Source: Psammoneis japonica
Taxonomy: Eukaryota
DNA length: 64,000 nucleotides
NCBI GenBank assembly: GCA_008632985.1
Contig: QPGO01000030.1
Coordinates: forward strand, 310,001 to 374,000
Reading direction: 5' to 3'
Shown here: piece by piece, positions 1 to 64,000 of the stretch
Numbering within the stretch: position 1 is the first letter of the stretch
Layout of the letters: each line of letters opens with the position of its first letter
The notes under the pieces: generated by a model
The model's database searches: none
What the model was told of the DNA's origin: nothing
What the model saw: the letters and a program-made list of their open reading frames with translations, nothing else
Position numbers and translations under genes: made by a program

Positions 1-556
1 AACAGCAAAGATATTGGAACACGACTCTCCACTAGCATGGCGAGGTTCAAGGATATTCCAACACTGACGCATAGCATGATGCAGCGGAAAGATATTATTC
101 TGTACTTTGCGATCTTAGTTGCGCTGCGGGTAATTTAAAAAGCAGATAAGGCCGCTACAGTAATTAGTCTACCGTATGACGCACTTTCTGCTGCATACTC
201 TCAACTCTAGTTTTACCTAAGATAGAGAGCCCTACATAGTAGGAACCTAGGGCTACTGCATGATCTATGATCGACGATTTTGACATCAGTCGAAAATAAC
301 AAATAACACGGTGTTTTCTTACAAGTGAAGCAATGATGCATGGACAGACGCCCGTCCGTCCCATGATCCGCGCGCGTCCGTCCATGATCCATGAGATAGC
401 AACGCAACGCACCGAACAAACAGCAACAGCAAGAGATCGTCAAGAAGAGTACCCTGTCATACTCGTATGCGATAGCTCTTGAATCGATACTTTGTGTTTG
501 CAAAGGACGATTCAAAGTTGTACAGCAAATCAGAAGGGGAATACTGACTGTGCAAA

Positions 557-1704
557 ATGAGTCATCGGAAAATGACGCCCAAGGGCCAAATGTCAAGTAG
601 CGGTTCAGGCCCGGCGATTATGATGATGCCTCCGCACGTGCGTGCCACCTTTATGCCAAACCCGCCATTGAAACAGCTACCACCTATCAAAAATAAACGG
701 AAAAATGCTTGGACTGGATTGGCGCAGTTCATGGTTCAGTTCGAACGCACTCCACCCCCTGAGAAGGCGGAAGGTTTGACACCTCAAGCCATCAAGAAGC
801 TCAAGAGAGAGCAGAAAAAGAAGCGGCACGAGGAAGAAATGAAACCAAAGTTAGATAGCTTTCGTCAGAAACAACAAGAAGATGGAGGAGAGTATCAGGG
901 AATGAATTGCTACAACACGCTTTTTGTGGGACGCCTTGCGTATGAAGTGACGGAGCGAAAGCTACTGCGCGAGTTTGAAGCGTTTGGTCCGGTCAAAGAC
1001 CTCAAACTCATCAAGGATAACGATCAGAAGTCTCGAGGTTATGCCTTTGTAGAGTTTGAGCAAGAGGAGGATATGAAACGTGCCTATCGTGCGGCAGACG
1101 CCATGAAGATTGAAGGAAGAGAGGTCGTTGTAGACGTCGAGCGTGGACACACAGTTCCGAATTGGCTTCCCCGAAGGTTGGGCGGTGGCCTCGGTGGGAC
1201 TCGGTACGTACCTATTGGACTCTTCATAATTTAATGCTTTGTGAAGTTACTGACAATGGTCGCTTTCTCTGTTCAACACCACACAGCCTTGGAGGGAAAG
1301 ACAAGAACTATATCTATCCAGGTAGATTTGATCCATCCAGACCGGAAGCCGCCATGGGACGTCCTGGTCCTGGTGTTGGTCCCGGACCTGGACCTGGTCC
1401 CGGCGGTCCCATGGGTCGTGGTAGAGGGGGGCCGCCACCTTATGGATACAACGATAGACGTGGCCCCGGAGGCTACGGAGGTGGGCCTCCGCCGTATGGA
1501 AGAGGTGGCGGAGGAATGGATGATCGCGATCGCCGCTATGGATATGACGGACGAAGAGGGGGTGGTTATGGTGATCGTGATGGAGGGGATCGCGGACGAT
1601 ACGGTGGTCGACATGACTACAACGATCGGAGTGATCGCAAACGGTATAGGTCTCGCAGTCGAAGTCCCGATCGACGACACTCTCACTCACGCAGACGGTA
1701 TTAG
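557..1704 (+). CDS. SNRNP70: U1 snRNP 70 kDa protein (2 exons; intron 1204-1286)
   Basis: U1-70K N-terminal region, RRM (TLFVGRL...SRGYAFVEF) and VDVERGHTVPNWLPRRLGGGLGG motif. GTACGT...ACAG intron joins to TRLGGK and an RG/RS-rich tail. Exact start ATG uncertain. Confidence 0.95.
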
Positions 1705-1925
1705 AATGGTGAAAAGGTTGATCAGCTCTAGAAGATGCAGCATTGAACAAAAGAAGAAGCATTCCAATGATCGCAATTATGTATGATCGTTAGAGGAATG
1801 GAGGACAGTATCGAGATAAAAGCAGATAACCAGTTTTACAGTCAATTGTTTCGCATGTGCATGTGTAGACTACCGTGGTTTCAATGAAATCTGCTTCTGC
1901 CAGGGAGACTTCATTGTTACTCTTC

Positions 1926-2495
1926 TTATGACTCATCTTCTGCTTCATCTGTCATTTGTTGAATCCCATTTTCGACACAAGACCAGACTCGATCTGCATC
2001 GCCCTCTGTGATGACACTGTGAAACACACGCTCTGAGAGCTCAACCTCCGTCATTCCCTCCAATCCAACATTTCCAACATAGTCCTCGTGCTGAACTGCC
2101 ACACACGGGGCCTTCTTGCAAGTTCCCAGACAAGGGCTTTCCTCTAGTTGCACGTTGGGAGCCCTGCCATTTTGTATGCGTCTGTAAAATGCTCCAAACG
2201 TTGCAAGGTCGTCCATGTTTAAGACCTTACGTTTCTTTGCGCAGCTAGTGGATGAACAAGTTAATATCTTGAACTTTTCACACACATTAGAGTCAAACGC
2301 TTCCTCTGTCGTTACATCATCATCGCCGTGAAGGGCAATCGCGGCGTTTTGTGCTGCCGATTTCAAAGAATCACAGCTTGTAGCTCGGCGACCTGCAAAT
2401 CCAGAATTTCGCAAAGAGAATGAGAATCCAGTCACAGATATATCACTCAAAGTGAAAGTCAATGAACACAGAGCGATCGCCGGGATGGGCTTCAT
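1926..2495 (-). CDS. Thioredoxin-like [2Fe-2S] ferredoxin-domain protein, probably plastid-targeted
   Basis: CSSTSC...CLGTCKKAPCV cysteine pattern. N-terminal signal-like segment ending VTGFSFS. Confidence 0.6.
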   Translation of the reverse strand: MKPIPAIALCSLTFTLSDISVTGFSFSLRNSGFAGRRATSCDSLKSAAQNAAIALHGDDDVTTEEAFDSNVCEKFKILTCSSTSCAKKRKVLNMDDLATFGAFYRRIQNGRAPNVQLEESPCLGTCKKAPCVAVQHEDYVGNVGLEGMTEVELSERVFHSVITEGDADRVWSCVENGIQQMTDEAEDES

Positions 2496-2790
2496 GACTC
2501 TTCGAACCTGGTTGTTCACAAGGGACAACACCGGAAGAGTTTTTGGGTGAGATTTGGAGAATTCAGTTCCTCTATCTGACTCTCCCGCAGTCGTGTGCGC
2601 CACCACGTCATCCATGGATGTTGTGTCGTGTGCGTGTGTGGAACTGGTCGCGGCTACGAGGTGGTGTATCTCTCACTGTACAGTACTCTACAGCGTAATC
2701 TCTATGCTGTGTACCTAATCTTGAACAAAGGGAGTAGAGCTACAGTAACTAACTGGCAACCGTTTCCTAATCTTTACACATCAGAAACTG

Positions 2791-2828
2791 CTCTCTCTCC
2801 TCTCTCTCTCTCTCTCTCTGTGTGTGTT
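2791..2828 (+). repeat. (CT)n/(TG)n microsatellite
   Basis: ctctctctcc tctctctctc tctctctctg tgtgtgt. Confidence 0.85.
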
Positions 2829-2886
2829 TAAACACCATACACATTTTCGCTACTGGTAGGCCCTAGGTGGCATTGCAGTGCTCGGT

Positions 2887-4958
2887 TCACATTTCGCACT
2901 TGCATCGGAAGCCTTTCATAAAAGCACCGGGCACCATAAGTTCTTCTTCGGTGAGCGGAACGCAACGGCAAAGCGACGGTTTCGGTCCCTTTATCTCTGA
3001 CAGCTCATGTAAATATATGCCAAGAACTTTGATTGCATTGACAAGATTAGAAACATTGTACTTTTCGTTTTGCGAATGTGCCATATCGTCGCAAGCTCCG
3101 ACAGGCAGAAGCATCACATTCATACCGGTTGCGTCCTCGAATGCATTCCTAGAGTATTGTTTTCATTAAATAGGAGGAAAAGACAAAAATTAGAGCTAAA
3201 GGTGCATGCTTGAAAGTCCAAAAAGAAAGTAAACTTACGTGATCGGAATTGAGCCTCCCTCTCGCGTGTAGTCAGGTTTCTTCCCGTAGACCCGTTCGAT
3301 AGCATTCGCCGCAGCTTCATAATTGGGGTGTTTCGGATCAGAAAGCCACGCCTTGGCACCGTGAATCATTGTCACGGTCATCTTGTTCGGGGAGTGCAAC
3401 TTGGCGTTGTTGCAAGAGGAGGGGAGAGCGCAGAAAAGGGAAGCTCAACATTCCGCGTTAGAATTGATTCAAGATGCTTCGCGTAGGTTTTGAAGAGCTG
3501 TTTTAAGGACTTACCTTTTCAAATTCCCTCTTCAAGTGAGCACTAACAACCTGTTCGATTTGCTTTGGATCTTGGTCAGGAACTAGGCGAAGGGAGAACT
3601 TGCCCAGAACTTTCGCTGGAATGACCGTCTTGGCGCCGGTGCCACTAAACGCACCCTCAATGCCGTGAAGAGACAAGGTTGGGAACCGCCACCTTGCCAT
3701 CAATAGCGACTTTTTGTCCTCGTGAAGCAACTTATTGCTCACACTTGTTACTTTATTTTCATCCTAGTTGAACGTGAGAACATAAACTAAGATTTCTGAT
3801 TTGCTTCGCATGGATTCTTGAAACCTAGGCTAGACTCACCTTGTATTCGTCCACACTGAACTCAATTTCATCATAGAGCGCTTCTTCCTCAGGGGTTATG
3901 GGAGCCACATCGTCCATAACGCCTTCTACCAGAATCTTTCCCTGGGAGTCAATTAAGGTGCTCATTATTTGAACAAGATCAGTCATTGCTTCGTGAACAG
4001 TCCCACCTAGAACACCAGAATGCAAGTCTTGCTCACACCCTTGTACCTCAACTTGGAAGTACGCCAGTCCACGAAGACCGTACGTCAGCTTGAATAGAAG
4101 AAAGAAGGACGAGGTAATTAAAAAAGGAGGGAATTCTCGTGCAATGCAGCTCATGGAAAAGACACTTACGCAAGGCTTGGTCTTTCCGAGCCAGTAGTTA
4201 TCACTAATGCAAAAGAAGTCCTTTCGGAATCATACGAAGTTCGTCAGCAATGAGATGAAATGTACTGCACGAAAAAGCTCATGGTATTGCAGTTGAAGCA
4301 CTTACAACGTCGTTGAGAAACTTTCCTTCTTTGCTCTCGTCGATCACTGCCTGGAAAAACCCCTCACTCCCGCTTTCCTCCATCCCCTCATACATGATTT
4401 TGATATTAACTGGAAGCTCTACGCCCAAGGCCTGATGTGCCTCCACCACCCAGAGCCAGGAAAGCGCAGGACCTAAAAACCCAGAAAGGAACGAGAAGGA
4501 GAATGAGCAAAAATGAACGAACTAGGAATTCGTACAGAAGTGGCATGCGCAATCATACCCTTATCGTCAGTTGAGCCTCGGCCAAACAGCTTTCCATCTC
4601 TTTCTGTCAAGATGAACGGTTCCGAGTCCCAGCCATCATCTAACTTAGCAGGTTGCACATCCAAGTGGCCGTAAACACAAACGGTTTTCTTTGAGGGATC
4701 CACAATGAAATCTCCAAGCAAGATGGGAGGCAGCGGCCTTTCTTCGGTAGAGTCAGGGTTTTCCAACATTTTCGTGTTTCCACCCAACCGTTCAATGTGT
4801 TCCTTGGTCCATTCCATCATGCGAATAATGTCAGGCAAATGTTCATCGAGATCAGCCGAAACCGACGGAATCGCTACCGCTTCTCCGAGCCTTTCAATGT
4901 ACAGCGGCGTGTTCGTATCCACATGTTTGAAGAATTTGGTCTGAAAATCCTCACTCAT
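2887..4958 (-). CDS. CNDP2: Cytosolic non-specific dipeptidase, M20A family (CNDP2/Dug1-like), multi-exon
   Basis: [46 protein letters not shown] and [10 protein letters not shown] motifs spread over several short ORFs separated by introns. Confidence 0.93.
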
Positions 4959-5458
4959 CGTGCCCTGTTTTCGGAAGGAACGTTTTGGTAGATTCGTCGC
5001 TGCGTCGCTGTTTTGTTTTGTTTTTTATTTGTTAGGGGGGGGGGCTACAAAGTCAGCAGAGGGGTACTGTTCTGATAAAGACAACAGCAACCCGCAGCAA
5101 CATCAGCAATCAGCACAGCATCAACAACAAATAATTCAAGATCGAAACTGGAAACTGCAAAACAGCCACCGAAAAACCGCAAAAAAGAGAAAAAATTGAA
5201 AATGCTGAGCAGACGATGCAGAAGACCTCGCGAACCCGGATTTTGAGTCGGCTTTGAGTGACGCAAGCTGGAGCTTCAAGCCGCGCATCGCCCTTTTTCT
5301 TCTTTCTCGTGTTCTTTGCGTGTGTTTTGTATTGCCAATAAGAGTTATTGCAACGGTGTTGATCAACAATAAGTTATAAGTCGGAACGGAAGAACCAGGG
5401 ATTTGGCCTCCTTTAGTTTATTTTGTCGTTATTTCTTCCATCACATTGCATCTTAGCC

Positions 5459-6369
5459 ATGCTTCTCAAAACACCGTCTGCCTTTGCGGTCTGTGGTGCC
5501 CTCTCGCTGCTGGTGTGTTCAGCTTCGTTTTCAGTAGACGCTTTCTCTACCGCCTTGACTCGCCAAAGACCGACTTTTGGGGCCCTCAAAGCATCCAGTG
5601 CAACCCCTGAGACCGCAAAAACAGCCGGATTCATCGAGAAAGAGTTGAGAGGAGCTGCAATGAAACTTCACACGAGATCACAAGCTCCCAAAGAAGGAAA
5701 GGCCGAGGAACCAAAGAACCAGAAGCCATACGAAACGACACGTGCTGACTACCTCGCCTTCCTCGTAGATTCCAAGCATGTGTTTGAAGCCTTGGAAGAA
5801 GTTGTCAACGAAAAGTCTGAGCTGGCGGCATTCCGCAACACTGGTTTGGAGAGAACAGAAGGTTTAGAAAAGGATATCCAGTTCATGGTCAAGGAATACG
5901 GGCTTGATCGCCCTCCTGTCGGAAAACCTGGCATGGACTACGCGGATGAAATTCGTCGCGTCGCGGAAGAGGGGAAAATTCCAGAATTCATGTGTCACTA
6001 TTACAATTTCTACTTTGCTCATACCGCTGGTGGAAGAATGATTGGGAAACAAATGAGCGCAAAGCTTCTCGACAACCTCACACTAGAATTCTACAAGGTA
6101 CGTTCTTTGTTTCATTCCATCCTCATTTCTAAAGATTGGCGGTCGATTGTGATATTTGTACCTTACAGTTTCCCTGCTTCTGATTTTGATTTTAGTGGGA
6201 CGGAGATTTGAATGAAATGAAGGAACGTGTCAAGGGTGATATTGAGGAGATGGCAGCTTGTTGGTCCAGAGAAGAGAAAGATCAATGTGTCTCGGGTACA
6301 GCTGCCGCGTTTCGTGGTGGAGGAGGGGTCAATTCACACCTGAGCGGAGGTAGACCGAGTGGTCACTGA
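5459..6369 (+). CDS. Heme oxygenase, plastid-type (intron 6098-6195)
   Basis: AMKLHTRSQAPKEG and CHYYNFYFAHTAGGRMIG plant/algal HO motifs. Signal peptide ending VDAFS. Exon 2 WDGDLNEMK... ends at TGA 6367-6369. Confidence 0.93.
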
Positions 6370-6949
6370 GATATGCGATGCTTCTTGGTTGTCGTGTCCG
6401 TGCCGTTGGGCCTATGATGCGACACGTTCCGCCACATACAATTTGTAGACGCTGACTTTCCAATATATTAGGCCTATTAATTTACTTGCATGACCCATAC
6501 CGTATGAATGTGATTGTGTATGATAAATTCCAAAAGCCGGCGAAGCTTTGCTTTTAGGAGCTCAGACTCGAGAAAGCAGCAGCATGTACCACAATTTCGG
6601 TCCGCTTCAATTTATCGCCTTTAGAACATATGTGCGAAGTCAAGACAAAAGACGGTCAAAAAGATAAGATTCTGAGGAAGTAAATCATCCGACTCTCTGG
6701 TTTTAGAGAAATGCTAAGAATCAATCTTGCAGATGCTTCCAACGACCAGAAATGATCAGAGTAGATTAAGATGCAAGAATGCCGACGCGGCCGAGATCAA
6801 AGAGAGACAAATCGAAGATTAACGTAAAAAAGACAGTCCTAAAGTATTATGGTGCGGCTCGCACAGAATCACTAACAGTGACGGGGCATGCCTGCAAGTG
6901 AAACTGGACGAGGCTTCCTTGCACAGAATATATATATAGTATGCATGGC

Positions 6950-9430
6950 TCATAACACGACTACATTACCTTCAAAAACTCTTTTGCCTCTTTCACTTCT
7001 CATGGCGGAGCTGCCCGCGACGAATATCCTGCCCACAGTCGACTCGTCTGTTTCTGTGAGATTGCCAGATGATTGATATTCGAAGTTTCGCTCGCGCTTT
7101 CTACGCACGAGAATACCTCGCATCTGCCAACTGGCCATTTCTCCAGTATGCGGAAGCGTGTTATTGTTACGTTTGACGCTGAGCAATGTCGTACCAAGAG
7201 TGAGAAGCTCCGACTTGCTAATCCGTCGTCTTCTCCCCACAGGCATGGCGGGATAGAAAGAAAGCCCCGTTCGTCGTATGCCTTATCACGACGCCCTTCT
7301 CCAAAAACGGGTTCGACATGGCACAACAACTGGCCAGTGTCCGCGTTATAGAGTTCCATCGACAGACAGCTCGGTGCGTGGCAGTGAGGAGCTGCGTAGA
7401 TCAGCTTAACGCCTTCTGTTTTGGTGTCATCGCTGCTATCTTTCCCAGTACACCAGGATGAGTCTGGGCGAAGTGAGCAGTCGTTCATCATGTCGCGTAC
7501 TTTCCAGCGAGATGTAATGACTTGAACGCATTGACTACGCGGGACGTCTTCGGCACACTGCGTAACGTCGTATTCGCCTGCATGGGCTTCAGTCTGCCAG
7601 TACAATCGAATCAAGCTGTGGTGAGAAGCGGGACGAAACCCGTCTACTTCAGGCTCGTATTCTTGGAAGTAAAATCGAAACTTGAGCCTGTACTCAAGGT
7701 AATCGTCGGCCCAAGGTACTTCTTGTTCTCTGTCTAGCAATGGCTGGCCATCACGGCAGCATGATTGCCCGCCGCGGTACGATTGAACAGCACAGGTAGG
7801 ATTGCGCTGGGTTTGCAAGTCGCTGAAAGGGCTCGGAGCACACCGATTGTTGTCGAACTTGCTACCGGCAATGGTGCCAGAAACACCGGCCTGGCAAATG
7901 CGCTTTGACTTTCCAACTTCCAGAAAGTTCAGCTCTGATGGACCATGGCCACAGTGCTGTGCAAATTCAGGGCTGCAGCCTCGAGCCGTAATTATTTGCA
8001 AGGACGACTTTGAGCGATCAAAGGAAAAGTGGTTGCGACTGGCACCTTCCAACGAACGAGTCACTACGACGGTCCGGTTTCCGTCGGCGACAGAGTTGGA
8101 AAGCACCTTGACACTGTTTTTAATCTGAGAGCCAGGTCCATGAAATCCGAGCTTGCGTTCCGTCACGCTAAAGTCGTCTCCACTGACAACAATGGCGTAA
8201 GGTCCACCGTCAAGGCATTCATCGGAGACCAAGTGCACGCACATGGTGTTTGCCCCAAACGCTACACCAAACCAACGATCCGGCGGTCCAACGATTGTAA
8301 TTGTTGCGAGGTCGTTTTCAAGTTTGACAGTCACATTGACTTGCGAGTGGCTGAAAGCAATCAGTGGGGGTGTTGTCTTCGGCTTTCACAGCAATGGACG
8401 ATGAATTCGTCTCGGAATTCCAGATTGCTTCCACAGTTCCATCACTGTATTGCTTTACACTACATCCATAAGGCCTGAACTTTTGTGAAACAGTACGACT
8501 CATTTGCTTCTGAGACTGAACCGCCCCGGCCACAGCCACGAAGCACTCGCTGGCGTTCTGGATCTCGCCGGTACAACTATTCTTCGAATCATCAAGCGCA
8601 TAAGTCATATTCCATTCAATTTCGAGTCGATCAGTGCAGGGGCATTCAATTAAACCACTATATCCCGCACTGGTGGGGATACGCGAACTCTTTGGCAACG
8701 GGCCAGGAGCATAGGTGGACGAATGTTCTTCGCGATTCCAAGTATCAATTTGCATGGGATTACAAAAGAATGTATCAGGAGAATCAATCAGTTGAGCATA
8801 TCCACTGGGATACCCATGATAAGAGAGACGAAATTCGCCGCCGTTGCCTTCGGAAAAGAAGCTATGCAGCGGAATATCACTACCGCTGTCTTCTTGATTG
8901 CCAGTCAGTAGAGCCGTCCAATACTCTTTGCTGTTGTGGTTCGTGAACATGTGATCCGGTCCCGCTGGACACTTTTCGAAGATTGTTCTCTTAGAATTTG
9001 ACAAGTAAGCTTCATAGTGATGATTGTAGGCCCACGTAATGGGAACAGCTACCTCTTTTCCACTCGATGTCACACGAACTTGATCGACTTCATAGCCCGT
9101 CACGGCCATGATCTTGTCCTTGAATCGCTCCTGAATATTTGTAGGAAGTGGAACTGCGTCTTGCATTCTCCAATAAACTTCAGAGTATCTTGTTTTAATG
9201 GGAGGAGAATAAACATCAAAGTATTCGTGGTCGAGGTAGGACGTTGAAAAGGTGTCGGAGTTCGCAATCTTGTATTGACCAATGTTCATGTTTTCAGCCG
9301 CCGCAAATCTTGAAAACAACAACGAGTATGCTACCACTTTCATCTTGAGTAATGTGATGGTTATGAAACAGGAACTACTCGCATTCAGATACTTCCCTCT
9401 TGCATGGCAAAGCTGGAAGGAAAGCAGCAA
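6950..9430 (-). CDS. Secreted Cys-rich protein with a DOMON-like domain and PHM/SURNod19-like copper-monooxygenase-type motifs; two frameshifts in this assembly
   Basis: Signal peptide. YNHHY motif, DOMON-like WFGVAFGA...NRTVVVTRSL, LIYAAPHCH and HTGEMA. Removing one base at the G5 run 8366-8370 and adding one near 7210 gives a continuous frame. The 3' end is approximate. Confidence 0.6.
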
Positions 9431-9714
9431 CCGCTGAGCTTAGTGCATCAACAATCAACAAAAAATCATCAAACAGGAAACGGGAAACAAAAAATCATGC
9501 AGAATAAAAGACGGTCTGGACTCGGTCCGTGTGTTTTTGAGCGACGACGACGCGACATGTGCTTCGTCAGCATACTGAATATGTACAGCCAACCGACCTA
9601 TGTAGGAACTCGTATCCTGCGTACGAGATGGCTTGCGCGTGGCGCGGATCGCACAACAACGACGAGCGGTATTTTGCGGTCGGCATTCATTCGGCACACA
9701 GCGTTCGGTCCACC

Positions 9715-10895
9715 ATGGCGCCCCTTCGGACTGTTGCCCAACGGGTTACTCCCCGTATTCTTGCAGCGTAAGTGGACTTTGAAACTATGGCCACGCAGAC
9801 AGAGGAGAGTTCGTAGGATTCGCTTCAGAAAAGCGGTCGGATCTTCTGCAATGTCTCTCTCTTGTCGCGCACCGTCGCGCGATACTGAGATCCGCTAAAG
9901 CGAACCGGCGAACCGCAAATTGGAATCGCAAATCCCGCGTTTTCCCTATTGCAAAATTGCAAACGTCTGTCACTGTTTTCTCACAGCCTGCTTTCTGTTT
10001 GTTTGTTTGTTCTTCTTGCAGTGCTCAAAGAATGCAGACACGTGGTATGGCGACAGAGAAGCAGATTTTTAATCAGATCCAATCGACGAAGAATATCCAG
10101 AAAATTACGTCTTCGATGAAAATGGTTTCTGCAGCCAAATTGAAAGGTGACGAGACTCGTTTAAACATGGCGATCCCGTTCAACTCTTGGACGACGGAGC
10201 TCTGTGGCGAGCCGCAATTGATCGAGGACGCTACGTTCGAAGAGCTCCCTCAGAAAACGCTTATTGTTCCGTTTACCAGCGACAAAGGTCTCTGCGGTGG
10301 TGTGAACTCCTTTATCACCCGAGGAGTGAAAGATGCAGTCAAGAAACTGAAGAAACAAGGGAAGGAGTGTGACATTGTCGTGATTGGCGACAAGGGGCGC
10401 AGTCAATTGCGCAGGGTCCACGGAGACATCATCAAGCGAAGTGCAACTGAGATTGTGTCTCCCGGGACGTTTGCACTTGCTGCTGCCCTCTCCTCTGAGC
10501 TCATAGCTGCTGGTGCCACTGATTATGATGCAGTGATGATTATGTTCAACTCTTTCGTCAATTCCGCCGTCTACGTGCAGAAGTACAAGGTGATCACTCC
10601 TTTCTCCGGAGAGGGTGAAGACGAGCCAATGATGGCTTACGAATTCGAACCGGACACAAAGTCTGAAGTCATGGATGACCTGTACGAGTTTATGTTGACG
10701 TCTCAAGTGTTTCACTCGTTCATGGACGGCGCTGCTTCAGAGCAGTCCTCTCGTATGGCTGCGATGGAGAACGCGTCGAAGAACGCCAGCGAGATGATTG
10801 ATTCGTTGACGCTTCAGTACAACCGTGCTCGCCAGGCTCGTATTACGACAGAACTCATTGAGATTATTTCTGGTGCTTCAGCCCTTGACGATTAG
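9715..10895 (+). CDS. ATP3: Mitochondrial F1 ATP synthase gamma subunit (intron 9768-10021)
   Basis: KITSSMKMVSAAK, TSDKGLCG and SEQSSRMAAMENAS...RQARITTELIEIISGA motifs. Exon 1 MAPLRTVAQRVTPRILAA (transit peptide) splices in frame via GTAAGT...TGCAG. Confidence 0.97.
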
Positions 10896-11125
10896 TTTTT
10901 ACCGTGCAGAACTATGTACGGACGTTAGACATGTACTGAATCAGCTAATGATGATGATCTCCTTCAACACACAGTATGTAGCATGTACTCATTTGTACTT
11001 CTACACTCTGAGAAGTACCAGTAGCACAATCGTCTCTGCTCTCGTGAGCGCTGTAGCTTCGTAACTGGTATCCATTGAATTTCGCGGGTGATACTTTTGG
11101 TTGGAAATCTAAGCTCCAGCACAGT

Positions 11126-12035
11126 TTACATCGACGATGCCGTCGACATGACAACAACATTGGCGCGCTCACGTGAACGTTGGACGGTAATTGCGTTTTT
11201 TCTGTCAACAACTTCACATCTAATGTCGATCTCCTCTGGCGTATAGCCCGGGATACATTTGTTCCTTTCTTTTAATCTATCCACACACACGTCAACATCA
11301 GCTTCCATATATATACACCGATAAGTCAAAGAAGTTCAACAAGTCGTTCCAGTCGCCTTCGTTGTGAAGCAAATAGAGACCCTCACAAATAACGACTTTG
11401 TGTTCCTGCCGAATAAAACAATGGCTCCCTGGTTCTGGATCCCCCTCTGCATGGTCAAAGCCGGGCATCCTCACGACGTTTTCGTTTCCATTTCGTATCC
11501 GTTCTAGATCTTTCCGCAAAGCCACTACATCAAACGTATCAGGTGCGCCCCTACGATAAATCGCATCATTTGCATTTTCAAAAGCTCTTAATGTTTCCAT
11601 CGAAAAGTGATATCCGTCAAAAGGCATTACCATGGTTGGTATTGGCGCTTGATCGTCGTCGCCGTTCGCAAGAATGTCGGCAAGAATGAGGGAAGACGTA
11701 GATTTGCCGCTTCCTGGAATTCCCACAATTGCAACCATGAAAGGTCGTTGGGTTTTCCCATTTTGTAGTGACTCCTCTCTGGCCCTTACCCGTTCCCGAA
11801 TCAAGTTCGCAGTTCTCGTCTCCCATGTCACTTTCATATGGCTTTGACTTTGAGGCGTATCCTCCGATGATGACTTCATTCGTAGCCTGTAATCCTTGTG
11901 CATGCACCGAGCAAAAAAGAAGGGCTCACTATCGGCCTCGTCGGCCTGAGAGGTTTGTCGCTTTCGAGAACGAACTGATCTCCAATCTCCTCTGAAATTA
12001 AGAGCCAAGCCAAGGCCAAATGCAGATACATACAC
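11126..12035 (-). CDS. P-loop kinase, uridine/pantothenate kinase (YggC/YFH7-like); frameshift at the TA repeat near 11310
   Basis: GIPGSGKS, DGYH, RRGAPDTFD and EGLYLL motifs. The C-terminus (EADVDVCVDRLKERN) continues in another frame. Start uncertain. Confidence 0.8.
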
Positions 12036-12557
12036 TCCCTTATCTCTTCGGTACAGCAGACCCTAAGAGAGTCTTATTTTGACCTCGAGGTCGGAGGTCG
12101 GAGGTCGGAGGGAGATTTTGGATTTCGCCATTTCAAAAAAGGAAGCGAAAGCGGATGGCGGAATGACGGACAGTCAGAAAGCGCCGCGCCGCGCAAGGAG
12201 CGTGCGCGTGTGCATGCAAGTGCGTGTGCACCTCAACGCGCGCGAAGTCCGACAACCGACAACCGACAAGCGCGAAAAAAGCAACCATGGCGGCGGTATT
12301 GTAGGGTCGTGCTGTCACACTCAATTCAATTCAATCCTACTCTATAAATTACGCAGCCTCTGTGAGCTGCCGCCTATGGTAAGCTTAGTCAACCTTATAG
12401 TCTCTTCGTCTTCACATCTTCGATGCAGGTTGACTTCTCACGCTTGGCATTCCACTTCTTCGCTCTGTGCTGTGCTTCAAAATCATTATTTGGTTTGGTG
12501 CCTACAACAGAGAATCGTCTACAAGTACCACGTTTCCGTTTTGCTTTGCCTGCCAAA

Positions 12558-13961
12558 ATGTCTTACATTGGCATTTCAGACGCGTTTGACGGCGGAAACA
12601 TTGACTTTGTAGAGTACTCTGGAGAAGATGGCGTCACTAAGATTGTGCTTGCTATCAAGTCTGACCCGTAAGTGTCCTTATCTACTGCTGTTGAAATGTG
12701 AGATTGAATATTTAAATTAACTCTTGCGTTTAAGGTTCACTGAGCTAGAGCACAAGCATCACTTTCAGTACTTCGCATTTAGATCCACTGTGAGTGGCAT
12801 TCCTGCTGGTGCATCTGTTCTAGTGAATTATTTCATCGAGAATGCTGGAGACAGTAGTTATCCGGATGCTTGGAAAGATTATACGATATTTGCTTCTTCC
12901 AAACTCAATGATCCGGACTCTTGGGTACGAATCTTGGATACGAGCTATGCCGAAGGACAGCTAAGTTGGGTTCACAAACACGCAGTAAACGGAAGTGTTT
13001 ACTTTGCCTATTTCCCGCCTTATTCATACGAGCGGCATCTCTCTCTCATTTCTCTCTGCGAGGAAACGCCTGCTGCGAAGGTTCAGTCTATTGGACAAAC
13101 GCTTGACGGAAGAGAGCTAGAATGTGTTACGGTAGGAACGGGACCACGATGTGCTGGATCATCCATCGTCAGCATCCCGGAGAGTCCATGGCCGAATTCT
13201 TTGCCGAGGGACTTCTCAATCGGATCTTGGGATTGAAAACTAACGGCGTGACGGATGGCTTGGTTCACTCCATTTTGAAAATGTACACTTTTTATATTGT
13301 ACCAAACATGAACCCCGATGGTACTTCCGCCGGTTTTCTCCGTACAAACGCATGTGGCGCAAATTTGAACCGAGAATGGGCTCCGACGGGGAAAGCGTCT
13401 GATGTGGCCGAAGGAGAGAACGAGGAATTGTACGATGCTCCTTCTGTTGAACGTTCCCCTGAAGTTTTTCATGTCCTAGGAAAAATGGACGAAACTGGCG
13501 TTGATGTGTTTCTTGACGTTCATGGAGATGAATGCTTGCCTTTCAATTTCATTGCCGGTGCTGAGGGAAACCACAACTGGGGACCCCGCTTAGAAAGCCT
13601 TCATGGCGCCTTCTTGGCCGCCTATGTCAGAGCGAACCCAGACATGCAGAAAGAGGTTGGTTACGACCCGCCTGTTGACGGCGAAGCTCCCATGAGCACT
13701 GCGAAGCGCCAAGTGTCATCGATGTTTGATTGTTTGGCAATGACTCTAGAAATGCCATTCAAAGACTGCATGAGCAATCCTGACCCAGCCCGAGGTTGGA
13801 GCCCTGCGAGAGCAAGGATGTTGGGCGCTTCTGTTCTGGATCCATTGGCTTACGTCTTTCCCTATTTACGGGCAGAAGGCGAGTTTTGGAAGGACTTCCC
13901 CGAGCAAGACAAGTACGTCCGACCTTCAAGTCAGTATTTGCATTCATCAAGTAGCTTCTAG
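12558..13961 (+). CDS. M14 zinc carboxypeptidase, cytosolic/CCP-like (intron 12668-12734; frameshift near 13150)
   Basis: FDGGNI N-terminus, AYFPPYSY, RQHPGE, PNMNPDG, NLNREW, DVHGDE and TLEMPF motifs. Confidence 0.9.
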
Positions 13962-14133
13962 TTAGATTGGGTCTTTCTTATAGGCATTCAAAGTAGGGCC
14001 CTAGTGCAAGTCATCAAACCACCCGCCAGAAGCTCACTATTAACGTTACAGCTTATCTTTGTTTACAGAATCTGTAGAGCCAAGGTCAACAGCGGTATTC
14101 GCGATCGCTTCCAAAACCAAAAAAACCAACATG

Positions 14134-14951
14134 CTACGAGCTGGAAAGCTGTGAACTCTCCCATTGTTCGAAGTCGGCAATTAATTCTTCCAGCTGCTGT
14201 TCATCGTTTCGTTTAAGCCGCTCTATCTCAATTTCCTCTTCTAGAACTAGCGCTTCTATGGTCAAAAAGATAGAAGGGCAAGATTTTATTGAATGAGCAT
14301 ACACAACAACATATAGCCTTCAATAGCTCGACATTGTTTTGTTTGTCACTTACCCTCTCGCTTCAATTGGTTTTCGACTTCCTGCATAAGCTCATAGTAT
14401 TCATCCTCACTTATTGTATATTCTTCTCTAGGCGCACTTCCTTCTGACATGCCTGATCTCTCGGAGTCAACAGCTCGGGACAGAGTCTCGCAAATATCCA
14501 TGGGCGAAACCTGTGGAGGGACGCGAACCTTTTCCTCCTTCGTAGCTATTGCCATACCGGTTGACGAACCGTCAAGTTCATCAATGGGAGGAGGAGAATG
14601 TATAACTACGCCACTTTCCTTCAATTCTTCGTGTACCAATTGTCGAGCTGTTTCCAACGATTTCATGGCATCCTTAGTACTCGTTTGGCGTGCTCTTTCA
14701 ATCAGCTTACAACGTTTCCGTTTGGCTCTCTCAATACAACTCTGTCTAAGATCATTTTTCCACACCAGCGAAGGAGTCGACCGACAAACTCTTCTAGATC
14801 GGTGATGTGCTAATGCGGGGCCACGATGTTGAGGGGCAGAGGCAGAAAACCACCGGGGAACGGGCTGCTCATCATGGTTGGATGGAATGTGACAGTCAGT
14901 AGCTATCGGGCGATGCCGCGAACCCGGAGGCGTGATTGTGGTTCGCGCCAA
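14134..14951 (-). CDS. Protein with an RPA-interacting protein (RPAIN) N-terminal-like motif; 2 exons
   Basis: WKNDLRQSCIERAKRKR resembles RPA_interact_N. GTAAGT donor near 14352. Exon 2 EALVLEEEIEIERL... ends at TAG 14134. Confidence 0.5.
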
Positions 14952-15775
14952 AAAATTCCGGGCGGAGGACTACTAACCCCCGTTAAGATATGGATAGATA
15001 CCCTAAAGTACCAGTAGTTGCATAAGGTACCATTAGTAGTCAAAACCTTTGTTCACACAATCTAATGAACGTTGGTGATTCACAAAACTGAGGGGCATCT
15101 CAACCCCTTTGCTTCCCCTATTTCAATTGCGATTGCGATTGCGTCTCGCAGTTGGAAGGCATGCTGTGTCTAAAAATAGATTCCTTTGCTTCCTTTAGAG
15201 CCACTGCGTCATTGGAACCATTCAAAACTTCTCGGTCAATCCCGCCACAGTGCGACAACCTTCAAGCAAGTCAAATTGCCATCAAGGAGACCTTTTCTTG
15301 GGTGTGAATGCAACCACAAGGTTTTTCACTTCGGAATTTTCTTCCTCAAGCTCAGCCGGGAGAAACTGACAGCGCAAGATTGGTCAGAATTGATGTGTAA
15401 CTGTTTCCAAAGTAAGGCTCTAAGTGCAGTACAGTCTGAGAATCATCGCCGAGCACTGGAGAACTTTGCCAGTGCTCGCGGACCTACGAAACTTTAGATG
15501 TCGTAACCTTATGTTTCATTTCAGTGATAGTTGTTTTGTACAATATACAAGTGAGAACTAATGTCTTTCCCGGTTTCCATTGCCGCTCGCTCTTGGATTC
15601 TCTGCTTTCTTGGCTTATACGCAGTGCGCTTCTTGTTCTCTTTCTGGTCCTCCACATGAGACGCCTCTTCCTTTGTGGCGTTCCTCACCGGCGCATCCGC
15701 TTCGTCGTCAGTTTCGTTGAGATCAACAACTTCGGAGTGAGCTTTGGGGGCATCTTCGGGACCACTTACTGTAAC

Positions 15776-16126
15776 CTAGTCGTGCGAAGCTCGAGAAATC
15801 ATGCACTTTGGCGTAGGGTTGGACGACTCCGGGCCTAGGTGATGAAGCATCAACTCGACTGCCAACCGATTTAGCTCTTCCTCTTGGTTCCCTCTTCGTA
15901 ACATAGCGACACGTCGTCTCAAACGGTCATATTCCTCACCTTTAGTTGACGCAATACGCCCCGACTCCTCGAAGTACGCTACACATTCCTTTCCACTATG
16001 AAGGTTTCGCTTTACAACATAATTCACATTCAGGAACTCTTTGTGGGCTTGTCGCACAAATTCCTTGTCATCCAGATGCCGTTGAACCTTTGCTTCGTGC
16101 TTCGCCCAAATCGAATCCGTCGGCAT
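15776..16126 (-). CDS. Hypothetical protein, internal exon (gene probably extends on both sides)
   Basis: Protein-like charged ORF with splice-like signals nearby; no family recognised. Confidence 0.35.
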   Translation of the reverse strand: MPTDSIWAKHEAKVQRHLDDKEFVRQAHKEFLNVNYVVKRNLHSGKECVAYFEESGRIASTKGEEYDRLRRRVAMLRRGNQEEELNRLAVELMLHHLGPESSNPTPKCMISRASHD

Positions 16127-16581
16127 TGTCCAGTGTCTCTTATCGACTGCAATGTTAGACGGTTGTATGATGAGTGAAACAAGCTAATGATAGGGTTATA
16201 GATACAATATCACTATCATGATCATTTGCGAGACTGTGGCTTACCGAAACCCGCAAGCTTCTTGCAGAGATATGAGCGATTTCCCGGCGTTTCTACCCTC
16301 TAGACTACAAGCAACAACTGTGGTGTAAGAAAAGGACATGCCAAGCGGGGAGTGAGCCGAAGATGAAGCAAGCAACACTTACGATCGCTATCAGCTACAA
16401 CAACGGCAACCGACGACTATTTCGAAAAGCCGCGGCTTCGACTTTTCTATGGAGGAGTCGGTTGCTCGTCGGGCGTGAATTTCCAACGAACTTTCGTCAC
16501 GCACAGCAGTTAAAGATGGTGAAAGCAATCGGTATAGAGAAAAAAATTTGCTCTAAACTAATAGCAATACCGATCCAGCTT

Positions 16582-18223
16582 TCAACGGCGTTTTTCCTTT
16601 GCTTTACTGTAGGCTGCCTCGGCTTCCTTTCTTGACGGTACAAGGTTGCTCAACCTCCAAGCGGCCGTAAGCCATAGCAGGGATGCTCCGCTTGTGAGGA
16701 AAGACAATTGTTGCAAGCCAAAGTCACCAAAGAACGAGGTGAGAGCCCACAAACCGAGAGACATGGTCGATTTTCCGAATCGGTATCCAAACACGCCAAT
16801 CACCTCTTTTCCGACTGTATCGACATAAGAATAGAGTGAACGATTGAGATGATTTTCTTTAGCAGGTGTAACTCCACCAAAGATTTTTGTACTCACCGTA
16901 TCTTGATTCGAAATCGAGCGGCACATAAACCATCTCATCTAGCATTCGTCGAGCAGAGTACTCCAACGCTTTCATTGCTAGCAAAGATCCACTCACAATG
17001 TAGAGAGTTGGATCTGACTGAAGTGATTGAAAGGTTGTGCAACATATTATGATTAATGGTAGCACTCTCCAAAGTGTTCTTGGCTCAATTACCGTCATCA
17101 GAGGAGGCAGAACAGTGAATTGGAGAGTCATGCTAATGACATTGATCAACGCAAAGAACTTCCCCATCCATCCAGCTCTCTCGGTGTCATTCGGTATTGA
17201 TGAGCTAAGCTTGGTGACAAAGCACACGTTGAGTAACGTTGCCAGTCCCTGAGAAGCTAATATCTCCCTAAAGAGGGCCCCAAGCTGTGGTACACGTTGG
17301 AAGAGCTGTGACGCTTTCTTCACCATGCCTACCTCTTCCTCGGACAATACCCCCTTTGCCTTCTTTCCATTGGTATTCTTCTTCTTGGCGTGTTCATCAG
17401 CAGGGTTGAATCCGTGTCGTTCGGCGATGGAATAAGATGCATTTGCAGCCAATAGACTGAGCAATAGCATCACGCCTGTGCCAAAAAGAGAGCCTGGAAG
17501 TCCCACTTTGTCGACCAGCGTGGAAACGCACAAACCAGCCACGGCACTTGTGATGGACGTCAAGCCAGAGATTGGCGCGAACCATACAGCACTCTGAGAG
17601 GGAGTCAATACAGATGCAATAAAAGACCAGTATTGACTGGTAAGGAGTGCAACGTAGCTCTCCCGAAAGACGAATAAGGGTCCCACAATGTACTTGACAA
17701 GCGGTACAGAGAAAAGCGAGGCATCAGACCCCTCAAGCGATGCGATAACGAAAGCAGCCAAACACAAAACTGAGGCACACATTGCGGTTGTTCGTGTCAA
17801 TGCCCCACGAGGGCCGTATCGATCAAGAACTTTTCCGTATCCCATCAACAGTACAAGAGCAGTAGGAGAAACAAATGCCATGGCCAACGGGAACGCAGCC
17901 GGTGATCCGGCGTATCCTGTCTTTTCCGACGTGAAAAGTGCAAGCGTTGTGGGTCGGGCAAATGAGTATCCCAGATAATGCAACGCCATGGCGAGTGCCA
18001 TGTAGAGAACGGATCTTGCCTCGTTGGACATTCCAAATATTCCTTCACACTCGGGAGACTCGCCACCTGCAACTTGAAGCGCACTGTCGGTGGAAGTAAG
18101 CACTGCAGCTGCCATTGACGACGCAGCAACAGCCGCCGCACCGCCTCTCCCCACCTGAAGAACATTTTTCAAGGCGTACATGGATGGACCGTGTCCGGAA
18201 GACACCAGAGACGCAAACACCAT
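16582..18223 (-). CDS. MFS transporter of the TLC ATP/ADP (NTT-like) family (intron ~16815-16896)
   Basis: About 12 hydrophobic segments, SQYWSFIASV, and LEYSARRMLDEMVYVPLDFESRY|VGKEVIGVFGYRFGKS, the typical TLC C-terminal motif. Confidence 0.8.
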
Positions 18224-18509
18224 GGCTCCGTCTCACCTTCTGCTTTCTTGTGATGGGATGTGTGATGTTCAATGTGATGTGTGATGTTCAGTGTGATTTT
18301 GGATTTTTGATGGCCATTGTTTGATGTCGCATACGTCACCCGATCCTCATGCACGAAGATTTGCAATAAAAGATCCAAAATGGCGCGCGTTGTTCACGTG
18401 CGCTTCTTCACCAGTGCAAGTAAGTCTGCCGGATGCGGCATGTATGTACTCCGAAGTGCTGCAAGCTTCTCTGCTTCTGTACCTGCTACTTCTAGAGCCC
18501 TTGGGGCGC

Positions 18510-18843
18510 GTTTTCTGTTCAGTGTTCGATCGCTTCCTCATCCTTTGTGGCAAGAGATACTTCCTTTCTGGAACTGATGTTCTCCAGAACCATGCGAGAT
18601 TTTGGGTGATGTGACCAGCACAAACAGCCGGCCGCTGCTCGATCAGGTGTTCCCGTGATGAACATTTTCCTTTTTTTGTGGCCAAAAAGACACAATTTTG
18701 TGGTTGGCTTTCTTTTAACTGAAAATGGAAAAGCCATGTGGTGATTGTCAGCAGCCAGCACTGTCTCCACCAGCTTTCAGCTGCTGCTGTGCTCCACACA
18801 CAAAGCGGAGAGACAGCTGTGTGAGCACCAACAACAAAGATCC
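18510..18843 (+). repeat. Dispersed ~330 bp repeat, copy A (partly hypermutated)
   Basis: Aligns to 23212-23531. Shared core tcctttgtggcaagagatacttcctttctggaac; both give the minus-strand peptide VPERKYLLPQR. Confidence 0.85.
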
Positions 18844-20330
18844 TTGCATCTCACATCTGCTTCATTCTGTTGCCTGGCACTGGCAGGTGCATTCTTGAGT
18901 GACAAAGACATGGTGTGTCCAGTTCTTCAAATGTGTCAGAAGAGGGCCACAGTGTCTTGAGCAGATGCTGCCTGCATTCGGCATGATCTTGCAACAAAGC
19001 AAGCCAGGAAAAAAGCCACAAAGAACGCTGTGCTGGAAACAGTCAAGGCCAAACAAGCCAAGTTTGGGTCTGAACAAATGCCTTGCAGATTCATCCCAGG
19101 TCTGGCACTTGGATGCAACATCGTCAAGGCTCGTGACACATGCGCAACACACTTGAAAAAGAGAACAAGATTCTGGCACAACTGAGTGACTTTTGTGGGA
19201 AGCATCCAACCTGACATTGCCTCCACCTGCCTTGGCAACCCACCAGGTTCTTCAAAAAGGAGAGACAAAGAAGGAGGTCAACCCAGGGGACAACTGAGTC
19301 ACTTTCACTTTCGCCGGAAGCATCTGACCAGACATTGCCTCCACCTGCCATGATGACCCCATCAGCAACTTCAGAAAGGAGGAAGAAAGGAGGCAGACCC
19401 AAGCAAGGGGGAACCCAGCACCTCCATGGTTGTCAAGAAAATGCAAGCCAATGTTGCTGCCACCCACATGCTTGTGCATCTGCTCAAGAGCCAGTGTGGA
19501 CACAGCCATGAGAGACCAAGGTTGCAGGATGAAACAGTCAACTTCCCCATGGCACCATCAAAGAAACAATTGTGAAAGCAAAAGCAAAGTGTTCTCTTGG
19601 GGAGGACATCACCTTGTCAGCTTCTCTTGTCACAAAATGTGCAGGCCACAAAAACGCAAATCCGAGAGGTGTGCATTCTCCGATGGCTCTCCTCCTCCAA
19701 CGGATTTTGGTCACACATTTGATGGCACTGCAGTGCACCAAGTCACCATCACAGCAAAAAGAGCTCCTTGAGGCCACCAACTCAATGATCAAAGGATCAC
19801 CCACTTGAAAAAAAGGTTGTTGAGTGGAGATGCTGCAACTGCGGTTGGGGGGGGGGGGGGGGGGGGGCACCAGATGATGAAAACAATCTCACAGCAAGCA
19901 AAGAGCAAAGCTGGGGCCCAAGCCTCTTGCAAGAGCTTTGTGAAAAGGCACAAGGATGAGCCAGGAGCAACATTTCCAAAAGGGTTTGATGCCAACAGGC
20001 AGAAGTGGACAACTTGCTGCAACACTGAGTTCACATGCATGAAGAGAAGTCCATGCGAGCGGCCGCACACGACCTCCTGCAGACATGCAGAGGAGCCACA
20101 GCAGAAAAGCTTGACAAGCCCAAGTTCGGAGATGTCAAAAGAAAAGAGTTGCATCCAAAGCTGAGGTGCATGGCCTTGTGACCCAATGCAAGATGATGAG
20201 CGGCCATTGCTCCACTTGCGTGGACGAGACTGGAAACAATGCCAGCCAGAAAGACGGGGGTGCAACTCATCGAAACATCAAGTGTTTGTGGAGAAGAAGG
20301 GCTCTGCGCACTGCTGCCCATGAGACTGCG
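18600..20330. mobile_element. TpA-free, CpG-reduced repeat-derived island 1 (decayed element, family unknown)
   Basis: One TA in ~1.7 kb by manual scan. Internal ~55 bp duplication (~19176-19232 vs ~19290-19350) and a poly-G tract at ~19847-19867. Confidence 0.65.
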
Positions 20331-20625
20331 ATTACAACGGACGCTCGCTGGACGACAATGGGAGTCAAGAATTCGTTTTAGGAGAGCTTTTGCTGTGCGT
20401 GATTATCATGCAAGCGGGCAAGGAGGACTTCCACATCATGAGCGAGCGATGGCGATCGAGCGAGCATTCGATTTGGTGTCGTCTGTCGTCGGTCCCACAC
20501 TCCACCCACTCCACCGAAATAAATGATGCGATCTTGATTGCGATTTTGAAATTGCGATCGATTGATTGATTGTTGTCAAACTCGCGACGTGACACTGTCG
20601 ATTAATCCGGCAATGAACTGCAAGG

Positions 20626-22590
20626 ATGACGGAATCTCCTCCAAAGAAGATACCCAAACGCATCGTCGAACTGAACGTTGGCGGCCAAGTGTTTACAACG
20701 TCTCGAGAGACTCTCCTGCACAGTTCGAGTTCGTATTTTCGCCGCATCTTGGAAGCTAATGATGAAGAGGGCCCGTCACTACCCGGCGCCATGTGTGACA
20801 AAGAGGGTCGTCTGTTTATCGACCGCGATCCCAAGCTCTTTGAATTGGTCATGGAGTACCTCCGCACATCCCACTTTCATCCGGAAGGTCTCTTGGATCG
20901 TGAAAGGAAGAATCTTTTTCACGAAGCACAATATTATGATCTCGAAGGTTTGGTGGAAATCCTGCGTCCGCCCGGTACGGGGTACGATCCGCGATTTCTC
21001 TCCGACGAGGATCAAAAGATCCGCCATGAGGCCGAACGTGCGCGGGAAGGTCTGCTTATTGGTGATGGTGGAGGCGTGAAAGCTGCGGACGGCCTTTTGA
21101 TTGACTTGTTTCCTCCCGAGAAGGAACCTGTCATTACGGACCTCATTCAAGCGCCTCCTACGTCACCAGATTCGGCATTTTTGTTCGACAAGCACGTGGA
21201 AACGGCACGAGAACTCGTGACATTTATTCCGCCGGAGAATCCACAAGAGTTCAAGCGCCGTCTCGAGAATTTTGGAGGTCCTCTGCTCAAGAACTTTCCC
21301 ATGGAGAATATTGTGATTGCGGGAGGTGCTGTGCTCAAATGTTTGCTCAGCGATCCACCAAGCAACGAAGGCATAATAGCGAAAAGCAGTCGGGCCGACA
21401 TTGATATTTTCCTCGTCGCGAATTCTCCGGAGAAGGGCCGAGAAGTCTTTGACAGGATCGTACAGCACCTCTCGTCCTCGTTTCGGAGAAGAGAGACGAT
21501 TGAACACAATCAGTTACTTGTCGTCCGATCACCCTTTGCAATTACCTTTTGCGTCGGGTATCCGCAGCGACATATTCAGTTGATCCTGACACGTTTCCAG
21601 TGTGTCGCTGACGTCATTCTAAATTTTGACATTGACTGCTGCCAAGTTGCGTGGGATGGTGACCGTGTCGTAGCCACGCCGTCTGCATTGCGAGCATTGA
21701 AGACCGGTATCAATATTGCCGATCCGGAACGTTCGACGTCTGGGGAATACGAGCATCGGTTGGCCAAGTATGCCGACAAAGGATTCTTGGTAGCAGTTCC
21801 TGGCCTGGAAGTTGCCAAAGTCAACGACGATTTAATTCGTAATTGCTGCTACGGCTACCGTGATGGTGACATGAAGAAGGTCAACCTTACGTTTATTGAA
21901 GGAAAGGATAATCCCACTTTCGCGGTTGAACCGGAACCAATTCGAGGACTTTCCAAGTTGATTGCTCTCTCCACTTGTTTTCGGTTTTCCTTTCAGAAAA
22001 ACCCCAATGTTGATGATCATGATATGATGAGAGAGCCGCCCCGAAATATGCAGGATGGAGAAATAAGATGGAAAGGTAATTTGAGAGATGGATCGATTGG
22101 TACTGGCAACTACCTTTTGCATTTGTCAAAAATGCAACCTGTGGATGGAGAGAAGCAGCCGGGGGTTTGGAAGAAGCAGACACCTCCATTTCCTCCGCCA
22201 GCTTTTTTGTTGGCCTTCGATTACTCATTTGCGAGATATGTTGATACGGTGGGAAACGAAATTCTACCTTGGCAGAAAGCACCAGCAGAGATGTTTCAAT
22301 TGCTGAATAAAGGAGAAAGTACGGGTATGAATAATTGGGGTACCGGCGCAGTCACTGATGATACCGACCAAAAACGGCTTGTTTGTTACGACTATCTGCC
22401 AAATGTTCGTCAGTCGACAGATTGTCCGAATGTTCTAGACGCCAAGAATCAATTCACCACCTATCCGTTTCTCACCAGACCTGGGCGACTCTCCCGGTTT
22501 CTCGAGTTTCCAACTTCGACGGACCGGGAATCTCACCCCTGGACTCCCTTCAATCAGGAAACATGGACGAGTGGTGTCTACAAGTCGTAA
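20626..22590 (+). CDS. Intronless BTB/POZ (KCTD-type T1) domain fused to a Pol-beta-superfamily nucleotidyltransferase-like domain
   Basis: IVELNVGGQVFTTSRETL...FIDRDPKLFELVMEYLR (KCTD BTB). IAGGAV...ADIDIF...IQLI...FDIDCC...RLAKYADKGF (NTase-like). Confidence 0.8.
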   Translation: MTESPPKKIPKRIVELNVGGQVFTTSRETLLHSSSSYFRRILEANDEEGPSLPGAMCDKEGRLFIDRDPKLFELVMEYLRTSHFHPEGLLDRERKNLFHEAQYYDLEGLVEILRPPGTGYDPRFLSDEDQKIRHEAERAREGLLIGDGGGVKAADGLLIDLFPPEKEPVITDLIQAPPTSPDSAFLFDKHVETARELVTFIPPENPQEFKRRLENFGGPLLKNFPMENIVIAGGAVLKCLLSDPPSNEGIIAKSSRADIDIFLVANSPEKGREVFDRIVQHLSSSFRRRETIEHNQLLVVRSPFAITFCVGYPQRHIQLILTRFQCVADVILNFDIDCCQVAWDGDRVVATPSALRALKTGINIADPERSTSGEYEHRLAKYADKGFLVAVPGLEVAKVNDDLIRNCCYGYRDGDMKKVNLTFIEGKDNPTFAVEPEPIRGLSKLIALSTCFRFSFQKNPNVDDHDMMREPPRNMQDGEIRWKGNLRDGSIGTGNYLLHLSKMQPVDGEKQPGVWKKQTPPFPPPAFLLAFDYSFARYVDTVGNEILPWQKAPAEMFQLLNKGESTGMNNWGTGAVTDDTDQKRLVCYDYLPNVRQSTDCPNVLDAKNQFTTYPFLTRPGRLSRFLEFPTSTDRESHPWTPFNQETWTSGVYKS

Positions 22591-23211
22591 GGAGTAGACG
22601 ACTCAGTACGAATAGCAATTAATTCATGTTTATGCGTAACAGCAAGCATGCTACAGGACTGAGCGTCTTGCGCGACAACCAGTAACGACTGCTAAAACGG
22701 ACACGGATCATCGTCTGTTTTGGAGTGGCACGATCGCGGAGAAGCGAAACTTGGTACTCATGACGCCGATGCTGCGTTCGAGGTCGGTATCCCCGTGCTG
22801 GCTGGTCTTCTTCAATAGCCGACGAGGATCCAAAGGAGGCATTGACGAGAAATTACTGCCCAATACGAGCTCTACTTTTGTGGCGCCAGACAAGGATGTG
22901 ACTGCGACGCTCCTGTTGTTGAGGCAATGAAACCGACACCACAAACCTCACTCGGGCAAGCAGCAAACGTGTTTTGGGTCATCAAAGAAGGCAAACAACA
23001 TGGCTGTAAGTTGCTTGGCTCTCGGTGTACTTCCTTGTTGCAACGATGTCACCGTGCTTTGAGCATGTCCCCGATGTATGACGTGAGGAGCAAAAAGTGA
23101 ACGAAGGACCTTGATTCGCAGCATTTCAGCCACTGTTCGCATCCCCCTGACTGACGATGCCGCACTCTCCAGTTATTGCGCACCAAGTTACACCTTGAGA
23201 TTCGCCACGTT

Positions 23212-23531
23212 ATTATTTGTTCAGTTTTCGGTCGCTTCTTCGTCCTTTGTGGCAAGAGATACTTCCTTTCTGGAACCAATGTTCTCTTCTAGGAGCAAGC
23301 GAGAGTTTGCGTGATATGGTGATCGCGCAATGTGGTGGTCACGCCATGAACATTCTCCTTTTTGTGGCGCAAAGATCTACTCTACCTACTAGTACTTGTA
23401 ATCGCTTTTCTTTTAACAGAGTGAAAAACATCATTTAGTGACTGCCCGTAGTTAGCACTGCCTACAGCTTTAACCACTACATTTCAAATCCAGCAGAGAG
23501 ACGATTACGATTAGAAGCACCAACAAAGATC
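23212..23531 (+). repeat. Dispersed ~320 bp repeat, copy B (retains TA and CG)
   Basis: Same orientation as and homologous to 18510-18843. Confidence 0.85.
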
Positions 23532-23933
23532 TAAGTGTTAAGCCGGACAAGTACTGTAGAGGGTACCAATCGTTTCATGCGAGAAAGATAAAGCCACGTT
23601 GGTTTATGGTGAAGCGTTTATGATCTCTATCGTCCCAGGAGTCGTGGCCTGATGCACAACGTCCGGCAATCACAGTGGGAAGAGGGCACACGGACACCAT
23701 CTTGGTAATCAGCATTTGGCTTTGTAAATTGTCGACAAGCACACAAAGGCAGCCATGGGGAGAACAAGTGAAGGCCACGCGAAATATTCTCGACTGGACG
23801 GTGGCTCGTTCGCCACCAGAAAGAAATAGCAACAACAGAAACACTGTCCTTCCTATCTAGTTCTACACCGTTTCGTCGTCAGATGGAATGATTCAAACAA
23901 GCTTCCATGAACAAAAAGAAAGGCACTTGAACT

Positions 23934-25504
23934 CTACGCAAGAGACAGTTGTTGCAGCTCAACAAAAACGCTTGAAATGATTGAGTTGGAATATAAAAAC
24001 CCGTCCGGATCAACCAGACGTATCGTTCCATGAGATCCTTGGTCTTGACAATGTTCGGCCAAGCCAAGCTCCAGCGCCAGACCCGCTCCCAATAGAATGG
24101 AGGCGACAATTTCTGTTCCATCTCTTCTGCTCGCGCACAGCCAGTCCAAGTCTAATCCATCCGAGGTGCGTAGTCTTGTCATTATCACATCTGTAAGTTG
24201 ATCAAAGTCATCTTCAACGTATAAAACATTCACCCAATCTGGAGTTACTTTGTAGTTCTGTTGTGTAACCCAAGAGATGTATTCAGACATGGCCCGAGGA
24301 CGGGCAAAGCGAATCCCACCCACTGAACTTGTCGCCCCCAAACCAACAGCTACATCAAGAACAGACACACGTTAGCTTGCCGCATACAATTTCGATCTGT
24401 TTTCGTCTTGTGTTGCGACTTACCAAACCACTGACTACCTGTCTCCCAGTAAATCTGATTATGAATACTCCTTTTGCTGTTCGTTGTTCCGTCAACGTCG
24501 CGCAACGCATACGAGCTTATTTCGTAGTGCTCGTATCCCTTGGATCGTAGATAGCCAGATGCGTACTTGTACATGAACGCACAATCCTCAGCTGTTGGTA
24601 GTTGAGGAGGTGATATTCTTTCAATTGGCCGACTAGGACGAGCGTACTCATTGGAATTGTCGTCGTCATACCATTTGCCAAACACTGTGCCACTTTCAAT
24701 CTGAAGATCATAGAGACTCAAATGAGATGGCTTTGGATGAATGTGGCATGTCGCTTTTTCCAGCGTTTCTGCCCATTTTGCCAACGACAAACCAGGAAGA
24801 CCGGAAATGAGGTCCATGCTGTAGTTGGCATCATCACCGTATACTTGTTGAATCATAGAAAGAGACTCTATGATGTCGCTGTAGCGATGGACTCTTCCAA
24901 TCATTTGACAAATATCATTGTCAAAAGATTGCACACCAAGAGAGAGTCGATTGAATCCCATGTTCTTGAGTGACTGTAGTTTTTCAACGGAGAAGGTCCC
25001 TGGGTCAATTTCAATAGTCACCTCTGCGTCATTCTGAACACTGAAGCCTGGGTCGTCAACGATTGCCTCCAGGATTTTCTGTAACGTTTCCGTCGACGCC
25101 AAGCTGGGTGTTCCTCCTCCAAAATAGATGGAACGAACCGAAGTTGGTTTTTCGGAATGCTTGCTTATCAGGGAGAGTTCCTTGAGCACAGCATCTCTGT
25201 AGGAGGTTTCCATATCGAGAAATCCTTGATGTGTTTTTTCACTTGACGACGGGTTACCCACGGGGACAATGGCAAAGTCACAGTACCGACAGCGTCTTCG
25301 ACAGAATGGAATATGTACGTAGAGACCCACACTCTTGTCAGTATCGACGCTGCACTGATGCTGCAGCAGCAGAGTTGTTTGCGGTGATTGGTATTTTCGT
25401 CGTTGCCCTCCAACAGCACACAAATGCTTCTTCGATACAAATCCATACACCGCCGCATGAAAGCAACTTAGCAGAAGGAAGAACGTAGCACCAGTGAAAA
25501 TCAT
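23934..25504 (-). CDS. hemW: HemN-like radical SAM protein (HemW/RSAD1 heme chaperone type); one intron near 24340-24423
   Basis: LYVHIPFCRRRCRYCDF, YFGGGTPS, NRLSLGVQSF, HYEISSYA and HNQIYW motifs; N-terminal targeting peptide. Confidence 0.88.
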
Positions 25505-25859
25505 GAAAACTTCAGCAATAATTGATCGTCGCGATCATCGTCATCGCTGTCTCACATCAAAAATTGACCGCGATTGAACGCGGGAACCATCGAGTCACGA
25601 GTTCTAATTGCGCGCGTACGCCAACGCGCGTTGCGCCATTTTTTGTGACCCTCCGCGCGATCGACCGCGGGACGAGTTGGAAGTTGCTGATGTTGCAGAA
25701 GTTGGAAGGACAGTAGCGGGAGTTGTTGCTTCTGCTGTCTCAGAGACTAGCACCAAAAGTTGCTGTCAAGTGCTAAGTATCCGTTTTCGTTTACTGTAAG
25801 CCTTATCGAGCTTGGTGGGATATAATATTTGTTATCTTTGTTTTGAAATTGTCTTCGTT

Positions 25860-27224
25860 ATGGAAACACCCGACAATCGGAAACGAGCTGCATCAGATGA
25901 TGATATCAACAGTGCTGATGCAGCAACAAAACGTCCTCGGTGCCACGACGCACCACCAAATAATAATAATTCTTCTGACAGAGATGAGACGAAAGATCAA
26001 GACAAAGAAATTCACTCGGTAGAAGCGCACTTCTCTGTTCCGCTAGATTTCATTTTTCGACAGGTGCCGTCTCCGCTAACATCATCCATGACAACGCCTA
26101 CGAAACAGCGACGAAAGACTCTCTTGACACGCTCCGAGGCTCGGTGCCTGCTTTCCATAAATCATCTAGCACATGAAATTGATATACTTATCGACGTGGC
26201 AGCAAGAGCAAGTGAACGCGGACGGCAGAGCCGGTCTCTAAGGCAACAGATTGAGAGCAATGCAAATCATCCAATTCTCCGGCCGGTGCTAGTAATGCTT
26301 GCCGTTCATGGCGGACAGCTTGTTGACAAGGCATTGCTTCACGTGGAAACGGAATTAAGCAACAGAATACTTCCTGAGCTTGAACTGCATGCTAAGGCTC
26401 TGCGTCAATTTTCAGAACAAAACTTAACCTTGTCAGAGTCCTTGCTGGACGCATTTGGAGAAGACAGCGATGACATGAGAGGATGTAGTTCACCATCGTC
26501 AGGACAATTATTGGCCAAAGAGAAACGTGCATGTGGGGATATACAAGAGGAGCTCTATACTCGTATTGAAAAAATGATGGAATCCGTCAAGGCCGCGAAT
26601 ACGAGTGCAATAAAAGAGGATTTATCTATTTCGACGCTCGAGATCAATGCTGCGGCAAATGCGGGCGTGCATCATGCAACAGCGGAACACAAGAGCTTGG
26701 AGCTCTCCGAAGCAATTCAGAGATCAGTGAATGAAACAGTAGAGGTGGAGGCTTGCATGGCTGACTTTTGTAGTGCTTTGCTGCAAGATTCCCTCACCCC
26801 CTACGGCAGCTCTGGCATTTCCATGGACACCACCTCTGTTGAACGAGACGTCAGGCAACATTCGAATCCTTCTTCTCCAGCTGCATCACCGCCACTAGAT
26901 CCGGTGCTGGAGAGATCCAGTCAAGTCTCACCGGGGTCGTCAAAGTCAGGGAGTGAACGCGGCCGAGAAAGCCCAAGTGCTAATTCAAAGCTGGGTGAAT
27001 CCAGTTTTTACGATACAGGTCCACTTCATTCTCCACAAAGAAACGCCGTAACGCCGTTTTCTTCGATGGCAGGCACCGGTATAGCAGTTTTTGCACCGGC
27101 ACAAACACCAGAGAACAACCACAACCGGGAACATTCCCAGGCTGAGTCGCCTCCAGCAAGCACTCAAAGCGCAGTGGAAGCGCTGACTGTCCTTGCATAT
27201 GGCGGCGCAGATCACCAGAATTAA
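25860..27224 (+). CDS. Hypothetical protein (NLS-like N-terminus, helical core, Ser/Pro-rich tail)
   Basis: Open frame of more than 450 codons with normal composition; no family recognised. Confidence 0.65.
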   Translation: METPDNRKRAASDDDINSADAATKRPRCHDAPPNNNNSSDRDETKDQDKEIHSVEAHFSVPLDFIFRQVPSPLTSSMTTPTKQRRKTLLTRSEARCLLSINHLAHEIDILIDVAARASERGRQSRSLRQQIESNANHPILRPVLVMLAVHGGQLVDKALLHVETELSNRILPELELHAKALRQFSEQNLTLSESLLDAFGEDSDDMRGCSSPSSGQLLAKEKRACGDIQEELYTRIEKMMESVKAANTSAIKEDLSISTLEINAAANAGVHHATAEHKSLELSEAIQRSVNETVEVEACMADFCSALLQDSLTPYGSSGISMDTTSVERDVRQHSNPSSPAASPPLDPVLERSSQVSPGSSKSGSERGRESPSANSKLGESSFYDTGPLHSPQRNAVTPFSSMAGTGIAVFAPAQTPENNHNREHSQAESPPASTQSAVEALTVLAYGGADHQN

Positions 27225-27666
27225 AAGTCACAAGTTGCGCAGATAGCGCAGTTACCAAAGCAAGCAGTGCGTGTGTAGTATCTTCTTGTACAAGATGTAA
27301 AAGTAGATCCCATATGTTGTCTCATATCACAACCCGCGAAAAATAAGTGGTCGTGATGATGGAGAGAATGGCACTGCCTCAGCCCCCAACAAGACCACAA
27401 ACAAATCAATATGCACAGATGACCCCAAGCCCATAGCTTGTAATTTGATCCCAAAATAAGAAACGCAATAAATAATCAGTACGGAACAGTACAGGTACTG
27501 TAGGGACTTCTGGAGATCTAAGAGCTCCGCTCGTCCAGAGCTCGAAGAAACGAACGTTGATGTAGAGTGATGCGCTCCTCGCGAAATGCCCACTGATAGC
27601 TGCTTGTCTGAGTCAAGTTTTCTGCAGTATTTTTCCTAATTCCCCATATCTGTAGCTAGGGTCACT

Positions 27667-29178
27667 CTAGACCGATTGTTGTTTGACTGCAAGTCGTTTT
27701 TGCAACATATTTTCTCGAGCGGTGGCAGTACGTGCTTGACTGGACGTGCGTCCCCCGCCATTTCGTTTGCCATCGCAAATCAACTCCTCGATGCGTCGTA
27801 CGGGATCTGGCAACAGCCGTAGTCGACAAGCACCAGAAGTTTGATTCAGGAACGGTTTCAAATAAGGCATGACTCGTCCTGGAAAACCTCCCCCGTTCCC
27901 ACTCTTGTGGGCGTCGCAGTCTTCGATCCAAATGGCACCATCCGCACGAACCCGCAAGAAACATATCCATGGATCTTCGTAGATTGACAGATGCAGGTCG
28001 GATCGAATGTTTGATAAAATGGCATCATTGAGGAAGGTTTCCGAGTGCATGGCCGTCCCAGGAGCAGCAACATGTGTGGCGTAATGGTCAATTCGACGGA
28101 ACCTTTCGGCAGCCCACAACTTGACAGCGTCGTAGGGGCCGACAATCATGCGGTCGTTGATGGGATATTTGGCAAAATCGGGAATGACAACCACGTTGGA
28201 TGTTGTGGTAGATTGTATCACGTCTGGGTTACCAGCGATGTTCGCTATTGAGTCTGAAGATAATAGAGACTGTGGTTTACCGTTGCTGTTGGCGTCACTG
28301 ATTCCACCAGCAGTGGTAGATTCTTCTTTCGGAATGGCATATATATCCACCGGGGTAATGTATACAACGTCACTTCGCATCATGGCCACTTGCTGATAAC
28401 GTTTTTGTGGCTGCTGCGTTTGTTCCATGAGGTTCCATACAGCATCAATGCTATGCCATTGTTTGACAATATTGTCAATAGTATCAGGATACACATACGT
28501 TGGTTCCGTATACGGAAAATACGTAAATGTGCCGTCGCTATTGCGAGTGCTGCGATATTTCATCAACTGTGTTTGTCGTTTCTCCCAGAAGGTTTCGTTG
28601 GTGTCATGAATAATGGAAACCCGGGGTGATGTATGAGTTCCTTTAGGAATCACGCTTCCGTTGCTGTACAAGTCTGCAACGGCCTTGCTCAGCAATTGAA
28701 TGTCATCCGGGTGGATCATTCCTCCCCTTCCGGATCGCCCATTGGATACTTCTCGATCCACGTGATAATAGTGGACAAAGTAATCACAACCATAGCGAAG
28801 ATTCGGTTGAATGACATTTTCCACCAAGGATGGCAAGACGTATTGTCGAAAGGCGCGAGGAAGTCCAAAGAGTAAAATGGCACAAGATCCATAGGGTGGT
28901 AATTCGGTTGGTGCAACTCTTGGCTTTGGATTGGTGTTGTTGCTGATGTTTCCTTTGCCGACGTTCTTTCCCATACTTGTCGGTTTCATAATAGCTGAAT
29001 GACCATGATGATCCACAGGAAAAGTTGCGTCACCCGCACGACGCTGTCCTTCGCCGTCCATCAAATGTATCAGAGCTGTATTGGAGACAAACGTCACCAC
29101 CACAAATATGAACAGGACATACATGACGAGCTTGTTGGCGGAGATCGCGACTCCGCTTCTGCGTGGAAGACATTTCAT
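27667..29178 (-). CDS. Type II membrane protein, glycosyltransferase-like
   Basis: Single N-terminal TM helix and stem, followed by CAILLFGLPRAF, MMRSDVVY, NDRM and HSETFL motifs. Confidence 0.65.
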   Translation of the reverse strand: MKCLPRRSGVAISANKLVMYVLFIFVVVTFVSNTALIHLMDGEGQRRAGDATFPVDHHGHSAIMKPTSMGKNVGKGNISNNTNPKPRVAPTELPPYGSCAILLFGLPRAFRQYVLPSLVENVIQPNLRYGCDYFVHYYHVDREVSNGRSGRGGMIHPDDIQLLSKAVADLYSNGSVIPKGTHTSPRVSIIHDTNETFWEKRQTQLMKYRSTRNSDGTFTYFPYTEPTYVYPDTIDNIVKQWHSIDAVWNLMEQTQQPQKRYQQVAMMRSDVVYITPVDIYAIPKEESTTAGGISDANSNGKPQSLLSSDSIANIAGNPDVIQSTTTSNVVVIPDFAKYPINDRMIVGPYDAVKLWAAERFRRIDHYATHVAAPGTAMHSETFLNDAILSNIRSDLHLSIYEDPWICFLRVRADGAIWIEDCDAHKSGNGGGFPGRVMPYLKPFLNQTSGACRLRLLPDPVRRIEELICDGKRNGGGRTSSQARTATARENMLQKRLAVKQQSV

Positions 29179-29599
29179 CTTCTTGTTTAGCGACTTGCTC
29201 GTGCAATGAAGAAAAGATCGAATACGGGTATGAGCTAAATTCCACCGCTCACATCATCAGGGTGTCCCGAGATTGGCGTCCTGGTAACAAATCGGTATTA
29301 ATAACCCGCAGCGACTGCTCTGTCATTTAACGCAGTACCGGAAGTCGCCATTGCGTCTCCCAAAGGCAGGAGGCAAAAAAAATAAGCGGCATCAGCGACC
29401 GACGCGCGCGGTCGACGCATGGACTCACCACACGATGGAGAGTTGCATGTTGTGATACGAATGGACTGACCATCCAAATCACGACGGGGATCCCCTCACA
29501 GGATCGAAGATCAAGATGGAAGAAGCTCAACTTTCGTGGCCCCCAACTGTTCGAGAGACAAAATTTACCAAAAAGCTTCATCCCACGAAGAAAGAATTA

Positions 29600-32500
29600 G
29601 TTGTCACAATGAAGAATCACTGTTTTGCCCCACTTTTTTTTTGTGCACAACAGTGTGCTTTTCTTGTTTTTCTCTCTTCAGCTGGGCAAGCCAGCCAAGG
29701 ACAGTGGTGTGGCAGCAGGTGCAAATGTCTTCATCATGCTCCACTGCTGTTTGTGTCAGGCCTGAGTCCATCTGTTCTGCTGTCCATTTGGGACCTTTGA
29801 GTTTCCTGTGCCATTGTGATCCTTCAATGCGCGCTGACAGGTTTTCATCCTTTGCAGGCTGTGAGAGAAGGGTGTGTGTTTCACACAACAAGAAACAATG
29901 TCCCCATGCCAACAAACATGTCTGCCATTCTTTGGGTGCTGGTGATTGGTGAAAACAAGTGGGGGCAGAGACTGGCCCTCACATTTGCTGTGCCCCCCAT
30001 GTTTTTGAGCTGGTGGTGCTGAGATGATTGCCCGCCGTCCTGGGTCACACCTCATTTGCCCAGGAATTCTGCATGGGAGCCTTTGCAGCTGTTTGACAAG
30101 CTCAAGTTTCAGAAACACTTCCATGTTGTCACACAAGCTGCAAGCCTCCAGAAAGCATGGCAACTGGCAAGTGCCAAGAACACCCTTTGAGAATGGACAC
30201 ATTTTGATCAGACATGGCTGCCAGGACAAGAGAATCTGGGTCAGTTGCTTGTCACCCTTGTGTGATGAAATGACCAACATGCAAGGATTGTGAACAACAG
30301 GATGAGCTGGAGATGCACTTCACTGCCCTCATCTTTGCATCTTTGAGCCCAGATGTGGCAATGTCCATGTCATCTCAAAACAAAAAGCTTCCTCAAGAGA
30401 CTCCAGAATTGCACTTGCAAACATCCAGCATTGTCCCAATTTGTTGTTGGTCAGTTTAGAGAGTGCATTTCCAAGTCTGGATTGTGCACTGGTGGGCTCT
30501 TTGGTTTCTTTCATTTTTGCTTTGCACTCAACAATGTAGAAATCCCAACATTGTTTGGGGGGGGGGGGAGGTTCTGTGAGGGTCTTTCAAAGATGCTTTT
30601 GAAATGGTCTGCCAAGAACACCAGCCATTGACAGGACAGTCTTGACCTTGACACCACAAATCATCACACTGCAAGAAGAACACTGTGTTTCAAAAAGCAC
30701 AAGGCCATCTTTGGGAGATTGTGTGGCTGAGACAAGAGTGGGGCAAGGTTGCTGTTTCCTGTGACTTGGATTTGAGGAAACAAGAAATCAAAAGGCCCAC
30801 ATTTGCACCTGCCACCACAGCACTCATGGCAGCCAGCTTGTCATCAAGTCTGTTTTCTGCAGAATGAAGCACAAACTCAAACCCAGAAGAAGAGGAGTTG
30901 CCAGCAGGGTTGTTGAAGGTCCCATCTCCAAAATCCTGTCCAAGCCAGCAACAGCAGTGTTGCAGCAACAGAAGAAATGTTCAACATCCTTTGTGGAGTT
31001 CATTGTTTTGAGGCATGCCAGGGGGACATGTTTTCAATGTGGCATCTCTTCACCATGATTGCTTCTTTGGTCAATTTCAACCATGCAATTGGTTTTGTCA
31101 GTTTCAAAGACATCTCTGGGAATCTGTTTTGCAGGAGAGACTCCATTGGATCATTTTGTCATGACCCTGAAAAAGTCAGGTGAGCGGGTGCTTCACACAG
31201 ATCAACTCTGTGTGAGTGCCTCCATGATGACACTTTCCATGACATTGTGCTGGGACAATGTTTTTCTTGGTGCAAGCTTTTGACCAGGACAACTTCAGAA
31301 GCAGCTGTGCAATGCTTTTCACTTTGAGCCATGGAATGCAAGTGTGGTGCAACATGTGGCAGTGGCAAGAGGAAGGAGACAATTCATCCCATGCATGTGA
31401 AGTGCAGTTGTCAAAAGTGGCAAGCTCTGCATGGCATGAAACCTTCAGGACAGTGCACAAAGGCAGTGCCCTTTTCTTCTGATGGGGCAACATTTGAAGG
31501 AATCTCTACAATCAGGTGTGTGGTCGTGCACCACTCACCTTTGATGGGAAAACACAACCAAGGGAAACAATCAGTGACAACAATTTTGTGCATGTCAAAA
31601 GGAAAGAAATGCATGAAACCCCAACCCTTGGCTGCAGAGCAAAAACCCAAGGCACCCAACACTTTGAAATGACACCTTCAAGGGTGGCTGTCAAGTTCTT
31701 GTTTGACGCTTTGGCAAAAGCAACTGTGACACACCCCAGTGCTTGGGAAATGATCCCACACACTCTTGCAAGTTGGTTGAACAGGGGGGTTGGCACACAG
31801 AGTTGAGGCTGCCGCCGTCATTGCTGCAGAGGAAAGGCATTCTTCATGCCCTGCACTTGGGAGCCTTTGCAGCTGTTTGACAAGCTCAAGTTTCAGAAAC
31901 ACTTCCATGTTGTCACACAAGCCACAAGCCTCCAGAAGGCATGGCAACTGGCAAATGCTGAGAACACCCTTTGAGAATGGAGACATTTTGATCAGACATG
32001 GCAAGCCAAGAGAATCTGGGTCAGTTGTTGCTTGTCATGGTGTGATGAAACGAGCAACATGCAAGGATCAAGAACAACAGGATGAGCTGGAGATGCACCT
32101 TGCTGCCCTTGCCTTTGTGTCTTTGAGCCCAGATGTGGCAATTTCCATGTCATCTCAAAACAAAGAGCTTCCTCAAGAGACTCCAGAACTGCACTTGCAA
32201 AACATCTGGCATTGTTCCAATTTGTTGTTGGTCAGTTTTGAGAGTGCATTTCCAAGTCTGGATTGTGCATTGCCAGGCTCTGTGGTTTCTTCACTTTTTG
32301 CTTTTTGCTCAACAATGTAGAAATCCCAACATTGTTTGGGGGCTGGGGGGGAGGTTCTGTGAGGGTCTTTCAAAGATGCTTTTGAAATGGTCTGCCAAGA
32401 ACACCAGCCATTGACAGGACAGTCTTGACCTTGACACCACAAATCATCACATTGTGAGAAGAATGCTGTGTGTCAAAAAACACAAGGCCATCTTTGGGAG

Positions 32501-35500
32501 ATTGTGTGGCTGAGACATGAGTGGGGCAAGGTTGCTGTTTCCTGTGACTTAGATTTGAGGAAACAAGAAATCAAAAGGCCCACATTTGCACCTGCCACCA
32601 CAGCACTCATGGCAGCCAGCTTGTCATCAAGTCTGTTTTCTGCAAAATGAAGCACAAACTCAAACCCAGAAGAAGAGGAGTTGCCAGCAGGGTTGTTGAA
32701 GGTCCCATCTCCAAAATCCTGTCCAAGCCAGCAACAGTGGTGTTGCAGCAACAGAAGAAATGTCCAACATCCTTTGTGGAGTTTCGTTGTTTTGAGGCAT
32801 GCCAGGGGGGGCATGTTTTCAATGTGGCATCTCTTCACCATGATTGCTTCTTTGGTCAATTTCAACCATGCAATTGGTTTTGTCAGTTTCAAAGACATCT
32901 GGGAATCTGTTTTGCAGGAGAGACTCTGTTGGATCATTTTGTCATGTTGCCCTGAAAAAGCCAGGTGAGGGGGTGCTTCACACAGATCAACTCTGTGTGA
33001 GTGCCTCAATGATGGCACTTTCCATCATGACATTTTGCTGGGACAATGTCTTTCTTGCATGCTTGGCAAGGATGAAACATCAGAGTCGGCTGTGCAGCCA
33101 TTTTCACTTTGAGCCATGGACACACAAGTGTGGCACAACATGCAGCAGCAGTGACAAGAGGAAGGAACAATTTGTCCCATGATGCATGTGAAGTGCAGTT
33201 GTCAGAAGTGGCAACCTCTGCAGAGCATGAAGCCTTTGGGACAGTGCGCAAAGGTGGCACCCTCTTCTTCTGATGGGGCAACATTTGAAGGAATCTCTGC
33301 AATCAGGTGTGTGGTGGTGTGCTCACCTTTGGCAAGAAAAATGCAACAAAGGGAAACAGTCAAGGACAACAGCTCTCTGTGCATGTCAAAAGGAAAGAAA
33401 TCCAAACAACAACCCCCAGCCCTTTGCTGCAGATCAAGAATCCAAGGCACCACAACACTTTGAAAAGACACCTTCAAGGGTGGCTTTCAAGCTCTCCTTT
33501 GGTGCTTTGGCAAAAGTGTGTGTTGAGCTTGCCCCCCAATGTGAGAAGCAAAAGCCTGCTTTTGGCTCACAACAAAAACTGCAGAAGGCCCCATGTGCTG
33601 CCAAAACCTTTTACAAATCATGTTTTCTGCAGAATGAAGCACAAACTCAAACCCAGAAGAAGAGGAGTTGCCAGCAGGGTTGTTGTAGGTCCCATCTCCA
33701 AAATCCTGTCCAAGCCAGCAACAGTGGTGTTGCAGCAACAGAAGAAATGTCCAACATCCTTTGTGGAGTTTCGTTGTTTTGAGGCATGCCAGGGGGGGGA
33801 TGTTTTCAATGTGGCATCTCTTCACCATGATTGCTTCTTTGGTCAATTTCAACCATGCAATTGGTTTTGTCAGTTTCAAAGACATCTGGGAATCTGTTTT
33901 GCAGGAGAGACTCCATTGGATCATTTTGTCGTGACCCTGAAAAAGTCAGGTGAGCAGGTGCTTCACACAGATCAACTCTGTGTGAGTGCCTCCATGATGA
34001 CACTTTCCATGACATTGTGCTGGGACAATGTTTTTCTTGGTGCAAGCTTTTGACCAGGACAACTTCAGAAGCAGCTGTGCAATGCTTTTCACTTTGAGCC
34101 ATGAAATGCAAGTGTGGTGCAACATGTGGCAGCGGCAAGAGGAAGGAGACAATTCATCCCATGCATGTGAAGTGCAGTTGTCAAAAGTGGCAAGCTCCAC
34201 ATGGCATGAAACCTTCAGGACAGTGCACAAAGGCAGTGCCCTTTTCTTCTGATGGGGCAACACTTGAAGGAATCTTGGTGGCTGTCAAGTTCTTGTTTGA
34301 TGCTTTGGCAAAAGCAACTGTGACACACCCCAGTGCTTTGGAAATGATCCCACACACTCTTGCAAGTTGGTTGAACAAGGGGGTTGGCACACAGAGTTGA
34401 GGCTGCCGCTGTCATTGCCGCAGAGGAAAGGCATCATGGGGAAGTCACTTCTGCATGTGAACAAAACTGCAAAGAAATTCTTGGCACCTTGTTCATCCCT
34501 TTTTGGGGCATCCCAGATGGAGTTGTTGGCATGCTGCATTGGGAGCTTCTTCATGCCCTGCACTTGGGGGGGCCTTTGCAGCTGTTTGACAAGCTCAAGT
34601 TTCAGAAACACTTCCATGTTGTCACACAAGCCACAAGCCTCCAGAAGGCATGGCAACTGGCAAATGCTAAGAACACCCTTTGAGAATGGAGACATTTTGA
34701 TCAGACATGGCAAGCCAAGAGAATCTGGGTCAGTTGTTGCTTGTCATGGTGTGATGAAATGAGCAACATGCAAGGATTGTGAACAACAGGATGAGCTGGA
34801 GATGCACTTTGCTGCCCTCACCTTTGTGTCTTTGAGCCCAGATGTGGCAATTTCCATGTCATCTCAAAACAAAGAGCTTCCTCAAGAGACTCCAGAACTG
34901 CACTTGCAAAACATCTGGCATTGTTCCAATTTGTTGTTGGTCAGTTTTGAGAGTGCATTTCCAAGTCTGGATTGTGCATTGCCAGGCTCTGTGGTTTCCT
35001 TCACTTTTTGCTTTGTGCTCAACAATGTAGAAATCCCAACATTGTTTGGGGGCTGGGGGGGAGGTTCTGTGAGGGTCTTTCAAAGATGCTTTTGAAATGG
35101 TCTGCCAAGAACACCAGCCATTGACAGGACAGTCTTGACCTTGACACCACAAATCATCACATTGTGAGAAGAATGCTGTGTGTCAAAAAACACAAGGCCA
35201 TCTTTGGGAGATTGTGTTGCTGAGACAAGAGTGGGGTAAGGTTGCTGTTTCCTGTGACTTAGATTTGAGGAAACAAGAAATCAAAAGGCCCACATTTGCA
35301 CCTGCCACCACAGCACTCATGGCAGCCAGCTTGTCATCAAGTCTGTTTTCTGCAGAATGAAGCACAAACTCAAACCCAGAAGAAGAAGAGTTGCCAGCAG
35401 GGTTGTTGAAGGTCCCATCTCCAAAATCCTGTCCAAGCCAGCAACAGTGGTGTTGCAGCAACAGAAGAAATGTTCAACATCCTTTGTGAAGTGCTTTGTT

Positions 35501-38060
35501 TTGAGGCAAGCCGGGGGGGGGGCATGTTTTCAATGTGGCATCTCTTCACCATGATTGCTTCTTTGGTCAATTTCAACCATGCAATTGGTTTTGTCAGTTT
35601 CAAAGACATCTGGGAATCTGTTTTGCAGGAGAGACTCTGTTGGATCATTTTGTCATGTTGCCCTGAAAAAGCCAGGTGAGGGGGTGCTTCACACAGATCA
35701 ACTCTGTGTGAGTGCCTCAATGATGGCACTTTCCATCATGACATTTTGCTGGGACAATGTCTTTCTTGCATGCTTGGCAAGGATGAAACATCAGAGTTGG
35801 CTGTGCAGCCATTTTCACTTTGAGCCATGGACACACAAGTGTGGCACAACATGCAGCAGCAGTGACAAGAGGAAGGAACAATTTGTCCCATGATGCATGT
35901 GAAGTGCAGTTGTCAGAAGTGGCAACCTCTGCAGAGCATGAAGCCTTTGGGACAGTGCGCAAAGGTGGCACCCTCTTCTTCTGATGGGGCAACATTTGAA
36001 GGAATCTCTGCAATCAGGTGTGTGGTGGTGTGCTCACCTTTGGCAAGAAAAACACAACAAAGGGAAACAGTCAAGACAACAGCTCTCTGTGCATGTCAAA
36101 AGGAAAGAAATCCAAACAACAACCCCCAGCCCTTTGCTGCAGATCAAGAATCCAAGGCACCACAACACTTTGAAAAGACACCTTCAAGGGTGGCTTTCAA
36201 GCTCTCCTTTGGTGCTTCGCAAAAGTGTGTGTTGAGCTTGCCCCCCAATGTGAGAAGCAAAAGCCTGCTTTTGGCTCACAACAAAAACTGCAGAAGGCCC
36301 CATGTGCTGCCAAAACCTTTTACAAATCACCAGTGTGTCTCAACCATTCATGTCCTTGTTGGCAAAGATTTCTTTCTAGACCATCTCTGCAAATGTGCAA
36401 TCACAACAACACCAACATCAAGAAGGAGAGATTGAAACCAGCATCAATGAGAAAGTTTTTGTCCAACCTCAAATGTGATGACTTTGTTCAAAAGCTCATG
36501 CTCCACCAGTGTGTCAGTCATTCTGCCAGCACAGGCCATCTGCTTCTGGGCTTGCTCAATGGAGGCCACCAAACTGCTCACCTTCAACAAAGCCACTTGA
36601 CCAACACAGGGTTGCTCAATGTAGACAAGTCAATCACACAAAGGGCATGTTGCTGGGTGGAAGCTTTGGCAAGGGCCACAGTCTTGAATGACAGCATTTC
36701 ATTGCAACCCTCATGAAGTTGAAGACCTCCTGTGGCAAAAAAGATTGTGGGACTTTTCAGTGGAACAAGCAACAGCCTTAACTGGAGGGGTTGGTGGGAG
36801 GGACATTGTTGTTTGAAGGTGCTGTGCAGCTGTGTCTGTGCTGATGCCACTTCCACAGGGGGGTGAGCAGGGAGATTGTGGCCTGCACAGCAGCGTGCTG
36901 CTTGGCTGCCAATGTGACCACCTTTGCAACCCCCTTGATGTGTGCTCCAAAGGCCAGGCATGACAAAGTTGCAGCAGGGATGTGCAAAAACAGAGTCCCC
37001 TGTGCTTTGGTGATGTTGCAGATCAGTTTGAAAGGTGGCCGCTGGGTTGCAACAGTCTCCTCCTGTTCCAGTGCTCTGTGAGTGCACTGCACAAATTTCA
37101 CTCTTGACAACACTGCTTGAATGTCACAACAACCAAGATGTGGCTCTGCAACCTGAACACACATGCAAAATTAACCCAAGACAAAACAGCCACACAGCCC
37201 CTTTCAGCCAGGGCCCCTCAGCAACCCAGCCATGACTTCTGTTTGTGGCTGGGGTTGTTGGCTCTCATTGCAAAATGACAAGGAAGTCTCACACATGCAT
37301 TGATGCATTGACAAAAAGAACTTCTGAATCAACAAAAAAGAAGACAAAAGCAAAAACTGTGGGGTGCATTTGTTGAGTTGATGCACATGATGATTCAATG
37401 AACAAGATTCAAGCTGTGAAAACCCATGCCAACAAACACAAATCAAGGCAAAAGAAACTCAAAAACATGACACCAGATGACTCCTTCAAAGGCTGACCTG
37501 CTTGGCTCCAGGAAAATCAAATGGCACCATCGCTCAAAACAAAATGAGAGACAGACTTTGCCCCTGTGTGCTGAGGTTCTTGCACAAGTCTCCAACAAAG
37601 AGCTGGCTTTGATGCCTCTGGAAGCTGCACCTGCCACAGGCTCACACCTTTCAGCTCTGGCAATGTTGAAAGAATGAGGAGATGGCTGGCATGCAAAGTG
37701 GCAACATTGCTGGCAAAAGAACAGCAGCGGGTGTTGGCAGATGAGTGCGCACGTTTTTTTTTTTTTGCTCTTCTTGTGTGGGTGCACAGTGTGAGATGTT
37801 GAGTTGTTTTTTGAAGCTGCAGCCAAGGCATCTCTCTTGGCTTTTGCAAGTGAGCTTCTGGGGCACATGTTTGCAAAGATCCTGATGCTGCTGGGGCTGT
37901 GCTCGCACAAGTGGGGGTGCAGATCAGGCTGCTGTTTTTGAGCACGCGTGTTCATCCACAAACAGCAGCTGGCACTTCCCCCCCCCCCCCCCCAGCCCAA
38001 TGGCCCGATGCCGCAGTTGACACAGGTTGGGTTTCATTGTCGCCAACAACGTCATCGAGG
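29600..38060. mobile_element. TpA/CpG-depleted island 2: decayed element(s) with a nested tandem array
   Basis: Near absence of TA and CG with a TG/CA excess. All ORFs are short and almost Tyr-free. Poly-C at ~37978-37993. Confidence 0.7.
30075..36330 (+). repeat. Higher-order tandem duplication (A-B1-A-B2-B1-A-B2), main period ~2.7 kb
   Basis: Block A (cctttgcagctgtttgacaagctcaag) starts at ~30075, ~31859 and ~34570. Block B (gttttctgcaRaatgaagcacaaactc) starts at ~30852, ~32635, ~33622 and ~35344. 31859-33620 is near-identical to 34570-36330. Confidence 0.92.
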
Positions 38061-38399
38061 GAATGACAGCTAGCTAGCTAGCTAGAGCCACCACTGGCTA
38101 CTAGAGTAGAGAGCAGTTTTGGCTTGCGAAATTGAGTGCGTCGTCCGCTTGCGTGCACGCTTGTCCGAATTTTGCGCAATGTTGCGAAGCATCATCATCG
38201 CTCCATCAACTCGCTCTCGCACTCATCAACACGCCGCTGCTTTATTTCACCTTCAAACTTCACAGTCAAGCCAGAGACATGGCGAAGGATCGAAGCTGTG
38301 CCGATATTAATAAGAAGCTAGGCAATCAAGAAGAACGTAATATCAGGGGCGAAAGACATCGGGGTGGTAGAATCATCAAAACTACAGTAGGTCACAATC

Positions 38400-39953
38400 A
38401 TGGGCTCTAACTCTCAAACCTTTACAAATCAACTCCCAACGTCGCGCCTGGGCCAACGTCACGAGACGCGTGAATCATTCAATGCAGCAGTTTCGCTAAG
38501 ACCTTGCAAATCGAAACAATTCTCCCTGGTTGTGGTAACGGAACCTCATTGCCGGCGAATACTACTCGGAATGAAACACCGTGGCTTTGGAAAGGGCATG
38601 TTCAACTCATTCGGTGGCAAATTATCGGAGGGAGAGACCGACGTGCAATGCGCATCTCGAGAATTAGCAGAAGAGTGCGGAATCAGCGTGCCAGCTTCGA
38701 CAATGAAACATCTCAAGGTTGGGGTACTCCATTTCACCTTCGAAGATGACCCAGATGAGATGTTGGTGCACGTTTTCCGTCTTGATATTTCTTGCTCTTC
38801 GCAGAAGGGCAGCCACGAGTATTTTCGTGTTGACCCGCAGTGCATTCGAGGATGCGAAGAGATATCTCCCAAGTGGTTCGAAGACTGGCGCGCGATACCG
38901 CTGGACAATATGTTTGCAGATGATTCTGTCTGGCTCACCCGTCTTCTCTCGATTGGCGTTGAACAACAAGTGTGGTTTGATGGATTCTTCCACTTCAAAC
39001 CAGGAGGACAGGCAGTGAACAGCGTGCAGGACTACTACATGTCTTTCAAGATAAAAACTCAAGACAGAGCACTACGGAACGCCAACGGGCTATCTCTCAA
39101 AAAGAGGTTATTCCATGCTCTTCGTTCTAATAAAATACGCTCACCGTCCGTAAAAGAGTTCGAAGAGAGTTATGCTTTCACTAATGCTGTCCGTTCGGCT
39201 TTTGGCAAGAACGAAATCGATGTTGTCATTGACGTGGCTGGGGGGCATGGTGCTATTTCTGCACTCATGCTTGTTACTACATCCGCGAACGAAGCTGTCG
39301 TCATAGATCCAGCAAAGGTTGGAAACGGAGGCGTCGAAAAAGCGTTTGGACCATACTACAGCGGAAAAATTATCCGCTACCGGCACGAGTGCTTGCGGAC
39401 AGGACTTCCGGAGGAGTTGAAGTTGCAACTAGGAAAGACTAGCAGAAGGCGCATCTTAGTGATCGCGTGTCATGCGTGTCAACACCTTTCAGATGAAACT
39501 GTTCGCATTGCAATCACTTTTGGTGTCCATGTCGCAGTCATGCCTTGTTGTCAGAAGGACCAATCGCCGGGCTCTTCCTGGAAGGCTGCGAGCAAGAATC
39601 TTTCGATTCCTGTTGAAACTGTCATGGACATTTTACTCGCTGGTAAAGCCATGTCATGGGATATTGGTGCCTCATATGATGTACGCTTAAGGACAATTGA
39701 CCGCGGCATCACTCCCCAGAACAGAATCATTGTTTGCCGTGCAAAGGATGATAATATAGCTTCGACTACCCTGACAGTTGAAAGGGCACACGAGAAGTTG
39801 CAGAAAGTTTATAAGAAGGCACACAGCAACAGCCAGAGGGAGAAGAGTCGAAACGGTACAAAAGTGACACGTATTTCATACCAATGCCTTGCGAGTGGCG
39901 CTCTAGGATTCGCAAGTTGTTTCTTGGTGATGTGTTTGTATCAAAGAAAATAA
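38400..39953 (+). CDS. NUDIX hydrolase (MTH1/NUDT1-like) fused to a SAM methyltransferase-like domain, with a C-terminal TM
   Basis: LLGMKHRGFGKGMFNSFGGK...RELAEECG Nudix box and IPLDNMFADD. Then IDVAGGHG, ACHACQHLSD and MPCC methyltransferase-like motifs, and a hydrophobic C-terminus. Confidence 0.85.
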   Translation: MGSNSQTFTNQLPTSRLGQRHETRESFNAAVSLRPCKSKQFSLVVVTEPHCRRILLGMKHRGFGKGMFNSFGGKLSEGETDVQCASRELAEECGISVPASTMKHLKVGVLHFTFEDDPDEMLVHVFRLDISCSSQKGSHEYFRVDPQCIRGCEEISPKWFEDWRAIPLDNMFADDSVWLTRLLSIGVEQQVWFDGFFHFKPGGQAVNSVQDYYMSFKIKTQDRALRNANGLSLKKRLFHALRSNKIRSPSVKEFEESYAFTNAVRSAFGKNEIDVVIDVAGGHGAISALMLVTTSANEAVVIDPAKVGNGGVEKAFGPYYSGKIIRYRHECLRTGLPEELKLQLGKTSRRRILVIACHACQHLSDETVRIAITFGVHVAVMPCCQKDQSPGSSWKAASKNLSIPVETVMDILLAGKAMSWDIGASYDVRLRTIDRGITPQNRIIVCRAKDDNIASTTLTVERAHEKLQKVYKKAHSNSQREKSRNGTKVTRISYQCLASGALGFASCFLVMCLYQRK

Positions 39954-41115
39954 GTCTCCAACTTGGATGCCCAAAACCGCGTCGTCCAACAGTGCACAGC
40001 CGCAGGAGGAGAGCAAGCCTTTTCAGTACCCTTATATCACGACCGCTGCTTGATGAATCATCGTCACCGGAGCAGCAAGGTTCCGACGTATGAATTCATT
40101 TCTCGTCTGAACCAAGATTTAACATGCCTGCAATTCTCCATAGTTCCCTACAGAAAGGACAAATCAAGCTAGAGTCTTGCGGGACAGATCGTGGAAGAGG
40201 ACTGCGGTATGGGAACTTCACGGATTCTCATCGCCGAGGAAGCAAGCGAGTACAGAAGTTACCAGCTCTCCCGAAGGGAATGTATCGAAATGTGATGGTG
40301 TTTGGCATTGGAGAGGACGGCCGAAATGCGCCTCGAGAAGGTAGAGTACACACGCGACAAGTCCAGGCTACTGTATTGCCGCCACTGTTATAGCAACCGA
40401 ATTGGATCCGAGATTAAGTTTCAACAAGGGTAAACATTTGTCTCGTTTCTACTTTTGTAACGCGTTAGGGCTGCTCTAGCAGAATATCTCGTACCGTGGC
40501 CTATAACATGTCGGCCTAATCGGATTGCCCACAATTAACTTCCAGGAGATACCTTTTCAAGCTACAAGTCAACTAATGGTGCGCACCAAATACACAAGGC
40601 AGTACCCGTTGACCAATTTTGGTTACCAATAAAAAGGAAAGAAAGGAAGATGACGGAAGATGGATATACACAGTGCGACGTCCGTTCTAGCTGGAAAAGC
40701 TTTAGTAAAAGAAATAATGGTTGTTTTGATGTTGAGTAGGATTGCTCTATATTTTATTTCCTTTTTTTGTTCTAAATCGCTGGATAGAGTAGAATTCTTC
40801 CCTTGAAAACCAGTGCTTCCCAACAACGATACAAATCGCTTATTGAACTCTATGATCCTGTGAGTTGGTCACAACCGACTGATTCGTTTCAGTTGCTTCA
40901 CCAAAATGGATCACGGTATCAGAGATACCTCTTCTTAAAAAGTAGAATTCTTCCGCAGATTCGTCACGTTGCTACGAGTCGGTAAACCAAAAACTCCATT
41001 CAATCCCATTCTAAGTTGCAATCCTTCCCTCGAGAACCCCTCTTGAAAACGTATTGATGCCATAACACTTATAGACTCTGCCACTGGATGAATATTGACT
41101 GACCCCTGTTTGTCC

Positions 41116-41721
41116 TTAGGCGGCTTTTCGACGATTAGCCCAGACCCTTTCCTTGCGCTTGGCGGCTTGCGCTTCTTGACGCATGCGGTGTAGAAGCGGA
41201 ACATCTTCGTCCGGTCGACGTCGGCGGAGGCGGAGCTTCTTCTGAGCAGCGGGCTTTTCGCTTTTACCAAAGCGACGTTCGTTGATGATTTTTTGACGTG
41301 CCAACGCTTGTATCTTTCGACGATCAAAGGGTGACTCACGTTCCTTGTCCTTCGAACGTCTTTTAGTCTTGCGGACTTTGCGGATGGTGCGTTTGTAAGT
41401 GGTCATGGCGGTTTTGGGCACTTTCGTTTCACGGGAAGAGTCGTCAAGATCGTCAGAATGGCTGGCAGGGCTCGTTCGCTTTCTCTTTTTATTGTTCGAC
41501 CGCTCGGTAGGAATCTGGATCGGAATCGTCTTGGATGGCTTGGTCTGAGGGACTCGGAAAGTCGCGACGCACTTCTTGTCGACGTTCGAAAGTTGAACGG
41601 CTTGCTTCAACGCGATGAAGACGGCAAAGGCAAAGAGCGCATGTTCGATGGGGAATGGAACAGCACCGCCAAGGAGGATAGTAAAGAGCGCCATGGTGGA
41701 AAGAAGAAGAGAGGTCTGCAT
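41116..41721 (-). CDS. Hypothetical protein (two N-terminal hydrophobic segments, basic tail; possible frameshift)
   Basis: 201-aa ORF. An overlapping ORF at 40935-41339 may be its true C-terminus. Confidence 0.4.
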   Translation of the reverse strand: MQTSLLLSTMALFTILLGGAVPFPIEHALFAFAVFIALKQAVQLSNVDKKCVATFRVPQTKPSKTIPIQIPTERSNNKKRKRTSPASHSDDLDDSSRETKVPKTAMTTYKRTIRKVRKTKRRSKDKERESPFDRRKIQALARQKIINERRFGKSEKPAAQKKLRLRRRRPDEDVPLLHRMRQEAQAAKRKERVWANRRKAA

Positions 41722-44700
41722 GATGATTGATATACCGGAGTAGTAAGACTAAGTCGATGCTTTGATCAAGTGGTCAACTTCGGAATTGTGAGAGGATCAG
41801 CGTGATTGATGTTTCGACGCTTGCTCGGATGGGATTGCTTCGACATACTAGACTTTTCGTACATTCTACGGACTAACGATTTATCGTCAAAACCATCCGT
41901 CAATCACGAAAGAATAGCGGGCGGGCAGGTTTTGTACACAAAAGGTGATAGTACAATGATCATACCATGCCCTACGCCGCTTGATGCGTAAGGCCAACAA
42001 ACGCTCATCAGACTTCATAAACACGCATTTTCGTAGCAGTCATATACAACGTTGAATGAGAAGATAACATTTTCTTGGTCATGGGAAGTGGGCGGAGGAA
42101 CTTCTTCTCACTGACTTTGAACTAACTACAACCCTCTGTTCCATCTTCAAGCCACTGTGCTGTTGTCCATCCCATTGTCTCTTGCAGCCTGTCTTACATC
42201 TTGGTGTTCTTGGCTGTGCTGTCATCACATTGTGCACTCCAGTCATTGTCATCATCAGAGGGGGAGGTCAATGCAGGCCCTGCATGGCTCCATTTGGTTT
42301 TCTTGCATTTGATGTGCACCAACCAAACACAATTTGATCAACCTCCATTGTTTTGATGGAGCCTCATTTGATTCCTGTGGCACCTGCAACAACCCAGCAG
42401 GAGCTGAAGCACGAGTTGCAGAGTTCCCAAATTTGGCATCATTCATCCTCTCCACAAATGATGTGGATTGCCCTCAACTCTCCAGCTCCTGCCATTTGCC
42501 CAAGGGCATTGCATGTGCACCATCTTTTCCAGCGATGCTGAGTTTTGCAGGATTTTTGTCTGCTCTTTTCTCCCACAATGCTCCAGCTTGACCAGGCTGC
42601 AACAAACAATTCAACTTGTGTCTTTCTTGCCACAATTTTTTGTTGCCATGTGTCGCCCCTCTGCTCTCCACACACTGGGTGCCAATTTGACCCTCCTCAT
42701 TTTGTGCATCTGATGAGTCTTGCACTGTTGAGCACCACAGTTTTGTGGCTCCTTCCATTTCATCATCAAGGGTGTGAGCCTTTGGTGTCTTTCTGGCTTG
42801 ATCTCTGGCAGAACAGCTGTTGATTTCACCTGCGACTTTTTTTGCCACACTCAAAGCACAAGCACAATGGCATCTTCCGTCAACCCAGGCAGGTGTGCCA
42901 GAGATTGGCTGGCCATCAAGTCTTCTCCTTGTTGCACTCTTTTTTGTTGTGCACAGCTTCACAAAAGATTGTGAAGTGAGTTGACGATTGCATGCCAGTG
43001 CATTTTCAAGAATGACTGGCGCACAAAGTGTTGCTTGTGATGCTGGCATGGCACAACACTCACAGGCTGCCTTTTTTTTGTCTGTGTTCAGACAAGGCAA
43101 GGAAACACCATGAAAAAGTCAAGGCTCAAGAGATGAAAAGCAGAGTGCAAGTTGACAAAAAGCCCAAACCAAGGAGCACCAGGGGGCTGTCTCTGCATTC
43201 TGCCACAAGACCAAGGTTGGCATCAATCTTTGGACATCTGACACTTGTGAGGATTTGTGACAGCAGCTTTTTTTGCTTTGTGCAAAGCAAAGAAGTCTCA
43301 CACAGCAAGAAAGTTTCTAACAGCAGACTCAGACTCATGGTTGGTTGAGTCTCAGGATCCTTCTTCTCTGTGCATGCAGTCAATGCCGTCATTGACAATT
43401 TTTTTCAGTCACTTGCTGGCGCACTCTCTGGAGAGCTGCCAGTGAAGTCAAGTGATGACTTTGTACAGCCTGCTGCACAGGTCATGTCTTGCAACATCCA
43501 ATTTGAAAGCCAGGGCATGATGATGCCAAGATTCATCAACAGACAAAGGGGGCTTGTCTGCTCCTGTGGGACAGATCATTTTGTGTGTCTCAGCACGCCT
43601 GTGAGCAACTCATTGCACACCATCAAAGTGCAGCTCACCAGCAGACAACCAATCACAAGGCTGAAAAGCTTTGCTTGAATGACTTGCCAAGATTTTTCAG
43701 CTGCCTTGGCTGAGACTGAAGCTTCTGATGCACTTGAAAGCTGGGGAGCATTGTCGCTGTGGAGTGTGAATTGTTGTGCCATCCACTTCGCAACTTGTGC
43801 AACCCAGAACTCATGTTGTCAATTGCAGCTGCAGCACCACCATTTGCACAACAACCAATTGATGGCAGAGCTGCTGGACATTGACACAACTTGTGCCAGT
43901 GACTTTGTTGCATCATTGTGCTGTTGTTGGTGATTTCCAAAAATGTGCTGACTTCTCGATGCTGCAAGAGGCAGGCAGGAGCGACATTTTGTGCTGCCAA
44001 GAAAACAAGCTTTCTTTTGTTGTTTCTTGTTCAAAACACTGTCAACAACTCCATTGTGTGCAGCCAAGCAGTGTGAAGCCAAGGTTTCTGGAATCAGTTG
44101 TGGAGCAAGATGAGCAATCAAATGAGTCACCGCATCATGCACCAATGGTTTGCAATGAGCCCACGCTTTGGAAAGGGGGCTGGCAAAAGAAAAGAGTTGC
44201 CTGAGCATCTTGTTTGTCTCATCTGCACTTTGTGGCCCAGACAAGCAATGCAGCCAGTTTCCAAGAGAGCACGGGGAGTGCCAATGGCAACACTGCCGCA
44301 GTTTCAAGATGCCAGGAGCTGGAAGCAAAATGACAGGCACACCACCAACAAAACCATTTTGGCTCCACAAAGATGATCAGCAACAAATGCTGCTGCAGCA
44401 TTGCTTCAAATGATGGGGCAACCTGCACACTAATTTGCAAACATGTGGGGAGCCAATGGCAAAAATGCTGCAGTTCCAAGACGACCATCAACAGAGCAAA
44501 CCTGAAAATTAATTTGCCAGCAAAGTGCTCAAAACTTGAGCCAGTCATCTTCATCAAACCACACAGAGACCACAGCACACATGCTTTGATTTTGTGTCCT
44601 TGGCAAGCCACACTTGCTTGTTGTGTGACCTGTCTTGGAGCAGCTTTGGCGCAGCTGTGCTGGCACAACTTTTTCAGAGGCTTGCACTTGTTCTCTTCTG

Positions 44701-44819
44701 CTGGCTTCCTTTTCACATGTTTTTTTGCTTCTTTGTGCTGCTGCTTTGTTTCTCTGCATGTTTCTGACTGCATGTGCACTGTGCTCAAAGAACAAGCACA
44801 AACAAAAAAGGAGTTCCCC

Positions 44820-45085
44820 CAATGGCCCAAAGCTTTTGCACTGCTTCTGTGGAGCAAACGCCTTGCGGAGAATCAGATCATGACAACAGATTGTCTGGAT
44901 GTGATCAACATTGACATCTTGTGTGTTGTCATCATCTTCCAATTGCATTTGCAGTTTTTGACATCTGACCACAGCTGTGTGATTGATCTGTCCTTTGCAC
45001 GCATCCACAATTGTGGTGCAATTGATGACACACATGACAATGTGTGATCACAAACATGCACAATTCCACGCAATTCCTTCTGCTT
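44820..45085. repeat. LTR-like direct repeat, copy 1
   Basis: 44821-44901 matches 47837-47918, and 44895-45085 matches 48957-49137. The two copies bracket the gypsy coding relic. Confidence 0.7.
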
Positions 45086-45099
45086 CACAGTGCATGCTG

Positions 45100-47775
45100 C
45101 ACTCACCTCCCCAATTGCACATTAGATTCACTTGTCAAACAGCACATTTTGGAACTCCCCAAGAGTTTCTGCAATGGACAGCAGCTCTTTTTCCATTGTG
45201 GTGCATCACATCTGCACTCCATTTGGCTCTTGGCTGTGGAAGGCAACAGGTTGTTTGTCTTGGGATGTGACCTCACCCAGTTGAGAATTGCTTGCTTCTG
45301 TGTGCATTTCAAAGGGTTTGTTGAATCTTGGTGTGACAACAACACATTTTTTGATGTGATTTGCTTCAGATTTTCAAAGGCTTTTTGTTCTGTGCTTGTC
45401 CATTGCCACTTGACCTTGGTTGAGGTGAGTCTGGTCAGGCAAGTGTGTGAGATTGTCAAGGCCACATGTCTCAACAACAGCTGATCGTGCCAACAAAACA
45501 CTGGAATTCCTCATGTGAGTCTTGGGAGCAGCAAACAATTGAATTGCTTCCACTTTCTCAGGGGTCAGTTTGGTGCCTTTTTGCAAGATGTGAAACCCAA
45601 GATGGCCTGCTTTGGGTTTTGCAAAAAAGGATTTTTTGGCATTGACTTTTGAGCTGGCTTGTTCAAGCCATGTGAATGTGGTTTTGAGCTTCTGGAGGTG
45701 ATCTTTGAAGTCAACACCTTTTGTCAGACATGGTGTGTTGTCAACACACATCCTGACAAATTCTGAGCCTGCCATGAGCTCACTCTCGTGTGTTTTTAAA
45801 AATCATGTGGAGCTCCACAATTCCCGTGGGGGGCTGCAGCACTCAAATTTGCCGCAAGGCATCATTGCTGTGCACAGCCAATGCACGTGTGCGGTGTTGG
45901 CTTGACGTGGCAGCACCCCATGTTCAAATCAAGTGACATTGCATGCATGAAGCCCTTGAGCTTCTGCAGCATGTCGCGAACATTGAGCAGGGGATGTGGA
46001 GCATGCATTGACCTCCAACTCAACTCACAAAAGTTGGGTGAAAATCAAACTCCACCATTTTTCTTGGGTTGAAGAAAGGTTGGAGCTGCCCACTCTGAGT
46101 GGTTTGTTTTTCTTGAGACTCTCAGTTCACAAAGTCTTTTGCCTTTCTTTCTGGTGGCTGCCTGATCAACTGGCTTTCCAGCCCATGTGCCTGAAGAGCT
46201 GTTGAAAAGATTTTCAAATCTTTTTGGAAGAACAAAGTTCAGTTGCTTCTGCTCCTACGGAATGAGGTGAGTTGCTGCTGCAGTCACATTGCTGATGTTG
46301 GCAGCATGACAGTCAGCATCAAGGATCCTGGGTGTTGACCCTGTCATTGAGACACTTTCCATGGCACAAGATTCCTCAATGTGATTGGCAATCAGCTTGA
46401 AGACCTCAGCATCAAAGAAAACATCCACACACTCTTCATTGGTGCAGTTGCATCTTCCCATTTAATTCCTTCATTTGCGATGTTGAGCATGACTCCAAGA
46501 CTGCTCATCAAGTTTTGCCCCATGATCACATCATGTTGACATGAAGAAAAGAAGGAATGCTGCCACATGTGCCATCTTCTCAATCATTTCATGCTTGTCC
46601 AATTCAGGCAATGAGAACTGCACCCTGCATTTGCCATTGGTTGTAAAGAGCCCTCCCTTGGTTTCCCAAGTTTTGGTGGCAGATTCTTCAGTTCTCATTT
46701 TTGGCGTGAATTTGCACAAAATTGTGGTTGATGACATTCTGCTGTCAAGAAGAACACCCAGAGCAATGATTGCTGGACTGGCATCAGTTGTTTTGGCCCT
46801 TTTTTTTTGGGCTTCCTGACATCCAGTGATGTTCTTGACCACTTGTCAACAGGTGCCAGTCATTCCTTGGATTTGCTGCGTGTCATCCTGTCAAGTTGGC
46901 AGTTTTCTTCACTGAGATTGTCAGCACCAGAATCTTCACCCTGGCGCTTTCTGTCACTCTTCAACAAAGTTGCCTTGAGAGTTTCATTGATTGTCTGAGC
47001 AATCATGGTGTTCAACTCTTCCTTGTGAGAGGTGTTTCTATTGTCATGGCATGACCACGTGCAATTGTGCCATTTGAATGTTGTCATTTTGGGCTCTGCT
47101 CAGAATTCTCAAGGCATTCCTTCAGCTGGTCTTTTGGTGAAAAGGAGGACAGAACTTGCATTCTTCATTGACCTCCTGAGTCCATGCAGTGTTTTCTTGA
47201 ATCTTTGCTCACTCTGGTTTCTTAAGATCATCCCAGTGCAGATGTGGCTTCTGGTTTTGAAGTGCATTCTTTGGGAAGACATGGTTTGAGAGATGATGCA
47301 GACATTTTTTGAAAGATCCTTTGGCTTCTTTGTCATCCATGTTTGTCACCTTGTTTCTCAAAAATTCAAAGAGTGTCTCCCTGCAACAACATGTGCACAA
47401 GCCAGAGCTCATCAGCTTGCTTGTGAATTTTCTGTCCAACCAAGACTTGGTGACATGTTTTGAGGATTTCAGTGCACTTGGGGACACTCCTTGTTTGTTG
47501 CAGTGCTCAACATTGACCATGCAGGCATGACTCTTCTTGTCCTTGGGGTGAAAGCACTGTTCGATCTTGAGGCACTGACTTGGTTTGAGCATCTTTGGCT
47601 TGGAAATTGACTCCAATGGCACAGGAACAATCTTCTCCTGCTTGATGATGGAAGACTTGTTGGCTGCAACATGAGGTGAAAGCTTCATTTTTGTGTTTTT
47701 ACCTTCTGCAGTGTGTGTGCACAATGCACTGTGCACAAGAAATGAGTGCAAACAAAAGTGGAATGGATCGCACAA
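45100..47775 (-). pseudogene. Ty3/gypsy LTR retrotransposon gag-protease-RT-RNase H relic (integrase not seen)
   Basis: Protease VLLDSRMSSTTI...WETKGGLFTTNGKCRVQFSLPEL and HDVIMGQNLMSSLG. RT FVRMCVDNTPCLT...KVNAKKSFFAKPKAGHLGFHI (decayed YIDD...YLG). Linker WQWTSTEQKAFENLK and RNase H start LLSHQDSTNP. Confidence 0.88.
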
Positions 47776-47836
47776 AGTGGAAAATCATGAGATTAGATTT
47801 TATTCTGAGATTTGAAGTTTCTCCAAATGAGCTGTC

Positions 47837-49140
47837 AATGGCCTGAAGCTTTTGCACTGCTTCCATGGACTGAAAGCCTGATGGAGAATCAGATCATGAC
47901 AACAGATTGTCTGGATGCAAGCACAATTCTGCCTTGGTTTCATGGCCACAAACCCTGCATGTTTTTCTGTGCAAGCTCTGGCACTGATGTTGCCTTTTTC
48001 AGATGGCACAACAATGGTTCTCACCTGCCTGTTCAGATGTGTTCTCACATTGACATTGTGCCTTCGTTCTGTGATCATTGGCAATCTCATGCAGTGGGAG
48101 GTGATTGGCATCAAGCCCCCTCTTGGTTCATTTGCCCAGCACTCTTCTTGGCACATTTTGTTCTTGCATGCAAAGTTTCTGCTTCTGCATGTTCTGCAAG
48201 TCATTTCAGATGGATGACTTGCCAAGCTGCCAATTGCTCTCTCTCCACACCTCTCAAGCATCAACAACCCCCCTTCTTCCTGCTGTCCATTTGAGTTTCC
48301 TGAGTCATGTGGTGGACATTTGCCCATCGTTGCCGTTTTCACAAGTTTGAAGATGACACCAACAACCAACTCAGCATGCATTGGCCATTCTTCCATGCAC
48401 CGGCAAGTCTGCACAAGTTTCAGTGCAAGCTCCATGTGTCTTGAAGGTCATTTTGGACAATTGACATGCCAAATTGCTGACTGCTCTTGGTCCATGCCTC
48501 TTTGGCATCAACAACCCCCCCCTTCTTCCCATTGCCTGCTTGAGTTCTCTGCTCCATGCTGTGAACAATCCTTTGTTGTTGCTGCTCCCAGAAGCACAAA
48601 TTTCAGCCCAGTTCAGCACAAGTTGGTGGTCAGTTTGTGTCCCTTTCTTTGTCATGTTGAAGCTGTTCCAGACTGCCTGTTTTGCCTTTGCCATCAGACC
48701 CAAACCCAGGAAGATGGCCTGATCAAAGCATTGAGAGCTTTCCTTTTGAAATCTGATTTTGCTGGTTGCTCCTGTTTTTGTTGTTGTCAGCTGTTTCCAG
48801 CAGGCACCACAGCCTTGTGGCATCATTCTTGACTGATTGTTGTGAGCCCCTGCCACATCACATGATGTGCTGGGGGTGTGGGTCAGATTGTTGCCAGAGT
48901 TGCTGGTTGGAAGCACAGAAGCACTTTAAAATGTAGAATTTGGGTTTTGCTTTTTGTCCGGATGCAGTCAACATCGACATCTCATGGGTCATTGTCATTG
49001 TTTGATTGCATTTGCAATTTTTGACATCTGATCACATCTGTGTGATTGATCTGTCTTTTGTGCACATCCACAATTGTGGTGCAATTGACACACACAACAA
49101 CACACAATTGTGAATGTGCACAATTCCTTCTGCTTGACAA
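47837..49140. repeat. LTR-like direct repeat, copy 2, split by a ~1.04 kb insertion (~47920-48955)
   Basis: The two halves of copy 1 are separated here. tgtc(t/c)ggatgca occurs at both insertion junctions. Confidence 0.65.
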
Positions 49141-49399
49141 CACATGCTGCAGCACATGTGCTCTCAGGGACTCTGTGCTCTTGTCACTTGTGGTCACATT
49201 GCTCCTCCACAACACATCATCTGAACTCCACACTCTTGCAAACCCAGCTCCAAACAAGGGGCTCCAATGCGCTCATTTGTTGGTGGGTTGGATTTTGAAA
49301 GCACATCTGTGCCAACTCCAATTTCCCACAGCTGTGAACAACTGTCTGATTTAGCCACTGCCCCCTGTGAACACTTTTTGACATTGCTTCATGATGGCT

Positions 49400-50430
49400 C
49401 AACTTGATTTGTCATCAAGACCTTTGAAAGCCCTGGCATGCTGTTCTTGTGACATGTCTCACAGTTGCTTCATGCGCAAAATGCTGATGAGAGAGTTCCT
49501 GCTGATTGAGCACAAGGTCACAGTCAAAATGACAGCATCCACTCCAAACATCTTCTTCAGCAGCAAGTCAGTCTCATCTTTGCTCAACTCTGCATCTGAC
49601 AATCCTGTTCCCTTTTCCAATTTTCTGTGCACAAAGCCACCACAGCATTCTGGGTCAGTGCAACCAGAGTGATTGCCACAAGACAAAGAAACATATTTGG
49701 AATGTTCTTTTCCATTTTCAGAACTTTCTTGTTGGTTGGTCTCTTCTCTTGTTGGTCCCATGAAATTGCCTTCAATGCTGTCCAGCAGTGTGCCTTGGAT
49801 GTCGGAGGTCACAGCTGCACTGTTGAAGCTCTTGTCTTTCTTTTTCTCATTGTGCAACAAATCAGCAGAGTTCTTCCCAGTGTGAGCAGCACATGAGAAC
49901 ATTTCTGACTGACTCATGACCTTGGGACCAGTTGTTTTGACTTGCTTTTGTTGCAAACAGCTGTCTCCTTTTGATTCGCCATTGCTTGTGGACAGATGCA
50001 AAAACATGGAAGCACAATCTCCCAAACATTTGCCGCTCTTGTTGAGGAGCAAGTCTTTTCCAAACTGCTCTAGCATGCACTCCTTTTGGCAACTGCAGGA
50101 CCATTTGAGTTGCTGGTGCACTCACTGTCATGCTTTCCAGCCAGCAAACCTGGTTTTTTCTCACCATTTTTCAATGCTTTGTGCATCACTTGGCAACATT
50201 TCACACAAGCTGTGCAAGAAATGCTGACAGCAACAGGCAATGACAGCACATGAGAGATCAGAGCAGCCGTGCTTTGGGCCCCTGCAGAGTGGTTTCCAGC
50301 CACATTCTCAGGTGGAGCCACATCCATCCATTGCTGCTGATGCCTTTGTTGTGCAGTGCACATTGCTGTTGGCCCCACTTCCACTTTTGATTGCATGTCA
50401 GTCTTTGTCAAAGTGTTGGGGCATGACATT
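49400..50430 (-). pseudogene. Possible Mutator-like transposase relic
   Basis: Ordered decayed motifs GNHSAGAQSTAA (cf. NHxGSxxxME), DLLHNEK (cf. DxxHxxK) and CGNHSGC (cf. GxHxxC). Recognition is tentative. Confidence 0.35.
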
Positions 50431-51843
50431 GCAGCTTCTTTCTCTTGCCTGTGGTTGTTCTTTGTTGCTTTGTTCTGCTTCCTTTAGCAGCAAGCACTCT
50501 GTGTGTGCACCTTGTCTGTCTTTTTTGTCAGGTTGTTTGCAGTTGGTGCAAGAACCCCTGCACCACCCTTGTGCCATTCAAGAATGCTTGCACAGAATTG
50601 ATGCACGGGCACAGACACACGTTCAGCCTGGATTGTCCGCATGAGAAACTCTTTTCTTTAAGAACATCTCTTGTCCTTGCATGCACAGCTGTGTGAAACT
50701 TGTCCTTTTCATTGCAAGCTGTGCAACAGTGTGTGACAGCAGAGCCCAGCCCAGCCCGTCCTTCTTGAACTCAACCAACTTTAGATTGGGTGAGAGCGAC
50801 ACTTTGCTTTGCAACATTTGTGATGGTTAAAAGCCCAGTGCAGAAGAAGTCCAAATTTGTGGATTTCTGTGCATTGTGGCACACCTTCTGGTGTGCGCCT
50901 TTACAGCCAATGGGGCAACTCATCAGAGTTGCAAGGTGGGGCCTGGCTCTCTTTGTTGCCTTTGTTGTCAATGGCTTCAAACTCATTGAAAATGTGCCTC
51001 ACATGACTTCTGATTTTTTGTCAGTTGAAGTCAAGAAATTGGAGGTGGCATCAGGCTTGCAATTGAGATGTTTGTCTTTTGGCGTGTCATGCATTGTTGC
51101 ACCCAGACAGCAGCATCGCAATCCATGCAGCGGAGCACAATTTTGGCTGCTCCTTTCACATGCAGGTTCCCAAGGTCATGTCTGAAGTCTGCAACTGCAG
51201 CTTGACTGTCTGTGCCACATGCAAGAAGAGTCTTTCTCAGATCCTGTTGTGGGGAGGCACCAATGCTTCACTCTGTGTTGCCAAGGGAATTAAACACTTG
51301 GAGCAACTTTGTCCAATGAAGCCACAACTGTGAGTGTTCATTTGTGACCGGGCGACTTGTGAGCAACGGCAGAACAACTGGATGAAAGCGACCGGGACAA
51401 AAGGAAGCAACATGCCGCCCGGATGTGAGCAATGGCACGGATGTGAATCGTATGTGTGTTGCGTCCCGATCGGACGTTTGTTGATGGGTTGTGTGGAGGG
51501 AGGAGGGAAGGAAGCTGACAGCATCTAAATTCGTGGCGTTATAGAATTTTTTTAACATTCCTGTCTCAACAATGATGGTAGAATCTTCTTTCTGTATGGC
51601 TCTCAAACACCTCGTAACATCTTTCGTTTTGACTCTTCTCATGCTGTTCAACACAGGTTAACTGAAGCAAGACCCATGGGATCATTGCAAGTAGTAAGGT
51701 TGGCAGTTGGGTTTACTACTTTAAACGTCGTAAGCTAGCTCCATCGCTAAACGTTAGAGCCAATGAAGCAAGATTTTTTTTCTCTGCAGCATTAATTTCA
51801 AATGGTACAAGAGAGAAAAGTGCCTTTGAAGGGTCTATTTGCT

Positions 51844-52760
51844 TTAACCAAGGAGCGGTTCGTTGTAAAGGAGATGCTGCACGACGGCACCGGTAATTGC
51901 AATCATTGCAAGGCGGCAGTGAACAATTTCTTGTTCCATGCGCTTGGCTTTCTCAGCATCAGACATTTTGTCTAGGAGGCCGGGGAAATCCCAGCCGATA
52001 TCACCGGGGGTACCCTCGCCGTAGTGCTTGTTGAAGTTGGCGAGCTCAATACATGCGATAAAAGCAAAGACCTGCATGTTTCCTACAAAGCCAACGGAGC
52101 TGACAGCACCAAAGGGGTCAGTGTTAGTGAACTGATCCCCTGGGAAGTGTACACCGGCCTCTTGGACGAGCATTCCGACAATCGCAAGCATGGAAATACG
52201 TCCATGCTTGAGCTCGGCCCAACGAGCGTACTTGAGATCAGTCTGAATCTCGGAAAGACCCATAGGATCAAATCCCATGTCTCCGGGCATGGATCCATCA
52301 AGCTTTTCCGGTCGGACCAAGAAAGGAATGGACTTGGACATCTCTGCGTTCAGGGACACATCGTTGGTCCTCGGGGAAGACTGTTATGGTGACCAGAGGA
52401 AACAAAGCGCAATCACGTATGTGAGAAGAGCGAGGATAATTGTCACTCAAAGCATTGGCAATGGCGAGGTGTCTTTAGAAGTTCTTCCATCATTCCGACA
52501 TAAGCATGATTGGGAATTCAAGATGCGACATAGGTTGTTAGATCTTCAAGAAAATCCGCAGCAGCAGAGCGCAATTAAAGTACAGTCACTTCTCTGTGTG
52601 CTGTCGCGGGTTGGAACTAGAGTGCGCATTTCACCGCGTTCACAATCTTCTTTGTGGCAAATCAAGATCGATGCAAAATACCAATACCTACCACAGAAGC
52701 AGGAGCAAAAGCAGCTGCGGAAGCCAAGAGAGCGGAAAGACAGATTGTCCGGAGCACCAT
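51844..52760 (-). CDS. Lhcr: Light-harvesting fucoxanthin-chlorophyll protein, Lhcr-type (intron 52381-52691)
   Basis: Exon 1 MVLRTICLSALLASAAAFAPASV (ASAFAP motif), then GFDPMGL, AELKHGRISMLA and EIVHCRLAMIA. Confidence 0.92.
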
Positions 52761-53171
52761 GGTCAAAAACGTGGAGAGCTCGATGCAATGTGCCCAGCTG
52801 ATCCGTTCTTTTTGGTCCAGAGGAGAAGACGTAGAAACCATACGAAGGATCGCGACGTAAGCTCCCGATCACTTTGGATCGCGAGTTGAAAGCTTCAACT
52901 CCACCACAGGAATGTGGAATGCAAGAATCACAATATCTTCGAAACTTGTCACCACGTCATATGATCGACTCGTCCGACTAAGTTCATCTTGCGTTGTCTC
53001 GGCCCAAAGCAACTTCCAGGGAATAAGAGTTTTTGAGGCGAGCCTGAGCAGAAACTGCACATCTCCATACCTTACTGAAAATGCATGACCACAACTGCAG
53101 CTGAAACAAAGAAGTTAAAAGAAGTTCTAGAATGTAAAGTTAGTGTTATATTCCCGTGAACGAGCGGTTCT

Positions 53172-54025
53172 TTACATGGACCAGTTTGCCTCGAGAGGTG
53201 CCATTACCTCTCCACTGTAAGGTTTCACGACATCAGTGAGAAGGGGAACAGATCCTGGAATAGTTTGCGCGCAAAGGAAACCAAAGATTCCAAGCTGGGC
53301 AAGACGACCATTGTTGATCTCAGCGCGGAGACGTTTCTCTTTTGTCTCATCCGACATGTTCTTGGACATGTTAAAGGGGTCGTAGAGGTTGAATGGCACC
53401 GAATGGGGAATTCCATCAAATGTCGGGTATTTACCAGGCTGCCCGCCCTTAGTGTAGTGGGTAATACCGGTGTCAGCACCCTCACCTGGGGTGAGTTCAG
53501 AGTACCACTCAAGGAATCCAATGAACGCGAGGATCTGCAACTTGGCAACAAGGGGGAGAGCGTCCCATTGTTCCGGGGGAGAGAGAGAAGTGGAAGGGAA
53601 GGGTTCTCCGCCCAATGTCATCGCCCAGGGGAACACGAAATTACTTTGCACAACGTATCCGACAAAAGCAGCCATAGCAACGCGGCCGTGCTTGATCTCA
53701 GAGTGCCGAAGCCATCCAATAGTGCGAGCTTCGTCGAATCCCCAGAAACCGGCATCTGCGAGTGAAAGGGGGTCGAAGTATCCAATGACGGGGTTAAGTT
53801 TTTTGCCAAGATCCTCAAGGTCGGCCTGATGAAACGAATCATTGAGGAAGCGAAATGACATGGTTGAGCTTCATGAATTGCAACCGTTATTGTCCGTTGA
53901 AGTCAGCAAGATCTGGATTTTACCTTAGATTCTTGAAGAGAAGTAGTCGCCTTGCTGGATGTAGAAGGGGCAAAGGCAGCGGCAGAGCCGGCCATGAGAG
54001 CAGTGGCAACCGTGGCAAATTTCAT
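53172..54025 (-). CDS. Light-harvesting chlorophyll a/c protein (intron 53826-53923)
   Basis: Exon 1 MKFATVATALMAGSAAAFAPSTSSKATTSLQESK, then YFDPL, SEIKHGRVAMAA and AEINNGRLAQLG. Confidence 0.93.
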
Positions 54026-54414
54026 CTTGATGATAAAAAAGGTTGGACATTGTGATCGGAATCAGATGCGACGTTGCTTTCGTGAAGTTCGCCCGCGCGC
54101 ACAAGGATTTGTTTTCGCAGAGTTCAACTTGGAATCGGGAATCGGGAACCAACCCACTCGAGCTCACAAAACCTACAGTATCCATACATACCGGTACACT
54201 GGTTGAAATGGCTCGTTTATTGTTATTTCGCTCATCACTCATCATCCATCATTCATCATTTTCATCGTATTTTCTCATCGTTCATCGCAAAACGCAAAAA
54301 CCAATCACCACCCATCGCAAACAACACCGGCCTGCGTCAACAGAGCGCGAGACCTGACGATGAGTTGATCCTAATTGAATACCGGTATGATAATTGGTAA
54401 ATTCCGTTGACAGC

Positions 54415-55401
54415 ATGGTGATTGAACAGCAAGAAAACGAACGACGCATTCAGAATACCCCGTCAGCTCAAGCAGCTGGGTTTTGTGTCGAAACCAATTC
54501 GTCGACAGGTTTACCACCAGATTTAGTGCCGTTAGTCAGCAGGAGTACCAGAGCATCTTCTCGAAAAAATCGCGTCTACGTTGTGCGAGAGTTTTTGTTG
54601 CACGCATTTGGTGATTATCTTACAAAGGGATCGACCGTGCTTGATGTTGCGGGGGGGAAGGGCGACTTTTCTTGGCTCTTGACTAATGTTGATGGTCTCG
54701 ATTCGGTTGTGGCCGATCCACGTCTCACGAACCATTCCCACCTTATCAAATCAGTGAGATTCCTAAAAGAAAATCCCAGTGAAGCCACCATTCGAGCAGT
54801 GCCAGGTGTGCCTACCCATCAACCATTGGCCGCGCTAGTCCCAAAGCTCGAGCACAAGTACCGTGCTCCAAAGCACCTACGAATGTTGGTTGATGCTGCC
54901 CTTGTCGATGCAGTTAGACAAGCGCTTCAGGGCACGGATGAATGCAATGCACAGTGGCAAGCATTTTGGGGAACATCAATTGAAAGGGCAAAGAATGCAA
55001 GAACGCTTGGCTATCTTCAAGATGGCACATCAGATCAACAGGTTTCGTCGGCCGCTGATGCCTTGCGCATAATTCTTTCCACCCGAATCATTGTTGGATT
55101 TCATCCGGACCAAGCTACTGAAGCATGTATTGACTTGGCTTTACTTCTTCAAATACCGTTTTGTGTTTGTCCCTGCTGTGTGTTTCCTTCTGAATTTCCG
55201 GATCGGCGTTGGAATGGGCGGCGAGTTCGCGCGTATGATGAGCTGATACAATACCTTCTTAACAAGCACCCTTCGATACGCATGGAAACAATGAACTTTC
55301 ATCAAACAAGTACAGCTCGAAACATTGTTCTCTACCTGCTTCCTTCTGATTTGAAAAGTCCGAAGGCCACAAAGTCTAACACAGCGCTGACCACAGTGTA
55401 G
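54415..55401 (+). CDS. SAM-dependent methyltransferase-like protein
   Basis: VLDVAGGKG, VGFHPDQATE and CVCPCCVFP motifs. Confidence 0.75.
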   Translation: MVIEQQENERRIQNTPSAQAAGFCVETNSSTGLPPDLVPLVSRSTRASSRKNRVYVVREFLLHAFGDYLTKGSTVLDVAGGKGDFSWLLTNVDGLDSVVADPRLTNHSHLIKSVRFLKENPSEATIRAVPGVPTHQPLAALVPKLEHKYRAPKHLRMLVDAALVDAVRQALQGTDECNAQWQAFWGTSIERAKNARTLGYLQDGTSDQQVSSAADALRIILSTRIIVGFHPDQATEACIDLALLLQIPFCVCPCCVFPSEFPDRRWNGRRVRAYDELIQYLLNKHPSIRMETMNFHQTSTARNIVLYLLPSDLKSPKATKSNTALTTV

Positions 55402-55813
55402 AGGAGCGTGAACACTGGTTCCTGCATGTTAACGATTTCAACACCGCACTGACAGTTCCCATTCCGACCGCATTTTGACTGTTTTACAAAGTAGCAGTCT
55501 ATGTAGGTCTGCAGAGGTGCTGTAACCGATGATGATTACGGTACGTCGCTATTCCTACTCGCTCTCTCTCTAGCTAGCGGGCGACGGGCGACGGTTGGAC
55601 AAATTTTGGCGCGAGTTGTTAGCTCTAGAAATCTACGTCACCTTTTTTTTTAAATATTTCATATTAGAGTCTGAATATAATTTTGTTTCCAAATTCAATT
55701 TCCGTCCACCCGAACTCACAACATGATGTGACTCAGCCACTCTGGAACTCTTTCATCAAGAAGGGAACAAAATAAATAAGATTCGCATCTACAGGAGAAG
55801 CCTCCTGTCAACA

Positions 55814-58800
55814 ATGGTGCGTTGTTTGACGCAGTTGTCGGCGATCTTAATATGTAACGGAGTTCTGGGAAGCTTTTGTTTCTCAGTGACCCGACATACT
55901 GATGTAGCAGGCACACGATTTGGTCTCGTTCAGTCTCGTCTCTTCGCCGTCGACATTCCCACGAAAGAAACATGTGGCGATGCCACAGTTTTGCAAGACC
56001 CAAAGAATGCGACGATTCCAAATATAGTTTTGGTTGCTGGCTTTGAGTCTTTCAACCGAGAGCTCTACTATGAAGCGGCTTCCAAGCTTCCCATTCAACT
56101 TACCGTCTTTGCTGATTCTGATATACGGACCGACGCTCCTGTTGACGGTGAATCTCTCGGAATTAACCCTGTGTTTGAGGAAGCCGTGAAAAACGCAGAC
56201 GCCTTTATCGGCAGCTTGATATTTGATTACGACGACGTTCTAGCGGTGCAGACGCTTTTACCCGAGATGAAAGGACCCCGGCTTCTTTTTGAATGCGCTA
56301 CCGAACTCATGACCTTCAACCACTTGGGTTCCTTTTCGATGGAGCCCAAGGGCGATGGTCCTGCTGGGCCACCTCCGGCTGTAAAAGCCGTCTTGTCCAA
56401 GTTCTCGTCAGGAAAAGAAGAAGACAAAATAAGCGGATATCTGAAACTATTAAAGGTCGGCCCAAGTCTTTTGAAGTTCGTACCGGGTGAAAAGGCCGGG
56501 GATCTAAGGGCGTGGCTCGAAGCCTATCGCTATTGGAACCAAGGAGGCGCGAGTAATGTCGGTGCAATGCTGCAGCTTGTCGGTCAGCGTTGCATGCTCG
56601 GGGATGCTGCATCTCAGATGCCGCTTGATCTCCCTGAATTGGAAGTCACGCCAGACAATGGATTGCTTCACCCGCTGAATGACCGGCAAGCTGGGGCAAA
56701 GCGATACTTTATGTCGCCCGCTTCATATTTGTCTTGGAGGCTGTCCCCGTCGACATACAACTTTGCAGATACAGAAAAGTTCCAACTGGCAGCAAAAACC
56801 GCTCCTCGCGTTGCCGTTCTACTCTATAGAAAGCACGTTATCACGGAGCTCAGATACATTGCGGATTTGATCACTCAGATGGAGGAGCTTGGTGTTATTC
56901 CCATCCCTATCTTCATCAATGGCGTTGAGGCCCACACAATCGTGAGAGACTGGCTTTCGTCCTATCATGAAGAGAACGGGGTGTCAAAAGGAACCATTGT
57001 ACGTGACAGTACTTACAAGGGCAGTGAGTCGGTGCGAGTGGACGCCATAGTTAACACCATCGGGTTTCCGCTTGTTGGCGGACCTGCAGGGTCCATGGAG
57101 GCAGGACGAAACGTGGATGTGGCAAAGACGTTGCTCGAGAATATGAACGTCCCGTACATAGTTGCAAGCCCTCTGCTTTTACAATCTATTCCACAATGGA
57201 AAACTTCAGGCGTCCTCGGGTTGCAGTCAGTTGTGCTGTACTCGCTTCCCGAGCTTGATGGTGCGATAGACACAGTCGTTCTCGGTGGGTTGGTCGGTGA
57301 TAACATAGCCCTTGTGCCTGAACGTGTTAGGCGTCTTGTAAGTCGTGTGAAAGGTTGGGTCGACCTACGTCGTACGCCGAAATCCGAACGCAAGATTGTG
57401 GTCTCGCTCTATGGATTCCCACCAAATGTTGGTGCAGTAGGCACTGCTGCTCTGCTAGACGTGCCAAGGTCATTAGAAGCGTTGCTAAAACGACTTCATG
57501 CCGAAGGTTATGACGTGGGGGAGTTCGCTACCGATCCAAATGCTTCTGGTGAAAGTATTGTAGCGGCACTTGCTACTCTCAGTGAAAACCCCGTGATTTC
57601 TGCCGGCGCAGATCGCATGGAGGATTTGTTGCACGCGAAAATGGAAAGGGCAGAAAACGGAGATGCGACGGTTGCGGCGACACTAGCAAGGCCTGGAGGT
57701 GGCCTAGGTGGCGGAAAGGTTCGTGCATTCGATATTTCAATAGACGAACTCGAGGAGATTTTGGGGAAATACATGACTAAGAAAGTTAGACGATCGTGGC
57801 CCGAGAGCGAGCGAGGCCCGGGTGTTTCATCTAAGGGAGATCTGGTTGTGTCGGGTATACAGATCGGTGAGATCTTGCTATTTTTGTATCTTTTGTCGCG
57901 GATGCTTGCATTTTCCCTCTTAGTTGTTTACTTTTGTGTCCATGTACCCTTCATGAAACTCGCGTAGGAAACGTCTGGGTCACAGTGCAACCACTCCTCG
58001 GTGTCGAAGGAGATCCGATGCGTCTCTTGTTCCAACGAGATTTGACACCACATCCACAGTATTGCGCAGCATATGAATGGCTGCGACGTGAAGAATCCAA
58101 AGGTGGTATTGGAGCGCAGGCCGTGATTCATCTCGGAATGCATGGGACAGTAGAGTGGCTTCCTGGACAACCACTGGGTAACGATAGACAGTCATGGAGT
58201 GATGAGCTACTTGGTGGACTCCCGAATGTGTACATTTATGCTGCCAACAACCCAAGTGAGAGCATTCTTGCAAAGCGTCGTGGCTACGGAACCCTTGTTA
58301 GCTACAATGTCCCGCCATACGGAAGAGCTGGGTTATATCTCGATCTGGCGAATTTGAAAGACTTGGTCGGCGAGTACAGAACAAGCAATGGACCCTCCGA
58401 CGCAGACTCTAAAACAAGCCGGTCTGATCTGCGTGGGGCGATTTGGAGCTCATGTCAGCGATGCGGACTGTTGAATGACGTCCCCCTCCTTGTTTCTACT
58501 AGTGACGACAAGGAAAGCGCCGTAATGGATGCAGAATTGCCGCCGTCAGTTTCTGACGAGGTTTTTGATAGTTGGGTTGGCCAAGTGTCAGAGTACCTTG
58601 TCGAGCTTCAAGATCGTCTCTTTTCTAGTGGGCTACATGTCCTTGGGAGCCAACCAAGTGACGAGGCGCTTTCTTCTTATCTACAAGCATATTTTGGAGA
58701 CGACTTGCAGGAAGAGGACTATGCCGGCATTGTTGCAGCCTTTCGCCAATCTGATAGGGGCGAGGGCTCACCGACACACGATAATTTGCTTTCGCGATTC

Positions 58801-60629
58801 TCTGAGTGGTTGGCCAAAGGGTTTGCAAGCGAATTAGATCAGGATGAAGTTATTGAAGAAGATCCCCAACACGTCAGTATGCGTAAGCAAGCTACTGATA
58901 TCGTTTCTCTGCTCGATCGTACAACGGAGGAATTAGATAGTGTCGTCAATGCCCTTGACGGGGGCTTTGTGACAGCTGCCCCAGGAGGAGATCTGTTGCG
59001 AGACGGAACATCCGTTCTCCCCACCGGTAAGAACATACATGCCCTAGATCCTTTTCGTATGCCCTCTGCGGGGGCATGGGCACGTGGGCAAAGAGCCGCA
59101 GAAGAAATTCTCAAACAGCACCGGGAAGCACACGGCGGTGAATATCCAGAAACCGTTGCAGTGACGCTGTGGGGTTTGGACGCCATCAAAACACGAGGTG
59201 AGATCAAGCAGAATTTACGTTCATGCTCTTTCCATTCTCCCTATGGTTGATTTCTAATCTTTCCTCTGCAGGTGAATCAGTGGCAATCGTTCTTGCATTA
59301 GGTATGTGTCTGAGACCCGTCAACCCACGTCTTTCATTGGCATTTCGTCGTAATGTATCACTGATGCGATGACTCATTTCTGTGTTTCGCCTGCGTGTTA
59401 GTTGGCGCTGTGCCGGTGAAAGAAGGAACAGGCCGCGTTGTTCGTTTTGATTTAATTCCTGTTCAAGAGTTGGGTAGACCCCGTGTTGACGTTCTAGCTT
59501 CTCTTAGTGGCATCTTTCGGTAAGTGCCGCCGATCAATGGGTCCCTGCCAAGTATGTTTCGCCACGCTGACGTTGACGTCTTCGTTTTTCTAGACATTCT
59601 TTTGCCAACATTGTCGAGCTCCTCGACGACATGTTCGAACGGGCTGTGAGTACCATCAAACTTTGTTCCTTGCGTAGGCCGTAACGGCGTTCTGAAACAG
59701 TATCTGCCGTTTTTTCTTTCTTTTCTTTCTTTTGTTTATAGGCAACTGCCGCTGACGAGCCCGATGAAATGAACTTTATCAAGAAGCACGCCTCCGAGCT
59801 CTTGCAAGACGGCGTAGAAAGACCGGCCGCACGATTATTTAGTAATCCTCCAGGTGACTACGGCTCGATGGTCAATGAGGTCGTTTCATCTGGAGACTGG
59901 CAAGAGTCTGAGTCATTGGGTGAGACATGGACTAGCAGGAACGCGTTCTCCTATGGAAGAAACGAAGGCGATGGCCTATCATCCACTGGCACAGCTCGGC
60001 CACAAGTGCTTGATAAACTTTTGGCGACCACGGAACGAGTTGTTCAAGAGATTGATTCCGTCGAGTACGGGTTGACCGATATTCAAGAATATTATGCCAA
60101 CACAGGTGCGCTGAAGAAGGCTGCGGAGAACAGGAAGCCTGTCGATGCTAAGACTGGAGCGAAAAGGAAAGTAGCAGTTTCTGTTATTGAAGCGTTTGGA
60201 GGCCCCGGTGGCGACTCCAATACTGTTCCCGTTCGTGACGTGGAGGATGTGCTGAGACTCGAGTATCGAAGCAAACTCCTAAACCCTAAATGGAGAGATG
60301 CGATGTTAGATCAGGGATCTGGAGGTGCTTATGAGGTATCACAGAGAATGACGGCAATGGTAGGGTGGGCCGCCACTGCAGAGGTAGACAACTTTGTGTT
60401 CGACCAGGCAGCGGACAGATACGCGCTTGACGAAGAAGTTGCAAAGAAACTCCAGCAAGCTAACCCTGAAGCCTTTAAAAACGTGGTAAGGCGGTTGCTG
60501 GAGGCAAATGGCAGAGGAATGTGGAACACGGATGATGAGGTCTTGGAAAAATTGAGAGACCTTTACGCAGACGCCGATGATTTAGTAGAGCAGGCGACGT
60601 CTACTATTCAAGGCGGAAGAAGTGCATAA
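55814..60629 (+). CDS. CHLH: Magnesium chelatase H subunit / CobN-family protein, multi-exon
   Basis: VNTIGFPLVGGPAG, LPELDGAID, HLGMHGTVEWLPG, NNPSES, LPTGKNIHALDP, RPRVDV and LTDIQEYY motifs. About five short GT-AG introns between 57868 and 59741. Confidence 0.92.
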
Positions 60630-61197
60630 CAGATGAGAGAAGCGGGATGTAGTTCGTCTTCTCTAGTATCTACGTTAGACTAAATTCATGCTGCGTTCAA
60701 GTGACGATTAAACTCAAACGCGATCGCAACCATTTCCTCAACCTGTTCTGTCCGAGCTGCTGGTGATGGCATCAAATCAACGTGGCGTCGCAACCACAGT
60801 TATCCCTGTCGACGTCAGAAATGTGTAGAAACATCACTCTTGTCAACCTGCACCAGCAGATCAGATATCAGTGATCCCCATCGCTTCAGAACACATTGTT
60901 GTACTTGCCGTAAGACGGTGGAAACCAGCGGAATACTGGTCTACCGGGACACGTCACATCGAAAAATCGGCAACCGTTTCTATCACGTGCCGTCAAAATT
61001 GGAATTACTGTATCCCCGGAGATAGGACCGTCATAGTTCCGTCATCTCCTGGGGGCGGGCAACAAATTTTTAATTGTCAACTTAGTGAAAGTCACAGGCG
61101 TCATTCTGTTGCCTTTTACAGGTAGTGCATCGTAAGAGATGACGGTCCTTTATCAAAGTTGATACGTGCGAGGAAGCTGTTTAAATTCGTTCCAACG

Positions 61198-63575
61198 TCA
61201 TTCTCGCTCGAGCTCGGAGGAGGAGTAGATCGAGCACACGTCCTTGCCACTCACTGTTTTGATCAGGGTCAACAGTTCCTCAAACGGCCTCTCAAACATA
61301 CAAACCAGTTCGTCGTCACTTCTTGTCGCGTCCATTTTTGACATGATCTCTCTGACAAGATCATTCAAGTCTTCACCGTCAGACTCGGAGCTTGAACAAG
61401 AGGGTCCAGAGCTGCCTCGACGCTTTCCCGGGGAAACTGGAAAAGATTGTCCAACGGACTCATCGCGAAACGATGCAGTGCGGATCAGTTCATGCCCGCC
61501 AAACTCAGGTGAAACGGATTGCTCCTGGGATTCGTTTTTATGGAGAATAGAAGTGTCGTAGACTGACGGGTAGTTGTGAACACGCCTCAGAAGTCCGTGA
61601 ATAACCCCAAAAGTAGCAAACCGTCTGTGGTCGATGGATTCGAAAATATCCTTCCAGTGCACGGCGTCCGGTGCAGATTTCATTGTATCCGAGCTCTCCT
61701 TCATATTCAGTAGTGGATTAATCTCTGGAAAACCTTCAGGAAGACTTCTTCCTGTTCGCTCCCCTTCTACATTGACGCCATTCTTCCTGGTCGTCGTAAC
61801 GGCATTGGCTTTTGTCAAAGCTGCCTCCGTAATTTTGGACAGCCACAAATCACCAAAGGACATATTGCGATTGCAAGAGCAATAGAGCTCAGCAAGGGCG
61901 GCCTTCATCTTAGCCTGTTCTCGGCCACTAAGGCCACTAACATCTTGCGTGCCAGTGAGGGAGTTGTATTTTGGACTGAGGCCACGGGCGCTTCCGATTT
62001 GAGAACTCGAGGGGGCTGGAAAGGATGCTGAGAAAGAACTAGCCGGAGAAGAGGGTCGATCGTGCCGAGTTGCAGCTAGGTTTGTGACTCCACTGTGCGT
62101 CGAGTCGCTGAGGGCTCCGTCTGTATGACGGTGCTTAGCAACATATTCCAATGCATCCTGTAGAAGCTTTGGTTCTTTGCCGGCCCACATCGCTGCTGCC
62201 TTTTCGGTGCACTCGTATCGGTTGGAATAGAAGAACATGTCGACTAGAGCAATTACCTTATGATGCTTCAGGACACGGAGACAGGCTCGAACCATTTCCA
62301 TATCTACATCCGACTGTGTCGATATCCAACGTGCGTGCTTCGCGCCATCAATGTGCAATACAACCCAATTTATGGCTAGGTCCCAATCAAACTGCAGGAC
62401 AAGAAATCATTCGTCATGAGAAACACCAAGCAATGATACCAAGCTTCTGAGAATGAGGAACGTACCAGCTGAAAGCAATCTGTTCGCAACAGGACCGGTA
62501 CCTAATAATGAAACGAAAGAGAGAAAGACTAAGGTAAGACTTCTTTCATGACATAGTATGAAGGAATAGTGAAGACAATAACGCTCACCTTGTGGTCAGG
62601 AACAGGCGAGGCAGGCGGTTTTGGTGGACGAAACAACTTCAGATTAAGTGAGTTGGCTGAATCAAGCAATAGATTGCATTCCTTTCGTTTCGAATTAAGA
62701 GAAACAAGAAGGCGTTTCAAAAATCCTTGCAACTTGGGTCGCAGAGTCGGTTCCGTCAGGAACTGCGATTCGACTTCCATGCTACGTAAAGCCACGGCCC
62801 ATTTCGACAACAGAGGACGGAAAGGACGGGGATCTTCCTCACGTCTGAGAACAAAGCCCAAGCAGAAAAGGAGAGAATTTCGCTCATACCTTTCGTTGGC
62901 TATGGCAGTTGGTCGTGTCAAGATGTGAATTCGATGCGTAGAAAGACAAATCATTTTGCCAGCGAGCTCATTTCCGGTTATCGCGTATTCGCTTGTAGCA
63001 TCAAAAATGGAATGCGAGACGTCGTCAAGCTTTGTCGGAAAGTTCTGGTCACCTCCTACTTCGTGCTCATCGGGAGCTATCTCGCTTGTTGCCGCCACGG
63101 GCTTCTGATCTTGTTGGGTATTCTCACCTACGTTTTCGTGCTGCGCATCCGTTTTCGCGCTCTCCTCCTCCATGATACCCTTGAAGGCTTCGGCAAGGAT
63201 TCCATGTACCTCTTCCGTCGATATATTGATGTCTTGATCCATAAAACGTTCGGGGCTCTGAAAGCAAACTTTCGGGCCGACTACATTATCGAATTCTGCG
63301 TAGAAGCAACAAAACAAAGGACACCGAGAAGGATCGTTAGGTTCGGGTAACGACGGCCGATCTTCGGCTAAGACGCGTTCAACAGCATTGCGAGATGCTT
63401 CCGACATTGAACTCGACCTTCTGTCGACTGTGGCTATACTTTGGAGAAATGGAAGCTCGCTCCTTGAGTTCGTTCGCGACATGGTACGAGATCGCAGGGA
63501 CGATGGAGTCGTCGATGTTTGCAGTGCCCGTGGAGACCCATCTGGCGTTGCTGAGATAGACGGCGCGTCTGGCAT
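61198..63575 (-). CDS. NPRL2: GATOR1 subunit NPRL2/NPR2-like, multi-exon
   Basis: FYAEFDNVVGPKVCFQSP, YERNSLLFCLGF, NLKLF...PVPDHKV, and IDGAKHARWIS...DMEMVRACLRVL...DMFFYSNRY. Confidence 0.9.
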
Positions 63576-64000
63576 TGTCTGATTTTCTCGTCAAAGTAGC
63601 TGATTCATTACTACGCTGGTTCCAGGCAGGCAGAAGTTGGTTGCAAGAGAAGCAGCTGATTTGAGTTTGGAAGTTCCAAGTATTGGAGGCCCGCAAGTCT
63701 ACATAAATCGGTGGGTTTGGAGGGATTCGTTGATGAGATAGGTGACTCGCAAGTTGGTCGGAGTTGTCTCGTGTTGCTGTCAATCGTAAACAGACTTACC
63801 GCACGGCGCCGCCGAAAACCAAAAACCGACCTGCCGCCGCCACAGCAAGAAAGGACTACAAGTACAGTGCTTTGAGATCAGATCAACATTTACGAAATAA
63901 CAACAACCGCGCAATAGGCCCTAGATAGACACGAGAGCTGCACAGCTTGTGTACTGATATGATCATTGAAACGACGTACTGTAAGCCTCTTGGAGAGGGT

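Follow-up and report, generated by a model that had tools for sequence, protein, structure and literature searches.

Three islands in a stretch of the genome of the diatom Psammoneis japonica are almost devoid of TA, poor in CG and enriched in TG and CA. We read them, with a probability of roughly 0.55, as silenced repeat or retrotransposon DNA of the nuclear genome in which strand-symmetric hypermutation has acted in place, combining CpG decay with deamination of the adenine at TpA. A diatom host agrees with ChlH, whose best matches with a name come from diatoms. The window, i.e., the whole stretch of DNA analysed, comprises 64,000 nucleotides (positions 310,001 to 374,000 of contig QPGO01000030.1, forward strand, assembly GCA_008632985.1), and positions are counted from its first letter. 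The islands are:

18600-20332, unstranded: island 1, a TA-free (1 TA), CG-poor block lying between two genes; observed/expected ratio (o/e) 0.01 for TA, 0.26 for CG, 1.82 for TG and 1.62 for CA.
29599-38070, unstranded: island 2, TA- and CG-erased, largely tandem copies of a ~1.7-kb unit; 16 TA (0.03) and 35 CG (0.07).
42196-51450, unstranded: island 3, TA- and CG-erased retroelement relics; 26 TA (0.04) and 71 CG (0.14).

The original prediction had placed the islands at 18600-20330, 29600-38060 and 42130-51450 (19,513 bp in total), surrounded by normal DNA, and both counts and shuffles agree with it. The islands hold 43 TA (o/e 0.03) and 135 CG (0.12) together with 2224 TG (1.75) and 2197 CA (1.89), and their base-shuffled versions hold 1359 +/- 28 TA and 1083 +/- 24 CG. 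Genes and intergenic DNA in the other 44,487 bp are normal (TA 0.58, CG 1.01, TG 1.11, CA 1.15), and so is the intergenic DNA directly adjoining the islands. None of the 376 background windows of 1.7 kb has fewer than 45 TA or 73 CG, as against the single TA of island 1. The numbers originally counted by eye, 16 TA in bases 1-180 and 1 TA in 18601-20330, are exact, and the TA loss is confirmed as real, not noise.

The left borders, where the TA-free runs begin, lie at 18716, 29598 and 42195, and the right borders, where they end, at 20333, 38071 and 51451; the islands are thus sharply delimited, to within tens of bases. Relative to the background density, ~714 TA and ~1007 CG are missing (1721), and the surplus of TG plus CA, 1669, is about equal to this deficit (~1720), with the GC content the same in the islands (0.47) and outside (0.48). 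CG has been lost alike in all 16 NCGN contexts (residual-to-background count ratio 0.02-0.11, with 0.44 expected from length), and the o/e values of TC, CC and AC are little altered. At the right edges CG returns before TA does:

20056-20332, unstranded: right-edge zone of island 1, CG restored and TA still absent (dinucleotide counts).
37904-38070, unstranded: the same in island 2.
51349-51450, unstranded: the same in island 3.

The three zones (546 bp together) contain 29 CG (32 expected) and 0 TA (21 expected); since they lie upstream of plus-strand genes and may be natively TA-poor, they carry little weight. Equally weak is the shift of the CG-free relative to the TA-free footprint, whose sign is inconsistent: on the left of island 3 the CG-free run extends 100 bp beyond the TA-free one, and at the right edges the reverse is seen.

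The direction of the change can be read from a degraded reverse transcriptase (RT) in island 3:

45310-46152, minus strand: RT/RNase H relic of a putative LTR-type retroelement, with frameshifts and TGA stops (phmmer, weak Pfam RT_RNaseH_2 match).

With this relic phmmer gave 496 matches at E<=1e-3, the top one at 1.3e-30 over query residues 87-367 (281 residues). Its relatives bear PF00078, PF17917/17919 and aspartic protease domains, and the homology of RT followed by RNase H to retroelement pol suggests an LTR-type element. There is no Tyr in 800 codons of the relic. At the Tyr cells of 150 homologues (597 aligned) the island residue is Cys in 35%, His in 31% and Tyr in 0%, whereas in the homologue-versus-homologue control Tyr is retained in 73% and His found in 4%. 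All four well-aligned conserved Tyr columns are altered (C, C, C, H), as are all three Arg columns (TGA, Cys, His); other changes are L to S (TCA) twice, L to P (CCA), T to M (ATG), and D to N and G to S behind a C. As the conserved Tyr are now Cys or His (TAY to TGY or CAY), TG or CA has replaced TA, and the Arg, D to N and G to S changes reveal the same fate for CG; both conversions had been predicted. We are confident that TpA-directed hypermutation is real.

Profile searches detect little of this element. In Pfam, 88 of the 99 listed island ORFs of at least 90 aa gave one weak RT_RNaseH_2 match only; ORFs of this length in island 1 had no match, and neither had those of island 2 or the six frames of one of its units. 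Read-through translations matched RT_RNaseH_2 at E 0.011, and a Tox-HNH-EHHH match at E 0.096, weak and probably due to chance, was discarded. A word-index search with the island RT returned 53 matches and no close relative, the 47 new ones all having Tyr. TA-free relics escape homology search in this way: the RT itself was not detected by Pfam.

Proteins poor in Tyr, with Cys or His in its place, are found elsewhere as well and make up 17 of 269 related RT proteins in public data, where TA-free relics, having no TAA or TAG stops, lead gene callers to emit long false ORFs. In P0021 none of the 13 conserved Tyr columns is kept, while Arg is kept at 13 of 15 and 171 of 238 conserved columns (72%) are intact. 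P0152 and P0171 have lost (nearly) all Tyr and kept 19 of 21 and 14 of 15 Arg, respectively; other Tyr-poor relics have lost both residues. These figures reflect CpG status at the protein level, through Arg, Asp and Gly columns only, and come from a sample biased towards Arg-keeping relics, as ORF calling misses those broken by CGA to TGA. Loss of Tyr with Arg kept in several relics indicates that TA loss is separable from CpG loss, and the two are probably distinct processes. In the window, where TA and CG were lost together, one activity may have acted on both. The public source of four Tyr-free proteins is 'ena', and the Tyr-poor proteins from other contigs could belong to the same species as the window. 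The DNA of P0021 was not found in viral_contigs, and genome_contigs contained only a 47%-identical relative (L079) in a cyanobacterial MAG.

We propose that both self-complementary pyrimidine-purine steps were removed from the islands at the DNA level and in place by two processes. The first would be ordinary deamination of 5-methylcytosine in methylated transposon DNA, turning CpG into TpG or CpA. The second, separate and faster, would turn TpA into TpG or CpA (A:T to G:C): within a silenced domain the adenine following T would be deaminated enzymatically on either strand of duplex DNA, and the resulting hypoxanthine, pairing with C, would be fixed as G at the next replication. Every Tyr codon, plus many Leu, Ile and Val codons, would be destroyed in this way. 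An adenine deaminase is a tentative choice of agent, with the odds clearly against it, and is put forward on its chemistry and on context preferences only.

The pyrimidine may be the target instead. A TET/JBP-type dioxygenase in silenced chromatin could oxidise T at TpA and 5mC at CpG, and the products (5-hydroxymethyl- and 5-formyluracil, oxidised 5mC) could lead to T to C and C to T changes through mispairing (5fU with G) or faulty repair. Only palindromic steps with a 5-methyl pyrimidine (T and presumably 5mC) have been lost, with strand-symmetric outcomes, which suits such an enzyme; in addition, a preference for TpA and TpC is reported for 5hmU in dinoflagellate DNA, and trypanosome telomere repeats carry base J at TpA. 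However, the T of TpG is kept in the islands, though it too is a 5-methylpyrimidine before a purine, and the loss of TA without CpG in P0021, P0152 and P0171 means that a single oxidase for both is not required. The TC/GA drop is mild (o/e 0.95-0.97 in the islands, 1.16 outside) and explicable by the coding content of the background, and the conserved columns of the relic include no D to G or E to G change. We consider the dioxygenase unlikely.

Island 2 includes the following copies:

30069-31720, plus strand: tandem copy c1 (alignment with sister copies).
31851-33516: tandem copy c2, sister of c1.
34558-36225: tandem copy c3, sister of c1.
33621-34275: partial tandem copy c4, sister of c1.

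The copies are 89-98% identical. Between c1 and c2, 156 of 1640 positions differ, and 23 of the differences are CA<->TG double changes, the commonest single type between tandem copies; 7 are present even between sisters 97-98% identical. Aligned columns such as (CA, TG, TA) or (CA, CG, TG) represent one ancestral site with different outcomes in each copy, and conversion therefore continued in place after duplication. Discordance between c1 and c2/c3 affects only some 15-22% of the converted sites, from which we infer that about one third had yet to be resolved when the copies diverged, the bulk of conversion being earlier.

Such a chronic course, along with the ~6.7% of other positions at which the tandem copies differ, would also be expected of a slow mutation equilibrium, biased by context and with no dedicated enzyme, in heterochromatin that replicates late and is poorly repaired; error-prone repair synthesis around deaminated 5mC, for example, could drain TA and CG into TG and CA. 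A TA o/e of 0.03, however, requires TA to be lost tens of times faster than it is re-created, and the ordinary intergenic DNA adjoining the islands is normal. All conserved Tyr of P0021 have gone with 72% of its conserved columns intact, and other relics lost TA without CpG. AA is not depleted either (o/e 1.25 in the islands, 1.13 outside), unlike in the WA signature of Pol-eta, which changes A to G at both TA and AA, so that Pol-eta-type repair (WA to WG), one of the candidates originally put forward, fits poorly. Altogether we judge an equilibrium of this kind quite improbable.

Another route would be RNA editing, in which transposon transcripts undergo A-to-I changes by an ADAR- or ADAT-like enzyme as well as C-to-U changes and the edited copies are then reverse-transcribed and reinserted. 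It would agree with the retroelement of island 3 and with the sharp edges, which resemble insertion borders. However, copying through cDNA would fix the edits of one strand, whereas the 2224 TG and 2197 CA are interspersed on both strands with no strand runs (runs test z = +0.4, -0.4 and -1.9). The copies of island 2, which have no retroelement signature, were resolved in place, and AA is undepleted, although for ADARs a 5' A is almost as acceptable as U. This route is very improbable.

In principle, long-read base calling could imitate the signature by turning modified positions (5mC, 6mA or others) into apparent transitions, which nanopore callers are known to produce at modified motifs, and the record of run X1 does not give its library type. 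Yet X1 contigs, assembled from exact 31-mers at depth 66-71, repeat 7.6 kb of island 3 with 2 differences in all: 2,978 bp with 0 differences (depth 70.9), 3,090 bp with 2 (depth 68.4), and 942 and 583 bp with 0 each, next to flank contigs at depth 62-64. One of the differences concerns a residual TA:

49694-49695, plus strand: residual TA reading TG in the X1 contig (one of the 2 mismatches over 3,090 bp), as expected if conversion is continuing.

The agreement excludes base-calling noise; X1 is not an independent individual, however, and the window may have been assembled from this very sample. A miscall on both strands would, moreover, yield conflicting TG and CA words and not one clean path, and the signature is also present in predicted proteins of other assemblies. 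An artefact is accordingly a highly unlikely source. Run X2 covered genes only, with no cover on island 3, and was not used as evidence.

That the elements always avoided TA and CG, as some RNA viruses avoid UpA and CpG (many have a TG/CA surplus with a TA/CG deficit, in far weaker form), is hardly credible: a working RT needs Tyr where the relic has Cys or His, the copies differ by CA<->TG, and TA o/e is normal (0.56-1.18) in 78 of 78 metagenome loci from the best 80 relatives of the intact-looking homologue P0001 (50-100% protein identity to it). With none of these loci TA-depleted, the RT family is not natively TA-free and the TA loss is a conversion; some related metagenome elements show CpG loss alone (CG o/e down to 0.04). 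Native composition was rejected along with artefact, RNA editing with reinsertion and, given the undepleted AA, Pol-eta.

A restriction to repeats had been part of the original prediction. The link to repeats holds for island 2, with its tandem copies, and for island 3, with its retroelement relic and multi-copy segments; it holds in part for island 1, which is barely repetitive (a 110-bp internal repeat and a 360-bp paralogue):

18490-18850, plus strand: left edge of island 1; 23193-23539 is its unmutated paralogue (sequence alignment).

This purine/pyrimidine-coded BLAST pair was the only one above noise in our search for unmutated paralogues, in which E-values are invalid for the two-letter alphabet. 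The TA sites of the unmutated copy read TG at 4, CA at 3, TA at 1 and something else at 4 places in island 1, and its CG sites TG at 2, CG at 1 and something else at 4. The wording 'repeat-restricted' holds only in part, as this paralogue has remained unmutated only 4.7 kb from the island edge and parts of island 3 are single copy. In X1, bins with summed contig depth up to ~1400 lie beside single-copy stretches at 68-71, and with a cut-off of >=90% identity 42.5-44.5 kb and 49.5-51.5 kb are present only once. Both the paralogue and the single-copy stretches are a misfit with a strictly duplication-triggered mechanism.

The literature searched contained no description of TA loss in repeats and no pathway with this signature, in line with what had been claimed. 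A TA loss that matches no described process we could find points to an as yet undescribed DNA-mutating activity aimed at silenced repeats. To our knowledge, the repeat- or retroelement-directed hypermutation systems known (RIP, AID/APOBEC, methylation decay) all work via cytosine, and a process driving chromosomal TpA sites to saturation with A:T to G:C changes would add a mutational signature that is new; were it enzymatic, we would know of no earlier natural example acting on duplex genomic DNA. It falls slightly short of even odds that a dedicated pathway exists in diatoms, and perhaps in further marine eukaryotes, which recognises silenced repeats and converts A:T to G:C at every TpA in duplex DNA, independently of CpG methylation, as an A:T counterpart of fungal RIP. 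Its agent would be a DNA adenine deaminase occurring in nature or a comparable activity directed at thymine. Such a pathway would disable transposons (Tyr codons gone, with many Leu, Ile and Val codons) in a GC-neutral manner and could then be called a genome-defence system. It would be of clear interest to the study of genome defence, to that of genome evolution in diatoms and to the design of base-editing tools.

Among known processes, methylation-driven CpG decay probably makes up a part of the signature. Diatom transposable elements carry DNMT5-type CpG methylation, and the conversion of CG to TG/CA in all flanking contexts, strand-symmetric and chronic, is what the islands display. However, CpG decay spares TA, whereas here the TA loss is at least as great as the CG loss (o/e 0.03 vs 0.12; in island 1, 0.01 vs 0.26); the ~714 missing TA and the Arg kept in P0021, P0152 and P0171 are outside its reach. 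In basidiomycetes (Microbotryum, rusts) repeats reportedly undergo TCG to TTG hypermutation, which is similar in being repeat-directed C to T change at CpG-containing sites outside ascomycetes. It differs in being confined to TCG, with no A:T to G:C change, while in the islands all 16 NCGN contexts are affected alike.

AID/APOBEC enzymes deaminate DNA bases against retroelements, as is proposed here. They change only C to U, on single strands and in TC, CC or WRC contexts, leaving strand-coordinated G to A runs; the islands have no such runs, TC, CC and AC are little altered, it is CG and TA that are affected, and A:T pairs account for half of the changes. The TadA/ADAT and ADAR families convert A to I, read as G, and the TpA context matches the preference of TadA: TadA/ADAT target A34, which follows the invariant U33, and on DNA evolved TadA prefers TA. 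ADAR hyperediting (A to G on one strand after 5' U or A, through an RNA intermediate) would also change AA and, once reverse-transcribed, leave a strand bias; the islands show neither. We know of no natural TadA/ADAT/ADAR member reported to act on chromosomal duplex DNA. A preprint (10.64898/2026.05.21.726589) deals with adenine methyltransferases in retrotransposons, not with mutation.

In outcome there is a likeness to fungal RIP of ascomycetes, which is premeiotic and depends on RID/DIM-2: dense transitions are limited to sharply bounded blocks of repeats or transposons beside intact genes, and coding capacity is destroyed. RIP changes C to T, mainly CpA to TpA, and thus makes TA and lowers GC. 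It is set off by duplication and affects all copies; islands 2 and 3 are repetitive, with some stretches single copy (X1, >=90% identity), and 23193-23539 is unmutated. Diatom DNMT4 enzymes, to which no function has yet been assigned, cluster with fungal RID (PMC9998398). In contrast to RIP, CpA is not turned into TpA in the islands: TA is erased (o/e 0.03), CA has risen to 1.89, GC is 0.47 against 0.48 outside, and half of the changes run from A:T to G:C.

In three islands of the window TpA has been converted to TpG or CpA at the DNA level, in place, symmetrically on the two strands and in an exact dinucleotide context, and much faster than the background change. This conversion is superimposed here on that of CpG to TpG or CpA. 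The islands, delineated by sliding windows and dinucleotide tables, total 19,513 bp and are listed here with the features discussed below:

18600-20330, island 1
29600-38060, island 2, mostly tandem units of ~1.7 kb
38391-39953 (+), ORF directly right of island 2, with a NUDIX domain and a weak Methyltransf_32 match (E 1.5e-5, under the Pfam cut-off)
42130-51450, island 3
within 44011-46410, minus strand, relic of an RT/RNase H retroelement in island 3
55727-59250 (+), ChlH gene, in two overlapping ORFs of different frames (55727-57967 and 57871-59250)
Flank genes: Mg-chelatase H, BTB, NUDIX/methyltransferase, radical SAM and NPR2, an ordinary gene content for a phototrophic eukaryote

The islands hold 43 TA and 135 CG, while TG (2224, o/e 1.75) and CA (2197, o/e 1.89) are nearly doubled; in the remaining 44,487 bp of the window the o/e values are 0.58 for TA, 1.01 for CG, 1.11 for TG and 1.15 for CA. 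Shuffled islands would be expected to contain 1359 ± 28 TA and 1083 ± 24 CG, and none of 376 background windows of 1.7 kb has fewer than 45 TA. The original prediction of three islands erased of TA and CG with an excess of TG and CA is thus borne out by the o/e tables and the shuffling, and its counts by eye (16 TA in bases 1-180, 1 TA in island 1) are exact. TA-free runs extend over 18716-20333, 29598-38071 and 42195-51451. Compared with the background density, ~714 TA and ~1007 CG (1721 in all) are missing and the surplus of TG and CA is 1669, with the same GC content inside and outside the islands, as predicted by single-transition conversion of TA and CG. The depletion is seen in all 16 flanking contexts for CG and TA alike, the commonest surviving TA context being TTAA (10 in the islands vs. 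72 counted in the background). TA is more thoroughly erased than CG (o/e 0.03 vs. 0.12; in island 1, 0.01 vs. 0.26). In three zones at the right edges CG is at its normal level and TA is absent, a weak sign of TA loss without CG loss, given that these zones sit upstream of genes. In island 3 the CG-free (42094-51348) and TA-free (42196-51450) intervals are equal in length and shifted by ~102 bp at both ends (42094-42195 and 51349-51450); islands 1 and 2 have no consistent offset and the shift may be due to chance.

One public sequencing run, X1, for which the library type is unrecorded, contains 94% of the 31-mers sampled from 41800-51700. Three of its contigs lie on island 3 without a single difference (2,978, 942 and 583 bp; depths 70.9, 68.5 and 66.2) and one of 3,090 bp with two differences (depth 68.4), while contigs of the flanks have depths of 62-64. 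Miscalling of modified bases on both strands should give conflicting TG and CA words, and what is seen is one clean path at single-copy depth. A base-calling artefact, the refutation by amplified reads envisaged from the start, is thereby ruled out by near-perfect contigs at flank-like depth, if from a library of unrecorded type. X1 excludes read-level noise; it may derive from the assembly's own sample and is thus not an independent culture. In contrast to the islands, where X1 contigs are otherwise identical to the window, X1 contigs over the genes that separate island 2 from island 3 (39400-41500) differ from the window by numerous substitutions and short indels (at 39913-40034, for instance, 12 within 122 bp), as if derived from a second, strongly divergent haplotype or from a paralogue.

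The conversion is only partly confined to repeat and transposon blocks. The units of island 2 are 89-98% identical, and neither its ORFs nor six-frame translations of the unit match any Pfam protein family. In X1, several parts of island 3 occur in multiple copies (summed depth up to ~1400); its stretches 42.5-44.5 kb and 49.5-51.5 kb are single-copy there at >=90% identity. Island 1 is barely repetitive, having only an internal repeat of ~110 bp and a 360-bp paralogue at 23193-23539. As for the flanks, the ChlH piece has only diatoms among its best named relatives (Asterionellopsis-type MMETSP, Cyclotella, Thalassiosira, Conticribra, Epithemia, Mayamaea and Nitzschia; identity 56-70%), in keeping with a diatom as host, and its two ORFs point to an intron or frameshift near 57.9 kb.

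The direction of change can be read from the relic. A search of 1.84 billion representative proteins with 44011-46410, its stops read as X, gives 496 matches at E<=1e-3 (best E 1.3e-30, query residues 87-367), and the domains of its relatives are RVT_1, RNase H and aspartic protease. There is no Tyr in 800 codons of the relic, against 4.5% in the best homologue. Where homologues have Tyr (597 aligned cells, 150 homologues), the relic codes for Cys in 35% of the cells and for His in 31%; when homologues are compared with one another as a control, Tyr is retained in 73% and His found in 4%. Arg positions have become His (14%), Cys (12%) or TGA (11%). Among 88 columns conserved at >=60% in 136 intact-looking matches, the relic retains 51. 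Over the stretch that aligns well, to residue 171 (columns past 180, where the frame has probably shifted, were left out), all four conserved Tyr are now TGT, TGC, TGC and CAT, and all three conserved Arg TGA, TGT and CAT. In addition, two Leu codons have turned into Ser (TCA) and one into Pro (CCA), Thr has become Met (ATG), and after a C Asp has become Asn twice, Gly Ser and Glu Lys once. Of the 23 changes in this stretch, approximately 16 fit TA or CG to TG/CA and seven do not. At the edge of island 1, TA of the 360-bp paralogue, which is unmutated, corresponds to TG in four cases, CA in three, TA in one and other dinucleotides in four. All 78 relatives retrieved from metagenomes have normal TA (o/e 0.56-1.18, median 0.75), hence the element family is not natively TA-free, and this way of refuting the original prediction is removed. 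A native TA-poor composition is contradicted by these relatives and by the Tyr changes, which confirm the proposed conversion of TA to TG or CA. Some metagenome relatives have lost CpG only, with CG o/e down to 0.04; L015 and other such loci (CG o/e 0.04-0.12, TA normal at 0.62) indicate that in other hosts this element family undergoes CpG decay with its TA spared.

The tandem copies of island 2 (c1, c2 and c3) record the conversion in progress. Between c1 and c2, 156 of 1640 positions differ, the commonest single kind being CA<->TG doubles (23), and sister copies of 97-98% identity have seven such doubles. In columns such as (CA, TG, TA) and (CA, CG, TG) one copy is still ancestral and the others are resolved differently. 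Discordant columns (~24 among roughly 110-160 converted) suggest, as a rough estimate, that about one third of the sites were still to be resolved when c1 split from c2/c3. One of the two differences in the 3,090-bp X1 contig is of the same type, the surviving TA at 49694 being TG in the contig. Outcomes are divided equally between TG and CA and form no runs (z = +0.4, -0.4 and -1.9; background stretches -2.6, -1.9 and -0.3), which argues against processive deamination of a single strand. RNA editing of one strand followed by reverse transcription is contradicted by the same interspersed, equal outcomes.

Since TAA and TAG are nearly missing (32 together vs. 500 TGA in all frames of the 19.5 kb), the islands contain 99 stop-to-stop ORFs of at least 90 aa on both strands, and gene callers are expected to produce false proteins from such DNA. 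Indeed, among 269 related RT-type proteins in public databases, 17 have less than 1% Tyr, and in 16 of these most conserved Tyr columns are Cys or His; the exception, P0137, keeps Tyr in one of three columns and has neither in the others. Arg is also lost in P0007 (1/5 kept), P0025 (0/5) and P0088 (2/8). P0021, P0152 and P0171 keep Tyr in 0/13, 2/17 and 2/13 columns and Arg in 13/15, 19/21 and 14/15, in a sample biased by ORF callers toward relics without CGA->TGA. Among the changes typical of CpG loss, Gly to Ser or Arg, Glu to Lys and Thr to Met are absent from these three proteins, and Asp to Asn occurs once, in P0171. All three, and P0151, come from ENA assemblies (P0021 from an 18-kb contig). 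P0021 retains 171 of 238 conserved columns with all Tyr gone, so TA sites saturate long before general decay. At the protein level, TA loss appears to be separable from CpG loss and to occur elsewhere, possibly in the same species. Eukaryote-type retroelement RTs under the bacterial names Flagellimonas and Fusibacter (P0154, P0167) and in a Pseudanabaena MAG (L079) probably reflect eukaryotic DNA that contaminates bacterial assemblies or bins.

The CpG part would be ordinary 5mC deamination in methylated transposon DNA, diatom transposons being CpG-methylated via DNMT5 (PMC9998398). The TpA part would require another agent, and the core of the original prediction, a second, TA-erasing activity, is supported and extended. 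The simplest chemistry would turn adenine into hypoxanthine, a C-pairing base, by deamination. TadA/ADAT-type enzymes act in a 5'-T context, in agreement with an adenine deaminase. In the main rival reading, a TET/JBP-type enzyme would oxidise thymine and the product would mispair. Pol-eta with its WA signature, initially listed as a WA->WG candidate, is unlikely, as AA is undepleted in the islands. Targeting of the conversion might involve diatom DNMT4, described as a relative of fungal RID with a function not known (PMC9998398); being a cytosine enzyme, it cannot account for A:T->G:C.

Full-text searches that covered a minority of subscription journals found no report of repeats losing TA, whether in diatoms or in other organisms. 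Among known systems, fungal RIP and CpG decay driven by methylation come closest and, as originally stated, neither explains the TA loss. CpG decay accounts for ~1,000 of the dinucleotides missing (~1,720 in all) and leaves the TA share unexplained. As in RIP, repeats are killed by dense transitions; however, RIP makes TA, whereas the islands lose it and so fail the defining feature of RIP. In kind, the islands are repeat-directed hypermutation, with a substantial probability that its agent belongs to a new category.

Follow-up and report, generated by a model that had tools for sequence, protein, structure and literature searches.

Probable alteration in place and its targeting

The window (the whole stretch of DNA analysed, 64,000 nt of nuclear DNA from the polar-centric diatom Psammoneis japonica) contains three tracts poor in TA and CG, with sharp edges, at ∼18.56–20.33, 29.6–38.07 and 42.2–51.3 kb. 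Tract 1, the smallest, has its left edge within one copy (A) of a diverged repeat, while the other copy (B), 4.7 kb away, lies in normal intergenic/UTR DNA between a BTB-domain gene and a radical-SAM gene, which are convergent. Were the tracts altered in place and, if so, in which direction and under what kind of targeting? The features concerned are:

16859..18232, minus strand: ORF of 457 a.a. without a Pfam family, left neighbour of tract 1, normal composition
18505..18845, no strand: repeat copy A; left 54 nt unmutated, from 18559 on within the TA-free tract 1
18541..18574 (23243-23276 in copy B), no strand: 34-nt run identical in A and B, containing the kept TA at 18558
18559..20332, no strand: tract 1, 1774 nt with 1 TA
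20617..22590, plus strand: BTB/POZ-domain gene between copies A and B, normal composition
23207..23531, no strand: repeat copy B, unmutated, 20 TA and 14 CG
29599..38070, no strand: tract 2, 8.4 kb with 16 TA and 30 CG
42196..51290, no strand: tract 3, 9.1 kb with 24 TA and 62 CG
45137..46839, minus strand: relic of a Ty3/gypsy-type pol (protease-RT-RNase H), disrupted by frameshifts and TGA stops

Judged by sequence, a repeat or foreign nature is apparent only for tract 3 (pol relic) and tract 2, which is made up of direct repeat units of 1.78/2.7 kb (30074-36330) that are mutually 95–99% alike. No recognisable transposon or viral gene was found in tracts 1 and 2, nor any retroelement homology in tract 2, and a search for a protein family in tract 1 gave none. 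All three tracts end before the flanking genes on both sides.

Composition of the tracts

Pooled (18,863 bases), the tracts hold 41 TA where ∼730 are expected at the background frequency, a loss far beyond chance. The observed/expected ratio is 0.03 in tracts versus 0.58 in the background for TA and 0.10 versus 1.01 for CG; it is 1.91 versus 1.15 for CA and 1.75 versus 1.11 for TG. The frequency of TA and CG together goes from 0.0974 in the background to 0.0077 in the tracts, and that of TG and CA together from 0.1410 to 0.2274. What is lost as TA and CG is thus gained as TG and CA, so that the total of pyrimidine–purine steps (0.2352 in tracts versus 0.2384) and the GC content (47.0% versus 48.1%) are unchanged. 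Background DNA in which 97% of TA and 90% of CG were converted by simulation has a profile close to that of the tracts (r=0.98; CA 1.88 simulated versus 1.91, TG 1.84 versus 1.75, GC 46.6 versus 47.0%). The creation of TpA and the drop in GC that RIP produces were not seen in the tracts. TG and CA are interspersed in every tract (runs-test z of -0.45, -0.6 and -2.0; background -2.5 and -0.7), and strand-coherent runs of a single outcome, of the ADAR/APOBEC type, were not found, the runs tests being like those of the background.

The repeat pair

Aligned over 359 columns, A and B match in 229 and differ by transitions in 53 and by transversions in 27; the other 50 columns hold gaps. The alignment score lies 27 SD above shuffles, and similarity of the flanks is at chance (z -0.7 and 0.2). 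Identity is 81.5% outside the tract and 72.5% inside it, or 77.6% inside once the 13 signature changes are restored. Of the 70 mismatches inside the tract no more than these 13 bear the signature, which marks the duplication as old; ordinary divergence makes up the majority of the differences (the transversions, the gap columns and 22 transitions at A/T sites outside TpA). No further copy of the family, usable as an outgroup, was found.

We counted changes on a custom alignment, with a MAFFT alignment (A1) as the second. Out of 15 TA of B that are aligned without gaps, two are kept in A, five are TG, four are CA and four are other; the two TA of A both lie opposite TA of B. Changes from TA in B to TG or CA in A therefore stand at 9:0 against the reverse (binomial p=0.0039), and MAFFT A1 also gives 9:0. 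The preliminary description of this DNA had reported TA and CG in B opposite TG or CA in A, and all five of its examples are correct (TA>TG at 18740, opposite 23437; TA>CA at 18752 and 18756; TA>TG at 18611; and TA>TG at 18702 with CG>TG at 18705). The excess of TA changes that it expected in an alignment count is present. For CG, out of 13 aligned CG of B, five are kept, five are TG or CA in A and three are other, while two of the nine CG of A lie opposite CA in B, and this asymmetry within the pair (5 versus 2, p=0.45) is not significant. A/T sites outside TpA change no more often than G/C sites outside CpG (19/118 versus 14/90). The TA outcomes follow each other along A as CA, TG, CA, TG, TG, CA, CA, TG, TG; this mixture indicates that both strands were affected.

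The part of A inside the tract, with 1 TA in 287 nt, is lower than all 834 of 834 background windows (minimum 2), and the 20 TA and 14 CG of B are within the background range. The compositional outlier is A, not B, and the earlier statement that only one copy was hit stands. That the pair gives the direction of change was also claimed; by itself it does not, since two sequences lacking an outgroup fit equally well a change of CA/TG to TA in B (the classical RIP direction). The direction is nevertheless supported, indirectly for this pair, by other evidence: the outlier position of A, the balance between lost TA and CG and gained TG and CA, and the replacement of tyrosine by cysteine or histidine in the pol relic all back TA as the ancestral state.

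The pol relic of tract 3

The relic matches its relatives with tblastn E-values down to 2.9e-45; it has no integrase part and no tyrosine codon. The 26 tyrosines of an intact relative (P0244) correspond in the relic to C (six), H (six), F (five) and other residues (nine), and never to Y. The 53 arginines of P0244 correspond to R (11), K (nine), Q (four), C (three), H (three), stop (two), W (one) and other residues (20). Comparison with P0243, P0255 and P0263 gives the same picture. Family tyrosines (TAY) are thus found as Cys/His and arginines as His/Cys/Gln/stop, which gives the direction from TA and CG to TG and CA.

Borders and two components

A and B stay homologous without a break through the left edge of tract 1, and beyond the repeat their flanks show no relationship, so this edge is a mutational border and not an insertion junction; what the pair adds is that a tract border can lie within otherwise continuous DNA, and the edited unit at this edge does not coincide with an inserted element. 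For TA the edge is sharp, within less than 30 nt: TA is kept at 18558 (the gagaTAc noted before at the left end of A is present), and the next TA site, at 18585, is the first converted. The preliminary description had called the targeting regional rather than pairing-based, and for this pair we agree, given an edge inside continuous homology with about two thirds of A changed, and the extension of tract 1 by 1.5 kb into sequence unrelated to B. Mutation of both partners, as in RIP, was not observed (20 TA and 14 CG in B; 1 TA in the in-tract part of A).

The CG-poor core of tract 1 (18655-20055, 13 CG) is narrower than its TA-free zone, leaving margins (18559-18654 and 20056-20332) in which TA is absent and CG is kept. 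The right margin has no TA (13.3 expected) yet 12 CG (20.1 expected), and none of 1672 background windows of 277 nt is without TA; the left margin and 37904-38070 behave likewise. At three edges the TA-free zone outreaches the CG-poor one; loss of TpA and loss of CpG are thus probably separate processes with a common target region.

Contigs from a public DNA run (which may be from the source sample) cover 18545-19832 with two other letters and one gap. They also span the edge at which tract 1 ends (19881-23272) and that at which tract 2 begins (23247-30103), with word depth at tract edges equal to that of the flanks; tract 1 lies within one read contig, at single-copy word depth. Among seven single-letter differences between the window and these contigs, three are at CG inside tracts (19133, 20086 and 31814). 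None inside tracts is at TA, hence there is no sign of a TpA process active today.

Proposed mechanism and alternatives

We consider it rather probable (about three in four) that the tracts arose by region-targeted hypermutation of TpA to TpG/CpA, together with CpG decay, acting in place on silent repeat or foreign nuclear DNA. TpA would become TpG or CpA by A>G on either strand, and CpG would become TpG or CpA by C>T on either strand, these context-specific changes being transitions only and running nearly to exhaustion. Targeting would be by region, with sharp borders that need not match repeat ends; A would thus be altered only rightwards from 18559 and B left untouched. The TpA part may be an enzymatic deamination of adenine on DNA by an ADAT2/TadA-like enzyme, as proposed for Bigelowiella natans; enzymes of the ADAT2/TadA family naturally act on an A that follows a U. 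The CpG part may be deamination of 5-methylcytosine in CpG-methylated repeats, and a silent chromatin state could be the common guide.

Pairing could instead have been the trigger, as in RIP: tract 1 would contain an element that recurs elsewhere in the genome and was mutated, with spill-over of some hundred bases into neighbouring DNA that includes part of A, the A/B pair itself (330 nt, 78% identity) being too short and too diverged to pair. Repeats are indeed targets here (the long direct repeats of tract 2, the retrotransposon relic of tract 3), and Neurospora RIP leaks into flanking unique DNA. However, tract 1 shares no long sequence with any other part of the window, also in a comparison blind to transitions, and its depth is that of single-copy DNA; the ends of all three tracts before flanking genes fit a domain better than leakage; and the chemistry differs, TA being lost rather than gained. 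We regard this explanation as improbable.

Very improbable, in our view, is an origin at the RNA level, by which UA sites of a retroelement RNA were edited (ADAR-like) before reverse transcription and insertion, so that the tracts arrived already changed. The RT/RNase H relic in tract 3 would suit it, as would the preference of ADAR-type enzymes for a 5' U, cited in the consulted part of a preprint (10.64898/2026.01.13.699255). But tract 1 has its edge within a contiguous repeat that is not a transposon and whose partner is unchanged, CG is lost too, tract 2 is without retroelement homology, and TG and CA occur equally often and intermingled, where one cDNA strand would give one outcome.

It is scarcely credible that TA and CG were absent from the outset, the tracts being satellite DNA or of foreign origin (say, from a donor avoiding both steps), even though the borders are sharp and tracts 1 and 2 have no recognisable genes: A is homologous across the border to a B of normal composition, the tyrosine-free relic is rich in stops and frameshifts, 79 metagenomic relatives of its RT family have a TA observed/expected of at least 0.59 (median 0.75), and the pyrimidine–purine balance also argues against it. 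Least credible of all is a systematic misreading, by sequencing or assembly, of bases modified in heterochromatin (5mC, modified T or A). The changed dinucleotides are indeed those carrying DNA modifications in many protists, but the public-run contigs (with the reservation about the sample) read the same as the window over tract 1 and tract edges, the relic also has indels and a truncation, A and B show many other changes, and tyrosine is also missing from 10 out of 150 database relatives of the RT that come from other assemblies.

Comparison with known systems

The nearest likeness is with B. natans (Mettrop et al., 2026 preprint, 10.64898/2026.01.13.699255), for which the consulted part of the text reports de novo A>G/T>C mutations at TpA only, in integrated viral DNA, at ∼6e-7 per site per generation in mutation-accumulation lines (a local rate ∼1000-fold above that of the genome), and TpA-poor, CpA+TpG-rich genomic clusters enriched in RT/DDE domains. 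As far as that text goes, both cases share the restriction to TpA>TpG/CpA, a GC-ward change contrary to the usual mutation bias, and discrete regions, there of foreign or repeat origin. Here TpA-restricted A>G/T>C change is seen in the 9:0 count, the Tyr>Cys/His replacements, the mass balance and the simulation, and the discrete regions are the three tracts, among them tract 2 with its tandem repeats and tract 3 with its pol relic. The differences are that B. natans is a rhizarian alga and our species a diatom; that its giant-virus insert is, by the same text, partly depleted (Rho TpA 0.45) while depletion here is near total (0.03); and that the rate there was measured, whereas the diatom tracts are known from sequence alone. 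CpG has no mention in the consulted text, so the double depletion, in which CpG loss equals TpA loss in strength, is without precedent in that part of the source.

RIP of ascomycete fungi is C>T mainly at CpA; it creates TpA and AT-rich DNA, mutates both partners of a duplication, and relies on a RID-type methyltransferase and a premeiotic stage. Like it, the process proposed here is a dinucleotide-specific, transition-only hypermutation that ruins repeats and transposons and leaves compositional islands; unlike it, the tracts lose TpA at unchanged GC content, and only one partner is mutated. The substrates of animal ADAR and APOBEC are RNA or single-stranded cDNA, and their changes form strand-coherent runs. 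They resemble the present case as deaminase-type, context-dependent, clustered transitions against selfish nucleic acids (ADAR with its preference for 5' U), but here chromosomal DNA was changed, equally on both strands at fine scale, with a border inside a non-mobile repeat.

CpG decay in methylated transposons offers a further likeness, since CG>TG/CA is limited to silent repeats and the three tract differences from the read contigs noted above are at CG. The tracts have the expected CG deficit and the Arg>His/Cys/Gln/stop replacements of the relic. Such decay would account for half of the signature, and the margins, TA-free yet with CG kept, point to a separate process; moreover the CG observed/expected in tracts (0.04-0.1) is far under that of ordinary methylation decay (∼0.2 in vertebrates). 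The consulted parts of two papers report that diatom TEs are CpG-methylated (PMC9998398, PMC11842555), with 84% CpG methylation in TEs versus 24.9% in genes of the centric diatom Thalassiosira rotula (PMC11842555), and that DNMT4, a relative of fungal RID/Masc1, occurs in 23 centric and eight pennate species among 60 diatoms (PMC9998398). DNMT4 is a possible source of a C>T component driven by an enzyme; it is not known to have a link to adenine changes.

GC-ward, TpA-specific hypermutation of invading DNA is described once so far, in the B. natans preprint, and we found no literature report of such TA/CG-stripped tracts in any diatom. If the same signature is near complete in a diatom, the process is not confined to one lineage and may be widespread among algae, as an analogue of fungal RIP with another chemistry. 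It is possible, though we think it unlikely, that a region-guided defence by DNA editing is old and common to diatoms and chlorarachniophytes. Adenine deamination would erase TpA, and cytosine deamination CpG, in foreign or repeat DNA that has been silenced, on both strands and with borders set by chromatin rather than homology, perhaps through a single ADAT2/TadA-like system that deaminates both A and C. The tracts lack TAA/TAG stops and Tyr codons and so produce long false ORFs on both strands and tyrosine-free database 'proteins' like the RT relatives above; such stripping conceals transposons from homology searches. Diatoms are genetically tractable, and if the proposed reading is true, the enzyme, the guide (chromatin or small RNA) and the link with CpG methylation are directly testable in them.

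Three tracts nearly devoid of TA and CG

A 1-kb dinucleotide profile of the window shows three stretches in which TA and CG are both near zero, TG and CA are raised and GC content is 47–50%. Their approximate limits, drawn where TA/CG cease to occur regularly and where they resume, are:

~18559–20332: tract 1
~29599–38070: tract 2
~42196–51290: tract 3

The tract cores (18,863 bases) contain 41 TA (observed/expected, o/e, 0.03) and 105 CG (o/e 0.10), with CA at o/e 1.91 and TG at 1.75; the background (43,897 bases) has o/e values of 0.58 for TA, 1.01 for CG, 1.15 for CA and 1.11 for TG. Tract 1 retains ∼1% of its expected TA and ∼15% of its expected CG. The four pyrimidine–purine steps sum to equal values in tracts and background (0.2352 versus 0.2384): TA+CG is down by 0.090 and TG+CA is up by 0.086, the balance predicted if TA and CG turn into TG/CA by transitions alone. 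In silico conversion of TA and CG in background DNA reproduced the tract profile, GC content included (r = 0.98). No strand-coherent mutation runs were found in any tract; TG and CA are interspersed like a random series, so there were no strand-coherent bursts and both strands were affected. Residual TA and CG showed no co-clustering within the tracts. At three edges the TA-free zone reaches past the CG-poor zone: for example, 20056–20332 has no TA (13.3 expected) and 12 CG (20.1 expected); TA is present in every background window of equal length.

Contigs of a public DNA run, possibly made from the same sample as the window, match tract 1 over 18545–19832 with two other letters and one gap; they bridge tract edges, and their word depth equals that of the flanks. 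The read contigs break at a 34-nt core common to the two repeat copies described below, and at a 21-nt G run (19847–19867) close to the right-hand limit of tract 1. Three out of seven single-letter differences between window and read contigs are CG versus TG/CA within tracts (19133, 20086 and 31814), and none involves TA. The G run was flagged as an inverted-repeat pair with a 16-nt C run (37978–37993) close to the right-hand limit of tract 2. Repeat units in tract 2 (30074–36330) are 95–99% identical and all fully converted; their multiplication or homogenisation thus came after conversion.

A repeat pair across the edge of tract 1

Copy A of a repeat (18505–18845) straddles the left edge of tract 1, and its partner, copy B (23207–23531), lies in normal DNA. 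Their alignment has 359 columns, of which 229 are matches, 53 are transitions, 27 are transversions and 50 are gapped, and it scores 27 SD over shuffles; homology of the flanks is at chance level on either side, even with transitions forgiven. The sequence examples quoted in the preliminary description, which proposed that TA is ancestral and only copy A was mutated, are all correct. Out of 15 TA of copy B aligned without gaps, two are kept in copy A, five are TG, four are CA and four are other, and both TA of copy A are TA in B. The claimed asymmetry, with TA in B facing TG/CA in A, thus holds in the formal alignment (9:0, p = 0.0039; MAFFT gave the same); for CG the direction is as claimed, with an asymmetry that is not significant (5 versus 2, p = 0.45). 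TG and CA outcomes alternate along copy A.

The tract edge does fall inside the repeat: the TA at 18558 is kept and that at 18585 is the first converted, which places the border within 27 nt (copy A retains CG as far as 18654). Homology runs through this border without a break and stops where the repeat does; the border is thus no insertion junction. Tract 1 takes in two thirds of copy A together with 1.5 kb of unrelated DNA and spares copy B, whose TA count is within the background range; this supports the proposals that only one copy was mutated and, for this pair, that the targeting is regional rather than pairing-based. Identity is 81.5% left of the border, and signature changes account for 13 out of 70 in-tract mismatches. 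On both counts, A/B is an old duplication.

Exact seeds, 28-mers in purine/pyrimidine space and two-letter BLAST found no third copy in the window (two-letter BLAST was very noisy, and A/B is its sole long match between a tract and normal DNA), and a 25-nt core pattern had no match in metagenome contigs. Neither Rfam nor a tRNA scan matched anything in the window, so A/B is not an RNA gene of a known type, nor a SINE derived from a tRNA.

Direction of change and a broken pol gene

A pair lacking an outgroup cannot give polarity by itself. The direction is settled by three independent results: copy A is the compositional outlier, the residues of a pol relic have changed accordingly, and the pyrimidine–purine steps balance. 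The in-tract part of copy A (1 TA in 287 nt) is below all 834 background windows; copy B, with 20 TA, falls within their range, among the highest 6.8%. The pol relic lies in tract 3:

45137–46839, minus strand: broken Ty3/gypsy-type pol, identified by RT_RNaseH_2, relatives and tblastn

Read through with X at stops, the relic matches RT_RNaseH_2 (E = 1.4e-11); it has 467 relatives at E ≤ 0.001, and tblastn E-values go down to 2.9e-45. Tyrosines of intact relatives correspond to Cys or His in the relic and never to Tyr (the 26 Tyr of P0244, a database relative, align to six C, six H, five F and nine others), and Arg is frequently replaced by His, Cys, Gln, Trp or a stop. Examples, from relative to relic, are LDLNMGYYH to LDLNMGCCH, DFRELN to NFCELS, and VRF to V-stop-F. 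TAY to TGY/CAY and CGN to TGN/CAN are exactly the changes proposed. The reading that TA is ancestral, that one copy was hit and that targeting is regional is therefore supported by independent evidence.

Pieces adjoining the truncated end of the relic (44820–45025, 47836–47928 and 48954–49088) have further copies at distances of 3 and 4 kb, with 82–83% identity; tract 3 consists of element fragments piled up by nesting or rearrangement.

Coding content of the window and the tracts

Outside the tracts, the long open frames belong to nuclear genes of the usual kind for a photosynthetic eukaryote, including those for Mg-chelatase subunit H, mitochondrial ATP synthase gamma (86% identity to transcripts of the polar-centric diatoms Ditylum, Helicotheca and Odontella), a BTB protein, a radical-SAM enzyme and NPR2. 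The Mg-chelatase H gene (55727–59250, plus strand) is spread over two overlapping frames (55727–57967 and 57871–59250), owing to either an intron or a frameshift. A contig of X2, a sequencing run, omits 74 nt (24350–24423) with GT..AG ends on the minus strand within the radical-SAM (HemN-like) gene; this gap is an intron, and the spliced joint suggests that X2 is an RNA library, though not recorded as such. X2 contigs cover genes flanking the tracts and none lies over 18334–20334 or 29673–36999, an absence that is not evidence of silence.

The tracts are not mutated genes of the window: tblastn of 167 non-tract ORFs against them gave a single chance-level match. Overlapping ORFs of 100–250 aa are abundant on both strands in 29400–38100 and 42000–51500, because TAA and TAG are impossible there. 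Pfam found nothing beyond a weak RNase H match in 65 tract ORFs of at least 100 aa, and six-frame read-through of tract 1 revealed no family; for tract 2, the coding check comprised Pfam on ORFs of at least 100 aa and tblastn with pol proteins only. Such ORFs are a source of false gene calls and tyrosine-free database proteins.

The same RT family elsewhere

Of the 150 top-ranking RT-family representatives, 10 are tyrosine-free, with Cys+His at 7–12% (Tyr is about 3.5–4.5% in intact relatives), and a second homology search found one more on a different contig:

P0251, P0258, P0262, P0272, P0278, P0281, P0288, P0318, P0319, P0325, P0393: RT relatives with 0% tyrosine and raised Cys+His

These proteins probably come from other genomes or copies in which hypermutation went equally far, so the same end state is present elsewhere in public data. 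In metagenomes, TA is normal in all 79 distinct loci (o/e at least 0.59) kept from 557 confirmed relatives, a ranking that favours intact copies and is uninformative on the frequency of mutated ones. Four intact-looking loci (L007, L032, L006 and L070) have CG o/e of 0.12–0.20 (0.12 in L007) with normal TA (0.62–0.92); in these other hosts CpG has decayed and TpA has not. Together with the tract margins that lack TA and keep CG, these loci indicate that CpG and TpA losses are separable, though they share targets here.

Comparison with known systems

Classical RIP creates TpA and mutates both copies. The window departs from it on both of these defining tests, as TpA is destroyed here and one copy only was hit. 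The only matching report found, a 2026 preprint, concerns Bigelowiella natans: in mutation-accumulation lines, two integrated viral regions gained 231 mutations, 230 of them A>G/T>C and each of those 230 at TpA, the genome has 124 TpA-poor, CpA+TpG-rich clusters, and an ADAT2 homologue was proposed as the deaminase (10.64898/2026.01.13.699255). The preprint text makes no mention of CpG, whereas the window tracts lose CpG too. Two further reports describe 84% CpG methylation in TEs of Thalassiosira rotula (PMC11842555) and, in many diatoms and centric ones especially, DNMT4, which is related to the RIP enzyme RID and whose function is not established (PMC9998398); either TE CpG methylation or DNMT4 could underlie the CpG component. 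The literature outside subscription journals and the supplements of the B. natans preprint yielded no account of TpA-depleted tracts in a diatom. The tracts are best read as a form of a genome defence that has only just been described, here in another lineage and with a CpG component added.

Follow-up and report, generated by a model that had tools for sequence, protein, structure and literature searches.

Known systems of block-restricted mutation

In repeat-induced point mutation (RIP), a process of Neurospora and other fungi, CpA is converted to TpA within sequence that must be duplicated; TA becomes enriched, and CpA and TpG fall. CpG decay arises through the deamination of 5-methylcytosine on methylated transposons.

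A system that acts on TpA has been described in the rhizarian alga Bigelowiella natans, in which TpA-restricted hypermutation affects integrated DNA of giant viruses and virophages (Mettrop et al., bioRxiv 10.64898/2026.01.13.699255; statements about this preprint, here and below, refer to its available portion). De novo changes of TpA to TpG or CpA were measured there in mutation-accumulation lines, only some of which showed a rate ~1000-fold higher than that of the genome, and the TpA-poor genes are enriched in reverse-transcriptase and transposase domains. In dinoflagellates, 5-hydroxymethyluracil is made by TET/JBP-type enzymes and is enriched on transposons, and early work cited in the available sections of the same papers found that T is preferentially replaced in TA and TC (PMC11572971, PMC11071213). 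Methylation of diatom transposons has also been reported, as far as the available excerpts of that literature go.

Islands depleted of TA and CG in a diatom contig

The window analyzed here is a stretch of 64,000 nt from the diatom Psammoneis japonica (GCA_008632985.1, contig QPGO01000030.1, 310,001-374,000, forward strand), and the coordinates given below are positions within it. Three islands in the window have lost TA, CG, or both. In island 1 (18700-20100), TA has been erased (1 remaining), while CG is in part retained (17). In island 2 (29600-38005, 8.4 kb), both are nearly gone, with 16 TA and 30 CG (observed-to-expected [o/e] ratios of 0.03 and 0.06) amid abundant TG (941-942) and CA (954). 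Island 3 (42130-51300, 9.2 kb) is likewise nearly without TA and CG. When the three are pooled (18,978 bases), there are 43 TA (o/e 0.03) and 109 CG (0.10), with ratios of 1.75 for TG and 1.91 for CA, and the combined deficit of TA and CG (2225) approximates the excess of TG and CA (1951). The rest of the window has a TA o/e of 0.57 and a CG o/e of 1.01. In these islands, TA and CG have given way to TG and CA, and this change stops at sharp edges: at island 2, the last ordinary TA lies at 29598, and CG density is back from ~38006. Two divergent genes start ~400 bases from island 2, with ORFs at 27667-29178 (minus strand) and 38400-39953 (plus strand). Within island 2, searches found no Rfam family, tRNA, or protein domain. 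Among the ORFs of islands 1 and 2, a retroelement domain was found in none of 114 small ones, 42 larger ones gave only sub-threshold matches, and searches for a viral or other domain likewise found none. With TAA and TAG stops missing, such DNA gives rise to long ORFs that are false.

Island 3 contains a frameshifted remnant of a reverse transcriptase and RNase H of Ty3/gypsy type (45106-45802, minus strand; RT_RNaseH_2, E 2.2e-6), in which the end of RVT_1 is followed by the start of RNase H in the expected order and which also matches foamy-virus Pol (E 0.002). The relic has 399 homologues at E<=0.001 (best 3.4e-17). In an alignment with 30 homologues, the Tyr of the YxDD motif, present in 25 of 29, is replaced by Cys; His stands in place of another conserved Tyr (24 of 30); and at three of the seven Arg columns within query positions 1-100, the conserved Arg has become Trp, Gln, and His. 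Related gypsy elements on mat-metagenome contigs have TA o/e ratios graded from 0.71 to 0.06, with CG unchanged. When two of these (L002 and L030) are compared, of the 98 sites that are TA in the TA-rich copy, the TA-poor copy has TA at 8, TG at 55, CA at 24, and others at 11; thus, there are 79 changes of TA to TG or CA and none in reverse, with transitions elsewhere at 64 of 874. Some of the metagenome copies show a strand bias, TA to TG versus TA to CA being 55 versus 24 for L002 and 30 versus 8 for L001 versus L017.

The islands resemble the B. natans system in several respects. In both, A:T changes to G:C only at TpA, giving TpG or CpA by strand; the change is restricted to blocks of foreign or silent DNA, with the rest of the genome ordinary; and over the long term, TpA becomes low and CpA plus TpG high. 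However, the B. natans rates were measured directly, whereas the diatom ratios (tens to hundreds, see below) come from copy comparison and simulation. Furthermore, the B. natans virus block keeps about half of the genome TpA level, unlike the o/e of 0.03 seen here; CpG, which is co-depleted in the diatom islands, has no occurrence in the available portion of the preprint; and that portion describes neither flips (see below) nor a steady state. The target also differs, since the only recognizable content of the diatom islands is the Ty3/gypsy relic rather than an integrated virus, and the remainder is unclassified low-copy DNA.

As in RIP, transitions flood restricted blocks at the DNA level and ruin transposons, and dinucleotide ratios serve as the readout. 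However, the chemistry is the opposite, with TA destroyed here, and single-copy parts of island 2 have been erased too (depth of read-derived contigs ~63 at 36300-37993). The non-repeated parts, 29600-30075 and 36330-38005, for which no self-match was found within the window, are as free of TA and CG as the repeated ones. The loss of CG resembles CpG decay in that CG goes to TG or CA on both strands within a delimited silenced block, but CpG decay alone explains only half of the pattern. Since island 1 and the mat-metagenome elements have lost TA but largely kept CG, the TA process is separate and stronger.

Tandem copies and three-state sites

The region 30075-36329 of island 2 consists of four copies. 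Copy A1 (type a, 30075-31840) is ~89.4-89.5% identical to copy A2 (type b, 31840-33620) over 1685 columns and 97.0% identical to copy P over 664 columns. P (33614-34434) is a partial type a copy that is truncated at its 5' end, where the first ~770 bases are absent, and has an internal deletion corresponding to A1 31506-31682. Copy A3 (type b, 34547-36329) is 98.15% identical to A2 over 1786 columns and ~89.5% identical to A1. A spacer of 112 bases (34435-34546) lies at the P/A3 junction and is absent from the A1/A2 junction. The copy tree is ((A1,P),(A2,A3)). The counts for the young pairs are small (30 differences for A2/A3 and 22 for A1/P), and the copies also differ by transversions and by many indels with lengths that are not multiples of three.

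An earlier note on this DNA named five sites at which homologous positions differ between TA or CG and TG or CA, and all five read as claimed in the copy alignment. One of them holds three states (column 157): gcTAag in A3 (34668-34669), gcTGag in A2 (31959-31960), and gcCAag in A1 (30175-30176); by parsimony, the A2/A3 ancestor had TA, which was resolved to TG in A2. At another (column 1297), gagtCGgc in A2 (33087-33088) corresponds to gagtTGgc in A3 (35798-35799) and to CA in both A1 (31302) and P (34072), and an ancestral CG was resolved in A3. The remaining named sites are ggggTAag at 35237 versus ggggCAag at 32527, with A1 (30744) likewise CA; gactTAgat at 32550 and 35260 versus gactTGgat at 30767; and aaaCGagc at 32051 versus aaaTGagc at 34760. 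A third three-state site (column 1359) has TG in A1 (31363-31364), CG in P (34133-34134), and CA in A2 (33149) and A3 (35860).

There are 36 variable TA/CG/TG/CA sites in all: 19 complete exchanges of TG and CA ("flips") that A2 and A3 share relative to A1 (or A1 and P), 5 private flips, the 3 three-state sites, and 9 single steps. The private flips are a TG to CA change in A2 at 32069-32070 (column 271), two others in A2 at 32110-32111 and 33342-33343 (columns 312 and 1555), one in A1 at 30955-30956 (column 941), and one in P at 34198-34199 (column 1429). Single-step removals on terminal branches number four: TA to TG at 31959, CG to TG at 35798 and 31363, and CG to CA at 31001. Together with the five full flips, at least nine removals of TA or CG postdate the young duplication when polarized on the copy tree, with the caveat that strongly unequal rates can mislead such parsimony. 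The process has continued after the young duplication, as the earlier note had proposed. It has also acted on both strands, another part of that proposal: island 2 has 942 TG versus 954 CA with no clustering in runs (z -0.55), and a single site can be CA, TG, and TA in three copies. Internal repeats of island 3 likewise differ mainly by flips between TG and CA.

Erasure is not midway in this region, which is near a steady state, and four TA or CG sites (32051, 35237, 33930, and 31707) are, by parsimony, newly made from TG or CA rather than residual. Furthermore, among the 22 flips at which A1, A2, and A3 are aligned, excluding those private to A1 or P, the odd copy is A1 in 19, A2 in 3, and A3 in none. 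Most flips were thus fixed before the young duplication, and the erasure was not one late burst.

Chance tests and rates

The significance of these differences was assessed by 5000 random placements in which the numbers of transitions and transversions were kept. The earlier note had expected enrichment of the differences at TA and CG sites. As a share of all differences, there is none: sites with TA or CG versus TG or CA number 7 against 10.3 expected in A2/A3 and 7 against 7.7 in A1/P, a result of the fact that 46% of positions sit in TG or CA steps. There is, however, enrichment per TA or CG site, since A2 and A3 differ at three of the seven TA/CG steps that are ancestral, compared with ~3% per ordinary dinucleotide (P = 0.0009). 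The adjacent CA/TG doublets greatly exceed chance, with 4 in A2/A3 against 0.06 expected (maximum of 2 in 5000), 2 in A1/P against 0.08, and 24 in A1/A2 against 1.44 (maximum of 7). Single-step TA/CG sites fall far short of expectation in the old pair, A1/A2 (8 against 42). The inference that both strands are mutated and that the process outlasted the duplications is supported, with two corrections, one to the measure of enrichment and the other in favor of a steady state.

Standing counts (1895 TG plus CA versus 16 TA and 30 CG) correspond to removal at ~59 times the baseline transition rate for TA and ~32 times for CG; outside of TA, CG, TG, and CA steps, this baseline is 8 transitions in 970 positions. 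Simulations yielded 0.02 flips without hypermutability, 1.1 at a rate ratio of 50, and 2.7 at a ratio of 500, compared with the 4 observed. In the young pair, the standing TA plus CG (7-8 per copy) and the seven single-step sites fit a ratio near 50, but the four flips fit a ratio of at least 150, and the probability of four or more flips at a ratio of 50 is 0.013. Because no single ratio fits the young pair, either the rates depend on context or the mismatch is due to chance. The removals on terminal branches make TA and CG intermediates, with mutation rates tens to hundreds of times those of other sites, on both strands. Some TA are retained in all copies (tgTAga at 30537, 32318, and 35028), something that a uniformly fast process would have prevented. 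In addition, ATA/TAT accounts for just 3 of the 43 surviving TA in the islands versus 44% expected, and the surroundings of island 1 have zero TA from 18716 to 20333, yet CG is dense again from ~20200. This context bias, together with TA-free zones that exceed the CG-poor ones, hints at a TA process that responds to more sequence than the dinucleotide and is bounded by domain limits of its own.

Possible explanations

Taken together, these results very probably reflect tandem copies in silent, non-coding diatom DNA that is subject to in-place, context-specific transition processes at TpA and CpG, near steady state. Of this picture, the signature with its direction, the confinement to sharp-edged blocks, the effect on both strands, and the activity following duplication are shown by the data. 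In this model, one process would change TpA to TpG or CpA, that is, A:T to G:C at TpA on either strand, and another would change CpG to TpG or CpA. The block is already depleted of nearly all TA and CG. Ordinary transitions would then regenerate TA or CG from TG or CA, and the removal of these would proceed tens to hundreds of times faster than other changes, half of the time back to the old state and half to the opposite one. Since half of the removals end in the opposite state, a completed cycle would appear as a flip between CA and TG, and the presence of TA, CG, TG, and CA at one homologous site across copies would represent snapshots of the cycle. The loss of CpG could be due to deamination of methylated cytosine on silenced DNA, and the loss of TpA to an enzyme or a DNA mark that targets TpA in silenced or foreign DNA. 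Candidates for the latter are an ADAT/TadA-like deamination of adenine to inosine or a modified thymine that pairs wrongly with G; sequence does not distinguish the adenine and thymine routes, since TpA is self-complementary.

The flips could instead be single events, either doublet mutations or two-base inversions, with the TA and CG sites being unrelated ordinary transitions. TG is indeed the reverse complement of CA, so an inversion of two bases would give exactly this change, and in A1/A2 there are more flips than intermediates to be seen (24 vs. 8). However, three sites hold both end states and an intermediate in different copies, the original absence of TA and CG would be left unexplained, and the one-way change in the metagenome elements needs no flips; the idea is therefore highly improbable. 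Just as improbable is selection rather than mutation, in which the islands or their transcripts would work better without TA and CG. CpG and UpA are jointly under-represented in expressed RNA and in RNA viruses (PMC3829696, available portion), an avoidance known for cytoplasmic RNA, and a flip could be interpreted as one change compensating for another. Yet the indels between copies disregard the reading frame, the reverse transcriptase relic is frameshifted and has lost the Tyr of its catalytic motif, island 2 contains no RNA family or protein domain that the searches could find, and the depletion is equal on the strands and, with o/e down to 0.03, goes far past known avoidance.

Another possibility is editing at the RNA level (A-to-I at UpA) before reverse transcription, such that the DNA of a retroelement would be TA-poor on arrival and nothing would happen in place. 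The relic in island 3 and the strand bias of some mat-metagenome copies favor this idea, as does the preference of RNA adenosine deaminases for U before the edited A (10.64898/2026.01.13.699255; PMC11156358, available portions). It is very unlikely, since removals and flips lie on terminal branches of a local segmental duplication, which did not arise by retrotransposition, the islands of the window have equal outcomes on both strands, the ORFs of islands 1 and 2 yielded no retroelement domain above threshold, and a TA-free zone extends beyond a CG-poor one into flanking DNA. Finally, TG and CA in the assembly could be misreadings of TA and CG at modified bases, as might happen when long reads are called at methylated motifs. 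Such an error is among the refutations that the earlier note named. No library type is recorded for the sole public run containing the stretch. Contigs assembled from its exact 31-letter words match the window wherever they cover it, across the island edges and inside (4 other letters over 10 kb, all of them away from the named sites, with no contig in bins 30505-31172, which includes site 30767, and 33177-33510), but the run is probably from the assembly's own sample, and the agreement is consequently not independent. Contig records 1 (28501-30103) and 7 (36300-37993) each have 1 other letter, and depth is ~63 in single-copy parts and 105-181 where two or three copies share sequence. Given also that the identical one-way signature is found in unrelated, short-read-style metagenome assemblies and that the copies differ by indels and transversions too, an artefact is the least probable of these explanations.

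With in-place mutation as the preferred explanation, the dinoflagellate mark offers a possible parallel. 5-Hydroxymethyluracil, a modified thymine of a related (SAR) lineage, serves to mark and silence repeats, on which it overlaps with 5mC; the available sections of the papers report no mutational footprint, and a base-resolution map in Breviolum is without sequence preference. By analogy, such a mark may be linked to the loss of TpA. A bolder and rather doubtful proposal is that TpA, like CpG, is a self-complementary site and bears, in silent diatom chromatin, a heritable mark on the DNA (5-hydroxymethyluracil-type thymine or modified adenine), with TA loss as its mutational footprint, and that the dinoflagellate mark, the Bigelowiella hypermutation, and the diatom islands would be one ancient SAR repeat-marking system.

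Implications

A block-selective mutator of TA to TG or CA has so far been described once, in the 2026 preprint on a rhizarian alga. The diatom footprint, a near-complete erasure alongside CpG decay, suggests that it is widespread among major marine algae, and it would represent a genome-defence or chromatin-linked process with a reach comparable to that of fungal RIP and the opposite chemistry. The tandem copies supply a time axis for this process, revealing its in-place action after duplication, a rough rate ratio, and a steady-state mode of flips, which breaks the independence of sites assumed in the dating or alignment of repeats. The joint absence of TA and CG also provides a simple marker for mapping silent DNA in diatom genomes.

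Islands depleted of TA and CG

The window belongs to the nuclear genome of a photosynthetic eukaryote, in which genes are dense and introns few, and its genes include Mg-chelatase H, ATP synthase gamma, U1-70K and NPR2. Its ATP synthase gamma shares 85-86% identity with sequences named Ditylum brightwellii and 80-82% with those of Helicotheca and Odontella, which makes the source a polar-centric diatom. Mg-chelatase H (55814-60629, + strand) reads as three ORFs and NPR2 (61198-63575, - strand) as two, splits that probably reflect short introns of the usual kind or changes of frame.

Dinucleotide counts delimit three islands within the window: island 1 (18700-20100), island 2 (29600-38005) and island 3 (42130-51300). 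Over their pooled 18,978 bases, TA occurs 43 times (observed/expected, o/e, 0.03) and CG 109 times (o/e 0.10), while TG and CA stand at 1.75 and 1.91 and the remaining dinucleotides at 0.77-1.28; outside the islands, o/e is 0.57 for TA and 1.01 for CG. The combined deficit of TA and CG, 2225, approximates the combined surplus of TG and CA, 1951. These are blocks with a one-way transition bias, from TA to TG/CA and from CG to TG/CA, and their edges are sharp: at island 2 the final ordinary TA lies at 29598, and normal CG density is present from about 38006. For each island, a flanking gene starts about 400-500 bases from the island start. The two processes differ in footprint and are separable within the window, since TA-free DNA overruns CG-poor DNA at 20100-20330 and 37172-38071, and island 1 has kept 17 CG with only 1 TA.

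Because TAA and TAG are absent from the islands, TGA is the only stop left, and many ORFs of 100-250 aa are found on both strands, with 68 ORFs of at least 100 aa in total. These ORFs are not genes, and they are a pitfall for gene callers. A Pfam search of the 68 gave two weak matches to reverse transcriptase (RT)/RNase H and noise, but nothing else; among smaller ORFs, there was a match in 1 of 117 from island 3 and in none of 114 from islands 1 and 2. Rfam returned no families and ARAGORN no tRNAs, and island 2 is without a Pfam domain, Rfam family or tRNA in these scans. The gene adjoining island 2 (38400-39953, + strand) is one 517-aa ORF with a NUDIX domain and a weak, sub-cutoff match to Methyltransf_32 (25.4 bits vs a cutoff of 27). 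A 95-base match within the window pairs 18516-18610 with 23218-23315 and carries no information on TA.

Tandem copies and the timing of events

Island 2 contains four neighbouring copies: A1 (30075-31840), A2 (31840-33620), P (33614-34434), which is truncated by about 770 bases at the 5' end and also carries an internal deletion, and, after a 112-base spacer, A3 (34547-36329). With a period above 500, the array escapes Tandem Repeats Finder. Identity is 98.15% between A2 and A3 (1786 columns) and 97.0% between A1 and P (664 columns), while A1 matches A2 and A3 at 89.4-89.6%. These identities indicate an old duplication into type a (A1 and P) and type b (A2 and A3), followed by a recent doubling of the a-b pair. 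Most indels among the copies are not multiples of three. Runs of 10-15 G or C inside island 2 (30558-30569, 35513-35522, 37979-37993) differ in length among copies. In contigs from the one public run containing the stretch, unique parts have a depth of about 63, and sequence shared by two or three copies has 105-181; consequently, the family is local rather than a high-copy repeat.

It had been proposed in the earlier note, from five site comparisons among these copies, that both strands are mutated and that the process continued after the duplications. An alignment of the copies reproduces all five comparisons as written. On the tree ((A1,P),(A2,A3)), 36 sites with at least three copies aligned vary among TA, CG, TG and CA. 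More than half of these (19) carry a flip, that is, a double change between CA and TG, common to A2 and A3 as against A1 or A1 and P; five have a private flip, carried by a single young copy (A2 at 32069, 32110 and 33342, A1 at 30955, P at 34198); and nine are single steps, with TA or CG in one copy and TG or CA in another (single-step column 828, in the badly aligned start of P, is discounted). The last three show three states: CA at 30175, TA at 34668 and TG at 31959; CA at 31302 and 34072, CG at 33087 and TG at 35798; and CA at 33149 and 35860, CG at 34133 and TG at 31363. By parsimony, the young pair's ancestor carried the intermediate at each three-state site, and this has since been resolved in one copy. 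Together with a CG to CA change at 31001, these sites give four single-step removals on terminal branches, and with the five private flips, at least nine removals of TA or CG postdate the young duplication. The process therefore did continue after the duplications. At four positions (32051, 35237, 33930, 31707), TA or CG has apparently been newly made from TG or CA.

Most sites had nevertheless settled before the young duplication, since A1 is the odd copy at 19 of the 22 flips for which A1, A2 and A3 are aligned and which are not private to A1 or P (A2 is odd at 3, A3 at 0). Of the seven TA/CG steps reconstructed for the A2/A3 ancestor, three differ between the copies, whereas ordinary dinucleotides differ at about 3% each (binomial P 0.0009). 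For the private flips, an origin by gene conversion from another copy was rejected, because the donor state is in no copy. As the earlier note held, both strands have been hit (TG 942 vs CA 954), and a runs test found no strand-coherent patches of TG or CA (z -0.55). Thus, the changes were made on both strands, without patches, and in place after local duplication.

Flips and their intermediates

The earlier note had also named a lack of enrichment of the differences at TA/CG sites as a refutation. As a share of all differences, however, single-step TA/CG sites are not above chance. A TG or CA step covers 46% of positions in the copy sequence (817/1787), and any transition within such a step yields TA or CG; consequently, enrichment by share was the wrong test, though the inference it was meant to serve holds. 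When the observed numbers of transitions and transversions were placed at random in 5000 trials, 42 single steps were expected for A1/A2 and 8 observed, 40 and 9 for A1/A3, 10.3 and 7 for A2/A3, and 7.7 and 7 for A1/P. For adjacent doublets between CA and TG, the expected and observed values were 1.44 (maximum 7) and 24 for A1/A2, 1.25 and 20 for A1/A3, 0.06 (maximum 2) and 4 for A2/A3, and 0.08 and 2 for A1/P; stricter counting gives 21, 18, 4 and 2 adjacent doubles. What is far from chance is therefore the surplus of adjacent doubles between CA and TG and, in the old comparisons, the shortage of single steps. Taken together, these two features imply that TA and CG act as transient states on the way between TG and CA. 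The repeats inside island 3 likewise differ mainly by flips.

Between A1 and A2 (30075-33620), transversions are five times commoner inside TA/CG/TG/CA steps than elsewhere (31/759 vs 7/844, Fisher P 2e-5), and some of them may be alignment shifts near indels.

Rates and contexts of survivors

Outside TA/CG/TG/CA steps, A2 and A3 differ by 8 transitions in 970 positions, and the standing counts in island 2 are 1895 TG+CA, 16 TA and 30 CG. If creation by ordinary transitions balances removal, removal would exceed the baseline about 59-fold for TA and about 32-fold for CG; the survivors in the three islands, 109 CG vs 43 TA, likewise indicate faster removal of TA. In a simulation started from copy A3, a ratio of 1 gave 0.02 flips; a ratio of 50 gave 1.1 flips, 8.4 single steps and 8.7 TA+CG per copy; 150 gave 2.0, 4.7 and 3.2; and 500 gave 2.7, 1.5 and 1.0. 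The observed young pair has 4 flips, 7 single steps and 7-8 TA+CG per copy. No ratio fits all three values together, so a single ratio was rejected as a full description, and the misfit suggests that some contexts are hot and others cold.

The contexts of the surviving TA agree with this. Of the 43, among which one site is counted four times in different copies, just 3 lie in ATA/TAT, although the flanks of TG/CA predict 43.6% (P 2e-7); TTAA or CTAA/TTAG accounts for 22, vs 18.7% expected. One tgTAga survives in all three full copies (30537, 32318, 35028). The contexts of surviving CG are as expected. These results suggest that the TA mutator is sensitive to one or more bases outside the dinucleotide itself.

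A retroelement relic and its relatives in microbial mats

Island 3 contains a frameshifted relic of a Ty3/gypsy-type RT and RNase H (45106-45802, - strand), with 399 homologues at E<=0.001 in a full HMMER search (best 3.4e-17). A word-index search of the relic against longer proteins gave no match, and a galectin, the sole PDB match to a 55-aa RNase H piece, was dismissed as chance. The relic was aligned with 30 of the best 150 homologues, chosen mainly by rank, with very long polyproteins and some fragments omitted. The Tyr of the YxDD motif, present in 25/29 homologues, is Cys in the relic; a second conserved Tyr (24/30) is His; and a third, weaker Tyr column (17/30, with Phe in 8) is Phe. 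Of seven Arg columns within query positions 1-100, columns farther on being excluded as beyond the frameshift, three have become Trp, Gln and His, and the others read Arg, Lys, Ser and His (the figure given for the seventh column, His in the relic, is 13/29). Tyr to Cys or His is the product of TA to TG/CA, and Arg to Trp, Gln or His that of CG to TG/CA.

Four public homologues of the relic are without, or almost without, Tyr, and all come from metagenomes. DNA around relatives of one of these was collected as 64 loci of a Ty3/gypsy family on microbial-mat metagenome contigs. Three long loci encode protease, RT, RNase H and integrase domains; their 15 ORFs carry retroelement domains only, none that points to a host. 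No nucleotide similarity between the 64 loci and the window was found, and the three-state site, sought as an exact pattern in metagenome contigs, gave 0 matches. Across the loci, TA o/e is graded from 0.71 to 0.06 while CG o/e is mostly 0.45-0.78 (range 0.20-0.90), and G+C rises from about 0.43 to 0.52 as TA is lost. In six TA-poor/TA-rich pairs, picked for contrast and not mutually independent, the changes are one-way, from TA to TG/CA. In the pair L002 (TA-poor) and L030 (TA-rich), the 98 TA of the rich copy appear in the poor one as TA (8), TG (55), CA (24) or other (11), with 0 reverse changes, while CG is kept at 34/48 and transitions elsewhere number 64/874; the other five pairs have 36-84 forward and 0-2 reverse changes. 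Thus, the TA process also exists beyond this assembly, and there too it can be separated from CG loss.

Some mat copies show a strand bias, with TA>TG vs TA>CA at 55 vs 24 in L002 and 30 vs 8 in L001 against L017. Longer loci contain TA-poor tracts with normal CG, such as L011 at 3000-4500. CG in the TA-poor copy at CA/TG of the TA-rich copy is commoner than the reverse (28 vs 9 for L002 and L030, other pairs being alike), an asymmetry that could mean either that the mutated copy also underwent a weaker A to G change at CpA, or that CpG decay has gone further in its partner.

Mechanism and known systems

Four other explanations have been considered, and each is weak. A base-calling artefact would place the differences in the assembly rather than in the DNA; the run contigs differ from the window at four letters in the 10 kb covered, none at the named sites, with coverage gaps at bins 30505-31172 and 33177-33510, the first of which includes position 30767. 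Editing at the RNA level before insertion would put the changes ahead of the local duplications; the private flips and resolved intermediates lie on terminal branches. Also weak are selection against UpA/CpG, set beside copies whose indels are mostly not multiples of three and an RT relic that is frameshifted, and an origin of the doublets in one step, set beside sites at which TA or CG still stands between CA and TG.

For a TpA-directed mutator accompanied by CpG decay, loss of CG would come from cytosine methylation of silenced DNA, and loss of TA either from adenine deamination at TpA or from a modified thymine there, one that pairs with G. Because TpA is self-complementary, sequence cannot tell these last two apart. 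Adenine deamination is favored by the proposal of an ADAT2-like enzyme in Bigelowiella natans (10.64898/2026.01.13.699255) and by the preference of RNA deaminases for U 5' of the edited A (10.64898/2026.01.13.699255; PMC11156358). Thymine modification is favored by the 5-hydroxymethyluracil found on dinoflagellate transposons (PMC11572971, PMC11071213); its TA/TC preference comes from old work cited in these papers (PMC11572971, PMC11071213), but a newer map did not recover it.

The closest known case is the hypermutation of B. natans described in a 2026 preprint, in which two integrated viral blocks had 231 mutations, 230 of them A to G or T to C, all at TpA, at a rate of about 6e-7 per site per generation in some lines only (10.64898/2026.01.13.699255); its main text mentions neither diatoms nor CpG. 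Among the titles and abstract openings listed by literature searches, no description of TpA loss in diatoms was found. Fungal RIP is alike in outline, but its chemistry is opposite to that of the window and it needs duplication, and neither of these two defining features is seen here.

The tandem copies thus present, in a diatom, another case of a TpA-directed hypermutation that was described only recently and still lacks an explanation, and here it runs alongside CpG decay. To this they add a time axis from nested duplications, a steady-state signature of flips, rough rate ratios and a context bias of surviving TA, together with the graded series from mat metagenomes.
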